Assembly: GCA_004332195.1 (NCBI GenBank)
Contig: SJBG01000005.1
Location: 37,563-101,562 of the forward strand
Direction: 5' to 3'
Length of the DNA stretch: 64,000 nucleotides
DNA from: Desulfobulbaceae bacterium
GTDB taxonomy: Bacteria; Desulfobacterota; Desulfobulbia; Desulfobulbales; Desulfurivibrionaceae
Below are positions 1 to 64,000 of the stretch, one piece after another. Position numbers and translations under genes: made by a program. The notes beneath the pieces were generated by a model. That model worked only from the letters and a program-made list of their open reading frames with translations, did not search any database and was not told the origin of the DNA. Position 1 is the first letter of the stretch, and each line of letters starts with the position of its first letter.

Positions 1-1
1 A

Positions 2-1120
2 ATTGATGCTAAAGAACGAGCGGCGACCCAAGAAGCTTTTCTGCGGGACGATTTGCTGATTATCGTCGCCACCGTAGCCTTCGGGATGGGAATCGACAAA
101 TCCAATATCCGCTATGTGGTTCATTACGATGTGCCCAAAAACATCGAAGGCTACTACCAGGAAACCGGGAGGGCCGGTCGCGACAGCTTGGCGGCCGAGG
201 CCCTGCTGCTTTTTGGTTTTGGCGATGTCGCGCTGGCCCGAGGGTTGATCGACAACAGCGACAATGAAGAACGGCGCCGGATTGAAAGCCACAAGCTTAG
301 CGCCATGGTGGGCTTCGCGCAGGCCACCGGCTGTCGCCGCCGGGTATTGCTGGGTTATTTCGGTGAGAACTTAACCAAAGATTGCGGCAACTGCGACATC
401 TGTCTTACCCCCCCGGAAATGATTGATATTACTGAAGACGCCCGCAAGGCTCTCTCCTGTATTTACCGGGTGGGTCAGCGCTTTGGGCTGGGGCATGTGG
501 TTGATGTTCTGCGAGGATCAAAAAACCAAAGAGTGCAGAGCCTGGGGCATGATTGCCTTTCCACTTACGGAATCGGGGCTAAGCAAGACCGGGATTACTG
601 GACATCGCTTTTGCGCCACCTGATTCACTTAGGTTATGTGGAGCAGGATGTGGGCAATTTTTCGGTGCTAAAGCTTCTTGCAAGCTCTCGCTCCTTACTG
701 CGGGGAGAAAGTTCGTTAAAAATGGGCCGCCCCCGCGCGCCATCAACTCCAGATCAAAGCCCGGTCGGCCCCAGCCGAACCAGGAGAGTCAGCAGCACGA
801 CCACAAAACTCGGAAGCGCGGATGATTTGACCGCCCAAGGTAGCCCCGCTCTCAGCCCTAGCCCCAGCCTGGCCAGCTTATCCACCACCGATCGCGAACT
901 TTTTGCCCGTTTGCGCCATCTACGTAAAAAAATCGCCGATACCGAGGAAATACCGCCCTTTGTTGTTTTCAGCGATGCCGCCCTAGCGGCCATGGCCACC
1001 AAACGGCCCGCCAACGAAACCGAATTTCTGCAAATCCATGGCGTTGGTCAGTACAAACGACAACGCTACGGTGAACGTTTTATGGCCATCATCAACCTCC
1101 CAAATGAAAAGCAAAAATGA
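2..1120 (+). CDS. recQ: ATP-dependent DNA helicase RecQ (5'-partial, begins before the window)
   Basis: Helicase motifs VATVAFGMGIDK and YYQETGRAGRD, Zn-binding CRRRVLLGYFGE...CGNCDIC, RQC winged helix, C-terminal HRDC (LFARLRHLRKKIA...PPFVVFSDAAL). A Ser/Pro/Thr-rich linker sits between RQC and HRDC. Confidence 0.97.
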   Translation: MDAKERAATQEAFLRDDLLIIVATVAFGMGIDKSNIRYVVHYDVPKNIEGYYQETGRAGRDSLAAEALLLFGFGDVALARGLIDNSDNEERRRIESHKLSAMVGFAQATGCRRRVLLGYFGENLTKDCGNCDICLTPPEMIDITEDARKALSCIYRVGQRFGLGHVVDVLRGSKNQRVQSLGHDCLSTYGIGAKQDRDYWTSLLRHLIHLGYVEQDVGNFSVLKLLASSRSLLRGESSLKMGRPRAPSTPDQSPVGPSRTRRVSSTTTKLGSADDLTAQGSPALSPSPSLASLSTTDRELFARLRHLRKKIADTEEIPPFVVFSDAALAAMATKRPANETEFLQIHGVGQYKRQRYGERFMAIINLPNEKQK

Positions 1121-1177
1121 TTGTTGCTTGCCAAAACGTAAATTGTCAGAGACCCCAGGTTGGCTGGAAAAAGCCGT

Positions 1178-1204
1178 TAGCGATTAGCCTGAGGCTAATC
1201 GCTA
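1178..1204. repeat. Perfect palindrome, possible terminator or REP-like hairpin
   Basis: TAGCGATTAGCC-TGA-GGCTAATCGCTA: 12-bp arms and a 3-nt loop downstream of recQ, with no U-tract. Confidence 0.6.
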
Positions 1205-1420
1205 TAAGTTTCGTCTTGAAAACAGTAACGCAACCTATTGCAAGTACGCTTTTTTTTGAGTTTCCGCTTAAACACTAATTAGCGGCGCTGGTCGACGCCG
1301 AGTGATAATGGTCCAGGCAGTTTTTGGGGTTATCTTTGTAATATCTTGATTGGCGTAATTTCCTTGGACTTTTTTCGGGTAACGCACTACTATGCGGGGT
1401 TATGCAAACTCGACTAGCGT

Positions 1421-1497
<77 letters not shown>

Positions 1498-1597
1498 TTT
1501 TTATATTGTAAATTCAGCAGGTTAAGGTGCCTATTTTGGCCGGACTTACTCACAGATTTTACATGACGGCACCTTCGGCATTGGCAATTCCCAAAAC

Positions 1598-2515
1598 TCA
1601 AGACCATAACTCTATTATTTCGGCGGCAAACCGGCGATCGGCCTGGACACTGCGGCCCTTCTGGGTGAGATAGCCCCCAATCATCATTCCATCGGCCCCG
1701 GCCAAAAAGGCGGCGGCGAGAAAATCTTTAAGCGCCTCCTCACGCCCGCCGGCCAAGCGAATGCAGACTCCAGGCAGGAGCAGGCGATAAAGGGCGATAC
1801 TGCGCACTATCTCGGAAACCGCCAAAGGTCTGAACCCGGCTAAGGGGGTGCCGGGCAGCGGAATCAGCATGTTAAGCGGGACCGAATCCACCGCCAGCTC
1901 CCGCAAAGCAAGGGCCATGTCGATTCGATCCTCTTCCGTCTCCCCAAGACCGAAAATTCCGCCGGCACAAACCTCAAGCCCCACCGTCTGCGCGGCCCGA
2001 ATAGTGGCGATGCGGTCGGCATAGTCGTGAGTGGTGGTGACTTGAGGGAAAAAACGTTCCGAAGTCTCCAAGTTATGATGATAACGACTCATTCCCGCCG
2101 CCTTGAACCGACTTAAGGTGGCGGCCGTCGCAATGCCGAAGGAACCACAGACCTTAATCCCCACTTGCGCGCGAATTTCCGCGATAATCGCCATCACCGC
2201 CGCCTCCTCCGCAGCCGGCAAGCCCCGACCGCTGGTGACCAGAGAAAAGCGGTGAGCCCCGGCCTGCTGGGCGGCCCGGGCGGCGGTGACGACTTCCTTC
2301 GTATCCTTGAGAGGATAAATCGGGGCATCAGTCCGATAGTGAGATGACTGGGCGCAGTAACGGCAATCCTCGCTGCACTTGCCCGATTTGGCGTTGATAA
2401 TGCTGCAAAAGGAAAAGCTGCGCCCCCGCCAAGCCAACTTCGCCGCCATCGCCTGAGCCACCAATTCGGTGGTGGGCTTTTGCCGCAACTGCTTGATTTC
2501 TTCAGAACTGATCAT
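1598..2515 (-). CDS. bioB: Biotin synthase (radical SAM)
   Basis: CSEDCRYCAQS (CxxxCxxC), YHHNLETS, VCAGGIFGLGE, SVPLNML, RLAGGRE. Start placed at MISSEE (2515). Confidence 0.95.
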   Translation of the reverse strand: MISSEEIKQLRQKPTTELVAQAMAAKLAWRGRSFSFCSIINAKSGKCSEDCRYCAQSSHYRTDAPIYPLKDTKEVVTAARAAQQAGAHRFSLVTSGRGLPAAEEAAVMAIIAEIRAQVGIKVCGSFGIATAATLSRFKAAGMSRYHHNLETSERFFPQVTTTHDYADRIATIRAAQTVGLEVCAGGIFGLGETEEDRIDMALALRELAVDSVPLNMLIPLPGTPLAGFRPLAVSEIVRSIALYRLLLPGVCIRLAGGREEALKDFLAAAFLAGADGMMIGGYLTQKGRSVQADRRFAAEIIELWS

Positions 2516-2727
2516 GACTGCTTTCACCCAAACAGGTAGGTTCAAAAAAAATCGACTAAGTGGGTCCACCGTAAACCGGTAGAGTCTCTCTTATATGGGG
2601 ACGAACAGGTCGACCTCCGTTAGTGTTAGCGCCGTCAAGCAAAGCTGCCGTCAATCGGTCAACGGCTTGGCCGGTCCGTAAACACCGGCGATCCTGATAA
2701 ACTGTAGCCCAAGGGACTTTGGGCTCA

Positions 2728-3429
2728 TCACGAAACAGGGGTGACAGTTGACTTACCTTTTTCCAGCAAGAAAATTCCGTAAGTGGCCCGGATGTTGGGG
2801 AGCAGAGAGACGATATTGCCATGCTGGTCGTGATGGTAGGTATTGATCGCCGTTTCCCGATGGATGCGCCAGCCCATCTTCTTGATGAAACGCTGAAAGT
2901 CGATAATACTGATCACTCGGATGTTGGGGGTGTCGCACCACTCAAAGGGCAGTTGGCGGGAAACCGGGACCCGGCCCTGCCAGCAGATCTGCCAGCGATT
3001 TTTCCAGTGGCTGAAATTGGGGAAGCTGACCACCACCTGGCGGCCAATCTGGAGCAGGGTGTTGATTAGTTGGGCCGGGGCGTAAACCTGCTGGAGAGTC
3101 TGGCTTAAAATCACATAGTCGAAAGTGTTGTCGGCGTAGTCCTGAACCTCTTCGGTGATGTCACCCTGGAGTACGGTCAGCCCCTTCTCAATACCACGCA
3201 GCACCTTGGCCTCGACCATTTCAATGCCGGTGCCGTCCACTTCCTTGCACCGTTTCAGATAGCACAAAAGATCGCCTTCGCCACAACCAAGATCGAGAAC
3301 TTTACTGCCCGGTTCGATCCAGGAGGCGATCAGTGCAAGATCAAAACGCATGGTCGGGGAGGCCACGCTTGGAGCCGGATTTGAATCTGACCCCGTCGCC
3401 CGAGAGGGGGGCTCAGATTTGGCTTTCAC
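2728..3429 (-). CDS. metW: Methionine biosynthesis protein MetW (SAM-binding methyltransferase fold)
   Basis: VLDLGCGEG, LSQTLQ, VSFPNFSHW, WCDTPNIRV; directly downstream of metX. The true start may be MRFDL at 3351. Confidence 0.92.
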   Translation of the reverse strand: MKAKSEPPSRATGSDSNPAPSVASPTMRFDLALIASWIEPGSKVLDLGCGEGDLLCYLKRCKEVDGTGIEMVEAKVLRGIEKGLTVLQGDITEEVQDYADNTFDYVILSQTLQQVYAPAQLINTLLQIGRQVVVSFPNFSHWKNRWQICWQGRVPVSRQLPFEWCDTPNIRVISIIDFQRFIKKMGWRIHRETAINTYHHDQHGNIVSLLPNIRATYGIFLLEKGKSTVTPVS

Positions 3430-4591
3430 GTTGTATCCGCTCTAGGAAATTGGCGATCAGGCGACTGAGTCGCCGATTGGGCAAGAGAAAGGCGTCATGG
3501 CCGCAATCGGCCTTAAGCTCACAAAAACTCACATCCCGCCCGTTTTTTTTCAAAGCTCGGATCAGCTCCCGGGACTGGTAGGTGGGATAAAGCCAATCCG
3601 AGGTAAAGGAAACCACCAGAAAGAGGGCTTGCGCCGCGGCAAAAGCCTCCACCGCCGAACCTTTTCCGCCCCAATGTTCCAGGTCGAAGTAATCGGCGGC
3701 CTTGGTCACGTAGAGAAAGGAGTTGGCATCAAAGCGGGCGACAAACTTGGTGCCCTGGTGGCGCAGGTAACTCTCCACCTGAAAATCGCCATTAAACTGG
3801 AAGGAAAATTTATCTTTTCCCTGCAGGCGGCGACCAAACTTGCGGCGCAGGGCCTCGTCGGACAGATAGGTGACATGACCGATCATCCGGGCCACCGCCA
3901 AGCCGGTGGCCGGCTTGGGGCCGTCATAGTAATGGCCCTGTCGCCAGTTGGGGTCAGCCATAATCGCCTGGCGGGCAATTTCGTTGAAGGCTATCGCCAG
4001 GGGCGAGTGGCGCATGGTGGTGGCTAAAGCCACAACTCCGGCTACCTGGTCGGGGTAGCGCAGGCTCCACTCCAAAGCCTGCATCCCGCCTAATGAGCCG
4101 CCGATCACCGCCAGCAGGCGGGTTATCCCTAGGTGAGTCAGTAATCGTTGTTGGGTCATCACCATGTCGCCGACGGTGACCACCGGAAAATCAAGGCCAT
4201 ATGGTTTGCCGGTGGCCGGGTTGGTGGCGCCGGGGCCGGTGGTGCCGCCGCAACTACCTAAAATGCTGGCGCAGATCACGAAATAGCGGTCGGTGTCAAT
4301 CCCCTTGCCCGGCCCCACCATGTTTTCCCACCAGCCGGGGATGGTGTCCGTCTGATCGTGATAGCCCGCCGCCACGTGGCAGTCGCCGGAAAGAGCGTGA
4401 AGCACCAGCACGGCATTGTCCCGCCCGGGGGCAAGCTCACCGTAGGTCTCGTAAGCCACCGTTACCGGCCCGATCTTGACCCCGCTTTCTAAAACCAAGG
4501 CCTCTTCCGGATTTTCGGCAAAGAGGTAAAAGTGTTTGCGGACCAAGCCGACGGAGACGGCTTCGACATCGCGAGCGCTGTATTCACTCAT
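3413..4591 (-). CDS. metX: Homoserine O-acetyl/succinyltransferase
   Basis: LHALSGDCH, GGSLGGMQ nucleophile elbow, RFDANSFLYVTKAADYFD, GHDAFL. Confidence 0.96.
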   Translation of the reverse strand: MSEYSARDVEAVSVGLVRKHFYLFAENPEEALVLESGVKIGPVTVAYETYGELAPGRDNAVLVLHALSGDCHVAAGYHDQTDTIPGWWENMVGPGKGIDTDRYFVICASILGSCGGTTGPGATNPATGKPYGLDFPVVTVGDMVMTQQRLLTHLGITRLLAVIGGSLGGMQALEWSLRYPDQVAGVVALATTMRHSPLAIAFNEIARQAIMADPNWRQGHYYDGPKPATGLAVARMIGHVTYLSDEALRRKFGRRLQGKDKFSFQFNGDFQVESYLRHQGTKFVARFDANSFLYVTKAADYFDLEHWGGKGSAVEAFAAAQALFLVVSFTSDWLYPTYQSRELIRALKKNGRDVSFCELKADCGHDAFLLPNRRLSRLIANFLERIQRESQI

Positions 4592-4725
4592 GGTTACTCA
4601 ATATCGCATAATCCACTAGCGGGCAAGGATTCTTGTTAAGGTAACGCCCGACAAGATTCGCATCGCTTGGGGGCCTTCACCTTGGCCTTCAGGTACGCTA
4701 ATGGCCAATTTATGGGAAGTGGCTT

Positions 4726-5105
4726 TCAAATCAGTGCTGACAATACTGCACACTGTCTGCAAATTTCCATCTTTTCCTGCCAGTTTTTCCGCACTTGGCA
4801 TTCACAGATGGTGCCGTTGATAAACCAACATAATCTGGCCGGCCTGGAATTCCCAGGCCGGACACTTTTCTTTGCGGGAGGGTGGGCAGTTTTTTTACGA
4901 TCCAGCATGGTTGTGAGGGCTTTTCATGCAGATCTCGCCACCGTGATAGCAAGAAGTAAATTTGGCGTCCCGCGTGAGGTGGGATCGAACGCCAGCCCTG
5001 TTCATAACTATGAACGGCCTTGATCGAAACTCCCAACAGTTTGGCGATTTCACTTTGAGTTTTGCCAAGTTTTTTTCTGGCCTGCAAGAAGGTCGCACGC
5101 TCCAT
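4726..5105 (-). pseudogene. XRE-family HTH regulator with Cys-rich (CW-motif) C-terminal domain, split by two +1 frameshifts
   Basis: N-terminal HTH (TQSEIAKLLGVSIKAVHSYEQGWR). Removing one base at the T7 run (4890-4896) and one at 4837-4838 restores PCWIVKNCPPSRKEKCPAWEFQAGRLCWFINGTICECQ...CRQC in a 125-aa protein. Confidence 0.75.
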
Positions 5106-5309
5106 CTCTTACTCTTTTTTGGACTAATAATCGGTAATAATCCTTAGAATCAGAGTTGAAACTAATACCACTTCATTGGCGATAAAAAAAGGATATTCTT
5201 TAAAGGGGAGAAGTCTCTCGCCCGCGTCCAGGCGTACTATCCGGCTCTGCGCCGTGATCGAATGCGGTAAAAAAAGGGGTAGTCAGTACCCGTTTGGCTG
5301 CTATCTACG

Positions 5310-6833
5310 CTACTTGATTTCCAGGCGGCGATACTGCACGGCTTCAGCAACATGGGCATTTGCCAGGTTTTCGCTGCCGGCCAGATCGGCGATGGTTCGG
5401 GCGATTTTGAGAATACGGTGGTAGGCCCGCGCTGAGAGCCCGAAACGGCGCACCGCCTCTTCCAGCAAGCGGTGGGAGTGGCGGTCCACCCGGCACCAAC
5501 GGGCGAGATCGCCGGATCTCATCCGGCTGTTGTAAAAGGCGGTCTGGCGGTCGGGAAAGCGTTGGCGCTGAACGGCGTGCGCCGTTGCCACCCTTTGGCG
5601 GATGGTGGCCGATAATTCGGCGGGCCGCCGATCACTCATCTCATCAAACTTGACGGCCGCCACCTCCAAGTAAAGATCAATCCGGTCGAGCAACGGGCCG
5701 GAGAGGCGGTGACGGTAACGCTGAATCTGGGTTGGGGTGCAAGTGCATTCGTGGGTTTCACTGCCGGGATAGTAGCCGCAAGGGCAAGGGTTGAGGGCCG
5801 CCACCAGCATAAAGCTGGAGGGAAAGAGCAGGCTCTGTTGCGCCCGGGCGATGGTGACATAGCCATCCTCCAAAGGCTGGCGCAACCCTTCCAGCACATT
5901 TTTGCGAAACTCCGGCAACTCGTCCAGGAAGAGGATGCCGTGGTGAGCCAGTGAAACCTGACCGGGCCTGGGCAGGGAGCCGCCGCCAATCAAGCCGGCC
6001 TCGGAAACCGTATGGTGGGGGGCGCGAAAGGGTCGGGTCCATAGCAGGCCGCTGCCGGGCTTGAGTTTGCCGGCCACACTGTATATTCTGGTGGTTTCCA
6101 GAGACTCCTCAAAGGAGAGCGTGGGTAAAATGGTGGGCAGGCGGCGGGCCAACATGGTCTTGCCGGCGCCGGGCGGCCCCTGCATCAGCAGATTATGATG
6201 ACCGGCGGCGGCGATTTCCAGAGCCCTTTTGAGGTACTCCTGACCTCGAACCTCGGCAAAATCCACCCCATAGTCGCACCTTGATTCGTTGGCAGGTGCG
6301 ATTTTAATAGCCGATGGCTCTCGCAAACCTTTGATGATATCCATCGCCTCGCCCAGTGAACCTACCGCGATCAAGCGGATTTCCTGGACCATGGCCACCT
6401 CGGACGCATTGACCCCGGGCACCATTACCACCTCGACCCCGGCCATCCGCGCAGCCAGCACCATGGGCAGGACGCCGGGGGTATGGCGTAGACCGCCATC
6501 CAGCGACAACTCGCCAATCAAGCACCAGTTGGCGACGGTCTCCGGCGGCAAAAGGCCGGCGGCGGCTAAAATGCCCACAGCAATAGGCAAATCGTAACCA
6601 GCGCCAGCTTTTTTTAGATCAGCCGGGGCCAGATTGATGGTAATTCGCCGGGAGGGAAACTCATAGCCGCTGTTCTTGATTGCCGCCCTGACCCGCTCCT
6701 TGCTCTCCCGCACCGCCCCCTCGGCCAAGCCCACCGTAGTAAAAAGCGGCAAGCCCCGGGCGATATCGACCTCGACATCGACCACCAGCCCATCCACCCC
6801 AAGCACCGCCCCACTTTTCACCTTGGCCAACAT
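5310..6833 (-). CDS. comM: YifB/ComM family Mg-chelatase-like AAA+ ATPase
   Basis: RITINLAPADLKKAGAGYDLPIA, GPPGAGKT, RPFRAPHHT, LFLDELPEF, NPCPCG, SGPLLDRID. Confidence 0.93.
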   Translation of the reverse strand: MLAKVKSGAVLGVDGLVVDVEVDIARGLPLFTTVGLAEGAVRESKERVRAAIKNSGYEFPSRRITINLAPADLKKAGAGYDLPIAVGILAAAGLLPPETVANWCLIGELSLDGGLRHTPGVLPMVLAARMAGVEVVMVPGVNASEVAMVQEIRLIAVGSLGEAMDIIKGLREPSAIKIAPANESRCDYGVDFAEVRGQEYLKRALEIAAAGHHNLLMQGPPGAGKTMLARRLPTILPTLSFEESLETTRIYSVAGKLKPGSGLLWTRPFRAPHHTVSEAGLIGGGSLPRPGQVSLAHHGILFLDELPEFRKNVLEGLRQPLEDGYVTIARAQQSLLFPSSFMLVAALNPCPCGYYPGSETHECTCTPTQIQRYRHRLSGPLLDRIDLYLEVAAVKFDEMSDRRPAELSATIRQRVATAHAVQRQRFPDRQTAFYNSRMRSGDLARWCRVDRHSHRLLEEAVRRFGLSARAYHRILKIARTIADLAGSENLANAHVAEAVQYRRLEIK

Positions 6834-6953
6834 TTTTGCTCGCTATTTCCTTGTCGGCACTGGTTGCCGCGGAAGTATCTGCTCATTGCTCTGGAGTCCG
6901 GGCATTGCCATGGAATTTCGATATTGTCTTGGGACTCCGACATTGCCCGGCCC

Positions 6954-7922
6954 TTAACCCACAACCCAAACCGCCACCTGTTCGGCCATCAGCAGTACCC
7001 GGTCGGAGACTCCGCGAAAAAAACCTTTTGGGGTATCAGGGCCCCGACGGCCCAGAACAATAGTGCCATAGCCATCTATCAAAGCTTGACGAATAATCTG
7101 GCGGCTGGGTTCAAAACCCTTGGCGGTTTTCAGCTCGTAGATACGTTCCGCAGGGAAACCGGATTCTTTCAGGATCTGGCGGGGGGCGTGAAAAAGATCA
7201 TTTGGCCGCTCAAGATGCCGAGCGCACCAGGCAGCGCCCCAGTGGCGATGGCAATCTTCCGGCTGAAAACGGGGTTGTTCGGCCAAGATGGTGTTTGAGT
7301 GAAAAAGGGTGATTTCCGCCGTGGGATGATCCCTGAGCATGAAGGCCAGATGATCCACCGCCAGCAGGGCGTAAGGACTGCCGTCCACTGGGACCAAAAA
7401 GCGATGGGAGTCGATTTCGCCGTCGATGATCCATGAGGGCACCGTGCGGCATTTCTCGAGCAAGCTTGCGGAAACGCTGCCCATCAGCAGCTCCTCAAGC
7501 TTGGTCATTCCCCGTCGGCCCAAAACCACGGCATCGTACAAACCCCGACGGGCTTCGTGGGCCAGGTCGCCGGCCAGGCTGTCGCGACAGATTTGCACCT
7601 CTTGCTCGATGCGCTCCCGGGCGATCCCCTGCTTCACCAGATAATCGACGGAGGATTGCAGATAGCCCCTATGGGTCACCAGCCGTTTGCGGGACTCCGG
7701 TCTCATCATATTGAGGCGTTCCGCCTCGCTCAGCCACTCGCTGCCGGGCGGCAGGGAAACCCAGGTAACCAGGCTGAGCAAACAAAAATGAACATCGAGC
7801 TGTCCGGCAAAAAGCCGGGCCAGATAGTGCAGGGAATTACGGCTGTGGCGAGAACCATCAATGGCCACCAGCAACTTGCGGGAGGGAACAGGCTTAACAT
7901 TCATGGTTGGGGATGATAGCAC
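6954..7922 (-). CDS. Tandem-domain universal stress protein
   Basis: Two USP repeats: LLVAIDGS...VVLGRRG...LMGSVS and FLVPVDGS...IVLGRRG...RGVS. Confidence 0.88.
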   Translation of the reverse strand: MLSSPTMNVKPVPSRKLLVAIDGSRHSRNSLHYLARLFAGQLDVHFCLLSLVTWVSLPPGSEWLSEAERLNMMRPESRKRLVTHRGYLQSSVDYLVKQGIARERIEQEVQICRDSLAGDLAHEARRGLYDAVVLGRRGMTKLEELLMGSVSASLLEKCRTVPSWIIDGEIDSHRFLVPVDGSPYALLAVDHLAFMLRDHPTAEITLFHSNTILAEQPRFQPEDCHRHWGAAWCARHLERPNDLFHAPRQILKESGFPAERIYELKTAKGFEPSRQIIRQALIDGYGTIVLGRRGPDTPKGFFRGVSDRVLLMAEQVAVWVVG

Positions 7923-7985
7923 TATCCCGATTGCCCGCCAAGAAAAAAGGCAAAGAAAGGTAAAAGTCCACCAGCAGCCCTGGTC

Positions 7986-8189
7986 TTAGCCATCTCGGTC
8001 TTGTCGATTGCGGTTTTTAGCCAAAAATAGTTGGCAGTTTAATCCAGAGCTGCTGAAGACCACCAGCGCCGGATTATAGGTTGACTTGAAGCTCATGGCT
8101 TGACAGCCATATGGTTTGGCCGGGTCATAGGTGATGTAGAAGTGACGGCAGGCGAAACAGTAAGGCCGTTTTGGGGGTTTTTCATTCAT
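7986..8189 (-). CDS. Small Cys-rich conserved hypothetical protein
   Basis: CFACRHFYITYD...YGC...FKS...SSGLNC pattern; overlaps the activase gene by 4 bp (ATGA coupling). Confidence 0.75.
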   Translation of the reverse strand: MNEKPPKRPYCFACRHFYITYDPAKPYGCQAMSFKSTYNPALVVFSSSGLNCQLFLAKNRNRQDRDG

Positions 8190-8887
8190 TTTTTTGGAGG
8201 CTTGGTCCCAATCCCGGCGATTTGAGTGATCCGGGCTTGGCGTTGCAGGCCCGCCAGCAGAACAAAGCGGCCCAGGCTGATGACCTGGCAGGGAAAGCTG
8301 CCGACAAAGACCGGATTTTCGCAGAGGCCGCCGGATAAATATAGTTTGTCCGGTTTTCCGACAAAGTTATAGGCGTTACGGGCGATTCCCCGAATCAGGC
8401 GGGCCACCGCCTCTGCTTCCGGGACCCCGCTGACCACTGCGTCGAAGATGTCGCTTAAACCCAAAACGCCGCAGGTCACCGAAAAACCTTGCTCTGGAAC
8501 CGCCATCTGCTGGCCGTCAAGTTGATAGTAACGCTCCAGCAGCTCGATGGTAAAGCCCATGGATGCGCCGCACTCGGCGTTCCACCCCATGTCGGCCAGC
8601 TTACCGCGATAATAACGGACAAACTTGAGATCTCGACTACCGCAATCCAGCAAAAGAAAGTCTTCCTCGCCGATCAGGGCCTCGCCGCCGCGAGCCAGGG
8701 CGGTCAGCTCATTGACCTGATGGCGCGCGAAACGGCGGGCGTTATGACCGGTGGCCAGATCCACCCTGAAATCGGGGGCAAGTTTACGGGTGGCGGTAAT
8801 CCGGGAGGAGCTGTCCGACTCATTGAGGTCGAGTATTTTGCTGTATGAAGTGCCGAAATCGCCCAGCAGCATCTTGGTCGACATCAT
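8186..8887 (-). CDS. BadF/BadG/BcrA/BcrD (ASKHA) ATPase, acyl-CoA dehydratase activase-like
   Basis: GDFGTSYSK, ATGHNA, NELTALARG, LDCGSRDLK; cluster-ligand cysteines in WNAECGASMG and VTCGVLG; LSGGL. Confidence 0.85.
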   Translation of the reverse strand: MMSTKMLLGDFGTSYSKILDLNESDSSSRITATRKLAPDFRVDLATGHNARRFARHQVNELTALARGGEALIGEEDFLLLDCGSRDLKFVRYYRGKLADMGWNAECGASMGFTIELLERYYQLDGQQMAVPEQGFSVTCGVLGLSDIFDAVVSGVPEAEAVARLIRGIARNAYNFVGKPDKLYLSGGLCENPVFVGSFPCQVISLGRFVLLAGLQRQARITQIAGIGTKPPKK

Positions 8888-9654
8888 GTTTGCACTCCCG
8901 AGAGCTCTAGAAAAGCCTGGATTTTAGCTTGAGCGCTGCCGCTACAGTGGGAATCGACATCGAGATAAAGGGCCTGGGGGTGACAAGTGGCCAGAAAACG
9001 GGCCAAAGCGGTTTTGGGGCAGAAACTCTGGGCAAAAAAGACGGTGGGGATCGTCGAGTTGCAATAACTTTCCAGGACATGATCCGCCGGAGTTTTGTTT
9101 TCCATACAGCGAGTCCAGCCGTAAACATGAGTCCGGTCCGGAAAAAATTCCAGCAACTTGAAATCCCGGGGCGGCACCCCCCAAAACCCGGCTTTTGGGG
9201 GGCAGGCGATCGGGGGATCGGGGGCGGGATCCGGCTTGATAACACTAGCGGTAATCCGGCGAAATTTTTCCAGCAGGGGCAGGGAGCTGCGACAGATGGG
9301 GTTGCCCATCTTGACGGCATCGAGGTTGTGACAGATAATTACCGGGATGGGCAGCCTGTGGCTCAGGATCCGGGCAGTATAATGGGCATTATCGCATTTA
9401 CCGGGGCCAATGTCGATAAAAATCGCGTCCAGATCAAGGTGAAGAGCGTTAACCACCACGGTTCGCAAAATGGCGCAGTAAACCTGGGGCAAAAGGCCGA
9501 CGGTTTCCAAGCTGACTGGGGTCAACGGTTCGTCCAGATCATAAATCCGCACCTGATGGCGCTGTAAATCGTTGATGATCGACCGTGGAGGCACACCGAC
9601 AATCCCAACCCTTTTGAGTTTAAAGTAATCGATCTTGGTTGAGTCGATCAACAT
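8884..9654 (-). CDS. 2-hydroxyacyl-CoA dehydratase-like hypothetical protein (short)
   Basis: Several Cys motifs (VYCAILR, GPGKCD, WTRCME, AQSFCPK); coupled to the activase gene. Family assignment is from recalled similarity. Start placed at MLIDS (9654). Confidence 0.6.
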   Translation of the reverse strand: MLIDSTKIDYFKLKRVGIVGVPPRSIINDLQRHQVRIYDLDEPLTPVSLETVGLLPQVYCAILRTVVVNALHLDLDAIFIDIGPGKCDNAHYTARILSHRLPIPVIICHNLDAVKMGNPICRSSLPLLEKFRRITASVIKPDPAPDPPIACPPKAGFWGVPPRDFKLLEFFPDRTHVYGWTRCMENKTPADHVLESYCNSTIPTVFFAQSFCPKTALARFLATCHPQALYLDVDSHCSGSAQAKIQAFLELSGVQT

Positions 9655-9669
9655 GACAGTCTCGTGATT

Positions 9670-9741
9670 CCTGTCCCCTGTTCCTGGTCCTCTGTTCCCA
9701 GCCCCCTGCCCCTTGTCTCCCGTCCCTCCGTCCCCCGCCCC
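9670..9741. repeat. Degenerate heptamer tandem repeat (CCTGTCC-like, about 10 units)
   Basis: cctgtcc cctgttc ctggtcc tctgttc ccagccc cctgccc cttgtct cccgtcc, between lptG and the dehydratase-like gene. Confidence 0.65.
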
Positions 9742-9745
9742 ATGA

Positions 9746-10834
9746 TCAGGCATCTTGTCGCGAGAGAAAATAAAGGCCCAGGCCACCGGCACTAAAATGA
9801 ATCAGCCAGGAGGCCAACAACGGGGTTAGGTGGGCCGCAGCCGCCAGTGATTGACCGATGCTCCAAAGCCCCCAAACGGCAAAAGCCACGATGCAACTGA
9901 TCGGAATCGCCAGAGCCAGGTCGCGGCCCCGGCCTTGGTGCAGGGCGAGCAACAGCGGCATGCCAATCAGCAACAGCGGAAGACCCAGAAAGATATAGGA
10001 GATTTTCTGGTGCAGTGTAAGTCGGGCCTCGTGCCGCCGGGGGCTGGCGGTTTCGGCCAATGCCTGGGTCAAGAGCACGCTCAAGGGCCGTTCGGCCAGG
10101 GCGTGGGGCGCCAGGAAGAAGTCAGCCGGGTTATCCGCCAGCTTGATCTCTTTACGGCTAAACATGGTAGTCTGGTAATTCATTTCGGCCTCTGCCGTTC
10201 GCTGCTGAAGTTGGCCATCAAGCAGAGTCCAGGTCCCGGCCTCCCAGTGGGCCTCTGCCGCCGTAAGCAGTCGATCCAGGTTGAAATCCCGGTCCAGGGT
10301 GGCGAGAGAAAAACCTTGCAGGCCGCGGGCGATATCCTGGGGGCGGGCAAAGGAGTAGATGCCTTCGATTCCCCGATAGTAAATGCGGTCGCCCCGTTCG
10401 ATTCCTCGAGGGATCTGCTGGTTGACCTCTTGGTACCAGATACGATTGGTTTCCTTGATAGTCGGCGGCAATAACCACTGGCTGTTGATCAGGGCCAGGC
10501 CGGTAAAAAAAAAGGCGGCCAACAGCAGAGGACGAGCAATTCGTCTTACGCTCAAGCCCCCGGCTTTAAGGGCCATCAACTCGTGATGGCGATTAAGTAT
10601 TCCCAAGGTGATAATACCCGCCAACAGTAGACTAACCGGCATGAGTTGCTCAACGATCAAGGGGATCTTGAACAGCAGGTAATAGGCCGCCACCTTTACT
10701 CCCAGGCCAACTGCGGTAAAATTATCCACCCGTTCAAAGAAGTCAATCAGCAGGTAAATGGCCACCAAGGCCCCCATGACCAAGGCTAAATTGCGGCTAA
10801 ATTGTTGGATTAAATAGCGGTCGAGAATCTTCAT
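9746..10834 (-). CDS. lptG: LPS export ABC transporter permease LptG
   Basis: MKILDRYL...LIDFFERVD...HELMALKAGGLS; 3 TM + periplasmic domain + 3 TM; paired with lptF. Confidence 0.9.
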   Translation of the reverse strand: MKILDRYLIQQFSRNLALVMGALVAIYLLIDFFERVDNFTAVGLGVKVAAYYLLFKIPLIVEQLMPVSLLLAGIITLGILNRHHELMALKAGGLSVRRIARPLLLAAFFFTGLALINSQWLLPPTIKETNRIWYQEVNQQIPRGIERGDRIYYRGIEGIYSFARPQDIARGLQGFSLATLDRDFNLDRLLTAAEAHWEAGTWTLLDGQLQQRTAEAEMNYQTTMFSRKEIKLADNPADFFLAPHALAERPLSVLLTQALAETASPRRHEARLTLHQKISYIFLGLPLLLIGMPLLLALHQGRGRDLALAIPISCIVAFAVWGLWSIGQSLAAAAHLTPLLASWLIHFSAGGLGLYFLSRQDA

Positions 10835-12015
10835 GGGCTCGTCCCCGACCGCCAGGGCAGTCGCTGCTTAACCCCCTGGGTGACCGCGCTTATTCGCTCC
10901 AGCCAAGGCTGGTTCAATTCAAGGGCCGTGCGACGGGTCAGGTAAATGGTGAAAAAACCGAAGAGTAGGTTGGGGGCCCACATGGTCGGCAACAGGGGAA
11001 GCTGGCCGCTTTCAATATAAAACTTGGCGGCGGTGAGCAAAACATAATAGACGATAAAGGCCGCCAACCCTAAAGGAACTCCCAAAGCCTGACTGGACGT
11101 GCGGTTGAGCAGGGCTAGAGTTAGGCCTAAAATACCGAGGATAAAACAGCCCACCGGCAACACCAGTCGCTGATGGTATTCGATAAGCAGAGTCAAACGG
11201 TGGGGATGATCGGGGGCCAAACTAAGAGCGGCAGCCCGCAGTTCGGCCTGGGTCATGCTGTCTTTGTCACCCCGCTGACCAAAGGCCGGAGGAGGGACCA
11301 GGGGCAAATCAAGCAGGTAGCGTTTAAAGTGGATAGTTTGGGTCGTGGCCCCTACTGCCCGGTGCATGGTCCCATCGCTGAGATGCAACTGGATTCGACG
11401 CTCAGCAGAGTCAACACTGAGCCTGCCACTGCGGGCCACTACAATCACCGGGTTTTGGGGATCGCGCAGATCAGAGAGATACACCCCTCGCCAGGATTGA
11501 TCGCCTGGCGATACCTCTTGCACGTAAATAACCACATCTTTGAGCCCTTCACTGAAAGTCTGGGCCGGAATCCCCTGGTCGATTTTATTTTTGGCCAGTT
11601 GCCAGAAAAGCTGATCCATCGCTACCGTACCCTTGGGAATCAGGATGGTGGCGGTGGCATAGGTCAGCAGGGCCGCGACCAAGCTGAGCAGCAGCACCGG
11701 TGGCAGCATGCGGTAAAGGCCGATGCCGCCGGCTTTGAGGGCCATAATCTCATGATCGCCGCTCATTCGGGTAAAGGCGATAATCACCCCCATCATACAG
11801 GCCATTGGTAGTGAAAAAAGCAGCAGTTTGGGGGCGATATAGGCGCCAAATCGGATAAAATCCGCCCAGCCGATCCCAAAACCAAAAATAACCTCCAGCA
11901 GAGGAACCAGCCGCCCGAGAAAAAGAATGGCATTGATCACCAGCAGGGCGGCGAAGAAGGGCGCCAGCATTTCGGTGAGCAGATAAAGATAGAGCAGCAG
12001 CGGTATTTTTTTCAT
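10831..12015 (-). CDS. lptF: LPS export ABC transporter permease LptF
   Basis: LYLYLLTEML.PFF...RMSGDHEIMALKAGGI...IEYHQRLVLP...WAPN. Start placed at MKKIP (12015). Confidence 0.9.
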   Translation of the reverse strand: MKKIPLLLYLYLLTEMLAPFFAALLVINAILFLGRLVPLLEVIFGFGIGWADFIRFGAYIAPKLLLFSLPMACMMGVIIAFTRMSGDHEIMALKAGGIGLYRMLPPVLLLSLVAALLTYATATILIPKGTVAMDQLFWQLAKNKIDQGIPAQTFSEGLKDVVIYVQEVSPGDQSWRGVYLSDLRDPQNPVIVVARSGRLSVDSAERRIQLHLSDGTMHRAVGATTQTIHFKRYLLDLPLVPPPAFGQRGDKDSMTQAELRAAALSLAPDHPHRLTLLIEYHQRLVLPVGCFILGILGLTLALLNRTSSQALGVPLGLAAFIVYYVLLTAAKFYIESGQLPLLPTMWAPNLLFGFFTIYLTRRTALELNQPWLERISAVTQGVKQRLPWRSGTSP

Positions 12016-12068
12016 GTAATTACTTAATGCCTGAACGGAAAGCGCTAAACCCAAAGCCCAGTTTTGGC

Positions 12069-12953
12069 TTATCGACGGCGGGGTAATTTCCCGGGATGGC
12101 GGACTTTCCGTCGATTAAAAACCAGGACGACGAAATAAACGGCGGCGGCCACTAGAATTATGGTGGGCCCACTGGGCAGATCCTGAGTGAAGCTTAAGCT
12201 TAGGCCGACAACCACGAAGAGCAGACAACAAAAAGTGGCCCCCAGCATCATCTGCCCCAAAGTTCGGGAAAAAGTTCCAGCCACGGCGGCGGGCAGGGTT
12301 AAGAGCGCAATGACCATGATAATCCCCACCACTCGCATCAAGAGCACCACCGTTAAGGCGGTTAGACAAAGCAAGAGTAAATTATAAAAAGTGGTGTTCA
12401 GACCCTGCAATCGCGCGAATTCTTCATCGAAACAGACTGCCAGAAACTTGTGATAAAAGAGAATTACAACCCCTACCACCACCAGGTTCAAGCTCACCAC
12501 CCGCCAGATATCAGCGGGTGAAACCAGCAGGATATTACCAAAGAGATAACTCATCGGCTCGACGTAGCCCGGGGTTTTGGCAATAAAAATAAGGCCGATC
12601 GCCATGCCGCTGGCCCAAAGCGCCCCGATGACCGTGTCTTCCCGCTGTTTAGCGTAAATACTCACCAGACCGATGATCAGGGCCGCCAGCAGGGCTGAAA
12701 TCATGGCCCCATAGATGGGATCAAACCAAGTAAGTCCCACCTTGTGTTGAAGGTAGAGCCCAATCCCGATCCCGCCCAGCACACAGTGAGCGATAGCCCC
12801 AGCCAGATAGCTGATTCGTTTAACCACTACGTAGGTGCCGACTATACCGAAGGCGACAGAGGCCAGGATCCCGACCAGAAAGGCCTGGCGAAAAAAGGGG
12901 ATGTCCGGTCGAAGCAATGCCTCAATCAACTCAAAAAACGGCAGTTCAAGCAC
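12069..12953 (-). CDS. znuB: Zn/Mn ABC transporter permease
   Basis: GAIAHCVLGG, DTVIGALWASGMAIG, MSYLFGNIL, VGIIMVIALLTLPA. Probable GTG start at 12953; the ORF stays open to 13037 through a tandem repeat. Confidence 0.9.
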   Translation of the reverse strand: MLELPFFELIEALLRPDIPFFRQAFLVGILASVAFGIVGTYVVVKRISYLAGAIAHCVLGGIGIGLYLQHKVGLTWFDPIYGAMISALLAALIIGLVSIYAKQREDTVIGALWASGMAIGLIFIAKTPGYVEPMSYLFGNILLVSPADIWRVVSLNLVVVGVVILFYHKFLAVCFDEEFARLQGLNTTFYNLLLLCLTALTVVLLMRVVGIIMVIALLTLPAAVAGTFSRTLGQMMLGATFCCLLFVVVGLSLSFTQDLPSGPTIILVAAAVYFVVLVFNRRKVRHPGKLPRRR

Positions 12954-13758
12954 GATCACTTGCCCCGATACGATCACTTGCCCCGGCACGATCACTTGCC
13001 CCGGTGGGACACGAATTGCCGACACAACTATGGTCATGGCGGATCATCGCCACCTCACCGCCGTACAATTCCTGAATTATTTGGCCGTTAAGTTCGGAAA
13101 CCGGATGGGTGGCCACCCGGCGGTTGACACAGACAACCCGCCTAAAAAAAGTGGAGGCGAAACCGACATCGTGGGTAACTACGATGATGGTCCGGGTGCG
13201 ATTTAACTCCAGCAACAGGTTAAAAAGGTCATATTCCGAGGTGATGTCGATATTGGCGGTGGGCTCGTCGAGGATGAGGATTTCAGCCTCACTGGCCAGG
13301 GCCCGAGCGATCATCACCCGTTGGCGTTGGCCGCCGGAGATGGCGCCGAGAAGCCGGTCCGCCAGGAAGTCGAGTTTCATCAGGGCCAGGGCCTTGCGGG
13401 CCGCCAAGCGATCGGCGGCATGATACCAGCCTAAGGATTGACGGCCGATTCGGCCCATCAGAACCACATCCAGGACTGTTACCGGGAAAAGTGAGTCGTA
13501 ATGAGCGTGCTGGGGAACATAACCCAAACGCAGGCGGACATCCTTCGGTCGACGGCCCAACACCTCGATTTCACCCCGGTCAGGAGTCAGCAAACCTAGA
13601 ATCAGTTTTAGCAAAGTGGTTTTGCCGCCGCCATTGGGGCCAATCAGGCAAACAGATTCCAGGTGGTCTATCTGCAGGTTAACCTCTTCCAAGATCGGGG
13701 TTTGTTCGTAGGCAAAATCCAGATCACGGATCAGAATAACGGGCTCGCTGGAACTCAT
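12946..13758 (-). CDS. znuC: Zn/Mn ABC transporter ATP-binding protein
   Basis: GPNGGGKT Walker A, ISGGQRQ signature, LILDEP, VTHD. Confidence 0.93.
   Translation of the reverse strand: MSSSEPVILIRDLDFAYEQTPILEEVNLQIDHLESVCLIGPNGGGKTTLLKLILGLLTPDRGEIEVLGRRPKDVRLRLGYVPQHAHYDSLFPVTVLDVVLMGRIGRQSLGWYHAADRLAARKALALMKLDFLADRLLGAISGGQRQRVMIARALASEAEILILDEPTANIDITSEYDLFNLLLELNRTRTIIVVTHDVGFASTFFRRVVCVNRRVATHPVSELNGQIIQELYGGEVAMIRHDHSCVGNSCPTGASDRAGASDRIGASDRA
12951..13004. repeat. 18-bp tandem repeat x3 at the znuC/znuB junction
   Basis: cacgatcacttgccccga / tacgatcacttgccccgg / cacgatcacttgccccgg. Confidence 0.92.
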
Positions 13759-14723
13759 TGATTATCGGTCAGGGCGGCGCTGATGCGGATTGCCATTTCC
13801 TCAAGATTACCCAACACATCAGCCGCCAGGGGGTCAAGGTGAACCACCGTGCCGTTGATGGCGCGGGCTATCGCGGCGGCGCTGCGTTGGTCAAACTGAG
13901 GCTGGACAAAGATAACCCGCACTCCGTCGCGACGGGCGTCTTCGATTAAGCGGGTCAGTTGGCGCGGAGTCGGGGTTCTACCGCTGATCTCTATGGCCCG
14001 TTGATAAAGTCCGTAGGCGTCGGCAAAATAACCAAAAGCGGGGTGATAAACAAAAAAAGTCTGGCCGGCAAAAGGAGCCAGTAGTTTGCTGATTCTGGCA
14101 TGCATCGCCATGATTTCGGTCTGCAACTGCTGATGGTTGCGCCGATATTCGGCAACGTTGGCGGGATCGGCAGCACTCAACGCCGCCAGGATTCGGTCGC
14201 TGATGATCATAAGCTGAGGGGGGCCAAGCCAGATATGAGGGTCAAGTTCACCGTGATGGTGATAAGCGGTTGTCGGTTTATGGTGCTGATGGTCATGGTC
14301 ATGACGCTCATGGCGCCGATAATTATGGTCATGGCGGTGATCGGGCATCGGTAGTTTGGTGATGCCTTCTCCCACCTCGATGATCTTGAAGGGGGGGTTA
14401 CCCTGACCGGAAATTTTTGCCAGCAAGGTCCGTTCAAAGGGCATATCCAGAGAAAAATAGATGGCGGCCCGATGCAGATTGGCAATCTGACTCGGGCTAG
14501 GCTCAAAGGTATGGGGATTTTGGCCCGGCGGAATCAGCGTAACAACCCTGACTCGTTCGCCACCGATCTCCTCCACCAGACGGGAAAGCGGGGCGATTGA
14601 GGTAACGGCCTCAATCGTCGTAATCGGTTGGGCGATGGCCTCCGAGAGGACAAGGGAAGGAAAGAAAAACAGGCAACAGATCAACAGACGAACGGGCAAG
14701 AAAGAGCTGGGTGAAAATTTCAT
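13755..14723 (-). CDS. znuA: Zn ABC transporter periplasmic binding protein with His-rich loop
   Basis: Signal peptide, NPHTFEP, DPHIWL, VYHPAFGYF, His-rich segment DHRHDH...HDHDHQHH...HHH. Confidence 0.92.
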   Translation of the reverse strand: MKFSPSSFLPVRLLICCLFFFPSLVLSEAIAQPITTIEAVTSIAPLSRLVEEIGGERVRVVTLIPPGQNPHTFEPSPSQIANLHRAAIYFSLDMPFERTLLAKISGQGNPPFKIIEVGEGITKLPMPDHRHDHNYRRHERHDHDHQHHKPTTAYHHHGELDPHIWLGPPQLMIISDRILAALSAADPANVAEYRRNHQQLQTEIMAMHARISKLLAPFAGQTFFVYHPAFGYFADAYGLYQRAIEISGRTPTPRQLTRLIEDARRDGVRVIFVQPQFDQRSAAAIARAINGTVVHLDPLAADVLGNLEEMAIRISAALTDNQ

Positions 14724-14904
14724 GGCAACAACATCCTCCTCAATATCAAAGGTTGACAGCGGTGGTTGACGGATGGTAACGGACTTCCTGACCTTGGATT
14801 TAACCATTTCACCGAGGATTGCGCAAGAAGGCTTGAGAAAGAAGGTTTTACTTCCAGGCGATATAGAGTAGAATCAGCAAAATAGGACTTGCATACCACC
14901 GCCA

Positions 14905-14921
14905 ACGTTACTAAGCAACGT
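14905..14921. promoter_or_regulatory. Candidate Zur/Fur-family operator (7-3-7 inverted repeat)
   Basis: ACGTTAC-TAA-GCAACGT, one mismatch from a perfect palindrome, between divergent znuA and tatA. Identity of the regulator is inferred. Confidence 0.35.
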
Positions 14922-14984
14922 GTGGTTGCGACGGCTTAACAAGCACACAACAATTATGGACACACAACAACAAGGAGAAACGTC

Positions 14985-15221
14985 ATGTTTGGTCTAGGGA
15001 TGCCGGAGTTGATCGTGATCTTGGTCATCGCATTTCTGATTTTTGGCGGCAGGAAGCTTCCGGAAATTGGTTCGGGTTTGGGTAAAGCCATCAGCTCCTT
15101 TAAGAAGGGAGTGCGTGAGGTCGAGGATGGAAGTGGGGTAAGTGAAATCAAGGCCATCAAGGACGACGTCAAGGAGGAAATTGACAAGGTCAAGGATCTC
15201 GGCAAGGTCGTCAACAAGTAA
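14985..15221 (+). CDS. tatA: Twin-arginine translocase TatA
   Basis: [42 protein letters not shown]; RBS AAGGAG upstream. Confidence 0.95.
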
Positions 15222-15282
15222 TAATGTTCATCTTTTTCGCGTTACTTGTCGAGCAGAGGTCGGCCCTCGATTGTTGCGCTTC

Positions 15283-16566
15283 TCAGTCATCAAAATCGCC
15301 AGCCGGTCCTTTGTCACTGTCCAGGGTCGCGGCCCGTTGGACAATTTTTTCGCCAGTCCAGTCGGTCGGGTTCTCCAATCGTTCCCCTTTGGCGCCAAGA
15401 TCATGACTACCCTGCCGCAGGATTGCCGCCACCGCCAGCTCGGCGGTATCCTTAGCGTTAAAAACTTCGGTCAACAGGTGGTAAACAAAATCGTCCACTC
15501 TTTTACTCATCCGTTGCCGAATCGCCAGGGGTTGACCCAGTAATCGGTTTTCAAAAGGCAGGTTGAGATTTTTGTAATTACCCGCCTGCCAGCCTTGCGC
15601 CGCGGCATAGCCTTTCATCTCCTCCCAGATGGCATCAGTGACTCCTTCGTTTTTTATCTTGACCAAACGTCCCTCGCTATCCAGTTTAGCATTGCCATAA
15701 TCATTGATATCAACCCCCCAAGCCACCATTTGCAAGGCGGTGGCGACGTTGGCCTTGGTAGTCCGGGTTTGTTGAGCAATGGCCTGCAGTTTTTTCTTTG
15801 AGTTGCCGGAGGTGCCATGCTGGGCCCCGGAAATCTGATAGGGGGCCAGGCGATCATGGATTTTGCGGGTCAGTTCCACGTCGATCCCGGTACCACTGGC
15901 CTCAATTCCGTGAGTGGTACCGTTGTTGAGCGCAATCCAATCCGGGAAAATGTTGTGGGCGTTCAGGCCCTGAATCAAAAACAAGGCCTCATCGACGGTG
16001 GAAAGTCCGCTGGTTCCTTTGATTTCCCCCACCTCTGTTTCGTAACCGGCCCAGGTTGGCACCATTTGGCTTAAAGAAAGGTTGGTCAATAGGTTTTTAT
16101 CGTCGGACAGATGAGAGGCGTCGATGGCTATGGAGGTGATACCGGCCTCAAACATGGTGGGGATTTCCACCTTGGCCAAGTCGATATCACCATCCTTCTT
16201 GATCACGTAGTGGTCGGCGTGGATGGCCACCGGGATGCTGATTCCCAATTCATTCATCGCCGCGTCCACCATGGTGGCCATGTTCCAGTAATTGATCGGA
16301 CAATAGGCCTTAGCCCCCCCTTCGGAACGGGCGATTTCGATGATAATCGCGGCATTGGCTCGCTGGGCGGCGCTCAGCGCCCCACGAATGATGAAACTGT
16401 TGCGGGCGTTAGCCGCGATCGTCATACAGCGCCCCTTGCGCAGCATAGCCCGGTCGATCACCTTGCCACTGACAATCAGGGCTCGAGAGTTGGGGAAAAG
16501 CCCGGTGATATTGGGGGGACGGCCCAGCGTCAGCGCCCGGTCAAAATCGGCCTTGACAACAGTCAT
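15283..16566 (-). CDS. fba: Class II fructose-bisphosphate aldolase (long form)
   Basis: IAANARN, IHADH, IAIDASH, ETEVGEI, ALNNGTTHG, AQHGTSG, KANVATALQ. Confidence 0.88.
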   Translation of the reverse strand: MTVVKADFDRALTLGRPPNITGLFPNSRALIVSGKVIDRAMLRKGRCMTIAANARNSFIIRGALSAAQRANAAIIIEIARSEGGAKAYCPINYWNMATMVDAAMNELGISIPVAIHADHYVIKKDGDIDLAKVEIPTMFEAGITSIAIDASHLSDDKNLLTNLSLSQMVPTWAGYETEVGEIKGTSGLSTVDEALFLIQGLNAHNIFPDWIALNNGTTHGIEASGTGIDVELTRKIHDRLAPYQISGAQHGTSGNSKKKLQAIAQQTRTTKANVATALQMVAWGVDINDYGNAKLDSEGRLVKIKNEGVTDAIWEEMKGYAAAQGWQAGNYKNLNLPFENRLLGQPLAIRQRMSKRVDDFVYHLLTEVFNAKDTAELAVAAILRQGSHDLGAKGERLENPTDWTGEKIVQRAATLDSDKGPAGDFDD

Positions 16567-16721
16567 GGGGAACCCTCCTTGGAGTAAAAATTAGCAACAA
16601 TAATGAGTGGAGTTGAACTTAAAACTTTGAGCAAAGAATAACGACACAAAGCGGACAACGCAAGAAAATGAGTGCGCCCTAAGGGGGGTGACGGATCGGC
16701 CATGCTGCTTAGTCTGGCGTC

Positions 16722-16754
16722 AAAAAAAGCCCCGCACGGAAGGTGCGGGGCTTT
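16722..16754 (-). terminator. Intrinsic terminator of the csp gene
   Basis: AAAGCCCCGCAC-GGAAG-GTGCGGGGCTTT preceded by an A-run, which is the U-tract on the minus strand. Confidence 0.85.
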
Positions 16755-16776
16755 GCGTGATTCAGACGGAAAAAAT

Positions 16777-16977
16777 TTAGAGCTGACGGACGTTGCTGGC
16801 CGCCGGACCCTTGGGGCCGTCAACAATTTCGAATTCGACCCGTGCCCCCTCCTGCAAAGATTTAAAACCTTGGCCCACAATCGCAGAATGATGAACAAAA
16901 ACATCATTGCCGCCATCTTGAGCGATAAAGCCGAAACCCTTTGCGTCATTAAACCACTTTACTGTACCTTCTACCAT
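16777..16977 (-). CDS. cspA: Cold-shock protein
   Basis: [34 protein letters not shown]. Confidence 0.96.
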
Positions 16978-17262
16978 GATCTACTACTCCTCCACTGGAC
17001 GCGGCCCATTGGACCACTTGATAAGTTCGCCGGGAGGCCTTCTAGCAAAACAACCGGAAGACGACCAAGCCTGCCGTCTGCTTGCGTGGACGAAAGACAC
17101 CGCACCCATAAAGCCAGCGCGATTAAATCCTGCAAATCCGGAGCAACGACGACATCTGAAAGAAACACGTAGCTCAACGTATCATGCGGTTTTTGATAAT
17201 GCAAGAAAAAAAGAATAAAAAAAACGTTACTCGTTTTTGGCGTTTTGTTTAAGTTGAGTTAA

Positions 17263-17403
17263 GGCTATCTTGAAAAATTAGCTATTTTGTTCGAGTTTAC
17301 GGCCTGCGAAAAAAATTACCGCAGGCATATGGTTGATATTCCGAGGATAATTTTTTGAGCATAACGCAGAAATCGGGCGAAAGAGCAATTTTTCAAGGTG
17401 GCC
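17263..17403 (+). mobile_element. MITE copy 1 (141 bp, TSD TTAA)
   Basis: GGCTATCTTGAAAAATT...AATTTTTCAAGGTGGCC, flanked by TTAA on both sides. Confidence 0.92.
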
Positions 17404-17588
17404 TTAAGTTGATTTGATCTGGGGTTAGTCGGATTAGGCTTGGGTTAGGCTTGGCAATAAACCGACGTTTTCCCTTGACGAGGAAGGCGACACCCACTAC
17501 CCCCAACTCGGCCATTTCAAATGTTCATTACCGTCCCTTCAGCCGGGGTATTCACCCCAAAGTAAATCAGTACAAAGGAGGAAAACGT

Positions 17589-18512
17589 ATGTCCGTGTAT
17601 GTCGTAGGTCACTCCAGTCCCGATACCGATTCCGTCGCTGGCGCCATCGCCTTTGCCCATTACCTGAAGGCCACCGGCACCGAGGCCATTCCCACGGTCC
17701 AGTCCGACAAACTCAACCCCGAGAGCAAGCTGGTTCTGGAAAAATTCGGCCTGTCCCAGCCGGAACTGCTCAACGATGCCGCCGGTAAAGATTTGGCCTT
17801 GGTAGATTTCAGCGATATCGCCCAGGCCCCGGCCAACATTAAAGACGCCAACGTGGTAGCCATTGTCGATCACCACAAAATCGGCGACATCACCACCAAC
17901 AGCCCGATCTTTTTTTATGCCAAGCCGGTGGGCTGTGCCTGCACCGTGCTCAACGAGATGTACAAGAACAGCAAGATTGATCTACCCAAAAACATCGCTG
18001 GGGCCATGCTCTGCGCGATTCTCAGCGACACCGTCAACTTTAAGTCCCCGACCTGCACTGACGAAGACAAGGCGGCAGTCGAAGATCTGAAGGTCACCTC
18101 CGGGATCAGCGACACCGACGGAGTCTTTATGGAAATGCTCAAGGCCAAGTCATCCATCGCCGGGGTACCAATTAAGGACTTAATCTTCCGCGATTACAAA
18201 GATTTCGACATGGGTGGCAAGAAAATCGGGATCTGCCAGCTCGAGCTGGCCACCCTCGATCAAGTGGCCTCGATTCGGGCTGAACTGATCCAGGGTCTGG
18301 AAGCGGTTAAGGCCGAGGGTCGGCACTCCCTGATCATGATGCTTACCGACGTGGTTAAAGAAGGCTCTGATTTGCTGGTGCTCTCCGATGAGCCGGCGAT
18401 CATTGAAAAGGCCTTTAACGGCAAGATCAGCAATAAGTCCATGTGGATTGACGGCATGATGAGCCGCAAAAAACAAACCATCCCCCCCCTGTTGCGGGCT
18501 TTCGGCGCTTAA
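17589..18512 (+). CDS. ppaC: Manganese-dependent inorganic pyrophosphatase (family II, DHH)
   Basis: VGHSSPDTDS, LVDFS, IVDHH, ILSDT, RDYKDF, MMSRKKQ; RBS AAGGAGG before the ATG at 17589. Confidence 0.95.
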   Translation: MSVYVVGHSSPDTDSVAGAIAFAHYLKATGTEAIPTVQSDKLNPESKLVLEKFGLSQPELLNDAAGKDLALVDFSDIAQAPANIKDANVVAIVDHHKIGDITTNSPIFFYAKPVGCACTVLNEMYKNSKIDLPKNIAGAMLCAILSDTVNFKSPTCTDEDKAAVEDLKVTSGISDTDGVFMEMLKAKSSIAGVPIKDLIFRDYKDFDMGGKKIGICQLELATLDQVASIRAELIQGLEAVKAEGRHSLIMMLTDVVKEGSDLLVLSDEPAIIEKAFNGKISNKSMWIDGMMSRKKQTIPPLLRAFGA

Positions 18513-18556
18513 AGAAAATCGCAGGCCATTTAGCCACAAAGAAAAGAGGGAAAAAG

Positions 18557-18603
18557 AAAAAGGAAGAAACCGTGGCACTCAGCCCGGCTTTCTTCCTTTT
18601 TTT
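18557..18603. terminator. Likely bidirectional terminator between convergent ppaC and clpB
   Basis: AAAAAGGAAGAAA...TTTCTTCCTTTTT inverted repeat with A and T tails. Confidence 0.65.
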
Positions 18604-18649
18604 TGAATTTTGCATCTAATGAGAATGACGTCCGCAGCTCCGCGATAAA

Positions 18650-21259
18650 TCATGACCCAGCGTCCACAGCTTTGCTAAAGGTGAGCTCACGATTCTCCGG
18701 TGAACGGTCAATGAGGATGGTGTCGCCCTCGGCAAAAGCCCCTTCCAGCACCTTCATAGCCAGAGAGTTCTGAATGTGACGCTGAATCGCCCTCTTAAGC
18801 GGACGAGCTCCGTAGCTGGGATCGTAACCGACCTCAAGCAAAAACTCTTTGGCGGCGGTAGTCAACGCAATCCGGTAATTCTGTTCACTGAGCCGCCGGG
18901 TGAGCAGGTCAATCTGGATATCAACGATCCGGCTCATGTCTTCCCGGCTCAAAGCGTGAAAGATGATGATCTCATCAATTCGGTTCAAGAATTCCGGGCG
19001 GAACTGGGCATGCAAAATCTCATCGATCCGGCTCTTCATCTCTTCCCGCCGTTCTTCCCCCAGATCCATAATCAACTGGCTACCCAGATTGGAGGTCATA
19101 ATTAGAATGGTATTCTTAAAATCCACCGTCCGGCCCTGACCATCAGTCATTCGGCCGTCATCGAGAATCTGAAGCAGAACGTTAAAAACATCGGGATGGG
19201 CCTTTTCGATTTCATCAAAGAGAATCACCGAATAGGGCCGTCGACGCACGGCTTCGGTCAGGTAACCGCCCTCCTCGTAACCAACATAGCCCGGCGGGGC
19301 CCCGATCAGCCGGGCCACCGAATGTTTTTCCATAAACTCCGACATATCAAGCCGAATCATCGCCTTTTGGGTGTCGAAGAGAAAAGAGGCCAGACTTCGG
19401 GCCAATTCAGTCTTGCCCACCCCGGTTGGGCCTAAAAAAATGAAAGAGCCCAGAGGTCGATTGGGGTCCTGCAACCCCGCCCGGGCTCGACGCACCGCAT
19501 TGGCAATGGCGGCAATGGCTTCCTGCTGACCCACCACCCGGCGGCTTAGTTCCTGGTCGGCTTGAATCAGTTTTTCCTTTTCTCCTTCCAGTAGTCGGCT
19601 CATGGGAATCCCGGTCCACTTGGCCACCACGGCGGCGATATCCTCTTCGTCCACCTCTTCCTTGAGCATTTTGCGGTCCTGTTGGATTTCAGCCAGACGC
19701 TCGTTTTTGACCACCAACTCCTTTTCCAAGGCCACGATCCGGCCATAGCGGATTTCGGCAACTTTACTCAAATCCCCCTGACGCTCGGCCTGCTGCTCTT
19801 CCCTCCTGGTTTCGTCGATTTTGGCCTTTACCTCACGAATTTCCTGGATGATGTCCTTTTCCAGACTCCAGTGGCCCTTCATGGCGTGCAGGCCTTCATT
19901 GCAGTCGGCTAATTCGGCCTCCACCTTGACCAGACGTTTTTGGGAGTGTTGGTCGCTTTCTTTTTTGAGGGCCTCACGTTCGATTTGCAGCATAATCTTT
20001 TTACGCTCGATCACGTCGATTTCGGTGGGCATCGAGTCAATTTCAATCCGCAGACGCGATCCTGCCTCATCAATGAGATCAATAGCCTTGTCCGGCAGAA
20101 AACGATCGGAGATATAACGGTTGGAAAGGGTAGCGGCGGCTACCGTGGCCGAATCCTTAATTCGCACTCCGTGGTGAACCTCGTACTTCTCCTTAATCCC
20201 CCGGAGAATGGCAATAGTGTCCTCGACGCTCGGTTCTTGAACCAATACTTGTTGAAAACGCCGTTCCAGGGCCGCATCCTTTTCGATGTACTTGCGGTAT
20301 TCGTTTAAGGTGGTGGCCCCGACACAGCGCAACTCGCCGCGGGCCAAGGCCGGTTTGAGCATATTGGAGGCATCCATGGAGCCCTCGGCGGCCCCGGCGC
20401 CCACCAGGGTATGAATTTCGTCAATAAAGAGTACGGTTTCCCCCTGGCGCTGCCGCAGCTCCTTGAGTACCGCTTTAAGCCGATCCTCAAACTCGCCACG
20501 GTATTTGGTGCCGGCTACCAGGGCCCCCAGATCCAGGGCAATCACCTGTTTGTCGCGCAGGGTATCCGGCACGTCGCCATTGACGATGCGTTGGGCCAAG
20601 CCCTCGACGATGGCGGTTTTGCCCACCCCCGGTTCACCGATCAGCACCGGGTTATTTTTGGTCCGCCGGGAGAGAACCTGAATCACTCGCCGAACCTCAT
20701 CATCGCGGCCAATCACCGGGTCGAGCTTGCCCTTACGGGCCACATCGGTAAGATTAAGGGCGTATTTTTCCAGGGCCTGATATTTGCCCTCCGGATTGGG
20801 GTCGGTAACCCGCTGGCTGCCCCGCACCGTCACCAAAGCCTGCAAAAAAATCTCGCGATTAACCCCATTTTGGATCAAGGCCTTAGCGGCGGCAACGTCC
20901 CGGTCGTCAAGCAAGGCCAAAACCAGGTGCTCCTGGCTGACATATTCATCCTGCATCTCAGCCGCCACCTTGAAGGCCCGGTCCAGCAGACGTTGCAACG
21001 ATGGCGCGGTATAAATCTGGCCATAGCCACTGCCACTGACCTTGGGCAAACGGCTAAGCAGGATATCGATCTCGGCGACAAGCTTTTCCCGACTGACCCC
21101 CATTTTCTGCAAAACCGGGGCAATTACCCCGTCAGCTTGCGCCAGCAGGCCTTTGAGCAGATGCTCCGGCTGTATTTCCTGGTGCTGCAAACTCATAGCC
21201 AGGCTCTGAGCTTCCTGCATCGCTTCCTGCGATTTCATCGTCAACTTGTCGAATTTCAT
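18650..21259 (-). CDS. clpB: Chaperone ClpB
   Basis: Two AAA+ modules ([16 protein letters not shown]), coiled-coil M domain, [16 protein letters not shown]. Confidence 0.98.
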
Positions 21260-21403
21260 GATTACTTACTCCCAACTGGAAAAATAGCGACCAACCCCGT
21301 CTCGTCTGGGTAAGACAAGAAAGAACAGTTAAAATTTGGAGTTAAACAACAGAGTAATGCTGGAACAGAGTAATGCCAGTTGAAGCGTAGGCTGATGAAC
21401 CAG

Positions 21404-21434
21404 AAGTTAAGGCCACCTGGCAACGCTGTCAAGG
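21404..21434 (-). promoter_or_regulatory. Candidate heat-shock promoter of clpB
   Basis: Minus strand CCTTGACA-N15-CTTAA; the same motif and spacing occur upstream of grpE. Confidence 0.4.
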
Positions 21435-21565
21435 AAAGAAACGATGACGCCTCCTGGTTGTTGCGCTTTTGAGAAGCAACCGCCAGGATGATTGCGGTGA
21501 GGGGGGATGGAGGATGGGCTTGGGTGGGGAACTTAGCCGATCAGGAGGTCATGGCTTTGGAAGAC

Positions 21566-22615
21566 CTACTGATCGCTCTGGTCGAGATAAACCCAGTCAC
21601 GACCCGTCGACTTGGCTCGATAGAGGGCCTCGTCAGCCCGCTGCAGCCACTCTTCCAGAGCCAGTCCCGGCCACCAGGGAGCAATGCCAAGGCTGATTCC
21701 CAACCGCTCACTATCATTTTCACCAAAACTCAAGGCCGCCACCGTCTGGCAAATTCGCTGAGCCATTTTTTTTACGCTCTGAGTTCCGCTATCAGGCAAG
21801 ACCAAAATAAATTCATCGCCCCCCATCCGGATCAGCAAGTCAGTGGTGCGAACTGTAGCGACAAGAGCGGCGGCCACTCGGCACAGAGCCCGATCGCCCT
21901 CGGCGTGGCCCTGGGTATCATTGAGCTGTTTGAAACGGTTTAAATCCATGCTGATTATGGTCAAAGGGCGTTGATAACGATCGGCGCTTGCCATTAAGCA
22001 ACCGATTCTTTCGTCAAAAACCCGACGATTAGCCAAACCGGTGAGAGCATCGTGACGAGATTGTTCGAAAATATTTTCGTATTCCAAAGCCCGCTGCAAT
22101 GGCTCTGACAGGATGTTAATCGTTCGGGCCAACAATGTAACACCATCGGGGTCAATCACCTGTTTGCGACGCATAACCATGATCTGACCGCTATCGTTAG
22201 CCAGATCCAACCGCCAACAACAACCATAATATTCGCCATCTCGAAAGCAGGGGTCATCAACATTCGCCAGACCCTCGTCGAGCAACCGAAACGCGGCCTG
22301 GATAATCTGGCGACGAACAGAGCCATGGTGGGAACAAGCAATATGCTTGCGAGTTTTAGCGGTATTGCGAAAAACTACCAGGTCATGCTCGATCTGCGGC
22401 ATCAACCAGACGGAAAAAGCTTCCAGCATCCCGGACAGATCTGCCGCCCCAGCTAAACGTGCCTGTAATTTATTGACCATGACCAACCAAGCCGACTGCC
22501 GACGATAATGGTCAAGCTGAACCAACAAGCTGCGGACATGGTTCTCGCTATCGGGAAATCCCGGGGTTAAACCGCTCAAGTCGATGTTTTGCCGCGTGGC
22601 AACAATAGCGTTCAT
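21566..22615 (-). CDS. Diguanylate cyclase (GAF-like N-terminus + GGDEF)
   Basis: DALTGLANRR, DLNRFKQLNDTQGHAEGD, RTTD I-site then GGDEF, ADEALYRAK. RBS AAGGAG before MNAIV (22615). Confidence 0.9.
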   Translation of the reverse strand: MNAIVATRQNIDLSGLTPGFPDSENHVRSLLVQLDHYRRQSAWLVMVNKLQARLAGAADLSGMLEAFSVWLMPQIEHDLVVFRNTAKTRKHIACSHHGSVRRQIIQAAFRLLDEGLANVDDPCFRDGEYYGCCWRLDLANDSGQIMVMRRKQVIDPDGVTLLARTINILSEPLQRALEYENIFEQSRHDALTGLANRRVFDERIGCLMASADRYQRPLTIISMDLNRFKQLNDTQGHAEGDRALCRVAAALVATVRTTDLLIRMGGDEFILVLPDSGTQSVKKMAQRICQTVAALSFGENDSERLGISLGIAPWWPGLALEEWLQRADEALYRAKSTGRDWVYLDQSDQ

Positions 22616-22874
22616 AGCCTGCTCCTTGACAACGAAAATCAAACAGTAGATGCATCGGACGACAACTAACCAAATCCAATATGCTATTTCCATGCCAAGA
22701 AACAGAAAAACTCTTCAAAAAAAGGAACAGCAGGTCTTCTTAATTGTGAAAAACAGCAAGTTGCAAGCAAAATATAAAGCTCAAAGGCATGACAAGACAA
22801 CACCGCCAATCGGCAAACCAAGTCACAGACAAACAGGGGTTTTGACAACAGAGGAAAACCAAAGAAAGACTAAG

Positions 22875-22915
22875 GGCTACCTTGAAAAATTAGCTATTTT
22901 GTTCGAGTTCAAGGT
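22875..22915 (+). mobile_element. Internally deleted MITE remnant
   Basis: GGCTACCTTGAAAAATTAGCTATTTTGTTCGAGTTCAAGGT: the left end of the MITE, stopping at the TTCAAGG shared by the internal segment and the right TIR. Confidence 0.8.
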
Positions 22916-22972
22916 AATTTTTACCACAGCGTTCAAACTTCCAGGGCAGAAGCCCACCGAACCTACCGTGGA

Positions 22973-23938
22973 TCAGTATTTTAGACCAACCTGCTCCCGA
23001 ACCCGGTTCAGGGTGGGTGTCGCCTTTTCCCGGGCCTTGAGCGCGCCGCGCCGAAGGATGTCCCGTACCTGGGTCGGATTGGCTCGCAACTGCTCCCGCC
23101 GCGCCCGGGCCGGTCGAAAGTAGTCCCACAAAAACTCCAGCAGCTCCAGCTTGATTTTCCCGTACATGGCCCCACCGTTGACATAGAGATTGCGAACATC
23201 AGCTAAACGGTCGGCTGGAGCAAACAACTTGAAAATATTGTAAAGATTGCACTTGTCTGGATCTTTGGGATCGGCCACCGGAGTTGAGTCGGTGACGATG
23301 GCCATTACCTGTTTTTTCAACTCTTTTTCGTCGGCAAAAATCGGGATGGTGTTGCCGTAGGACTTGGACATTTTCTGGCCATCGAGTCCCGGCACCACCG
23401 CCAGGCCGGTGTCGATAGCCGGCTCGGGCAGAACGAAGGTGTGGCCAAAGGCGTGGTTGAATTTGTTGGCGATATCGCGGGCCACCTCCAGGTGCTGTTT
23501 CTGGTCATTGCCTATTGGCACTCGTTCGGCCTGGTAAAGCAAAATATCGGCGGCCATCAGCACCGGGTAGGAAAAAAGGCCGTGACTGGCGGCAATCCCC
23601 CTGGCGATTTTATCTTTATAAGAGTGACAACGTTCCAATAAACCCAAAGGGGTGATGGTTGAAAGAATCCAGGCAAGTTCAGTCACCTCGGGCACGTCGG
23701 ACTGGATCCAAAAAACACAACGTTCCGGGTCCAGCCCCAGAGCCATAAAATCAATAGCCGCCCCCAGACTGTCTGCGGCCAATCTTGAGCCATCGTGCAC
23801 CGAGGTCAGAGCATGAAGATCAACCACAAAGGCATAAAGTTCGTTTTCCATCATGCTGACGATCATCGGCCGCATCATCCCAAAGTAGTTACCGATGTGC
23901 AGACGGCCGGAAGGTTGAATACCTGAGAGAACACGCAT
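22973..23938 (-). CDS. trpS: Tryptophan--tRNA ligase
   Basis: SGIQPSGRLHIGNY (HIGH), YPVLMAADIL, VPIGNDQKQH, KMSKS. Confidence 0.97.
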   Translation of the reverse strand: MRVLSGIQPSGRLHIGNYFGMMRPMIVSMMENELYAFVVDLHALTSVHDGSRLAADSLGAAIDFMALGLDPERCVFWIQSDVPEVTELAWILSTITPLGLLERCHSYKDKIARGIAASHGLFSYPVLMAADILLYQAERVPIGNDQKQHLEVARDIANKFNHAFGHTFVLPEPAIDTGLAVVPGLDGQKMSKSYGNTIPIFADEKELKKQVMAIVTDSTPVADPKDPDKCNLYNIFKLFAPADRLADVRNLYVNGGAMYGKIKLELLEFLWDYFRPARARREQLRANPTQVRDILRRGALKAREKATPTLNRVREQVGLKY

Positions 23939-23948
23939 GGCAAGGTTC

Positions 23949-23993
23949 CAGGGGGACAGGGGATCAGGGAAGTCAGGAGTCAGGAGCCAGGGA
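23949..23993. repeat. Heptamer tandem repeat (AGTCAGG-like) between dnaK and trpS
   Basis: caggggg acagggg atcaggg aagtcagg agtcagg agccagg. Confidence 0.6.
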
Positions 23994-24071
23994 ATCGACC
24001 ATCTAACCCGGGGACTATCAGACCCCTCTCTCCAGAAACAACCAAAACTAGCGGCGCTGTTGAGCTTTTTC

Positions 24072-26000
24072 CTATTTGACCTCTTCGTAGTCGGCGTCGA
24101 CTACGTCTTCGTCCTTATCAGGGCGGCCGGCCCCGGCCTCGGCCGCCGTCGCGCCAGCCGCACCAGCCGCGCCGGCGCTAGCCGCACCCGGTTGACCAGC
24201 CTGGGAGTACATTATCTCCGCCAATTTGTGCGAGGCCTGGGTCAGGGTTTCAATTCCCTTATTGATCGCCTCAACATCATCACCTTCCATCAGCTTGCGT
24301 AAGTTGGCAATTTCGCTTTCCACCTTATCCTTGGTCTTGGCATCGACCTTGTCTCCCAGGTCCTTAATGCTCTTCCCGGTGGCATAGACCAGGGAATCGG
24401 CCTGATTACGGGCCTCCACCAAGGTTCTGCGCTTGCGATCTTCATCGGCGTGCAGATCGGCATCTCGCGTCATCCGCTCAATCTCATCCTTGGAAAGTCC
24501 GCTGGAGGCCTGAATTTTAATGAACTGCTCCTTACCAGTACCCATATCCTTGGCTGAAACATTGAGGATTCCGTTGGCGTCCAGATCGAAAGTAACTTCG
24601 ATCTGGGGCAAGCCCCGGGGGGCCAGGGGGAGGTTGGCAAGATCAAAGCGACCGATGGTCTTGTTAGTGGAAGCCATCTCGCGCTCACCTTGCAGCACAT
24701 GGATTGATACCGCCGGCTGATTATCCGCCGCCGTGGAAAAAATCTGGCTCTTCTTGGTGGGAATGGTGGTGTTCTTCTCAATCAACTTGGTCATCACTCC
24801 CCCCAGGGTTTCAATACCTAAAGAGAGTGGGGTAACATCCAGCAACAGGACATCTTTGACCTCGCCCCTAAGAACCCCTCCCTGGACGGCGGCGCCTATG
24901 GCCACCACCTCGTCGGGATTGACTCCCTTGTGGGGATCCTGGCCAAAAATCTCCTTGACCTTCTGCTGGACCAGCGGCATCCGGGTCATGCCGCCCACCA
25001 GAATCACCTCATTAATTTCGGAAACGCTCAAGCCGGAATCCTTCAGGGCCGTGCGACAAGGACCCACGGTGCGCTCAATCAAGTCTGCCACCAGGGCTTC
25101 CAGTTTGGCTCGGCTCAGCTTAATATTGAGATGTTTGGGCCCGGAGGCGTCGGCGGTGATAAAGGGCAGGTTGATATCGGTTTCCATGGTGGTGGAAAGC
25201 TCCATCTTGGCCTTTTCCGCATCTTCCTTGAGCCGTTGCAGAGCCATTTTGTCCTGACGGAGATCAATTCCCTGGTCACGCTTAAATTCGTCGGCCAACC
25301 AGTTGACGATTCGCATGTCAAAGTCTTCACCGCCGAGGAAGGTGTCCCCGTTGGTAGCTTTAACCTCGAAAACCCCGTCGCCGATTTCCAGAATCGAAAT
25401 ATCGAAGGTGCCTCCACCCAAGTCGAAGACGGCGATTTTTTCTTCCTTCTTTTTGTCCAGACCATAAGCCAGGGCGGCGGCGGTCGGCTCGTTGATAATC
25501 CTCTGGACGTTGAGTCCGGAGATCTTGCCTGCATCTTTGGTAGCCTGACGCTGGGAGTCGTTGAAGTAGGCCGGCACGGTGATTACCGCGTCGGTCACCT
25601 CTTCCCCCAAATACTCCTCGGCAGTTTGCTTCATTTTGGTCAGCACCATGGCGGCAATTTCCGCGGGAGCGTATTTTTTGCCATCCACCTCAACAAAGGC
25701 GTCACCGCCTGGACTCTCAACTATTCTGAAAGGGCTGATTTCAATACTTTTGCGAACCTCAGGGTCAGTGAACTTGCGGCCGACCAAACGCTTGATGGCA
25801 TAAAGAGTCCGACTGGGGTTGGTCACCGCCTGACGCTTGGCCACTTGGCCCACCAGGCGCTCGCCTGCGTCATTGAAGGCCACCACCGATGGGGTGGTTC
25901 GGTTGCCTTCGACGTTGGTGAGCACTTTAGGCTCGCCACCCTCCATAATCGCTACGCAGGAATTGGTTGTTCCCAGATCAATACCAATGATTTTACCCAT
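24072..26000 (-). CDS. dnaK: Chaperone DnaK
   Basis: [41 protein letters not shown]. Confidence 0.99.
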
Positions 26001-26092
26001 GATTAATGCTCCTTGTCTAAAAATATCCCGGCTGATTAAGCCATTTATTATTCACCGTACTTCCGTGATCATTATTGCCAATTACGGCCCGT

Positions 26093-26725
26093 TCAGTCGT
26101 CAGTGCTGGCGCCGTCACCCCTGCCGCTGGAAACTACCACCTTGGCGGCCCGCAGCAGACGATCCTTGTAAAAATATCCCCGCTGGAATTCGCTGATAAT
26201 GGTATTGGCCGGGACCTCAGGGCTGACCTCCATGACTAAGGCCTCATGGTAATTAGGATCAAAAACCGCACCCCGACTATTCATGGCTTTGAGTCCGAAC
26301 TTCTCCAAAGCCCCGATCAATCCATTGTGCGTCATCTTCACCCCCTCGAGCAGGATGGAGGCATCGATCGCATTGCGACCCTGCTCAATGGATCTCTCTA
26401 GATTGTCCAACGGGGACAGCAACTCCTTGAGAAGATTCTCTTCGGCGTACTTGAGGGAAGTTTCCCGCTCCCGCTGAATCCGCTTTTTGTAATTTTCGAA
26501 CTCAGCGGCCAGCCGCAGTACCCGATCTTCAAGTTTGTGAGCCTCAGTCCGAGCCGCGTTGAGCTGAAACAACAAATCTTCGCCTTCACCAGCCTCGGTT
26601 TGCGCGGTACTCTGTAGTTGACCGTCACCCTCCGGCCCGACTTGCGCGCTTACAACCTTTTGCTTATCCTCCAGATTCTTATCCTCCAAATTCACGACGT
26701 CCTCCCGGGAGCTGAAAAAAGGCAT
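26093..26725 (-). CDS. grpE: Nucleotide exchange factor GrpE
   Basis: LRLAAEFENYKKR, LDNLERS, FDPNYHEA, GYFYKDRLLRAAKVVV. The start may be GTG at 26695. Confidence 0.96.
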   Translation of the reverse strand: MPFFSSREDVVNLEDKNLEDKQKVVSAQVGPEGDGQLQSTAQTEAGEGEDLLFQLNAARTEAHKLEDRVLRLAAEFENYKKRIQRERETSLKYAEENLLKELLSPLDNLERSIEQGRNAIDASILLEGVKMTHNGLIGALEKFGLKAMNSRGAVFDPNYHEALVMEVSPEVPANTIISEFQRGYFYKDRLLRAAKVVVSSGRGDGASTDD

Positions 26726-26895
26726 TGTTAAATGAGTATGGATTTGTAAAAAACCTGCCGGGTGTTTTTACCTGAATTATATCTGAGTTAGCTATCCAAA
26801 ATTAACAATGCCGAAAAAGATGTGACTCACCGCCAACAAAGTCACAACCAAACGATTTTTACTGACCGTAATATTGTGGTAATTCAACAGCCGGG

Positions 26896-26927
26896 AACTT
26901 TAAGTACGGCCTTTGGCCTTGTCAAGG
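26896..26927 (-). promoter_or_regulatory. Candidate heat-shock promoter of grpE-dnaK
   Basis: Minus strand CCTTGACA-N15-CTTAA, matching the clpB upstream motif. Confidence 0.4.
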
Positions 26928-27296
26928 CGCAACGAGGCAAAATATAAAACGATGGTGGAAATTCCGGCTCACCTTTTAATTTTTAAACGGTCTGCGTGGT
27001 AGCCGGGCCACCGGTGGAGTCGGCAGTGTCTGTATATGTAAAAGTGCCAGCGAATTCTAGGTTGTCTGTGGCAAACCAGTTTAAAAAAAGTCTCTATGCC
27101 TTGCGTTTCAGTCTTGCCGGGTAACTGATTGTAAGCAGAGCCTGAATCCAGAATATCACTCGTTCAATAATAACAGTTAATAAAGGTAGCCTTAAATCTT
27201 GCTTGGTTATCAAAGTTGCCACCTGTTCGCCTACAGAACCTCCTGCAGCCGCAGTCCATAAGAATAGACAAAAAACTGAACTCCCGTCCTTTAATT

Positions 27297-28208
27297 TTAG
27301 TGACATGTTCGACAATCGGAAAGCAGTTTGCCGTTTTTGGTCGGTCGGGTGATCAGGATACCGCCGACTAAAATCGGCAAAACCCCGGCCAACTGCCAGT
27401 TTCTTGGAACCTCATTAAGAATGAAGAAGGCAAAAATCATGGTGAATAAAGGAGAGAGGGCGGCCATGGCGCTGATTTTGGTGATACTCAGGCGATGCAG
27501 GCTTTCGATCCAAAATATTTTGGACAAACCCATTAAAAAAACTCCGTTGATCAGCAACAGCCACCAGGTGGCGGCCAAGTCCGGCATCGTGAGCGGCGGG
27601 GCGTACAAACAGGACAGCAGCAGCAGAATCGGCAGACTGCTGACATTGCGGACAAAGAGCAGAGTGGTGGCGTGGACTCGGCGGCGGGCCCGCTGCTGAT
27701 AACGGTTGGCTATCGGCGCAACCATGGCGGCCAGCAATATCAGGATGTCACCCTTGTTGAGGCTTAAATCGTCGGGGAAGATCACCATGATGGCCCCGAC
27801 TCCCATCAGGGCCGCGCCGACTAAATGGGCCCAACCTATGGCCTCACCCCGCAGGAGATTGAAGTAGAGGAAGGCGAAAAAAAGCTGAAAGAAGAGGAGC
27901 AGGGCCGCGTTGCCCGCGGTGGTGAAGGCAAGTCCGACAAAAAGCAGGATAAAAAGCAGCATGGTGTAAAATGATGCCCAGGCCAGATCCGCCCAGGCCT
28001 CACGGCGGCGCAACTCGGGCCACCGGCTTGATCGCCTGCGCCCACCAAACATCAAGAAACCGAAAAAAACTCCGGCCACGGCAATGCTGATCGTCATGGT
28101 CCAGAGGGGGGCCAAGAAGCGGTAAGTAAGAAGAGTGACAATGGGAAACCAGCCCCAGAGGATGCTTTCTCCCAACAAAAACAACTCGCCCTGTCGTTGT
28201 TGGTTCAT
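27297..28208 (-). CDS. EamA/DMT family transporter
   Basis: About 10 hydrophobic segments in two repeats; LWGWFP, TTAGNAALL, SALSPLFT-type signatures. Confidence 0.88.
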   Translation of the reverse strand: MNQQRQGELFLLGESILWGWFPIVTLLTYRFLAPLWTMTISIAVAGVFFGFLMFGGRRRSSRWPELRRREAWADLAWASFYTMLLFILLFVGLAFTTAGNAALLLFFQLFFAFLYFNLLRGEAIGWAHLVGAALMGVGAIMVIFPDDLSLNKGDILILLAAMVAPIANRYQQRARRRVHATTLLFVRNVSSLPILLLLSCLYAPPLTMPDLAATWWLLLINGVFLMGLSKIFWIESLHRLSITKISAMAALSPLFTMIFAFFILNEVPRNWQLAGVLPILVGGILITRPTKNGKLLSDCRTCH

Positions 28209-29041
28209 CGTCGACCAATAAAACCGCGCAAGTCCGGGGCCACCCTGACCAGATGCGGGGAGGTCTTGATTTTTGCCGGGTCGATTTCTCCGTTAAGATT
28301 GATCAGATAAAGCCGGCCCGGTCCGCCGCCGTAGTAATTAGCCAGGTCAATAATGCCTCCCACCACCACCAGGCGGTGGGTCTTTATCCGATCTCGGTAA
28401 CGTTCCAGGGCTCGGGCCACCTGATAGTCAACATTGTGCTCCGCCTGTCGTAAGCGCCGAACGCTATCGTTACTATCATCACCGGCGCCGGCGCCACCAC
28501 CACTGCCATCGCTCGCGGCATCTCGTACCTCCATGCCGTAGGCGGGGAGGGGGGCCAAGGCCGTACGGAGCTGATTAAGTTCTCGGCTGATGGCCTCACT
28601 GGTCTGGGAAAATCCTCGATTGAAAAGTGCAATGGCTCTGCTGTCACTGTTACCGGTAATCAGCAAAACCGGGGTATGGCGGTGGTAAATGGCATAATCC
28701 AGAGCGGCGGCGGCTTGTTCCACCTGGTTGGCGAGATTACTGACCATCAAGATGCCTCCCTGCTGCCGGTCCCAGATCATTTCCGGTCCGATTCGGAAAT
28801 CAGCGTCAGCCAGCCAAACCAGGTGTGGAGCTTCCGTTAACCGCCAACCGGCCGGATCCGGATTTATCCCTTGCAGGGCTTGATGGTTGGCGTCCATAAT
28901 GCGACCAATCGTCGAAAATGGCGGAATTCCGGCCCGGATTTTGAACTGGGGTTGCCAATCAGGCGGTAATGCCGCCTGACTCAGGGTCGGCAAGAGGTAG
29001 CCCAACAGGAGCAAGAGTGAAAAAATCAGTTTTCCGGGCAT
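28205..29041 (-). CDS. Exported beta-carbonic-anhydrase-like protein lacking Zn ligands
   Basis: Signal peptide (...SQA), then LADADFRI...VSNLANQV...ALDYAIYH...LLITGNSDSRAI...EHNVDYQV...VVGGIIDL following the beta-CA layout. Confidence 0.7.
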   Translation of the reverse strand: MPGKLIFSLLLLLGYLLPTLSQAALPPDWQPQFKIRAGIPPFSTIGRIMDANHQALQGINPDPAGWRLTEAPHLVWLADADFRIGPEMIWDRQQGGILMVSNLANQVEQAAAALDYAIYHRHTPVLLITGNSDSRAIALFNRGFSQTSEAISRELNQLRTALAPLPAYGMEVRDAASDGSGGGAGAGDDSNDSVRRLRQAEHNVDYQVARALERYRDRIKTHRLVVVGGIIDLANYYGGGPGRLYLINLNGEIDPAKIKTSPHLVRVAPDLRGFIGRR

Positions 29042-29327
29042 GGCTTTCTGCTCTCAACGGTTAACAGCGCGGCTGCTTGTGCTTGTATAAGTAAGCGAAA
29101 CGACCGAGGGTCGGCCTCTGTTTTCAGAGTAACGCCTACCAACGACCGACGCATGGGTACTATATCAGAAAAAGGCGATGCTGAATAGGTCAACAAAGCC
29201 TTACGATCCTGCTGGCGAGGGCGTCACTTGAACATAGTAATCTGTTTATCTTTCCGGAAGATAAATTCATACAGGCGTGAAAAAGGGCAAGCGAGCTGCG
29301 TCATCTCAGCCTTGACACGACACTAGA

Positions 29328-29467
29328 GGCCGCCTTGAAAAATTAGCTATTTTGTTCGAGTTTACGGCATGCGAAAAAATTACCGCAGGCATATGGTTGA
29401 TATTCCGAGGATAATTTTTTGAGCATAACGCAGAAATCGGACGAAAGAGCAATTTTTCAAGGTGGCC
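29328..29467 (+). mobile_element. MITE copy 2 (140 bp, TSD TAGA)
   Basis: TAGA-GGCCGCCTTGAAAAATT...AATTTTTCAAGGTGGCC-TAGA. Confidence 0.93.
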
Positions 29468-29501
29468 TAGAGTCTTCACCAACCGTTGAGAGGTAAAACC
29501 C

Positions 29502-30986
29502 GTGGCCAAAACCATCTCCATCGACCCGGTAACCCGCATCGAAGGTCATGCCCGAATTTCACTCTTTCTTGAAGATGATGGAACGGTGTACGATTGCCGC
29601 CTCCATATCGCCCAGCTCCGGGGCTTTGATGCCTTCTGCGTCGGACGTCCGTTGGAGGAAATGCCGGCCCTGACCGCCCGGACTTGCGGGATCTGTCCGG
29701 TGAGCCATCTGCTGGCCTCGGCCAAGGCTTGTGATGAACTACTGGCCGTGCGGATTCCACCGGCAGCTCAACGTCTGCGGCGGCTGCTCAACTATGGTCA
29801 GTTGGTGCAGTCCCATGCCTTGAGTTTTTTTTATCTCTCCGCCCCCGATCTCTTGCTGGGAATGGATTCCGACCCGAAAAAACGTAACATCTTCGGGGTG
29901 GCTCAGCGTTTTCCCGAGGTGGCTCGGGCGGGAGTCGCACTGCGTCGTTTCGGTCAGCAAATCATCGAACGTTTGGCCGGCAAAAGAATTCATCCCACCT
30001 GGGTGGTGCCGGGTGGGGTCAGCCGACCGTTGAGTCGAGAAAATCAACAAGCTATCCTGGCTGAACTGCCGGAGACGTTAAAAGCAGCCCGGAAAAGCCT
30101 ACGACTTTTTCCGGATCTTTTGTCCTGCTTTGCCGATGAAATTGCCAATTTTGCCAACTTTCCCAGCCATTACCTGGCTTTGGGCGGCCCCGCGGGGATG
30201 CTGGAATATTACGACGGCCCTCTGCGGATGATCGATGAGCGGCGGCAAACGGTTTTCAGCGAACCATCGCCCTCCCGCTACGGCGTTCATCTGGGCGAAG
30301 CGGTGGAGCCGGACAGTTACCTGAAGTCCCCCTATTACCGACCATTAGGCCCCAAGGCCGGTTTATATCGCACCGGCCCCCTGGCTCGACTCAACGCGGC
30401 CAGCGCCTGCGGCACCCCCGGGGCCGATGAAGCTCTGATCGCCTTTCGCGCTTTGGCCCCGACGGGCATGGCAGTTCAAAGCTCCTTTTATTACCACTAC
30501 GCCCGGCTGATCGAAATAATTCACAGTCTGGAAAAAATCGGGGAGCTGCTGGCCGATCCCGTGATCTTAGAAAACCGAGTCCGGGCCACGGCCGACGCCA
30601 ACGACCCGGAGGGGGTGGGGATTTGTGAGGCCCCCCGTGGCACCCTAATTCATCACTACCAGATTGATGATCAGGGGCGAATCAGCTCAGTCAACATGAT
30701 CATCGCCACCGGTCACAATAACCTTGCCCTTAACCGCGGCATTCTCCAAGCGGCACGGGCTTTTATTGGCCCGGCAAAGCCTCAAGCCTGGGATCAAACA
30801 ACGACCGCTGAACCTGTAACCGGCAAAATCCAAGGATCAAACCGGGGCGAGAGCGGGCGGCGAAGAACGGGACCGGGACCGCAGGCGCAAATCAGAGAGG
30901 GTCTGCTCAATCGAATCGAGGGCGTGATGCCGCTGGCGGTGGAATTGCGCCGCCGGGAAGACGGAGCATTGATCGGCAATGTTTGA
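29502..30986 (+). CDS. hoxH: HoxH-like group 3 [NiFe]-hydrogenase large subunit lacking the L2 motif (orphan, possibly a pseudogene)
   Basis: IDPVTRIEGHA, RGFD.F..GR, L1 motif RTCGICPVSH, EAPRGTLIHHY, IATGHNN. No DPCxxCxxH before the end: NRIEG runs straight into VMPLAVEL. Confidence 0.85.
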   Translation: MAKTISIDPVTRIEGHARISLFLEDDGTVYDCRLHIAQLRGFDAFCVGRPLEEMPALTARTCGICPVSHLLASAKACDELLAVRIPPAAQRLRRLLNYGQLVQSHALSFFYLSAPDLLLGMDSDPKKRNIFGVAQRFPEVARAGVALRRFGQQIIERLAGKRIHPTWVVPGGVSRPLSRENQQAILAELPETLKAARKSLRLFPDLLSCFADEIANFANFPSHYLALGGPAGMLEYYDGPLRMIDERRQTVFSEPSPSRYGVHLGEAVEPDSYLKSPYYRPLGPKAGLYRTGPLARLNAASACGTPGADEALIAFRALAPTGMAVQSSFYYHYARLIEIIHSLEKIGELLADPVILENRVRATADANDPEGVGICEAPRGTLIHHYQIDDQGRISSVNMIIATGHNNLALNRGILQAARAFIGPAKPQAWDQTTTAEPVTGKIQGSNRGESGRRRTGPGPQAQIREGLLNRIEGVMPLAVELRRREDGALIGNV

Positions 30987-31075
30987 ACTTTCACAAGTTT
31001 AAGAGCCCGGGCGGACTATCACCTTACTTTGAGGTTACGACGGGAGAATAAGGATAAAAAAAGAGGAGAATAAGG

Positions 31076-31408
31076 ATGAAAAAAGAAGAGTACCGCAATC
31101 AAGCGCTGAAGATCTTCCCGCGGGTCTGCGCTAAATGCGGCCGTGAGTTTTCCGGTAAAAAACTACGCGAGCTGACAGTCCATCACAAAGATCACAACTA
31201 CCAAAACAATCCATCTGATGGCAGCAACTGGGAGTTATTGTGTTTGTACTGCCACGACAACGAGCACTCTCGCGCTTTAGAAGCCGCATGGCAGGGCGCG
31301 CAAGATTCAAATGACGAAAAAAAACCAGCGGCTAAGCACACCCCTTTTGCCGACCTGATGAAACTGGTGCGAGGGTCTGACCATCAAGCCGGTGGTTCGA
31401 GAAAATGA
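31076..31408 (+). CDS. yajD: YajD family HNH nuclease
   Basis: YRNQALKIFPRVCAKCGREF...LTVHHKDHN..NNP.DGSNWELLCLYCHDNEHSR. Confidence 0.9.
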   Translation: MKKEEYRNQALKIFPRVCAKCGREFSGKKLRELTVHHKDHNYQNNPSDGSNWELLCLYCHDNEHSRALEAAWQGAQDSNDEKKPAAKHTPFADLMKLVRGSDHQAGGSRK

Positions 31409-31437
31409 AGTTTATCTGGCTTTAGCGCTTGCCGTTC

Positions 31438-31471
31438 AAACACTATTTCCCTAGAAACACTATTTCCCTAG
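31438..31471. repeat. 17-bp direct tandem duplication spanning the mnmE stop codon
   Basis: aaacactatttccctag x2. Confidence 0.9.
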
Positions 31472-33016
31472 GCAAAAACGAGAGAAAATGCTGTCCAGCA
31501 GATCCTCATTACTGGTTTCTCCGATAATTTCATCCAGATGACTCAGCCCATCTTGCAGCTCTATCGCTAACAACTCCGGGGCCAGGTCGGCTGCAAATCC
31601 GGCGGCCAGCCTTTGAATAGCCGCCGACGCTTTGACCAGGGCCGCCGCATGGCGGGCGTTGGGCACGCAGGCATAATCGGGGTCGCAAGCGAGATTGCGG
31701 GCGGGATTGCGGGCAGGGTCATGGGCGGGATCACCAGCAGGATCAGGGGCAGGATTGCCCGTAAAATCGTGGACGGCATCATGGGTGGGTTTAGGGGGTT
31801 CTCCACCGCTGATCGCACGAAAAATGGCATCTTCCAAAGCCCTGAGTCCCCTCCCCGTGCGCGCGGAAACGCCCACCAGGGGGCGACCGGGAAAGTGCGC
31901 GGTCCATTTAGCCAAGGCCTGATCGACCGTGAGAACTTGAACCCCAGTCTCCGCCCCCGGCAAAAGATCGAGCTTGTTGACCACTACCAGCACTTTTTTC
32001 TCGGCGACACCCGCATTCAAGGCCAAATCTTCCGGGGTCACCGGGGCTCCCGCCTCTACCAGCAAGAGGACGAGATCGGCCGCGGCCACCCGATGCCGGG
32101 AACGCTCAACGCCAATCTCCTCCACGGTCTCTGTAGTTTCACGGATGCCGGCAGTGTCGATGAGTCTCAGTGGCATTCCGTGAATATTCAGGCACTCTTC
32201 AATGGTATCCCTGGTGGTGCCGATCATCGCAGTGACAATCGCCCGTTCTTCTCCCAACAGGGCGTTGAGCAAGCTGGACTTGCCCACGTTGGGCCGACCG
32301 TAGATAACCACGTTTGCCCCTTCGCGAAAAATCCGACCGTGGCGGGCGCGCGCCAGGAGTTCAAGCAGGGGACTACCGACTTCCGCGGCCAGCCGTTGAC
32401 CAAGCGCGGCGACGTCAATGATGTCGCCACCATCTTCGGGGAAATCGATGGCCACCTCAATGACCGCCAGCAGCTCCAGCAGAGTCGCACGCACCCAACT
32501 CAGCCGCTGATACAGACCTCCCTGTAATTGACTCAGGGCCAGATTGAGACCCGTACGAGTGCCGGCATTGAAGAGATCGAGCACTGCTTCGGCCCGGGTT
32601 AAATCGATGCGACCATTGAGAAAGGCCCTTTTAGTAAACTCACCCGGCTGGGCAACCCGCAGCCCTTCTTCGGCCAAAATCAGACCGAGAATTTCCCGCA
32701 AAACCACATAGCTCCCATGGCAATGGATTTCAACTACATCTTCACGGGTATAGGTGGCGGGGGCGGCCATGTAAACCGCCATGACTTCATCTAAAGGCAA
32801 CGAAGTGCCGGGATCGACAATCCAGCCGTAACGAAGCCGATGACTGGGCGGGGTATCAGCATCCTCATGACCGCGGCGACCAGCGGGACGAAAGAGACGA
32901 TTCAGTACAGCCGCTGCCTTAAAGCCGCTGATTCGAATAATTCCGATTCCCCCGGCGCCCGGCGCGGTGGCAATGGCGGCAATCGTCGCCTCCTCGAACT
33001 CGGAGTAGGAAGCCAT
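31460..33016 (-). CDS. mnmE: tRNA modification GTPase MnmE
   Basis: IAAIAT..G.GGIGIIRISG, EIHCHG, GEFTKRAFLNGRIDL, GRPNVGKS, DTAG, NKLD, FSRFCLGK. Confidence 0.98.
   Translation of the reverse strand: MASYSEFEEATIAAIATAPGAGGIGIIRISGFKAAAVLNRLFRPAGRRGHEDADTPPSHRLRYGWIVDPGTSLPLDEVMAVYMAAPATYTREDVVEIHCHGSYVVLREILGLILAEEGLRVAQPGEFTKRAFLNGRIDLTRAEAVLDLFNAGTRTGLNLALSQLQGGLYQRLSWVRATLLELLAVIEVAIDFPEDGGDIIDVAALGQRLAAEVGSPLLELLARARHGRIFREGANVVIYGRPNVGKSSLLNALLGEERAIVTAMIGTTRDTIEECLNIHGMPLRLIDTAGIRETTETVEEIGVERSRHRVAAADLVLLLVEAGAPVTPEDLALNAGVAEKKVLVVVNKLDLLPGAETGVQVLTVDQALAKWTAHFPGRPLVGVSARTGRGLRALEDAIFRAISGGEPPKPTHDAVHDFTGNPAPDPAGDPAHDPARNPARNLACDPDYACVPNARHAAALVKASAAIQRLAAGFAADLAPELLAIELQDGLSHLDEIIGETSNEDLLDSIFSRFCLGK
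31679..31762. repeat. Degenerate 12-bp tandem repeat inside mnmE
   Basis: Encodes NPAP-DPAG-DPAH-DPAR-NPAR-NLAC-DPDY as an in-frame insertion after the G domain. Confidence 0.85.
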
Positions 33017-33031
33017 TTTACGGATCGCCTC

Positions 33032-34750
33032 CTAATCTTTTTGGCGATAAATCATGTAGTACTGCTGGGCAATGGTCAAAACGTTATTAACAAACCAGTA
33101 CAAGACCAGGCCTGAGGCAAAACCAAGGAAAAGAAAGGTGAACACCACCGGCAGAAAAAGCATGATTCTGGCCTGCAAAGGGTCGGCGGTGATCGGAGTC
33201 ATCTTCTGTTGCACAAACATACTGGCCCCCATCAGCAGGGTCAGGACCGGAAGGCCCCCCAGCCAGGGAAGGTCAAAACCGATGTAGAGCCGATCCGGGG
33301 CGGAAAGGTCATTGATCCAGAGCATAAATGGGGCATGGCGCAGTTCAACGGACTGAAGCAACACCTTATACAAGGCAAAGAAAACCGGAATCTGCAAAAG
33401 CAACGGCAGACACCCACCCAGGGGGTTAACCTTGTAAGTCTGGTAGAGTTTAAGCATCTCTTGTTGCTGGAGCTGCCGATCATCCTTGAATTTTTCCCGG
33501 AGCTTAACCATCTTGGGCTGGATTTTCTGCATCACTTTCATCGACTTCATCCCTTTGTGGGTCAAGGGCCAGAAGGCAATTTTGATCAGGACGGTAACCA
33601 GGATGATAGCAAGCCCGTAGTTGCCAATCAAGCCATAGAGGAAATTAAGAAAAAGCAGGACAGGACGAGCGAGAAAGTCAAACCAGCCAAAGTCGACTGT
33701 TCGCTCCAGCTCGTGACCCATCTCCCTGAGCAGGGAGAGTTTTTTGGGACCAAAAAAGATCTTATATTCGTAGCGCAAAGCATGGCCAGGCGAGAGATTA
33801 TCCGCCGCTGCGGCCAGAACCGTGGTAACCAAATCATCATGATCGGCAACAAAATGGGCGGTGCTCTGGTGGTCGCCCAAAGGAATGATGCTGGTTAAGA
33901 AGTAGGAGTCGTGATAACCAGCCCACCGCACCGCCCCGGTAAAACTACGACCGGCCCGCCCGGCGGCCAAATCACCGACCTCGATATTGTGAACTTCATT
34001 GTTGAGCAACACCGTGGGCCCGGTAAACAGAAAGTGATCCATCGGATCGCTGATATCGCTAAATGGACGATTGACCAAAGTCAGGTAGGGGGCTCCGCGC
34101 AACGGCACTTCACTGTGATTGCGAACTTCCACCGTCACGTCAATCGAGTAGTCTTGGTCGCGAAAGACGTAGGTTCTGATCAATTCCAGGCCCTGAGGCG
34201 TTAAGACCCGCAGCGTCAAAGTTTGTTCCTGGCCCTCATCAACAAAAATGCTGGTCTGATCAGCCTCAAAATGAAGCATCTCCGCCTGGTCCGGTTCCAC
34301 CCCCCAGGAAAAAAACAACGGCGACCCATCTTGGGCTTCAGCGCGAACCAGTTCCTTACCGGGAGAATACGGATCCACTGTTTCCCGGAACTGATTGAGC
34401 TGGAAGCTTTTGAGTACCCCCCCGGCTTCGGAAATCACCGCGGTATACAGCGAGGTTTGCACCTTTATCTGCCGGACGGCACGGGCCGGATCGAGGAGGG
34501 TGGCGACGTCGACCGGCGCAATTGCTTCTTGCCTGCGTATCTCGGCAGGCTCCGGCAAAGTGGGAACCGGCTGCATCCCCGCTTCCCGCCTGATATCTCG
34601 CCACCCGTCATCAATGGCCGGTTGGGGATCCGGTGGTGGCGGAACAAAGAACAACTGGTGAACCAGCAGGATGACCATTGAAACGGCAATGGCGAGCAGC
34701 ACACGATAATTATTCATAACTAAATACGATTCCTTTTGCTTAAGGCTCAC
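33032..34750 (-). CDS. yidC: Membrane protein insertase YidC
   Basis: N-terminal TM, large periplasmic domain, [40 protein letters not shown]. Confidence 0.98.
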
Positions 34751-35439
34751 TTAACCGGATCAAAACCACCGGGGCTGAAGGGATGACAGCGCAGAATTCT
34801 TTTGAGCACCATCAAGCCCCCACCCCAAACACCATGGAGCGTGATCGCTTCCAAGGCATACTGGGAACAACTGGGGACAAAACGGCAACTTGGGGGAAGA
34901 AGAGGAGAAATAACCAGTTGGTAAAAACGAACCCCGGCCAGACAAGCGCTGCGGATCATGGCCTGAGATCCGCTAAAAAGTCGACGCACCACCGATCGAA
35001 GTACAAAAAAAGGACCACCATTGACCGCTGAAAGAGGGCCACCCCTGACCGCTGGTGGATCATCAGTCAAGCCCGCCAATGCTAATCGTCCTTGCGTCGG
35101 CCGTCGCAAAGCCGCAGCCACCGCCGACGGGGTGTCGGGAGTAAAACCCTTGCAAACAGTGAAGATCAGCTCCAGGTTCGGATTAATCAAGGGCCGCCGC
35201 AGACGAAAAAATTCACGAATAATTCGTTTGATCCGATTCCGCCGCACCGCCGACTTGATCCCGGATACACTGATGCCAAGCCGTGCCCCATCAACTGAAG
35301 AGGTCAACTGATAAACCAAAGCAAAACCATCCCCTCGCACCCTGCGTCCCTGAGCGTAAATGCGCTGATACTCACCGGATCTCCTAATCAAGGCTGCTTT
35401 GGGCAAACGCAGGCGAACCAATAGTGGCTTGGTTAGCAT
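34747..35439 (-). CDS. rnpA: In-frame fusion of RNase P protein (RnpA) and YidD
   Basis: RnpA: [37 protein letters not shown]. YidD: [23 protein letters not shown]...[16 protein letters not shown]. No stop codon between them; the YidD Met is at 34959. Confidence 0.9.
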
Positions 35440-35445
35440 TGGCCC

Positions 35446-35583
35446 TTAAACCGCCAGACGCTTGCGCCCTTTGGCCCGGCGCCGGCTGATTACGGCCCGA
35501 CCGTTCTTGGTCCTCATTCTAACCCGAAAACCGTGGGTCCGATGTCGCTTGGTGTTACTGGGTTGAAAAGTTCGCTTACTCAT
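35446..35583 (-). CDS. rpmH: 50S ribosomal protein L34 (45 aa, below the ORF-track cutoff)
   Basis: Manual translation: [45 protein letters not shown]. Confidence 0.98.
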
Positions 35584-35751
35584 TGCAATTTCCTCGGCTA
35601 AACATTAAAAAAAGTATAAACAAAGCGAGCATAACACGAAAAAGCGATAAACTTCAAGCCCTATCCTATCGCCGGCGCCTTGTCAACGAAGTAAAATCGC
35701 TAAAACCACAAATTCATCGTAACTACTCAGCAACGCCACCGCCTGGCTGAT

Positions 35752-37047
35752 TCAGCGTTCGTCCCCGGATCCGTGATCACTATCAAGCCCAAACATTTTG
35801 CGGAAAATCGACAAGTTTGCCCGCTTTTGCTCAATCGCGCCACTGTTTTTCAAAAACATCAGGGGATAATGAAGTAGCTTGTTGACCAAGGCCGTGCCCA
35901 TCATGGTCACCGCTTTTTTTTCCTCGGGGCTGAGTCCGGGCAAAGCCGCCAGGGTTCGGTTCAGCTCGATATCTCGCAGGACATCGATCCGTCGGCGCAA
36001 TTCGGTAATGGTGGGGGTCAGCTCCATATTCTCCAGCCAGTGGAGAAATTTGATGGTTTCCTCCGCGACAATTAGCTCGGCCCGGTCAGCTTCCCGACGT
36101 CGCTCTCCTTTATTGGCCACCACCACTTGCTGAAGATCGTCGATATCGTAAAGATAAACGTTGTCAAGGTCGTTAAGGTCAGGATCAAGATCACGGGGTA
36201 CCGCGATATCAATGAGAAAAACGGGCCGGTGATAACGCTGGCGCATCACCGGCGTCATTGCCTCCTTACGCAAAATCAGGTCAGGAGACCCGGTTGAGCT
36301 GATCAGGATATCAGCATCAGCCAGGCGCGACGCCAGTTCGCCTAAGACAACGGCCTCACCGTTGAAGCGCCGCGCTAGCGTAACCGCCCGCTCCAGGGTA
36401 CGGTTGGCCACCACTACCTTGGCGACTCCCTGAGCCACAAGATGTTCCGCCGCCAGTTCGGCCATTTCACCAGCCCCGGCCAGGAGCACGGTTTTCCCGG
36501 TCAACTCGCCCAAAATTTTGCGGGCCAACTGGACTGCCGCATAACTGATCGAAACCGCGTTGCCGCCGATACTGGTTTCAGTGCGAATCCGCTTGGCCAC
36601 CGAAAACGATTTGCTCAGCAGGCGATGAAGGATGGCTCCGGTGGCCCTGTGCTCAATCGCCAGACGGTAAGCATCCTTGAGTTGTCCCAGGATCTGCGGT
36701 TCCCCTAAAACCATGGAGTCAAGACTGGCGGCCACTCGAAAAACGTGGTTGATCGCCGCGCTTCCGGTAAACAAGTAGGAGTACTGCGCCGCCTCGGCGC
36801 CACTGAGGCCACTATCGGCAAAGAGCACATCCCGCGCCGCGGCAATGGTGGCATCACCCGCCTTGCCCACCAACAGGACCTCTACCCGGTTGCAGGTGGA
36901 AAGAAAGCAGCACTCATCGCAGCCGACTATCTCTTTGATCTGAACCAGGGGGCTAAGGCAGTCGTCGGCAAAGGCCAGTTTTTCCCTGATTTCCACCGGC
37001 GCCGTCTGGTGATTCACCCCCAGGCAGGCAATTTTCTCAGCCAGCAT
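35752..37047 (-). CDS. hemA: Glutamyl-tRNA reductase
   Basis: GVNHQTAPVEIREK, STCNRVE, SLDSMVLGEPQILGQ, GAGEM, DIAVPRD. Confidence 0.97.
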   Translation of the reverse strand: MLAEKIACLGVNHQTAPVEIREKLAFADDCLSPLVQIKEIVGCDECCFLSTCNRVEVLLVGKAGDATIAAARDVLFADSGLSGAEAAQYSYLFTGSAAINHVFRVAASLDSMVLGEPQILGQLKDAYRLAIEHRATGAILHRLLSKSFSVAKRIRTETSIGGNAVSISYAAVQLARKILGELTGKTVLLAGAGEMAELAAEHLVAQGVAKVVVANRTLERAVTLARRFNGEAVVLGELASRLADADILISSTGSPDLILRKEAMTPVMRQRYHRPVFLIDIAVPRDLDPDLNDLDNVYLYDIDDLQQVVVANKGERRREADRAELIVAEETIKFLHWLENMELTPTITELRRRIDVLRDIELNRTLAALPGLSPEEKKAVTMMGTALVNKLLHYPLMFLKNSGAIEQKRANLSIFRKMFGLDSDHGSGDER

Positions 37048-37852
37048 AGGGATGATCCCCGCCCAGGAAAAAACTTACTCCCCAGAGGGTAAACAACACC
37101 GCACAGAAACCAACGATGGCCATGATCGCCGCTCGCCGCCGCCGCCAACCTACGGTAAAACGCTGATGAATCATCGCCGCGTAAATTAGCCAGGTAATCA
37201 GAGACCAAACCTCTTTGGGATTCCATTGCCAGAAGTCCCCCCAAGCCTGGCGACCCCAGAGGGCGCCACTGATAATCCCCAAAGTAAGCAGCGGAAAACC
37301 GATGGTCAGACAATGCTGATTGAGGTTATCCAGGGCCTCCAGTGAGGGCAGGCGCGCGGAAAAAAAACCCATTCGTTTGCGCTTGATCTCCCGCTCCTGG
37401 AGCAGATACATAATCCCGCCACAAAAAGCCAGGGCGAAAAAGGCGTTGGCCAGCAAGGCCAGCACCCCATGCAACTGCATCCACCAGCTTCGCATGGCTG
37501 GCGCCAGATCCACCACCTGTCCGGGGACCGACAAGGCCACCAGCACCAAGGCCAGGATCAGGGGCAAAACGAAGGCGGCAAAATTTTTAACCTGATAACG
37601 CCAGCGAAAGGCCAGATAGGCCACGGCCAAAGACCAGGCAAAAAAGGACACCGCCTCATGCTGACTGGCCACCGGAGTTTGGCCGTAAACGACAAAACGA
37701 ATCACCAGATAGCTGGTATGCAGCCCCGCCGCCGCCCACAGCAGGGTCCGAGCCATGAGCCGCAAGCGCTGATTAAGGTTAAAAAAACAAACCATGGCGG
37801 TAATGGTAGCCCCCAGATAGAGGACAAAAACCAACAAAAAAAGAAACTCCAT
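37037..37852 (-). CDS. ccsA: Cytochrome c biogenesis protein CcsA-like
   Basis: WWMQLH, GFPLLTLGIISGALW...WQWNPKEVWSLITWLIY (WWD-like), MIHQR. Confidence 0.9.
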   Translation of the reverse strand: MEFLFLLVFVLYLGATITAMVCFFNLNQRLRLMARTLLWAAAGLHTSYLVIRFVVYGQTPVASQHEAVSFFAWSLAVAYLAFRWRYQVKNFAAFVLPLILALVLVALSVPGQVVDLAPAMRSWWMQLHGVLALLANAFFALAFCGGIMYLLQEREIKRKRMGFFSARLPSLEALDNLNQHCLTIGFPLLTLGIISGALWGRQAWGDFWQWNPKEVWSLITWLIYAAMIHQRFTVGWRRRRAAIMAIVGFCAVLFTLWGVSFFLGGDHPYAG

Positions 37853-37856
37853 GATC

Positions 37857-38549
37857 TTATCCTCGGTTTATCAAATCGGCAAAGCGTTGCCGCACATCTT
37901 CCACGCAAGCCAGAGCTTCATCCCCACCAATCACCTCGCGGATATATGCACGAAGCAGATCCCAACGTCCCGCGCTAATCCAGGCCAAGAGATCGCCCTC
38001 CACCAATCGCAGAAAATGGCTCCGATTGGTCCAATGATCGCCGCCCCGGATCAAAATCAGTGGGCGTAATGCGGCCAACAGTTGGGTCAATGCTTCGTAT
38101 TCGACCCCGATTTTTGCCTCCAGATCCCGTCGTATTTTACTGGCCAGGGCTGGACTAGCTCCACCGGTAGAAATCGCGATAGTTAAATCTCCGCGCCGCA
38201 CCACGGCAGGCAGGATAACGTTGCACCACTTAGGCTTGTCAGCCACATTCAACAGCAGGTTGTCTTGTTCCGCCTCGGTGTGGATCATGGCCTGCACCGC
38301 TTCATCATCGGTGGCCGCGATAACCAGAAAAGACCCGACAAGATCGCCTTTGCGGTACTCCCGAGCCAACCAGGTTAAGGCCCCAGCCTGATAGAGACTA
38401 TTTAGCTCAGCAGTCAACCGCTGACTAATCACCCGCACCTCCGCGCGGCAAGCCAGCAAGCTCCCGACCTTACGGTAAGCCACCTCGCCGCCGCCAACCA
38501 CCGTACAGGGTCGATGGGCCAACTGTAAACTGACCGGGAAAAACCCCAT
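37857..38549 (-). CDS. sirC: Precorrin-2 dehydrogenase / sirohydrochlorin ferrochelatase (SirC / CysG N-terminal type)
   Basis: VVGGGEVAYRK, VIAATDD, LNVADKP, AISTGGASPALA. Confidence 0.92.
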   Translation of the reverse strand: MGFFPVSLQLAHRPCTVVGGGEVAYRKVGSLLACRAEVRVISQRLTAELNSLYQAGALTWLAREYRKGDLVGSFLVIAATDDEAVQAMIHTEAEQDNLLLNVADKPKWCNVILPAVVRRGDLTIAISTGGASPALASKIRRDLEAKIGVEYEALTQLLAALRPLILIRGGDHWTNRSHFLRLVEGDLLAWISAGRWDLLRAYIREVIGGDEALACVEDVRQRFADLINRG

Positions 38550-38597
38550 GCTCTACCTCACCCCTTCCAGCGCCTACCGCCGTTACCCCATGAAATT

Positions 38598-39350
38598 TCA
38601 GATCTGATTGATCAGACCTTTGCGCAATAACTCCCGTTCACGGAGCCGAACATGCTGGAGTAAACCCCTTTCTTCCCGAGTATCAAGCAAAAAATGAACG
38701 CCAAAGCACTGGTGTCGGCGTTCATTTTGATCGGTTCGCGCCACCCTGCCCTTCTTGATTTTTACCGGTATTTCCCCATTCTTATCGTCGGGAAAAAACA
38801 GGGTGATATCAGTTAACAGCTCGCCACCGGAAAGTCGCTGATATTTGTTGTCTTCAGCACAGAACAGAGCACCGTTGACGCTAATATTTTCCACTCGCAA
38901 CTGGCTTATTGATTCACCCTTGTGGTAAAATACCGCTCTACTGTTTGGGGGAACCGCGACTCGATAAAAATCTCGACGCTGCAGGCTGATATACCTGCGC
39001 GGCATCGAGGTGATCAGACTATCGACGGTCACCTCGATAAGCTCAACTACAAACTGGTTCCACAGTTGGTTCCGGCTCTTGAAAACAATTTTCAATGATT
39101 GGGATCCCATCTGCAAGGGCCAATCAAGGGGCCGGTCCACAACCAGCCGGTCGGGACCAAACTCGATCAGAACCACTTTACCGGATTCATATCCCTTGGC
39201 TACCACCGTACAAAAAATATGTTGCCGCTGAATGGTCCACAGAGCCTGTTGGATAATTTCGTTGGATCGGGTAGCATGAATCCCGCCACCGAAATCCACC
39301 CAGCCAGCCAGCAGAGCGCGGTCTTCCACGGAAGTGTTCGCAATCGTCAT
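38598..39350 (-). CDS. PilZ-domain c-di-GMP receptor (YcgR-like)
   Basis: QRRDFYR (RxxxR) and NISVNG (D/NxSxxG) motifs. Confidence 0.85.
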   Translation of the reverse strand: MTIANTSVEDRALLAGWVDFGGGIHATRSNEIIQQALWTIQRQHIFCTVVAKGYESGKVVLIEFGPDRLVVDRPLDWPLQMGSQSLKIVFKSRNQLWNQFVVELIEVTVDSLITSMPRRYISLQRRDFYRVAVPPNSRAVFYHKGESISQLRVENISVNGALFCAEDNKYQRLSGGELLTDITLFFPDDKNGEIPVKIKKGRVARTDQNERRHQCFGVHFLLDTREERGLLQHVRLRERELLRKGLINQI

Positions 39351-39392
39351 AAATTTACGATTTAACTGTTGAGCTTAGGGATACTTTTAAGG

Positions 39393-39633
39393 ATGAACGA
39401 CCAACGACCGCTTCTCCCCATCGACACAAGCTGTTTCGGATTGAACCGGACAACCGATGAAATCTCGCTTTAGCGTCCTGGTCAAGCGTTTCGCCCGACC
39501 CGAGCTGCTGGCCGTGCTGATTCCTCGTCTTTTCGAGCGGGAGATCATCTCCGTACTTGACTTTTATACCGCTTTAATGCGAAAGCATCTAAGCGACGAA
39601 GAATATCACCAATTATTTGTGAACGGCCGTTAG
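39393..39633 (+). pseudogene. Small hypothetical gene (79 aa) split by a +1 frameshift
   Basis: MNDQRPLLPIDTSCFGLNRTTDEISL* continues in another frame as SVLVKRFARPELLAVLIPRL...LMRKHLSDEEYHQLF; an extra T at 39469-39471 explains the break. Confidence 0.65.
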
Positions 39634-39825
39634 TTCTACCCACTTTTACCGGTTAACGCAAGGTTCAAGCCCCAACCTGTTGAGCAAGCAGACAAACTCC
39701 CGGTCAAAACCATCGGTCGTCAATTCGTCAAGCCATCTGGCCAACAGATACTCGGGCCATTATAGGGCCAGCAGTGATTCTTAAGAGCGCCGCAACTCAC
39801 CCTCATCTCAATTCAGGAGAAGAAC

Positions 39826-41598
39826 ATGTCCGAAAAAATTATCTCTGATCTACGGGAATATATTGCCGTCCTGCGTCGAGAACAAGAGATCATCACCATC
39901 GAGGAACCAGTGGATCCCCATCTGGAAATTGCCGAGATCCATCGTCGAGTCATTGCTCGAGGCGGTCCGGCCCTATTGTTTAACCAGGTTAAGGGCAGTG
40001 ATTTTCCAGTGGTCACCAACCTCTTCGGGACCTCACGCCGGATGGAGCTGGCTTTCGGCCGCCGCCCGCTGCGCTTCGTGGCCGAGCTGGTGGAAACAGC
40101 AGAAACCATGCTGCCCCCCAGTCTGGGCAAGCTCTGGGATCGGCGCGGTCTTTTGCGTCAGGCCGCCGCCATCGGGATGAAAAATGTCCGCCAGGCTCCG
40201 ATTCTTGAAAACCGGCAAATCCCGCCCCGGTTCGACGATCTGCCCCTGCTGACTTCTTGGCACAGCGACGGTGGCCCCTTTGTCACCCTGCCTCTGATTT
40301 ACACTGAAGACCCGCTGGGTCGAGGACACAACCTGGGAATGTACCGGGTCCAGCGCTTCGACAACACCACCGGCGGGATTCACTGGCAAATTCACAAAGG
40401 GGGGGGCTACCACTATCACGAGGCGGAAAAGCGCAATGAAAGCCTGCCCTTGACCATGTACATCGGCGGCCCCCCCGCCCTGATGATGGCAGCCATTGCC
40501 CCCCTGCCGGAAAACATCCCCGAACTGTTGCTGGCCTCACTGCTGATGGGGAAAAAGTTGCCAATGATTAAAGACCCTATGGGGGGCCATTCTTTGATCG
40601 CCAACGTTGAGTTTGCCGCCAAGGGGGTTGTTCCTCCTCACCTGCGCCGACCGGAAGGCCCTTTTGGTGACCACTACGGTTATAATTCCCTAACTCACGA
40701 TTATCCGGTTTTCCAGGTCCAACGACTTTATCACCGCCAGGGAGCTATCTATCCCGCCACCGTGGTGGGTCGCCCCCGCCAGGAGGACTTTTTCATTGGC
40801 GATTTCTTGCAGGAACTACTCTCTCCCCTCTTCCCTCTGGTGATGAGTGGTGTGCGCCAACTTAAAACCTTTGGTGAGGCGGGGTTTCATTGCCTGGCGG
40901 CGGCCAAAGTCAGCGACCGCTATCCTCGCGAGGCCTTTGCCTCGGGTCTGCGTATTTTGGGCGAGGGCCAGTTATCCTTGACCAAATTTCTGATCGTCAC
41001 CGACGGTGATCTTGACGTCGCCGATTTCCCCGCCCTCTGGCGGCATGTTTTGGCAAGGATTAATTGGCAAACTGATTTTTTTGTCTTTGCCAACACCTCT
41101 CAGGACACCTTGGATTACACCGGGCCTTCAGTTAATTCCGGCTCCAAGGCAATACTCATGGGGTTAGGTCGATCGACCAAAAGGGCGCTGCCCGAAGAAT
41201 TCCGGGGGGACCCACCTAAAGGCTGTCCCAAGCTTCGGGCTTATCTTCCCGGGACTTTGGTGGTTCAGGGCGCCTCCTATGTCGCTGATCGAGACCTGCC
41301 TGGCCGCTTGGCCGTCGACCCGGCAGTGGCCGACTGGCCGGCAGTGGTTCTGGTAGACGACGTGGACTCCGCCTGTGAAAATATCCAGGAATTCATCTGG
41401 ACTTTTTTCACCCGTTTTGAACCGGCCGCCGATATCCACGCCGCCGGCAGCTCTGTCTGCCGTTTTCACCTGGGTCTTACGCCCCCGGTGGTTTTCGATT
41501 GCCGAATGAAACCCTGGTACCCGCCGATTCTGGAAGTTGACGAGCCCACTAAAAAACTGGTGGATGAAAAAATTGGGCGCATTATTCCCGGTTGGTAA
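39826..41598 (+). CDS. ubiD: UbiD family prFMN-dependent decarboxylase (probably menaquinone pathway)
   Basis: ALLFNQV, VVTNLFG, DGGPFVT, HNLGMYRVQ, EGPFGDHYGY, VVGRPRQED. Pathway assignment is inferred. Confidence 0.92.
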   Translation: MSEKIISDLREYIAVLRREQEIITIEEPVDPHLEIAEIHRRVIARGGPALLFNQVKGSDFPVVTNLFGTSRRMELAFGRRPLRFVAELVETAETMLPPSLGKLWDRRGLLRQAAAIGMKNVRQAPILENRQIPPRFDDLPLLTSWHSDGGPFVTLPLIYTEDPLGRGHNLGMYRVQRFDNTTGGIHWQIHKGGGYHYHEAEKRNESLPLTMYIGGPPALMMAAIAPLPENIPELLLASLLMGKKLPMIKDPMGGHSLIANVEFAAKGVVPPHLRRPEGPFGDHYGYNSLTHDYPVFQVQRLYHRQGAIYPATVVGRPRQEDFFIGDFLQELLSPLFPLVMSGVRQLKTFGEAGFHCLAAAKVSDRYPREAFASGLRILGEGQLSLTKFLIVTDGDLDVADFPALWRHVLARINWQTDFFVFANTSQDTLDYTGPSVNSGSKAILMGLGRSTKRALPEEFRGDPPKGCPKLRAYLPGTLVVQGASYVADRDLPGRLAVDPAVADWPAVVLVDDVDSACENIQEFIWTFFTRFEPAADIHAAGSSVCRFHLGLTPPVVFDCRMKPWYPPILEVDEPTKKLVDEKIGRIIPGW

Positions 41599-41618
41599 CA
41601 ATTACGGAAATGACAAAA

Positions 41619-41759
41619 GGCCACCTTGAAAAATTAGCTATTTTGTTCGAGATCAAGGCATGCGAAAAAAAATACCGCAGGTATATGATTGATATTTCGA
41701 GGATAATTTTTTGAGCATAACGCAGAAATCGGGCGAAAGAGCAATTTTTCAAGGTGGCC
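41619..41759 (+). mobile_element. MITE copy 3 (141 bp, TSD AAAA)
   Basis: AAAA-GGCCACCTTGAAAAATT...AATTTTTCAAGGTGGCC-AAAA. Confidence 0.92.
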
Positions 41760-41897
41760 AAAAGAAATTAAAAACATGGAACAGACACCGGCAGACCTGA
41801 AGACCCGCCGTCGGGAGCCAATCCCGATCATTTCGCGGTGTGGCATTTCGCGAAGTTTGGCAATCAGGTATTCAAGTTTTTCGTCCGACAAAAGCAT

Positions 41898-42662
41898 ATG
41901 AAAAACACTCAACCACTACAGCTCAACTGTCGGCAGAACTCGCAAGACCTGATTGCCGACATCCGCGGCTTGGTTCTGCTGCACCAGGAACTGGGGATCG
42001 ACGGTTATCCGGCAACTGCCGGGCTACTCCGTTTTCTCAAGCCATCTCGAGCCGCGATCTCACATGACATAACCAACACCCTGGCCGACGTCGAAGATCA
42101 GATCAAAGATTGTCGCCGTTGCTCCCGACACCTTGATCGGCAGCGTATTATCTTCGGCCAGGGTAATCCCCACCCCCACCTCCTGTTGATCGGTCAGGCG
42201 CCAGGCCCCGAGGAAGAACGTCGGGGCCTGCCCTACCAGGGCGAGGCCGGAGTTCTGCTTGACCGGATGCTAACGGCAATCAAATTAAGCCGCGAACAGA
42301 TTTACCTGACTACCTTGGTCAAGTGCGCCCGACCAAGCCAGCCGGTGGTCGATGGGCCAGAGGGGTCGATGGCTCCCACTACTGATGAAGTCCGGGAGTG
42401 CCTACCCTTCCTCCACCAGCAGATCACCACCCTTAAGCCAGCCCTGATTTGCACCATGGGTCCACTCCCGGCCCAAACCTTGCTCCGCCGCCGACAAAGT
42501 TTGATCCGACTGCGCGGCAAATTCCACGACTTTCAGGGTGTTCCCTTAATGCCAACCTTTTCTCCAGACTATCTTCTAGTCAACCAAGAAATGAAGAACG
42601 CTGCCTGGCAAGACCTGCAAATGATCCAAAAGAAGCTACAAATTTTGCTGAAAGACAAGTAA
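41898..42662 (+). CDS. udg: Family 4 uracil-DNA glycosylase-like protein (divergent motifs)
   Basis: CRRC.....R..IFGQG, GQAPG.EE...G.P..G.AG.LL..ML, VKC, ECLPFL, ICTMG, TFSP..LL. Confidence 0.85.
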   Translation: MKNTQPLQLNCRQNSQDLIADIRGLVLLHQELGIDGYPATAGLLRFLKPSRAAISHDITNTLADVEDQIKDCRRCSRHLDRQRIIFGQGNPHPHLLLIGQAPGPEEERRGLPYQGEAGVLLDRMLTAIKLSREQIYLTTLVKCARPSQPVVDGPEGSMAPTTDEVRECLPFLHQQITTLKPALICTMGPLPAQTLLRRRQSLIRLRGKFHDFQGVPLMPTFSPDYLLVNQEMKNAAWQDLQMIQKKLQILLKDK

Positions 42663-42704
42663 GCCACCGGAGAAACGCTGTTCAGCCGAGCTAGACGTGG
42701 GTTC

Positions 42705-43265
42705 TTATTTCACCCGAATTACATACTGACCAGTGCGGGTGTCAATCTGCAATCTATCACCCTCGTTAACAAATGGCGGCACCTGTAATTCATAACCGGT
42801 TTCCACCACCACCGGTTTGGTGTCGCTACCGCTGGTATCACCCTTGACCCAAGGATCGGCCCGAGTTGCCGTTAATACCACAAAGTTTGGCAAGGTCACC
42901 CCAATAGGCCGCTCATCGTAGAACAAAACGCCGACCTCCATGTTGTCGACCATAAAGTTGACATCATCTCCCAGCAGTTCCTTGCGGATTACGATCTGCT
43001 CAAAAGTTTGATTATCCATAAAATTGTATTCATCAACCTGGGCATAGAGAAACTGCATGGCCCGTTCGGACACCGGGGCCGGCTCAAACTTATCGCTGGA
43101 ACGAAAGGTACGATCAAAAGAGCTGCCGCTGATCATGTTGCGCAAACGACAGCGATAAAGTGACTGACCTTTGCCCGGCTTGGAAAACTCAAAATTAGTA
43201 ACGATATAAGGGTCGCCTTCAAGTTTGATCTTAAGCCCTTTGCGCAGATCGGAAGCGGTGTACAT
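42705..43265 (-). CDS. efp: Elongation factor P
   Basis: SDLRKGLKI, KPGKG, ADPWVKGDT-like segment, ETGYELQVPPFV, IDTRTGQY. Confidence 0.97.
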   Translation of the reverse strand: MYTASDLRKGLKIKLEGDPYIVTNFEFSKPGKGQSLYRCRLRNMISGSSFDRTFRSSDKFEPAPVSERAMQFLYAQVDEYNFMDNQTFEQIVIRKELLGDDVNFMVDNMEVGVLFYDERPIGVTLPNFVVLTATRADPWVKGDTSGSDTKPVVVETGYELQVPPFVNEGDRLQIDTRTGQYVIRVK

Positions 43266-43295
43266 CTTCTTGTTTCTCCTTTGTTGTTTGTTCTG

Positions 43296-46200
43296 TTAAC
43301 CGAGACTTTTACTGACCACCTCGTAAAGATCACGGGAAAGGTCGGGAGCAGCGGCGATTTTGGTCAACTCCCGCCGCATCAACTGCTGACGTATTTGATC
43401 ATAACGCCGCCAACGGCTTAGGGACGTCGCCAGACGGGTGGCGATTTGCGGGTTGCCGGGGTCTAAAGCCAGAATCTGTTCAGCCAAAAAACGGTAACCT
43501 TTTCCGTCAACCCGGTGAAAGCCCGTGGGGTTGGCTCCGGCAAATGAACCGATCAAGGCCCGGACCCGGTTGGGGTTGCTGATCTTAAAAGCCGGGTGAT
43601 TCATCAGATTACGAACTTTATCCAAGGTTTCCGGGCCGGGAACGGTGGCTTGAACCGTGAACCATTTATCCATAACCAGGGGATCAGCGCCCCAACGGGT
43701 GGCAAAGCTGGTCAAAACCTTGACGGCCAAGACCGCAGCCCGAGTAGAGGCTTGAGCGCCGTGGACCAGGCCTTTCAGGGCGGCCATGGTGTCGGTCATG
43801 GTGGTGGCCTCGGCAAACTGGGCATGGGCAAGCTCCAAAATCTCGTCTTCCGCCAAGGCTAAAAGAAAAGACAGCGCCAGATTTTGCCAACGGCGACACC
43901 CGGCCCGGTGAGGATCGTAGTCCGCAGTCGCGGTGGGGGACTCGGATGCTGCCGCCAACCGGGCCTCGCCATAAACGACTTGCCATTCCCGCCGTAAAGC
44001 CTCAGCCAAGCCATGACGAACGAATTCCCGAACGGCATGGATCGCCTCGACATCAATCAGCGCTTCCGGCTGTGCTTCTGGTCCGGTCTTTGTTGCTTGC
44101 CCGTCCTCCGCCCCTTGTTTGGCCTTGGTTGGTTGCTTAACCATTTGCTCGGCCAGATAGTCCTCCGTGGGCAGGGCCAGCAACAAAGCCGACAACGACT
44201 TGTCCCGCTGCCGGGACGCAGCCGTCAACAGTTGTCGGTATGATTCGACAAAATCCCCGGGCAGAGCCAACTTTTCTCCCGCCCGCCATTTGGCGATCAA
44301 CGCCAGCAGCAGGCTGCCGCTTAAACGCTGGCTGGCCTCCCAGCGGCAGAAAGGGTCGGCGTCGTGGGCCAGCAGCAGGCGCAATTGCTGCTGGTTGTAA
44401 GCGTACTCAAGGTGTACCGGGGCAGAAAAGCCGCGCAACAACGAAGGAACGGGGCGCGCGCTCAACCCCTCAAAGATAAACTCCGCGCTTTTATCCTTCA
44501 GCTCCAACAGGCCCGCAGCCAGCTCTCGGCCATCGGGGGCCAGCAGGCCCACAACCAGCGGAATATGCAACAATGGTGGTGATTGGTCCGACTGGGGCTT
44601 CTCGGCCTGAGGCCGCTGCTCCTCCGGTTGAGCCAAAATCGCCGTTTGAGTTGCCGGGGGATGGATCCCGGTCGCCACCTGAGCTACCAGAGGATAGGAT
44701 AAGGTCGGACAATCCTGCTCGGCGCGCAAGACATAGCGACCACTTACCGGATCATACTCATCGCTGACCCTGACCCAGGGGGTACCCGCCAAGGTGTACC
44801 AACGTTGAAAGTGCCTTAAGTCCCGCGCTCCGGCCTCGGCCATGGCGGCCAAAAAATCCTCGATGGTGGCCGCCCCACCGTCATGACGTTTAAGATATAA
44901 GCGCAAACCCCGGCGAAATTTTTCCTTACCCAGCAAGGTGTGCAGCATGCGGACCAACTCGCTCCCCTTTTCGTAAACGGTCAAGGTGTAAAAATTGTTG
45001 ATCTCAAGATAGGATTCCGGGCGAACCGGATGGGCCAGGGGCCCGGCATCCTCGGCAAACTGCTGTTCCCGCAACCGCCGCACATCATTGATCCGCTTGA
45101 CCCCAGACGAGCCCATGTCCTGACTGAAAATCTGATCACGAAAGACCGTCAAGCCCTCCTTTAAGCTCAACTGGAACCAGTCTCTACAGGTAACTCGATT
45201 GCCGGTCCAGTTGTGAAAATATTCGTGAGCGATCACCGCCTCGATCCGTTCAAAATCATCATCGGTAGCGCTTTCCGGCCGGGCCAGGACGTAGCGGGAG
45301 TTGAAGATGTTGAGCCCCTTATTTTCCATCGCCCCCATGTTGAAATCATCGACGGCCACGATCAGGTAATGGTCGAGATCATATTCCAGACCGAAGGTTT
45401 CCTCGTCCCAGCGCATGGCCTTTTGCAGGGCCGTCATGGCATGGCGGCACTTATCCCGGTTGTGGGCCTCGACATAAATGGTCAGAGCAACCTCCAGACC
45501 GGAACCGGTGACGAAACGATCATGAACTCCCACCAAATCCCCAGCCACCATGGCAAAAAGATAGGATGACTTGGGAAAAGGGTCCCTGAAGGTGGCCCAG
45601 TGACGACCGCCGGTCAATGTCCCCCGACCGACAGGGTTGCCTCCGGCCAGCAGCACCGGACAGCGTTGCCGGTCAGCGCTGATCGTCACGGTAAAGGGCG
45701 CGGAAACATCGGGCCGGTCGGGATACCAGGAGATCTTGCGAAAACCCTCGGGTTCGCACTGGGTGCAGAACATCGCGCCGGAACAATAAAGCCCCTCCAG
45801 CGTGGTGTTGGCGGCGGGGAAAATTCTACTCACCATCTCCAGAGTACAATTGTCCGGCGGATTTAAAATTATTAACTGACAACGCCCATGGGTGGCGGGA
45901 TGCTCGGTCTCATCCGGGGCTGCTCGGCCTGATTCAGCGGACGGCCCGGACTTGGCTGCGAATTTTTGACCCGGTTCAGCGGGATGCCCGGCCTCGCTCG
46001 CGATTGCTCGGTTCGGTTCGATTGCCGGCTCCAGGCCTTGGTCAGCCGCCGGCATCCACCAGTCGCTGACTATCCGATAAGCCTCGGGGCGCAGTTCCAC
46101 TCCGTCAAGACGCAACTCCAGCAGTTCAAGCCCTTCACCATCCAGAATCAAGGCATTGGCCAAAATCAATGGACTGATTAAGTTCAGTGGGTTGGCCACA

Positions 46201-46469
46201 GTCGATGAACCGGCTAAAGTCAGGGGATCAACCAAGCTCAAACCGCCAACAGGTTGCCTCGCCGGGGCCCGGCATGCCCCAGAGCCGTTTGTTGGGCCAC
46301 CGCGAGCCTGATCAAATACCGGATTACGCCGCAACCGCAGCCGAGATTGTACCAGAGCATGGTCATCGTAAAGATCAATCCGCAGCTCGACTTCATTCAC
46401 CAGAAAAAGCGGGGGCCGGTACTCGGCAAGCAGCACTGGTCGGGGGGCCTTATTGTCGCTCGTCACCAT
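43296..46469 (-). CDS. pepN: Aminopeptidase N (M1) with several low-complexity insertions
   Basis: TQCEPEGFR, GAMENKGLNIFN, HEYFHNW...LKEG (HEXXH-X18-E), YEKG, WGADPLVMDKWF, NPNRVRAL. RBS GAGGAG before MVTSD (46469). Confidence 0.97.
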   Translation of the reverse strand: MVTSDNKAPRPVLLAEYRPPLFLVNEVELRIDLYDDHALVQSRLRLRRNPVFDQARGGPTNGSGACRAPARQPVGGLSLVDPLTLAGSSTVANPLNLISPLILANALILDGEGLELLELRLDGVELRPEAYRIVSDWWMPAADQGLEPAIEPNRAIASEAGHPAEPGQKFAAKSGPSAESGRAAPDETEHPATHGRCQLIILNPPDNCTLEMVSRIFPAANTTLEGLYCSGAMFCTQCEPEGFRKISWYPDRPDVSAPFTVTISADRQRCPVLLAGGNPVGRGTLTGGRHWATFRDPFPKSSYLFAMVAGDLVGVHDRFVTGSGLEVALTIYVEAHNRDKCRHAMTALQKAMRWDEETFGLEYDLDHYLIVAVDDFNMGAMENKGLNIFNSRYVLARPESATDDDFERIEAVIAHEYFHNWTGNRVTCRDWFQLSLKEGLTVFRDQIFSQDMGSSGVKRINDVRRLREQQFAEDAGPLAHPVRPESYLEINNFYTLTVYEKGSELVRMLHTLLGKEKFRRGLRLYLKRHDGGAATIEDFLAAMAEAGARDLRHFQRWYTLAGTPWVRVSDEYDPVSGRYVLRAEQDCPTLSYPLVAQVATGIHPPATQTAILAQPEEQRPQAEKPQSDQSPPLLHIPLVVGLLAPDGRELAAGLLELKDKSAEFIFEGLSARPVPSLLRGFSAPVHLEYAYNQQQLRLLLAHDADPFCRWEASQRLSGSLLLALIAKWRAGEKLALPGDFVESYRQLLTAASRQRDKSLSALLLALPTEDYLAEQMVKQPTKAKQGAEDGQATKTGPEAQPEALIDVEAIHAVREFVRHGLAEALRREWQVVYGEARLAAASESPTATADYDPHRAGCRRWQNLALSFLLALAEDEILELAHAQFAEATTMTDTMAALKGLVHGAQASTRAAVLAVKVLTSFATRWGADPLVMDKWFTVQATVPGPETLDKVRNLMNHPAFKISNPNRVRALIGSFAGANPTGFHRVDGKGYRFLAEQILALDPGNPQIATRLATSLSRWRRYDQIRQQLMRRELTKIAAAPDLSRDLYEVVSKSLG

Positions 46470-46562
46470 CAGCTCCTCGTAAAAGTTCACCAGCACCCCA
46501 CCTGCGCCCATTTTCGCTAAATTTAATAGCCCTAGTGAACTATTACCCTCGCGTCAGCGTCT

Positions 46563-47501
46563 TTAGCCGGTCATATCAGGGTTGCGCCGCTCAATCAGGT
46601 AGTTGCTTCCTTCCAGCTTTTTAGCATAGTGTTTAAGTTGAGTAGCGGCAACGGCAACCTCACCGGAATGACGATACCGACCATCACCGGTGATGACCAC
46701 GGCGATGGAGATACTGAGCAAAGGGAAACGAGTCTCATTGTTCAGGCGGTCTTTACCGATGAACTCCCCGGCAGCGACATCCTCGGCGCTCAGGAAAAGA
46801 TTGCGGACCACCTTGAAGTTGTCGAGGATTTTTTGGCAAACCTCTTCGGCCAGCTCCCGACTCACAATAAAAACAAAGTCATCGCCCCCGACATGTCCGA
46901 CAAAACTGCCGTCCCGAGCTTTCTCTTCGACCACATTGACGATGATCCGGGCCACCATCAGAATCACCTCATCACCCCGAACAAAACCGTAACGGTCATT
47001 GTAAGGTTTGAAGTTGTCAATATCGACGTAACAGACAGCGCGCTGCTCATCGACGGCCAACGCCCTGCGGATGGCCCGTATAATCGAAGTGTTGCCGGGC
47101 AGGCGACTCAAGGGGTTGTTATCAAAAGTCCGACTCATCCGAGCCTCAGCCAATTGCAGATGGGCCAACAAGACCATCGGCTGCAGGGGCTTGAGGATAA
47201 AGTCGTCCACCGGGTATTTATGCCAGTCGAATTCCAACTCCAGGTCTTGTGCATTAAGAGCCAACAAAATATCAATACTAGCCAGCTGCCGACAGCAGGA
47301 TACCGCCTGAATCAGACGAAGATCACCGTCGCCGATCAAGTTTTTCTCAAGCAAAAGCAACTCCGATGGATCCTCAAGGACCATAGTCACGGCACCCGAC
47401 AAATCATCACAGATTTGCAGTTGATACCCCTTGGATTCCAGCAGCACTCGACTCTGAACGGGTAGAAAATCAGATGAACCGAACACCAGCAGGCGCGCCA
47501 T
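46563..47501 (-). CDS. Receiver-like domain + GGDEF diguanylate cyclase
   Basis: DDFILKP receiver lysine, NPLSRLPGN, DIDNFKPYNDRYG, GGDDF. The phospho-acceptor position reads E (LLLLEK). Confidence 0.88.
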   Translation of the reverse strand: MARLLVFGSSDFLPVQSRVLLESKGYQLQICDDLSGAVTMVLEDPSELLLLEKNLIGDGDLRLIQAVSCCRQLASIDILLALNAQDLELEFDWHKYPVDDFILKPLQPMVLLAHLQLAEARMSRTFDNNPLSRLPGNTSIIRAIRRALAVDEQRAVCYVDIDNFKPYNDRYGFVRGDEVILMVARIIVNVVEEKARDGSFVGHVGGDDFVFIVSRELAEEVCQKILDNFKVVRNLFLSAEDVAAGEFIGKDRLNNETRFPLLSISIAVVITGDGRYRHSGEVAVAATQLKHYAKKLEGSNYLIERRNPDMTG

Positions 47502-47504
47502 ACG

Positions 47505-48413
47505 CTATCCCCGGCCCGGGGAAGTGGACCCTACGCCGCCAGCTTCCATCTTGATTTCCAGGCTAAACCCTTTGACATCCCAGAGCTTTTCTTCAACATT
47601 CTCCAGTATTTTATCAAGATCCGTCGGCCTGAGTCGCAACAGCTCCCAGGCTTTGGACTGCAAGGTTGGAACCCAGATATCGCGCCCATGGCCATAGCCC
47701 AAACCGCGAATTATGATGTCGGCAAAATGGACGATGGCTGCGGCCATCGGCTCGGAGGAGGCCCCCGCCGGATTATGATGCCAGGCGATGGGTTCCACCA
47801 GCTTAACCGGCAAATTCCAACTCTTGGCCAGCCAGCCACCGACCTCGGCATGATCCAAACCCAACAGTTCATGTTCGGCGGTAAATCGACTGATTCCTCG
47901 GGATCCGACCAGAGCGGTGATAGTCTCGCTCTCTTTTGGTAACTCCATCTTGATCGCCACCTTGCCCAGGTCATGAATCAACCCGGCAGTGCTGACCTCC
48001 TCGGGGTCACTAATTTCCAAATGTTTGGCCAGCACACTGCAAACCACCGCGCAGCCCAACGAGTGTTCCCAAAGCTCCACGTCCTGATCCTCCATCAATT
48101 CGAAAATCGAGGCACTGATAATCAAGATCTTGATAACATTAAAGCCCAAAAGAATGATGGCGCTACTCAACGAACTGATCCGCTGAGGGAAACCGTAAAA
48201 AGCGGAGTTGGCTAATTTGAGCAGCTTGGCCGCCAGAATATGATCCTTGCTGATAAGCTTGCCCATCTGATCGGTGGTGATATCGGGATCATCAACCATC
48301 TTGGTGAGCTTGCTGATAATGCCCGGAAGGGTGGGTAGATTCTTGACTTCACGCAAGGCTTCGCGGATCGCGGCGCGGCGCTGCTCTCGCTCGGGACTTA
48401 GGGGCTGACTCAT
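47505..48413 (-). CDS. HDOD domain protein
   Basis: LPTLP, DHILAAKLLKLANSAFYG, WEHS, AGLIHDLGK, HAEVGGWLAKSWNLP. Confidence 0.93.
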   Translation of the reverse strand: MSQPLSPEREQRRAAIREALREVKNLPTLPGIISKLTKMVDDPDITTDQMGKLISKDHILAAKLLKLANSAFYGFPQRISSLSSAIILLGFNVIKILIISASIFELMEDQDVELWEHSLGCAVVCSVLAKHLEISDPEEVSTAGLIHDLGKVAIKMELPKESETITALVGSRGISRFTAEHELLGLDHAEVGGWLAKSWNLPVKLVEPIAWHHNPAGASSEPMAAAIVHFADIIIRGLGYGHGRDIWVPTLQSKAWELLRLRPTDLDKILENVEEKLWDVKGFSLEIKMEAGGVGSTSPGRG

Positions 48414-48751
48414 GTCGCCTCTCCCCGGTCGGATGATGGCGGGGTCGTTTGGCGAGCAGCCGCCAGCCTTTTCTGAATGCGCTTCTTTAAGTGCATCAAT
48501 GGCTTGATGTGACGCACCGAGCCAAAACGTTCTTCGACCGCCAACAACTCATCCTTAAGGCTTTTCGCCCCTTTTTCCGCGACGGGATAGTCTTCCACCG
48601 TGACATGGGTTATATCCATCCGCTTGAAACGCTCGATAATGCTTGCGGAAAGTGCTGTGGCTTTGCCGCAGAGTACCCGGTTATCGGTAGTCATCACGTC
48701 CTTAGCCAGAATCATGCCCTCGGTCGCTTGAGCTATTGAAATCTGTTGCAC
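48410..48751 (-). CDS. Hypothetical protein resembling the N-terminal accessory domain of HD-GYP proteins
   Basis: GMILAKDV...RVLCGKATALS..IIERFKRMDI..V.V; RBS AGGAG before GTG; coupled to the HDOD gene. Confidence 0.65.
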   Translation of the reverse strand: MQQISIAQATEGMILAKDVMTTDNRVLCGKATALSASIIERFKRMDITHVTVEDYPVAEKGAKSLKDELLAVEERFGSVRHIKPLMHLKKRIQKRLAAARQTTPPSSDRGEAT

Positions 48752-49024
48752 TTTTTTCTCCTGTAAACTGTGATTCCACCAGTTTCGCTCGAAGGGCAAC
48801 CACGGAAATTACAACCCGTGCGATTGACAGATTGCCCTACCGACATTATGTTACAGTCTGCGACCGGCGTAAACGCAACCCTGGGAACGCTGCAATCGTA
48901 CGACAGATGTTAGCCAAAAGCAATCTTGCTTATTAATCTCTGTATTTGGTTCCGCTCATTCTGCCCAAGGAGTGCTCAGGCTGCAATAAAGACAAAAAAA
49001 CAATTGATTTAAGGAGTTGTCACC

Positions 49025-49318
49025 ATGCCTATTTACGAATACAAATGTCAATCTTGTCAAAAAATCACCGAAGCCCGACAAAGCATCGTCGATACCCCGC
49101 TGGCCACCTGTTCTCATTGTCAAGGGAGGCTGAATAAAGTCATCTCCCAGACCTCCTTCCAACTCAAGGGCGGCGGTTGGTACTCCGACGGCTACTGCGG
49201 CGCCAACGGCGGCCAAAGTTGCGCCGCCAAATGCCCGGCTGCCGCGGCCACCCCGCAAGCCTCGGCGGCCGCGGCCGCGCCATCTTGCGCCGACAATAAA
49301 ACCGCCTGTGGCGGTTGA
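49025..49318 (+). CDS. FmdB family zinc-ribbon protein
   Basis: MPIYEYKCQSC...CSHCQG.L.K.IS...FQLKGGGWY. Confidence 0.92.
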   Translation: MPIYEYKCQSCQKITEARQSIVDTPLATCSHCQGRLNKVISQTSFQLKGGGWYSDGYCGANGGQSCAAKCPAAAATPQASAAAAAPSCADNKTACGG

Positions 49319-49331
49319 GTAACCCGTTTTC

Positions 49332-50510
49332 TCACTTCATCCGAATCGCCATGGCATCGCCATAGCTGAAAAAACGGTAACCCTGCTTGATAGCGTGGGC
49401 ATACGCTGCCAGAATCCTTTCCCTTCCGGCCAGGGCGCTAACCATAAAAAGCAGGGACGAGCGGGGCAGATGAAAATTGGTCAACAGATTATCCACCACC
49501 CGGTAGCGATAACCAGGATAGATGTAAAGATCCACCATCCCGGATCCCGAGCGGATCATGCCATCATTTTCGGCGGTTTCGGTGGCCCCGGCCGCCTCTA
49601 AGGCCCGCACCGATGTGGTGCCTATCGCCCAGATTCGGCCGCCAGCGGCCTTAGTTCGGTTAATCAGGGCCGTATCCTGCTCGGTGATGGCGTAGTATTC
49701 AGAATGAATATCGTGCTCGCGAATATCGGAGCAACGGACCGGGGCAAAAGTACCGTAGCCGACATGGAGCGTGATCTGAGCCAGATTGACCCCTTGCCCC
49801 TTAATCACGCCCAACAGCTCCTGGGTAAAATGCAGGCCAGCCGTAGGGGCCGCCACCGACCCAGTTACTTCCGCGTAAACCGTCTGGTAGCGTTGACTGT
49901 CCATGGCGCTGGCCTCATCCCGCCGGATGTAGGGCGGCAAGGGCACCTGGCCGTAACGATCAAGGCAGGCATCCAGCGCGACATTGGCGGCCGTCTCCTT
50001 CCTGCCGCCGCCATATAAAATCACTTGAACCAGTCCGTTCTCGCCTACATCGGTCACCTCGGCCTGACAATCATCAGCAAAAATCAACCGCGTCCCGACT
50101 CGAATCCTCGAGCCTTTCACTAAAGCCTGTGCCGTAAAGCGGTGACCTTCCGCTTCCCCGCTTGCGGCTCCATCGGCATTAGCCTCTTCGCGGCGGCCGC
50201 CTGCTCTTCCGGTTGCAGTCCCATTGGGACCGGCAACCACCCGGGGATATTCCAACAGCAACAGTTCGACGCGGCCGCCGCTTTGCTTGTGTCCCAACAA
50301 ACGGGCGGGGAACACTTTGGTATTATTGAAAACCAGCAGATCACCGGGGGCAAGTAAGGTCGTAAAATCGGGAAAAACACCGTCCACCAAGGTGTCACGG
50401 GGGGTGTCAAGAATCAGCAAACGTGAATCTTCACGCCGGGAAGTCGGATGTTGAGCGATCAGTTCCGGCGGCAGCACAAAATCATAATCATCCAAGGAAA
50501 AGGTAGTCAC
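49332..50510 (-). CDS. queA: SAM:tRNA ribosyltransferase-isomerase QueA
   Basis: DFVLPPELIAQHP, FNNTKVFPARL, PLPPYI, YQTVYA, AAPTAGLHF, TNFHLPRSS, YRFFSYGDAM. Confidence 0.98.
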   Translation of the reverse strand: MTTFSLDDYDFVLPPELIAQHPTSRREDSRLLILDTPRDTLVDGVFPDFTTLLAPGDLLVFNNTKVFPARLLGHKQSGGRVELLLLEYPRVVAGPNGTATGRAGGRREEANADGAASGEAEGHRFTAQALVKGSRIRVGTRLIFADDCQAEVTDVGENGLVQVILYGGGRKETAANVALDACLDRYGQVPLPPYIRRDEASAMDSQRYQTVYAEVTGSVAAPTAGLHFTQELLGVIKGQGVNLAQITLHVGYGTFAPVRCSDIREHDIHSEYYAITEQDTALINRTKAAGGRIWAIGTTSVRALEAAGATETAENDGMIRSGSGMVDLYIYPGYRYRVVDNLLTNFHLPRSSLLFMVSALAGRERILAAYAHAIKQGYRFFSYGDAMAIRMK

Positions 50511-50540
50511 TAGAGTATTGCTCCGTAGTTAGGAAAACAG

Positions 50541-50741
50541 CTAGGAAAACAGCTCGGTACGCTGGGCCAGATAGCAAAGAAAAAAACCAAATCCCAGAGC
50601 GATCAAGCCGACCCGGCGCATGGTCGCAGGCTCAACCTCCTGAATCTGCCGCAACCAGCGCTGCATGGCTTCAGGACAAGCAGCATATGGTAACGCTTCA
50701 ATAATCAAAATCAGGCCGATCAAGGTCAGCAACAGTTCCAT
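50541..50741 (-). CDS. DUF2065 / YjeT-like small membrane protein
   Basis: LIGLILIIEALPY...P......L......MRRVGL pattern. Confidence 0.8.
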   Translation of the reverse strand: MELLLTLIGLILIIEALPYAACPEAMQRWLRQIQEVEPATMRRVGLIALGFGFFLCYLAQRTELFS

Positions 50742-51060
50742 GTGAACAACATTCCCCCTTATCTGTAAAAGTGCATCAGTGCCTTTTTTGACTGAGCGCC
50801 AATATAACCGAGCAGGCTACAAGCTGCAAACTTTCGCTGACAACAAAAAAGTACCTTTATCGCCAAGTCCCTGGTAGAATGCCAGTCTTTGATCTGTCTT
50901 TTCCCGGGAAAATCCGGTTAAAAGTTGAAGATCGGCTAACACTTAACAAAAAGCCAAAACGGCCCTCTTTTCGGCGGGGGCTTTAACCTTGATTTGAGAC
51001 CAGTAAAAAGGCGAGAGACCCACGGTCACTCGAGGAGATCATCACAGAGAGGCTTTGCTT

Positions 51061-51660
51061 ATGACCACCGGCAAAACGCGGCGGGGAGAGATACGTCGTC
51101 ACACCAAGGAAACCGACATCAACCTGAGCCTGACTCTGGACAGTCGAGGCGCCGGCAACATTGGCACCGGGGTGGGTTTCATGGACCACATGCTGACTTT
51201 GTTCGCGGTTCATGGTTTTTTCGACCTGGAGATTAAGGCCAGCGGCGATATCGAGGTGGACGATCATCACACCGTCGAGGACCTGGGCATCGCCATGGGC
51301 CAGGCCTTAAAGCAGGCCTTAGGCGAAAAGGAGGGTATTCGTCGCTACGGCGCGGCGGCCGTCCCCATGGATGAAACCCTGGTCCGGGTTACCCTGGATT
51401 GCTCCAACCGCCCCTACCTCCACTACGGGGTCAAGGTCCCAGACAGCAAGGTGGGCAACTTCGATACCGCCCTGGTCAAAGAATTTCTTCAAGCATTCTC
51501 CCTCCACGGTGGTCTCACCCTGCACGTGGAGATGGTTCATGGTGAGAACAGTCACCATATTTTCGAGGCCATTTTCAAAGCCCTGGGCCGCGCTCTGGAC
51601 CAGGCCGTCACCTTTGAGCCCCGCCTGCAAGGACCACTGTCATCCAAGGGGGTACTCTAG
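51061..51660 (+). CDS. hisB: Imidazoleglycerol-phosphate dehydratase
   Basis: RHTKETDI, GFMDHML, DDHHTVED, PMDE, NSHHIFEAIFKA, SSKGVL. Confidence 0.98.
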   Translation: MTTGKTRRGEIRRHTKETDINLSLTLDSRGAGNIGTGVGFMDHMLTLFAVHGFFDLEIKASGDIEVDDHHTVEDLGIAMGQALKQALGEKEGIRRYGAAAVPMDETLVRVTLDCSNRPYLHYGVKVPDSKVGNFDTALVKEFLQAFSLHGGLTLHVEMVHGENSHHIFEAIFKALGRALDQAVTFEPRLQGPLSSKGVL

Positions 51661-51801
51661 GCCACCTTGAAAAATTGCTCTTTCGCCCGATTTCTGCGTT
51701 ATGCTCAAAAAATTATCCTCGGAATATCAACCTTAATGCCTGCGGTAATTTTTTTCGCATGTCTTAAACTCGAACAAAATAGCTAATTTTTCAAGGTGGC
51801 A
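51660..51801 (-). mobile_element. MITE copy 4 (inverted; one TIR imperfect, no clear TSD)
   Basis: GGCCACCTTGAAAAATTGCTC...AGCTAATTTTTCAAGGTGGCA, the reverse complement of the other copies. Its first G completes the hisB TAG stop. Confidence 0.9.
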
Positions 51802-51966
51802 GCCTGCCTGGAACATCCGGAATGCACCAAGGACCCGCGGTCTGATCTGAAGTCCACCAAGGATCTCAGAAGTCCGGGGTCTGATCCGGCATCAGATCTG
51901 GCTAAGAGCCCGGCGCCAGGCCAGGCAATTGCCGTGGCCGGCGGTACCCGCCTGAAGACCGCCCTT

Positions 51967-52980
51967 TCAACTCAACCTGGCCATATCCTTAGCAAAATAA
52001 CTAAGAATAATATCGGCTCCGGCCCGCCGAATGGCCAGTAGACTTTCAACCATCACCCGCTCTTCGTCCAGCCAACCTTTGGCGGCGGCGGCCTTGAGCA
52101 TGGCGTATTCACCGCTGACCTGGTAGGCGGCAAGGGGGTGATCAAACTCGTCGCGGAGCATCCGGATGATATCGAGATAAGCCATGGCTGGCTTGACCAT
52201 CAAAATATCGGCGCCTTCCTCCAGATCCAGGGTGGCTTCGCGCAAAGCCTCGCGGCTGTTGGCCGGGTCCATCTGATAGCCCCGCCGGTCACCCTCCTGA
52301 GGAGCGCAATCGGCAGCCTCGCGAAATGGTCCGTAAAAGGCCGAGGCATATTTGACGGCACAGGACATAATCGCCACCTGATCAAAATTGTCCTGATCCA
52401 GCGCCGCCCGAATTGCCCCCACCCGACCATCCATCATGTCCGAGGGTGCGACAATATCGGCTCCCGCCATGGCATGTGATCGGGCGATCCGGGCCAGAAC
52501 CTCCAAGGTGGCATCGTTATCCACCTGCTGGTTATGGATAATCCCACAATGGCCGTGGCTGGTATACTCACAAAGACAAACATCGGTGATCACGGTTAAC
52601 TCCGGGGCCTTATTCTTCAACTCTTTGATCGCCCGTTGAACGATACCATCGGTCCCGTGAGCCGCCCCGTGAGCCGCCCCGTGAGCCGCCCCATGGGCCC
52701 CAGAACCCACCCGATCTTTTTTTTCCGGCAAACCAAAGAGGAGCAAGCTGTTGATTCCCAAACCCCGGCATTCCTGGGCTTCCTTGGCCAACTGATCCAC
52801 CGACAGACGAAAAACCCCAGGCATGGAGGAAATTTCCTCCCGCTTTTGCTTACCGGGCATCACAAAAAGGGGATAAATCAATTGAGCCGGGCTCAAAACA
52901 GTTTCCCGCACCAGGGCGCGGAGGTTCTCGTTGCGCCGCAACCGACGGGGTCGATATTCAGGATAAATCATAATCTGCAA
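51967..52980 (-). CDS. hemB: Porphobilinogen synthase (Zn type)
   Basis: [56 protein letters not shown]. Confidence 0.98.
52654..52701. repeat. 12-bp tandem repeat inside hemB (3 perfect + 1 degenerate)
   Basis: cccgtgagccgc x3, encoding [16 protein letters not shown]. Confidence 0.93.
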
Positions 52981-53039
52981 CTCCTTAGTGAAAAGCGAAA
53001 CAGCCGAAGGTCAACTTGCGGCAAGCAGCTAGTGTCGTG

Positions 53040-54839
53040 TCAATCCAGCTTGAAGGCTTTACTCACCGCCTGGTCGATAAAATTATCCGGGGCATCAATC
53101 CCGGCGGCCGAAATGAGCAACTCAACCGTTTTACTTCGCTGACTAAGTAAGCGCAGCCCATGCTCCATGGTTTGCAAAACCTGGTCGCAGACCTGGTTGA
53201 CCGAGGCCTTATTCCGAGGGTGACGAGCCAGGATTCGATCCATTGCGCCCTCACTAAAGGATAAGGTCAGGCCGCAATGCACCGAGATTTTATGAGCTCG
53301 CTCATTGATCAGGCCTATCAGGCCGACGAAGCGTTGACAAACCTCCCGGGGCTCCAGATCTTCTCCTTCCACATCTAGAGCCATCATCCGCAACCGCTCT
53401 GGTGTCAACAAAACATCATGACAGTCCATATAGTCCCCCAGCTTGTCGCAAATAAAGTCCATCATGCCTTGGAGTTCCACCTCCGCCAGTTTAGCGCATT
53501 GTTCGACATGCAGGCGGCGATAATCGACGTCCTTAAACAGTTTGGTCAGCACCGCCGTCGGGTCGGCTACCAGTTGGGCATCAACCACCAAGTGGTGGAT
53601 ATCGCTGGAGGGCAGTCTTCTCTCAAAGTGGAGCAGTACTCGTTCCGTCACGCTAACCAGGGCTCGGGCCCCGGTACGTTCGAGGGCGGCCAGGGCGGCG
53701 ATTTGCCTTAGAGCCTCGTCGGTAAAACGTAAGTCAATGCCGTAGGCCCGAAAATCCTGTTTTTTGCCTATCACCACCGTGCTGTTTGGGTTGCTTAAAA
53801 TGGCGTAAAGATCATCCTCGCTCAACCCAGCAAGAACCGCCACCACCGGCAAACGGCCGACAAACTCCCCTTCAAAACCATAAGTCACCAGGTCTTCGGC
53901 CTTGACTTTGGCAAGAAAGGTTCCGGGATTAAGCATCGCAGCGGCCACCGTACTCTCAAATCCGATGGAGCGCTGCTGCAAACGCCGCTGAACAATCTTC
54001 TCTAAACCATCAAAAACGCCACTCATGATAAAAAGGATATGACGGGTATTGATACTTTGGCGACGACGTTTGCCGGTAAGACGGTAATGTTCCATGGCCT
54101 CGATCATCGAAACGGGATCGTGCGGCACCCTCATTTCCACCTCGGTTTCCTCCATAGGCTTAAGCAAAGCCCGCTGGACTCCGCTGCGGGAGACATCCAG
54201 ACCCCGCTGCAGCTCGCCTCCACTGGCGATTTTATCAATCTCGTCAAGATAAATAATGCCGAACTGGGCCCGTTGCAGGTTATTGTCGGACTCCCGGACC
54301 AGATCGCGAATCAAGTCTTCAACATCACCGCCGACATAGCCGGTTTCGCTGAATTTGGTGGCATCTCCTTTAACAAAAGGCACTCCAATGTAACGGGCGA
54401 TCAACTTGATCAGAAATGTTTTACCAACCCCGGTGGGACCGATCAGCAGTACGTTGTTTTTGGTTCGGCCAACATTACGACCGCCCGACTTCCCACCAGG
54501 GCGAGCCAGAGAGCGACTGATCCGATTGAAATGGGTGCAGATTTTGGTGGCTAAAATGGCCTTGGCTTCGTCTTGGCCCACCACGTATTGATCAAGGTGG
54601 TTGATCAATTCCTCGGGGGGCAAATCGAAGTGGAATGCCGGCTCCTCTGTCGTCAGGCTGACACCCTCATTATCATCCTCGTTGGTTAAAGGAAATTGAC
54701 CGGTGGAAACAATCCTCACCCTTCTACCGTATTTATTGCTCAAATATGCGCTAATTTCCCGCTCCAGCTCTTTTTGGTCGGGGAAAGTCGCATTCTTGGT
54801 ATCCGGCGTATCATTGACATCTTGGGGAATATCACTCAT
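53040..54839 (-). CDS. ClpX-like AAA+ ATPase with no N-terminal Zn domain and a long C-terminal extension
   Basis: [44 protein letters not shown] loop, EFVGRLP, TGARAL. Confidence 0.85.
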   Translation of the reverse strand: MSDIPQDVNDTPDTKNATFPDQKELEREISAYLSNKYGRRVRIVSTGQFPLTNEDDNEGVSLTTEEPAFHFDLPPEELINHLDQYVVGQDEAKAILATKICTHFNRISRSLARPGGKSGGRNVGRTKNNVLLIGPTGVGKTFLIKLIARYIGVPFVKGDATKFSETGYVGGDVEDLIRDLVRESDNNLQRAQFGIIYLDEIDKIASGGELQRGLDVSRSGVQRALLKPMEETEVEMRVPHDPVSMIEAMEHYRLTGKRRRQSINTRHILFIMSGVFDGLEKIVQRRLQQRSIGFESTVAAAMLNPGTFLAKVKAEDLVTYGFEGEFVGRLPVVAVLAGLSEDDLYAILSNPNSTVVIGKKQDFRAYGIDLRFTDEALRQIAALAALERTGARALVSVTERVLLHFERRLPSSDIHHLVVDAQLVADPTAVLTKLFKDVDYRRLHVEQCAKLAEVELQGMMDFICDKLGDYMDCHDVLLTPERLRMMALDVEGEDLEPREVCQRFVGLIGLINERAHKISVHCGLTLSFSEGAMDRILARHPRNKASVNQVCDQVLQTMEHGLRLLSQRSKTVELLISAAGIDAPDNFIDQAVSKAFKLD

Positions 54840-55065
54840 GGCTGTCCCATAATGACGGCGCGTTGTCGAAGTTCACCAACACCCCATCTTCGCCCATCTT
54901 GGCCTTCTTTACGTGGCAAACTACGCTTCGGAGTCCCAAGTGCGCGAAGCTGAAGCGCTGGTAAACTTTTACAGCTCTTAATTTCGCTAAATTCAATGGC
55001 CCTAACATACTATCACGCGCGGTTAATTTTGGACGAACTTAAAAATCTCTAAAGCGCACAGCAAA

Positions 55066-56040
55066 TCACGCTATAGCCAGTTCCTTTATTTTTCTATGGA
55101 GGTGGCTGCGTTCAAGACCGATTTGCTCCGCCGTCTGGCTGATATTACCACGATTGTCCTTAAGACACATCCGCAAATATTTTCGCTCAAAAACCTGCTT
55201 GGCATCCCGATAATTCAGATGGCGAAATTCTTCGCCAAACCGCTCAAGACCAACCGCGCTACCTTGGGCGGGCGCCGCTAACGAAGAGGAGGTAATGTTC
55301 AACAAGTTTCGGATCGATTCCGCGGAGATTAATGTTTCTGAACTCATGATCAAGCTCCGCTCGATAAAGTTGCGCAACTCCCGAACATTGCCCGGCCAGC
55401 CGTACTCCTGCATGACCACCAGAGACTCCGGGGCAAACTCCTTGCCGCTTAGGCCCTTGCGACTGCATTCCTGCAAAAAGTCGGCCACCAGCAGGGGGAT
55501 GTCCTCGAGCCGCTGGCGCAGCGGCGGCACAAACATTCGCTTGGGTTTGCAAGCTCATATCGCCAATTTCGTCGAGGAACAACAGGCCACCGTCAGCAAG
55601 ATCAAACTTGCCGCGCCGGGCCGTGACCGCCCCGGTAAAAGATCCCTTTTCATGGCCAAAAAGCTCACTTTCAATCAGCTCTTCGGGAATGGCGGCGCAG
55701 TTAAGTTCCACCATGGGCCGATGCACCGCAAGTGAAAGCCGATGGATGGTCTGGGCCACCAACTCCTTGCCGGTCCCGTGCTCTCCGCGCACGAGAACCC
55801 AGGCATCGGTGGGGGCCACCAGCTCAATTTGACGGCGAAGATTGTTAATGACCGCGGAGTTGCCGGTCAAAACGTGCCGTTTGACCTGCTGTCGAAGAAT
55901 GGAGTTTTCCTCCTCCAGCCTGGAGAGCCGCAGGGCATTGTTGATCGCCAAAATAATCTTATCATACGAGAGCGGTTTTTCAACAAAGTCATAAGCCCCC
56001 AGGCGCGTGGCCTGCACTGCGGTTTCAATAGTACCGTGAT
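55066..56040 (-). pseudogene. ntrX: NtrX-like sigma-54 response regulator, truncated and internally deleted
   Basis: Begins abruptly at HGTIETAV (mid-receiver). GEHGTGKE, NCAAIP, ESELFGHEKGSFTGA and FLDEIGD are present. QTQA is then joined out of frame to FVPPLR near 55536. WPGNVREL and the Fis HTH (QTAEQIGLERSHLHRKI) follow. Confidence 0.88.
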
Positions 56041-57324
56041 TGGAGAATGGTTTCGGTGTAGCGTCGACGTTGGTCCAACTCCATCGTGGTCTGGTCAATC
56101 TGGTGGCGGCCGTTGAGCAAGTCCCGAGTCATCAGGTTAAAAGAGTCAGCCAAGATTCCCATCTCATCGCCCGAGGTTTTTTCCAAAACAAAGTCAAGCT
56201 CTCCCTCCGTTACCAGCCGGGTGGCCGCGGCCAGCTTTTGGATCGGGCCGGTAAGGCCCGCGGCCACATAAAAGCCAAACCAGATGGCGCAAAAAAACAA
56301 TAAGCAGGGTGACGATCAACAAAGTAACCAGCAAGCTGGTTTTAATCGGAGTCTGGAACACCATCAGTTGGCGATAACCTTCCAGACCCGAGGAGATGAT
56401 GGCCATCCGCTCAAGAAGTTCGGTCGGGATCAGACGGGAAAGGACCAGAACCGCTAGCTCCCCCTCGCGGCCAGTCAGAGCGAACGGGGTGAGGCTGCGC
56501 ACCAGTTACCCGGTCGCCACTTCCTGGATCACCACCTGGCCACCCGCGCCGGCCAGGGCCCCGCGCAGCATCTCCCCCGGAAGCTCCGGCAAATTGGCGG
56601 CCACTATCGGCTGGTAAATGGCCAGCAGACTGTTGTGCTCCTGCCCAATGATTTCGATTCCGCTCAAACCGTAGCTGACCAGCGTATCGCCCAAAAAAAA
56701 GGTTCCATCTCGGTGACGAGCACAAAACGTTGACGATCGGATTGCAACTGATCGGCAATGACCTCACCCTCGCGGATGGTCTCGGCCTGAGTTTCCCGAT
56801 AAACATCACGAGCCACTTCCAGGGATTCGACCAGAGAGTGCTCGACGTTGATGTTGAACCAGTAATCCATGCTGGCGGAGATGAACTGCAGGGAAACCAA
56901 AAAGAGCAACCCGGTGGGGATCAGCGACAAGGAAATAAAGGAGATAACTAACTTGGTTCGTAGTTTGGCCCCCAGCACTTGGCCGGCGCCGTTCAAAAAC
57001 CAATTCCACCAAGTTGCGCAGCACCAGAAAAATCACCGTCACCAGCAACAGGAGGTTAATGTTAATCATGACGAAGATCAACAAGTTGCCGCTGATCGGC
57101 AGCTCAAGCTCGCCCAGCTTAAAAATCCTGGTCTCAAGAAAAATCGAAAGCGCCAAAAAGAACAGACAGACAAAAATGATCCAGCGCAAGCGCCGCTGCC
57201 GTCGGCGTCGGCGATCACCCCTCGATCCTCCCTCACCCATCACTTCAGGGCGATTTTCCGCAGACCACACCTCTTTTGCCTGAATATTTTCCCGGAGCTT
57301 GCCAGTCATCTTTGTTACGTTCAA
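56040..57324 (-). pseudogene. ntrY: NtrY-like sensor kinase, fragmented and C-terminally deleted
   Basis: Fragments: KLRTKLVISF...PTGLLF...S.DYWF; GYRQL..FQTPIK; HAMP GPIQKLAAATR...DEMGILADSFN.M; YTETILQ. Frameshifts near 56981, 56693-56700 and 56291-56297, and an in-frame TAA at 56506-56508. PAS, HisKA and HATPase domains are absent. Confidence 0.88.
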
Positions 57325-57384
57325 AATTTAATTACGGCCTGACAGGAAAGCGCTAACCGCTTTTTCAATTATGCTTCGCCTAAT

Positions 57385-57524
57385 GGCTACCTTGAAAAAT
57401 TAGCTATTTTGTTCGAGTTCAAGGCATGAAAAAAAATTACCGCAGGCATCTGGTTGATATTCCGAGGATAATTTTTTGAACATAACGCAGAAATCGGGCG
57501 AAAGAGCAATTTTTCAAGGTGGCC
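57385..57524 (+). mobile_element. MITE copy 5 (140 bp, TSD TAAT)
   Basis: TAAT-GGCTACCTTGAAAAATT...AATTTTTCAAGGTGGCC-TAAT. Confidence 0.93.
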
Positions 57525-58118
57525 TAATAACGGAACTCAACACGGTGCCAGTCGGTTTCAAAACTCCATAAACGACGGAAGGGCAGCAACCGATTAAGAC
57601 CCAGAGGCCATTTTTTCTCGGCCAGGCGAACCTTGATCTGCAGAATGTAGGCTTGATCATAAGTCAATTCCGCTAAAGGTATCAGCGCCAGACCACTGAC
57701 TTGAGTCATCAATTTTCGAGCCTCGACCAACGAGGCGGACGGCGCGGGGTTTTTCTCCTTTTTCTTCGCGCAGCACCAAGTACTCATCTTTAAGACTATC
57801 GTAACTTAAACGATGATTAAACTCCAGGCTAACCAGGCGCTGATTCAGCCAACCGGGACGTTGCCGTTCAAGTTCGACAAAGAAGGTAAAAGTTAGAGGC
57901 AGACCACTCTTAACCCCTTGTTCCATCTCCGGGGTTATAGCTTCGATTACCTGAAAAAAAGCAGGACATCAGTTTGAGAATTGGTCACCACCACCTCGTC
58001 GATCCCGGCCACAGAGGCAGAGGCGGACGCCATTATCCCCAGGCTAAAAAAGGGCAACGACAGCATTAAAACTAACAAATATCGCAAGGGCTTGATCCTC
58101 TTTAAAAAAACGCTGCAT
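57524..58118 (-). pseudogene. DUF4390-family exported protein, frameshifted
   Basis: Pieces in different frames: signal peptide + VVTNSQTDVLLF; EMEQGVKSGLPLTFTF...L.YDSLKDEY; EARKLMTQV...WSFETDWH. Usual position upstream of ntrYX. Confidence 0.75.
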
Positions 58119-58127
58119 GGGTCTACT

Positions 58128-59771
58128 TTATTGCCGGACTTTCAGCACCGCACGGCGGGCTTGAGCCAGCAGGGGTGGAAAAGTTTCAGGGTTCAAGGCG
58201 CTGACCATGATTGCGTCATAGCCGGCGGCTTGAGCCTTGAGCCAATCTTGGTCTAACACCTCATCAATTTTGTTGAAAACGGTCAGGCGTGGCAACTCGG
58301 CCAACTTCAATTCCCGCAAGAGCTCTTCCACCACCTTGATCTGTTCAGCAAAACGGGGATTGCTGATATCTACCAGGTGAATCAAGACATCGGCCTCACC
58401 CAGCTCTTCCAAGGTGGCCTTAAAGGCCTGAAGCAACTCGGCGGGCAGATGACGAATAAAACCGACGGTGTCGGTGATAATAACCTCCATTTCCTCGGGA
58501 AAACGGAGGCGACGACTGGTTGGATCCAGAGTGGCAAACAGTTTATCCTCGACTAAAATATTGCTTCCGGTAAGGGCGTTTAGGAGGGTGGACTTGCCGG
58601 CATTGGTGTAACCAACCAAAGAGAGCACCGGAATTTTCTTTTTGCGACGCCGCTCGCGGCGGCGGTAGCGCTCCTGGCTGACCGCCTGAAGTTCGGCGGT
58701 TAACTTGGCAAGCCGATCGCGAATCCGGCGGCGATCAATTTCCAGCCGGGTTTCCCCCGGGCCGCGGCCACCGATTCCCCCGGTGAGGCGGGAAAGGGCA
58801 TCATCGCGAGCGCCGAGCCGAGGCATCAGATACTTAAGCTGGGCCATTTCGATCTGGAGTTTACCCTCCCGGCTCAAGGCCCGTCGGGCGAAGATATCTA
58901 GGATCAACTGGGTGCGATCGATCACTCGCATTTCGGTATGATCGGTGACCGAACGGACCTGAGAGGGGTTCAGTTCCTGATCGAAAATCAGCAGGTTGGC
59001 GTTTAGTTGCAGGGCTTGGAGCATGATTTCCCCCAGCTTACCCCGACCCAAGATGAAACGGGGATTGATTTTATCCCGACGTTGAATCACCGTAGCTAAC
59101 GTCAGCACCCCAGCTGAAGAGGCCAACTCCACCAGTTCGGCCATGGATTCCGCCGCCTGACGCCGCGAGGCCCGGCTGACACTGACCAAGATGGCCCGGT
59201 CTTTTCCTTGATCGACCGCACGGATCGGCCGTAGACGGCTGAACTCGCTCTCAAGCGAGGTGATCAACTCCCGTAAGCCATCAGGTTGCCGAGAAAGCTG
59301 TCGGGGCGGCAGGACCTCCCAGGCAACAGATGTTGGGGACCAGGCGCCGGGGGCAAAAGCTTTGAGATGGGCGCTGTGCAACTTGCCGGGCAAACCCTGG
59401 ACATCAACCTCTAGAACACTCATTAAATCAAGGCGCAGCAAGAGCATATCCATAAAATCATCCGGGGTCAAACCATCGCCGCTTAAATTGGTGTGCAGGC
59501 AACGTAAGCCCCGCAAACGCGCCCCGGAAACCCGACTCTGGCCTAAGGCCGGGATCATGATAGAGCGGTGATCCCCGACCAGAACCAATTCCACCTGACC
59601 GGCCCGATCGATGATTAAGCCAAGCTGACGGCCAATTTCCCGGGAAAGAGCCGCCAGGGAGCGGGCCAGCTCAGGGCTGATAGTCTGATTCGGCCCCAGC
59701 CGTCGCTGTCCCAGGCGCTCCAGCATTTTCAATTGAGCCGGTTTCAACCCGGCGGTATTACCACTTAACAT
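58128..59771 (-). CDS. hflX: GTPase HflX with N-terminal extension
   Basis: DRTQLILDIFARRA.SREGKLQIE.AQL.Y, GGRGPGETRLEIDRR, GYTNAGKST, FATLDPT, DTVGFI, NKID. Confidence 0.96.
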   Translation of the reverse strand: MLSGNTAGLKPAQLKMLERLGQRRLGPNQTISPELARSLAALSREIGRQLGLIIDRAGQVELVLVGDHRSIMIPALGQSRVSGARLRGLRCLHTNLSGDGLTPDDFMDMLLLRLDLMSVLEVDVQGLPGKLHSAHLKAFAPGAWSPTSVAWEVLPPRQLSRQPDGLRELITSLESEFSRLRPIRAVDQGKDRAILVSVSRASRRQAAESMAELVELASSAGVLTLATVIQRRDKINPRFILGRGKLGEIMLQALQLNANLLIFDQELNPSQVRSVTDHTEMRVIDRTQLILDIFARRALSREGKLQIEMAQLKYLMPRLGARDDALSRLTGGIGGRGPGETRLEIDRRRIRDRLAKLTAELQAVSQERYRRRERRRKKKIPVLSLVGYTNAGKSTLLNALTGSNILVEDKLFATLDPTSRRLRFPEEMEVIITDTVGFIRHLPAELLQAFKATLEELGEADVLIHLVDISNPRFAEQIKVVEELLRELKLAELPRLTVFNKIDEVLDQDWLKAQAAGYDAIMVSALNPETFPPLLAQARRAVLKVRQ

Positions 59772-60114
59772 AGGATGAACTGCCTCCCGTTGACGATGAG
59801 CCTAAGGCCAGGACAAAAGCTACCTGCTCCTGCCTCAACAAAAGCCGCCTTGTGCCCCAACCGATGAATTACCGATCAATTTAGTGGAAAGCGAACGGAG
59901 CCGCAAGGACTACTACGCAGGTTGCTAGCCGAGCTACTACTACACCAAAAAAATGGCCGTGGACTTTAAGTATGAATGTAAAAATTGTGTATGTAAAAAT
60001 TATTTGTCAATTCTATGATCGATGACTATATACTAACCGACTAACTGATATGAATAAACGGATGAAGTCTGTAAATTTTAGGATCATATAACTTTTAGGA
60101 ATGGAGGGAGACAG

Positions 60115-60525
60115 ATGTCATCACTAGAGGAGGTATATCAATGCCAAACAACAAATTGTGGCTATGTTTTTGATCCGGATAAGGGAGACCGTAGGGGTAG
60201 AATAAGAAAAGGAACCCAATTTAAGAACCTTCCTGACGACTGGAGATGTACTGTTTGCGGGGCTACGGTAAAGTCATTTAAGCCTCTGGCGGGGTCCTGT
60301 GGTTCTGTTTATGCTGAAAATGTGGCAATCTCTACAGAAACTGAAACAAAAGGAGCAACAAACGAGATGAAAAAATATAGATGCGACATTTGTGGATACG
60401 TGTACGATCCAGCGATGGGTGATGATGCCGCCGGAATTGCCGCCGGAACTTCTTTTGATGATTTGTCCGATGACTATCAATGTCCGGTTTGCGGGGCAGG
60501 AAAGGACGAATTTTCTGAAATGTGA
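60115..60525 (+). CDS. Two-domain rubredoxin: CX4C rubredoxin-like domain fused to a canonical rubredoxin
   Basis: [12 protein letters not shown]...[11 protein letters not shown], then [15 protein letters not shown]...CPVCGAGK. An internal RBS (AAAGGAG) precedes the ATG at 60367. Confidence 0.9.
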
Positions 60526-60627
60526 ACAAAAAAAACCGTTGCGGGCAGCAAAAAATAAGCATCGTGATTGTTGGCAACGTCAAAGATCAACGATCCTCAG
60601 ACGACAATCCGTCCCGTGACAGTTGAC

Positions 60628-60670
60628 AAAAAAACGCCCTCGATATCATAAAATAACCGAGGGCGTTTTT
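60628..60670. terminator. Bidirectional intrinsic terminator between rubredoxin and groEL
   Basis: AAAAAACGCCCTCG...CGAGGGCGTTTTT. Confidence 0.8.
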
Positions 60671-60731
60671 AAAAACATACAATGACCTAGACTGCCGGAA
60701 AACGTCGGCAGTGTTGCCGGAGCTGAGCGAC

Positions 60732-60771
60732 CAGTCCCGGCGAGCATAGTCGCACTACCTCGCCGGGACTG
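60732..60771. repeat. GC-rich hairpin just downstream of groEL
   Basis: CAGTCCCGGCGAG-N14-CTCGCCGGGACTG, with extra TAGT/ACTA pairing inside the loop. Confidence 0.7.
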
Positions 60772-60807
60772 ACCGTTCAACATGGGCGGTGCCGTCGGAT
60801 TTTTTTC

Positions 60808-62463
<1,656 letters not shown>

Positions 62464-62555
62464 TTACAACTTCGATTGGAATTATTGGAATTATCGATTA
62501 GCGCTTCATCCCGCCTGCGGCGGGGCTTGTCCCCAATGCGGGTTTTTGTGTACCA

Positions 62556-62867
62556 TTACTTACAAGGAAAAACTTGCTTTTCCTCCACTACGCCGAGAAC
62601 ATCATCCTCGCGCATGATCAGAAAATCATCTCCCTCGATTTTAACCTCGGTGCCGCCATACTTGGAGAAAAGAATTCGATCACCCGCTTTAAGCTCCACC
62701 GGTACCCGCTCGCCTTTGTCGTCAAGGCGACCTTGGCCTACCGCAACCACTGTGCCCTCCGCCGGTTTTTCCTTGGCGGTGTCGGGGATGATAATTCCCC
62801 CCTTGGTTTTTCCCTCTTCCTCCAGTCGTTTGACCAAAATACGATCATTTAATGGCCGAATCTTCAT
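62556..62867 (-). CDS. groS: Co-chaperonin GroES
   Basis: [34 protein letters not shown]. Confidence 0.99.
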
Positions 62868-63102
62868 GGACTTCCTCCGTCTTTAAAGTTAAGTTGATGG
62901 TGATAAGGATTACTGACAAGACCGAACAAGCCCACCAAGGCAGTCCGAGAAAACCAACGAGACGCCGCGTCACCGCCGCGTCACCGCAGGATGGCACAAA
63001 CCATATACACGGCCAGCGGAAAAATCAAGAGTCGGTCAAAAAATTTTCCACGGACTATAAAATACCACAATATTGGGACGATAACAAAAACGGCTACCGA
63101 CA

Positions 63103-63999
63103 CTAGAGACGGAAAACCCAGCCATGCTGGTCGGCCGCACGGCCATGCTGAATGGCGGTAAGTTCGTGGAACAACCTTTGAGCCAGTTCTCCGGTTTGTC
63201 CCTGGTTGATCAGGCAATCTCGCCCCCGATAATGGAGCGACCCCACCGGAGAAACAACCGCCGCGGTCCCGGTGCCGAAAACTTCTCTTAAATCACCATG
63301 TTCATTGGCGGCAAGCACCTCGTCGATGGTGGTCAAGCGCTGCTCCACCTTAATTCCCCAATCCTCTAGAAGTCGCAAGACCGAATCCCGGGTAATTCCG
63401 GGCAGGATGGAGCCTGAAAGCGGCGGAGTGACAATGCGATCTTTAAAGACAAAAAAAATATTCATCGTTCCTACTTCTTCAATAAAACGTCGCTCCCGGG
63501 CATCAAGCCACAACACCTGAGTGAAACCCTGCTGCTGGGCCTCCACCGCCGCCATGATGCTGGCGGCGTAGTTGCCAGCGGTTTTGGCCTCACCGACTCC
63601 ACCGGCCACCGCCCGCACGTAGGTGTCGGTAACAAAAATACTGATCGGGTTGAAGCCCTCGGGATAGTAGGCCCCCACCGGGCTCAGGATGATAAAAAAG
63701 ACGTACTCTTTAGCTGGTCGCACCCCCAGACCAGCCTCGGTGGCCACCATGGTTGGTCTGACATAAAGAGAGGCGCCCTTAACCCGGGGCACCCATTCGA
63801 CGTCGGTCTTAAGCAAGGCCCGCAAGCCGGCGAAAACGGTCGCAACCGGCAATTGGGGCATGCACATCCGGACGGCGGAGCGATTCATTCGCTCCAGATT
63901 GGCCATGGGCCGAAAGAGATAAATACCGTCATCCGCGCCCCGGTAAACTTTCAAGCCTTCAAAGATCGCCTGACCGTAATGCAGCGCCATGGCCGCCGG
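63103..63999 (-). CDS. ilvE: Branched-chain amino acid aminotransferase (5'-partial)
   Basis: LHYGQAIFEGLK, LYVRP, AKTAGNYAAS, EEVGTMNIFF, ILPGITRDS, FGTGTAAVVSPV. Confidence 0.96.
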   Translation of the reverse strand, partial: PAAMALHYGQAIFEGLKVYRGADDGIYLFRPMANLERMNRSAVRMCMPQLPVATVFAGLRALLKTDVEWVPRVKGASLYVRPTMVATEAGLGVRPAKEYVFFIILSPVGAYYPEGFNPISIFVTDTYVRAVAGGVGEAKTAGNYAASIMAAVEAQQQGFTQVLWLDARERRFIEEVGTMNIFFVFKDRIVTPPLSGSILPGITRDSVLRLLEDWGIKVEQRLTTIDEVLAANEHGDLREVFGTGTAAVVSPVGSLHYRGRDCLINQGQTGELAQRLFHELTAIQHGRAADQHGWVFRL

Positions 64000-64000
64000 G

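Follow-up and report, generated by a model that had tools for sequence, protein, structure and literature searches.

The window considered here, a 64,000-nucleotide stretch of a Desulfobulbales genome, contains a short repeat in several closely similar copies, which raises the question of what this repeat is, whether it has transposed, and which enzyme could have moved it. Five full copies and a remnant were located by alignment and profile search where the original prediction had placed them (Table 1), and the exact 4-bp flanking duplications claimed for four of the copies are present. All six copies are situated between long ORFs, as had also been proposed; the inverted copy touches a gene by a single nucleotide, the last base of the hisB TAG stop codon being the first base of the repeat. 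Alignment of the five intervals, flanks included, gave an element of 140-142 bp with a mean column identity of 87%, and its ends in the window read GGC(C/T)A(C/T)CTTGAAAAATT and AATTTTTCAAGGTGGCC; as a bounding motif, the end sequence of the family is GGCYAYCTTGAAAAATT. The terminal inverted repeats are 17 bp long, and the element, at 141 bp, is non-coding and too short for a transposase gene.

Table 1. Copies of the repeat in the window, with positions counted from its first nucleotide.
Feature	Coordinates	Strand	Flanks and context
Full MITE copy, 141 bp	17263..17403	+	Flanking 4-bp duplication TTAA
Remnant	22875..22915	+	Truncated to the initial 41 nt of the left end (the terminal inverted repeat and ~24 nt more)
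Full copy, 140 bp	29328..29467	+	Flanks TAGA; divergent spacer upstream of a hydrogenase large-subunit-like ORF
Full copy, 141 bp	41619..41759	+	Flanks AAAA; occupies most of a 239-bp spacer with two same-strand ORFs either side
Full-length inverted copy	51660..51801	-	Without target duplication; mutated outer base (T instead of G)
Full copy, 140 bp	57385..57524	+	Flanks TAAT

Beyond the window, a genome-wide profile search returned 148 loci in 1.66 Mb, 118 of them full-length and 30 partial. This corresponds to one copy per 11 kb, the spacing from which a total possibly in the hundreds had been anticipated. Left-type and right-type ends each occur 145 times across the genome and pair at 120-176 bp. 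An exact 4-bp target duplication flanks 74 of the 118 full copies (chance expectation 0.46), and a duplication with one mismatch flanks a further 24; among the same copies, no duplication length from 1 to 8 bp other than 4 bp is enriched. The preferred target has the consensus C|TWWA|G. Three copies (C1:239591, C18:56563, and C4:32203) are inserted within copies of other repeat families, and removal of the MITE together with one copy of the duplication restores the uninterrupted paralogues, that is, precise empty sites. Same-genus genomes yielded no orthologous empty sites, synteny being broken and DNA identity being about 75%; the genes flanking the copy at 41619, for example, are not adjacent in those genomes. 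A 33-bp internal insertion is common to 21 dispersed copies, and therefore a mutated copy itself propagated. Counted and compared with empty sites in this way, as had been suggested for a non-autonomous transposed element, the repeats are confirmed as a true MITE of the prokaryotic type: short, non-coding, bounded by inverted repeats, and inserted with a duplication of fixed length. The family takes up 1.2% of this Desulfobulbales genome, which is reduced and rich in pseudogenes. With its copies beside many genes, and with the assembly broken by them at several contig ends, the family matters for annotating and assembling genomes of this kind. The host is a sulfate-reducer with a shrunken genome.

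No partner transposase was found in this genome (G000). The whole assembly of 21 contigs contains no IS-sized pair of MITE ends, and NF033581 (IS5_4), NF033578 (IS5_1), and NF033551 (IS1182) are all without a match in it. PF01609 identifies only two elements, both decayed: one remnant each of ISNCY_1 and IS1182, whose copies are frameshifted or truncated. Several candidates for the parent IS were rejected. The DDE_Tnp_1 and ISL3 matches are decayed fragments of ISNCY_1, IS1182, and ISL3; thirteen solo MITE ends are truncations that continue into unrelated sequence; and contigs are broken by two multi-copy IS of the IS3 family, whose TG...CA ends (TGAGGTAGG... and TGATCTTCC...) are unrelated to those of the MITE.

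IS elements with ends like those of the MITE do exist in other Desulfobulbales genomes. IS5-family elements (NCBIfam IS5_4) with class-1 ends occur in G097, G063, and G102, where the ends read GGG(C/T/A)(A/T)(C/T)CTTGAA(A/T)A(A/T)T; they begin with GG, as the window MITE end does, and of its 17 positions the latter shares 14 with the IS end of G097. Transposase matches in G097 number 14, the four copies inspected there being ~1334 bp long, and the encoded transposase (337 aa) scores 281 bits against NF033581 (transpos_IS5_4); a gene for it lies at L257:1471-2484 on the minus strand. The duplications at partner IS copies (TAAT, TCAT, TATA, and GATG) are all 4 bp, with a clean duplication absent at two of the five copies inspected, and IS5_4 copies in G135 have the duplications CTAA and CTAG. 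IS5 elements target YTAR or CTAG, comparable to the AT-rich palindromic target of the window family. These partner elements reside together with MITEs homologous to those of the window over positions 6-137, of which G097 has at least 40, next to its 14 transposase matches, and G063 at least 24, next to one IS; the homologous MITEs have the ends GGGGGCCTTGAAAAATT / GGGAACCTTGAAAAATT and the 4-bp duplications TTCA, TAAA, TGAA, and TAAT. IS and MITEs co-occur in these genomes, and an IS5_4-type transposase may have moved the copies in the window. The partner IS and the MITE have only ~25 terminal nt in common, and the MITE therefore did not arise from that IS simply by deletion.

Other possible partners outside this genome were discarded. 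IS1182 elements have nothing in common with the MITE, and IS5_1 elements (NF033578) have somewhat similar ends (GTCGNYCYTGAAAAA) but 6-7-bp duplications and no common core. An IS4-like element in G031 gave a 15-nt match, but one that falls outside the inverted repeat of this IS, and it was treated as chance. Where MITE ends pair at IS size in other genomes, ordinary genes and no transposases lie between them. Among the families first named as candidates (IS5, IS1182, and IS701), IS5 is thus borne out by its matching ends and 4-bp duplication. The proposal that the repeat was mobilized in trans by an autonomous IS with matching ends is supported, with two qualifications: such an IS exists in related genomes, but it is absent from this assembly, and the MITE interior is not derived from it.

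Because no IS with such ends is present in the assembly, yet matching IS5 elements occur in other Desulfobulbales, the family is orphaned here, although a transposase copy in a gap between the 21 contigs is conceivable. The copies in this genome are probably no longer mobile, since the matching IS is not in it. In the explanation that we favor, with a probability of roughly 0.85, the 141-bp element and its 174-bp subfamily would be a non-coding DNA transposon mobilized in trans by a DDE transposase of the IS5 family, which would recognize ends of the form GGNNNCCTTGAAWAAT and cut AT-rich C|TWWA|G sites with a 4-bp stagger. The element would have been amplified to ~150 copies in this reduced genome, the source of the transposase having since been lost, or never fixed; the orphaned copies would now be slowly decaying and mostly be kept between genes, close to the 3′ ends of the latter. 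The interior of the element is a rod-like hairpin in common with a phylum-wide MITE superfamily, whose ends would be fitted to different IS5-superfamily transposases. So understood, the family would illustrate, in a clear-cut natural case, how a MITE burst can persist after its transposase is gone.

The 141-bp architecture and its core are common to at least four end classes in Desulfobulbales and other Desulfobacterota. Between classes, the ends are 6-59% identical and the cores 75-93%, a conservation that is partly ascertainment, as foreign copies were retrieved via the core. The wider family is found in ~10% of the Desulfobacterota genomes sampled, some of which have more than 100 first-pass candidate matches (mostly unscored). 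Desulfogranum mediterraneum DSM 13871 and Desulfobulbus rhabdoformis DSM 8777 are among its carriers in culture. One end class, c2, has the ends GTGTCYRTCCAGAAAY and 6-bp duplications of the form TANNTA, and its ends match those of ISNCY-type IS (NF033593, transpos_ISNCY_1). A nine-copy, 1698-bp ISNCY-type IS in G097 makes the same kind of TANNTA duplication, and ~45 nt of its right end match the left arm of the c2 MITE. The NF033593 elements resemble the ISDol1 group of ISfinder, with its 6-7-bp repeats. The window copies differ from this sister class in their ends and in duplicating 4 rather than 6 bp, and the GTGTCY... ends and 6-7-bp duplications of ISNCY_1 (ISDol1-like) MITEs are not features of the window family. 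The interior of the window MITE is a hairpin core that also occurs in MITEs which employ different ends and a transposase of a separate lineage.

The hairpin itself covaries, and it could be read in another way. Core pairs outside the search pattern are canonical in 81% of cases, compared with 38-52% for slid controls, and double-sided changes occur at 15 of 32 core pairs, compared with 5-10 in the controls. One strand folds better than the other (-54.5 vs. -40.7 kcal/mol) in 118/118 own and 55/56 foreign copies (173/174), and U-G pairs are kept at fixed positions. Thirty of 64 copies lie within 30 nt of an upstream stop codon and 13 of 64 within that distance of a downstream start. It is possible, if unlikely, that the 141-bp hairpin functions as a module in its own right, as a transcript or as ssDNA, which persists across Desulfobacterota by repeated exchange of its terminal repeats and so exploits any IS5-superfamily transposase at hand, be it of the 4-bp IS5 type or the 6-bp ISNCY type. 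Its covarying, strand-specific structure would then be selected because it serves gene expression or transposition and would not be mere debris. Also unlikely is the proposal that the element is mainly a functional structured RNA (or ssDNA) module such as an mRNA 3′-end stabilizer, a terminator, or a processing site, for which the transposon ends would serve merely for spread while selection on the function would account for its conservation. The pairing, the strand asymmetry, the position near stop codons, and a core better conserved than the ends all agree with this proposal. However, the asymmetry could be inherited from a common ancestor, the hairpin may equally serve transposition itself, and orientation relative to flanking genes, 48 vs. 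27 with partial copies included, falls to 39 vs. 25 (p = 0.10) with full copies only and was discounted as evidence. Nor was there an Rfam match at the gathering threshold, the best-scoring model, a plant miRNA hairpin, reaching 26 bits against its cut-off of 83. The family is a test case for how MITEs change transposase partners and for whether selection acts on their hairpins as RNA.

Continued mobility in this genome, through cross-mobilization by a resident element (two active IS3 families, or the ISNCY_1 and IS1182 remnants) or by an IS5-type copy missing from the assembly, appears quite improbable. Ten pairs of copies are at least 99% identical, and the assembly is fragmented, with MITE copies at several contig ends. 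However, mean pairwise identity among the MITEs is 92%, compared with 99-100% among the IS3 copies, and the resident elements have either unrelated ends (IS3) or disrupted genes (ISNCY_1 and IS1182). A non-transposing repeat disseminated by a tyrosine/HUH enzyme or through recombination (REP/BIME with RAYT, or IS200/IS605-type palindromes) would likewise be a long palindromic hairpin, intergenic and in high copy number, but can practically be dismissed, as such elements are without fixed-length target duplications or 17-bp terminal inverted repeats, while here the 4-bp duplications and precise empty sites fit cut-and-paste DDE insertion and the 4-bp flanks are not a conserved target motif occurring once at empty sites.

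The orphaned IS5-type MITE that we favor has structural counterparts in other bacteria. The family itself is uncatalogued, being absent from Rfam and from the literature searched, where queries on the end sequence, on MITEs of Desulfobulb*, and on ISDol1 found nothing relevant. Correia/NEMIS in Neisseria, ERIC/IRU in enterobacteria, RUP in pneumococcus, and Chunjie in Geobacter uraniireducens are likewise 100-200-bp intergenic full-length hairpins with terminal inverted repeats, numerous within a small genome and frequently lacking a resident partner, but none is related in sequence to the window family. To our knowledge, none has been reported with one core across end classes of different transposases. 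Correia elements have TA duplications and 26-bp ends, whereas a 2-bp duplication was observed here at 7 of the 118 full copies, with 7.4 expected. Chunjie is 178-235 bp long (PMC10969869), as against 141 bp for the window family.

On sequence grounds, the repeats in the window are best read as a MITE family of IS5 type, that is, a 141-bp hairpin repeat with inverted-repeat ends and no transposase, which amplified in a genome small for its genus (1.66 Mb, against 1.8–3.1 Mb in same-genus relatives) and is now without a resident transposase in the assembly. Its MITE nature and type of partner are identified from direct sequence evidence; mobilisation by an IS5_4-type (NF033581) transposase and the present immobility of the copies are inferred. 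The family is undescribed in the literature searched and matches no Rfam family. As a kind, an uncatalogued MITE is ordinary; what is unusual is the sharing of one hairpin core between elements whose ends have been exchanged, with two transposases as partners.

The five full copies of the original prediction align as one element of 140–142 bp, with the left end GGC(C/T)A(C/T)CTTGAAAAATT and the right end the reverse complement of GGCCACCTTGAAAAATT, and a 41-nt remnant was located. On re-alignment, four copies carried the exact, different 4-bp flanking duplications described for them, and all six loci proved intergenic, flanked by long ORFs. The TAG stop codon of hisB, whose IGPD domain is complete, consists of two flanking bases and the first base of the inverted copy, the same copy that lacks a target duplication.

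Features of the MITE family, its end classes and neighbouring elements (bare coordinates are window positions; G000 is the genome containing the window, C17 its contig)
Feature	Location	Details
Full MITE copies, n=4		exact 4-bp duplications TTAA, TAGA, AAAA, TAAT
Inverted MITE copy	51660-51801	no flanking duplication
MITE left-end remnant	22875-22915	41 nt
hisB stop codon	51658-51660	TAG
174-bp MITE subfamily, example	G000 C2:37789-37962	
MITE copies within other repeats	G000 C1:239591, C18:56563, C4:32203	
Further repeat	G000 C1:199313-199420, C15:160743-160851, C1:17649-17760	about 30 more
Further repeats	G000 C19:49676-49804, C2:1748-1873	
Further repeats	G000 C1:20097-20211, C1:274733-274847	
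ISNCY_1-type remnant	G000 C16:97001-98062	transposase gene in three frames, about 100 codons missing
IS1182-type fragment	G000 C16:24217-24874	decayed
First IS3-family element	G000 C1:99003-100281	plus 6 more copies
Second IS3-family element	G000 C16:92786-94079	plus 5 more, including 5′ end of C17 outside window
IS3-family copy beside truncated MITE	G000 C2:25982-27256	
Paired truncated MITE ends, L223	G040 C5:52334-55079	
End class c1 (window's class)		GG(G/C)YAYCTTGAAWAATT; exact 4-bp duplication in 8/12
End class c2		GTGTCYRTCCAGAAAY; exact 6 bp in 9/22, plus one 7 bp; typically TANNTA
End class c3		GAGCCTTTTGCAAAAY; exact 4 bp in 13/14
End class c4		TGAGTCTGTTGATTTA; exact 4 bp in 3/4

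The window spans C17:37563-101562 of the host genome (21 contigs, 54% G+C, completeness score 100%). A profile made from full copies and run on that whole genome returned 148 loci (118 of them full, the other 30 partial), which add up to 20.1 kb and occupy 1.2% of it; this is close to the copy number anticipated. Among the 118 full copies, 74 are flanked by an exact 4-bp duplication, where chance predicts 0.46, and 24 others by one with a single mismatch, while lengths of 1–3 and 5–8 bp occur at or near chance, which bears out the duplications as evidence of transposition. The duplicated tetramer is TWWA, preceded by C in 44/74 and followed by G in 48/74, and the preferred target is therefore the palindrome CTWWAG, with TWWA duplicated. 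Both flanks of each copy were also joined and searched against the genome. Three copies sit within three other small repeat families; with the MITE and one copy of the duplication taken out, each is collinear with uninterrupted paralogues carrying the tetramer once, and these are precise paralogous empty sites, as had been sought. Small repeat families besides the MITE number at least three (~110–130 bp, one palindromic with ~30 or more copies); they were recognised through the MITE copies inserted into them, and short dispersed repeats are unusually abundant in this genome.

The main length group is 140–142 bp; its 141-bp copies have a mean pairwise identity of 92%, reaching at least 99% in 10 of 4371 pairs. 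In a second group, 21 copies of 172–184 bp, a single 33-bp internal insertion is common to all and folds into its own small hairpin; since it is present in 21 dispersed copies, the variant itself was propagated. Short GC-rich internal insertions (20–35 bp) forming small hairpins occur in copies from several species; those of three loci in other genomes (L035, L036, L073) are similar to one another, with the form GGTAAGCG...GACTCCGA, a hint that an even smaller element was inserted. Simple longest-ORF calls, by which 87.5% of the genome is coding, put 120 of the 143 placeable loci in intergenic DNA, and the remaining 23 share more than 20 bp with a called ORF; 20 of the overlapped ORFs are shorter than 170 aa and may be spurious calls, and three long ones are touched at one end only. 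Where a full copy lies between two same-strand genes (64 cases), the upstream stop is within 30 nt in 30 and the downstream start in 13; the copy is oriented with the genes in 39 and against them in 25, which is no significant bias (p = 0.10).

Folding the consensus gives one rod-like hairpin at −54.9 kcal/mol, compared with −28.4 ± 4.1 for shuffled sequences. In 56 foreign elements, core pairs outside the search pattern are 81% canonical, against 38–52% with the partner slid by 1–3 columns, and 15 of 32 such pairs have changed on both sides, against 5–10 in the slid controls; pair 31-112, for example, is A-T in 35, G-C in 13 and T-A in 5, and pair 52-90 is T-A in 35 and A-T in 21. Folding is more stable for the written strand than for its complement in 118/118 host copies (−54.5 vs. 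−40.7 kcal/mol) and 55/56 foreign ones, and T-G pairs are held at fixed positions. Such a pattern is consistent with constraint acting on a single strand, whether of RNA or of DNA; common descent could account for it as well.

The MITE was not found in eight same-genus genomes and was found in one of 15 others of the family. Homologous sequence occurs in 10 of 16 other families sampled from the order, often limited to positions 23–120, at up to 90% identity; a core-pattern scan of named genomes showed this order to be Desulfobulbales, its carriers including Desulfobulbus rhabdoformis, Desulfogranum, Desulfocapsa, Desulfotalea, Desulfofustis, Desulfopila, Desulforhopalus and Desulfosediminicola. 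Matches in a phylum-level sample came from 31 of 301 genomes (host counted), including many families outside Desulfobulbales, and five other genomes each gave more than 100 unverified first-pass candidates (162–321), only two per genome being scored. Foreign MITEs keep the core and a length of 141 ± 2 bp and differ in their ends, which fall into four classes and a fifth type with CTAG flanks. Between class consensuses, 17-nt ends are 6–59% and cores 75–93% identical; because these elements were found through the core, with positions 62–86 fixed by the search pattern, the comparison shows that different end types occur on one and the same core, not that cores are generally better conserved than ends.

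Within the host assembly there is no IS-sized pair of MITE ends, solo ends are truncations, and profiles for IS5_4, IS5_1 and IS1182 transposases found no match. PF01609 detected two decayed elements only, and ISL3 fragments are likewise decayed. The ISNCY_1-type remnant is followed by GTTTCCGGATGGAAAC, a class-2/6-type end. The contig-breaking multi-copy IS are two IS3-family elements of 1279 and 1294 bp, each in at least six copies of 99–100% identity, and they are apparently the IS now active in this genome; they end in TG...CA, which bears no relation to the MITE ends. One IS3-family copy adjoins a truncated MITE.

Transposases with matching ends were found in three comparison genomes (G097, G063, G102), where c1-type ends lie on IS5-family elements of IS5_4 type, in line with the predicted IS with matching ends and 4-bp duplications, IS5 being among the families named. 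G097 has 14 IS5_4 transposase matches; four inspected copies are ~1334 bp, with a 337-aa transposase (281 bits) and the ends GGGCACCTTGAATAATG and GGGTTCCTTGAAAAATAG, those in G102 being GGGAATCTTGAAA. These IS duplicate TAAT and TCAT in G097, TATA in G063 and GATG in G102, with no clean duplication at two of five inspected copies. Alongside them are MITEs whose positions 6–137 are homologous to the window's (at least 40 in G097 and at least 24 in G063), and these have c1 ends and duplications TTCA, TAAA, TGAA and TAAT. Of the 17 positions of the window MITE end, 14 agree with the G097 IS5_4 end, and a short GCYATTTT stretch is also common to both; no similarity extends past ~25 terminal nt.

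In Desulfobulbales, c2-type ends lie on ISNCY_1-type elements (NF033593). That of G097 is 1698 bp long (eight aligned copies, out of nine identical transposase matches), with 6-bp duplications TAGTTA, TACTTA, TATTTA, TAAATA and TAATTA, and its right end matches the left arm of the c2 MITE over ~45 nt, at about 80–83%. Plausibly, the core derives from a folded-back ISNCY_1-type end, and later lineages would have gained ends fitting IS5_4-type transposases. IS1182 elements, which lack the core, were rejected as partners, as were IS5_1 elements, which lack the core and make 6–7-bp duplications. The IS5_1-type (NF033578) elements of G135 (L188, L204, L217-L222) are ~1494 bp with ends GTCGGCCATGAAAAA and duplications TAGCTG, TAGTCTA, TAATTC, GAAGTA, TAGGATA and TACCTA, resembling ISNCY_1 elements in duplication length, unlike IS5_4. 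At locus L223, two truncated MITE left ends, inverted to each other and both following CTAAA, enclose 2.7 kb of DNA; it contains at least four ORFs of ordinary appearance, of which the largest looks by eye like an EamA-like membrane protein. The arrangement may be chance or a composite-like unit.
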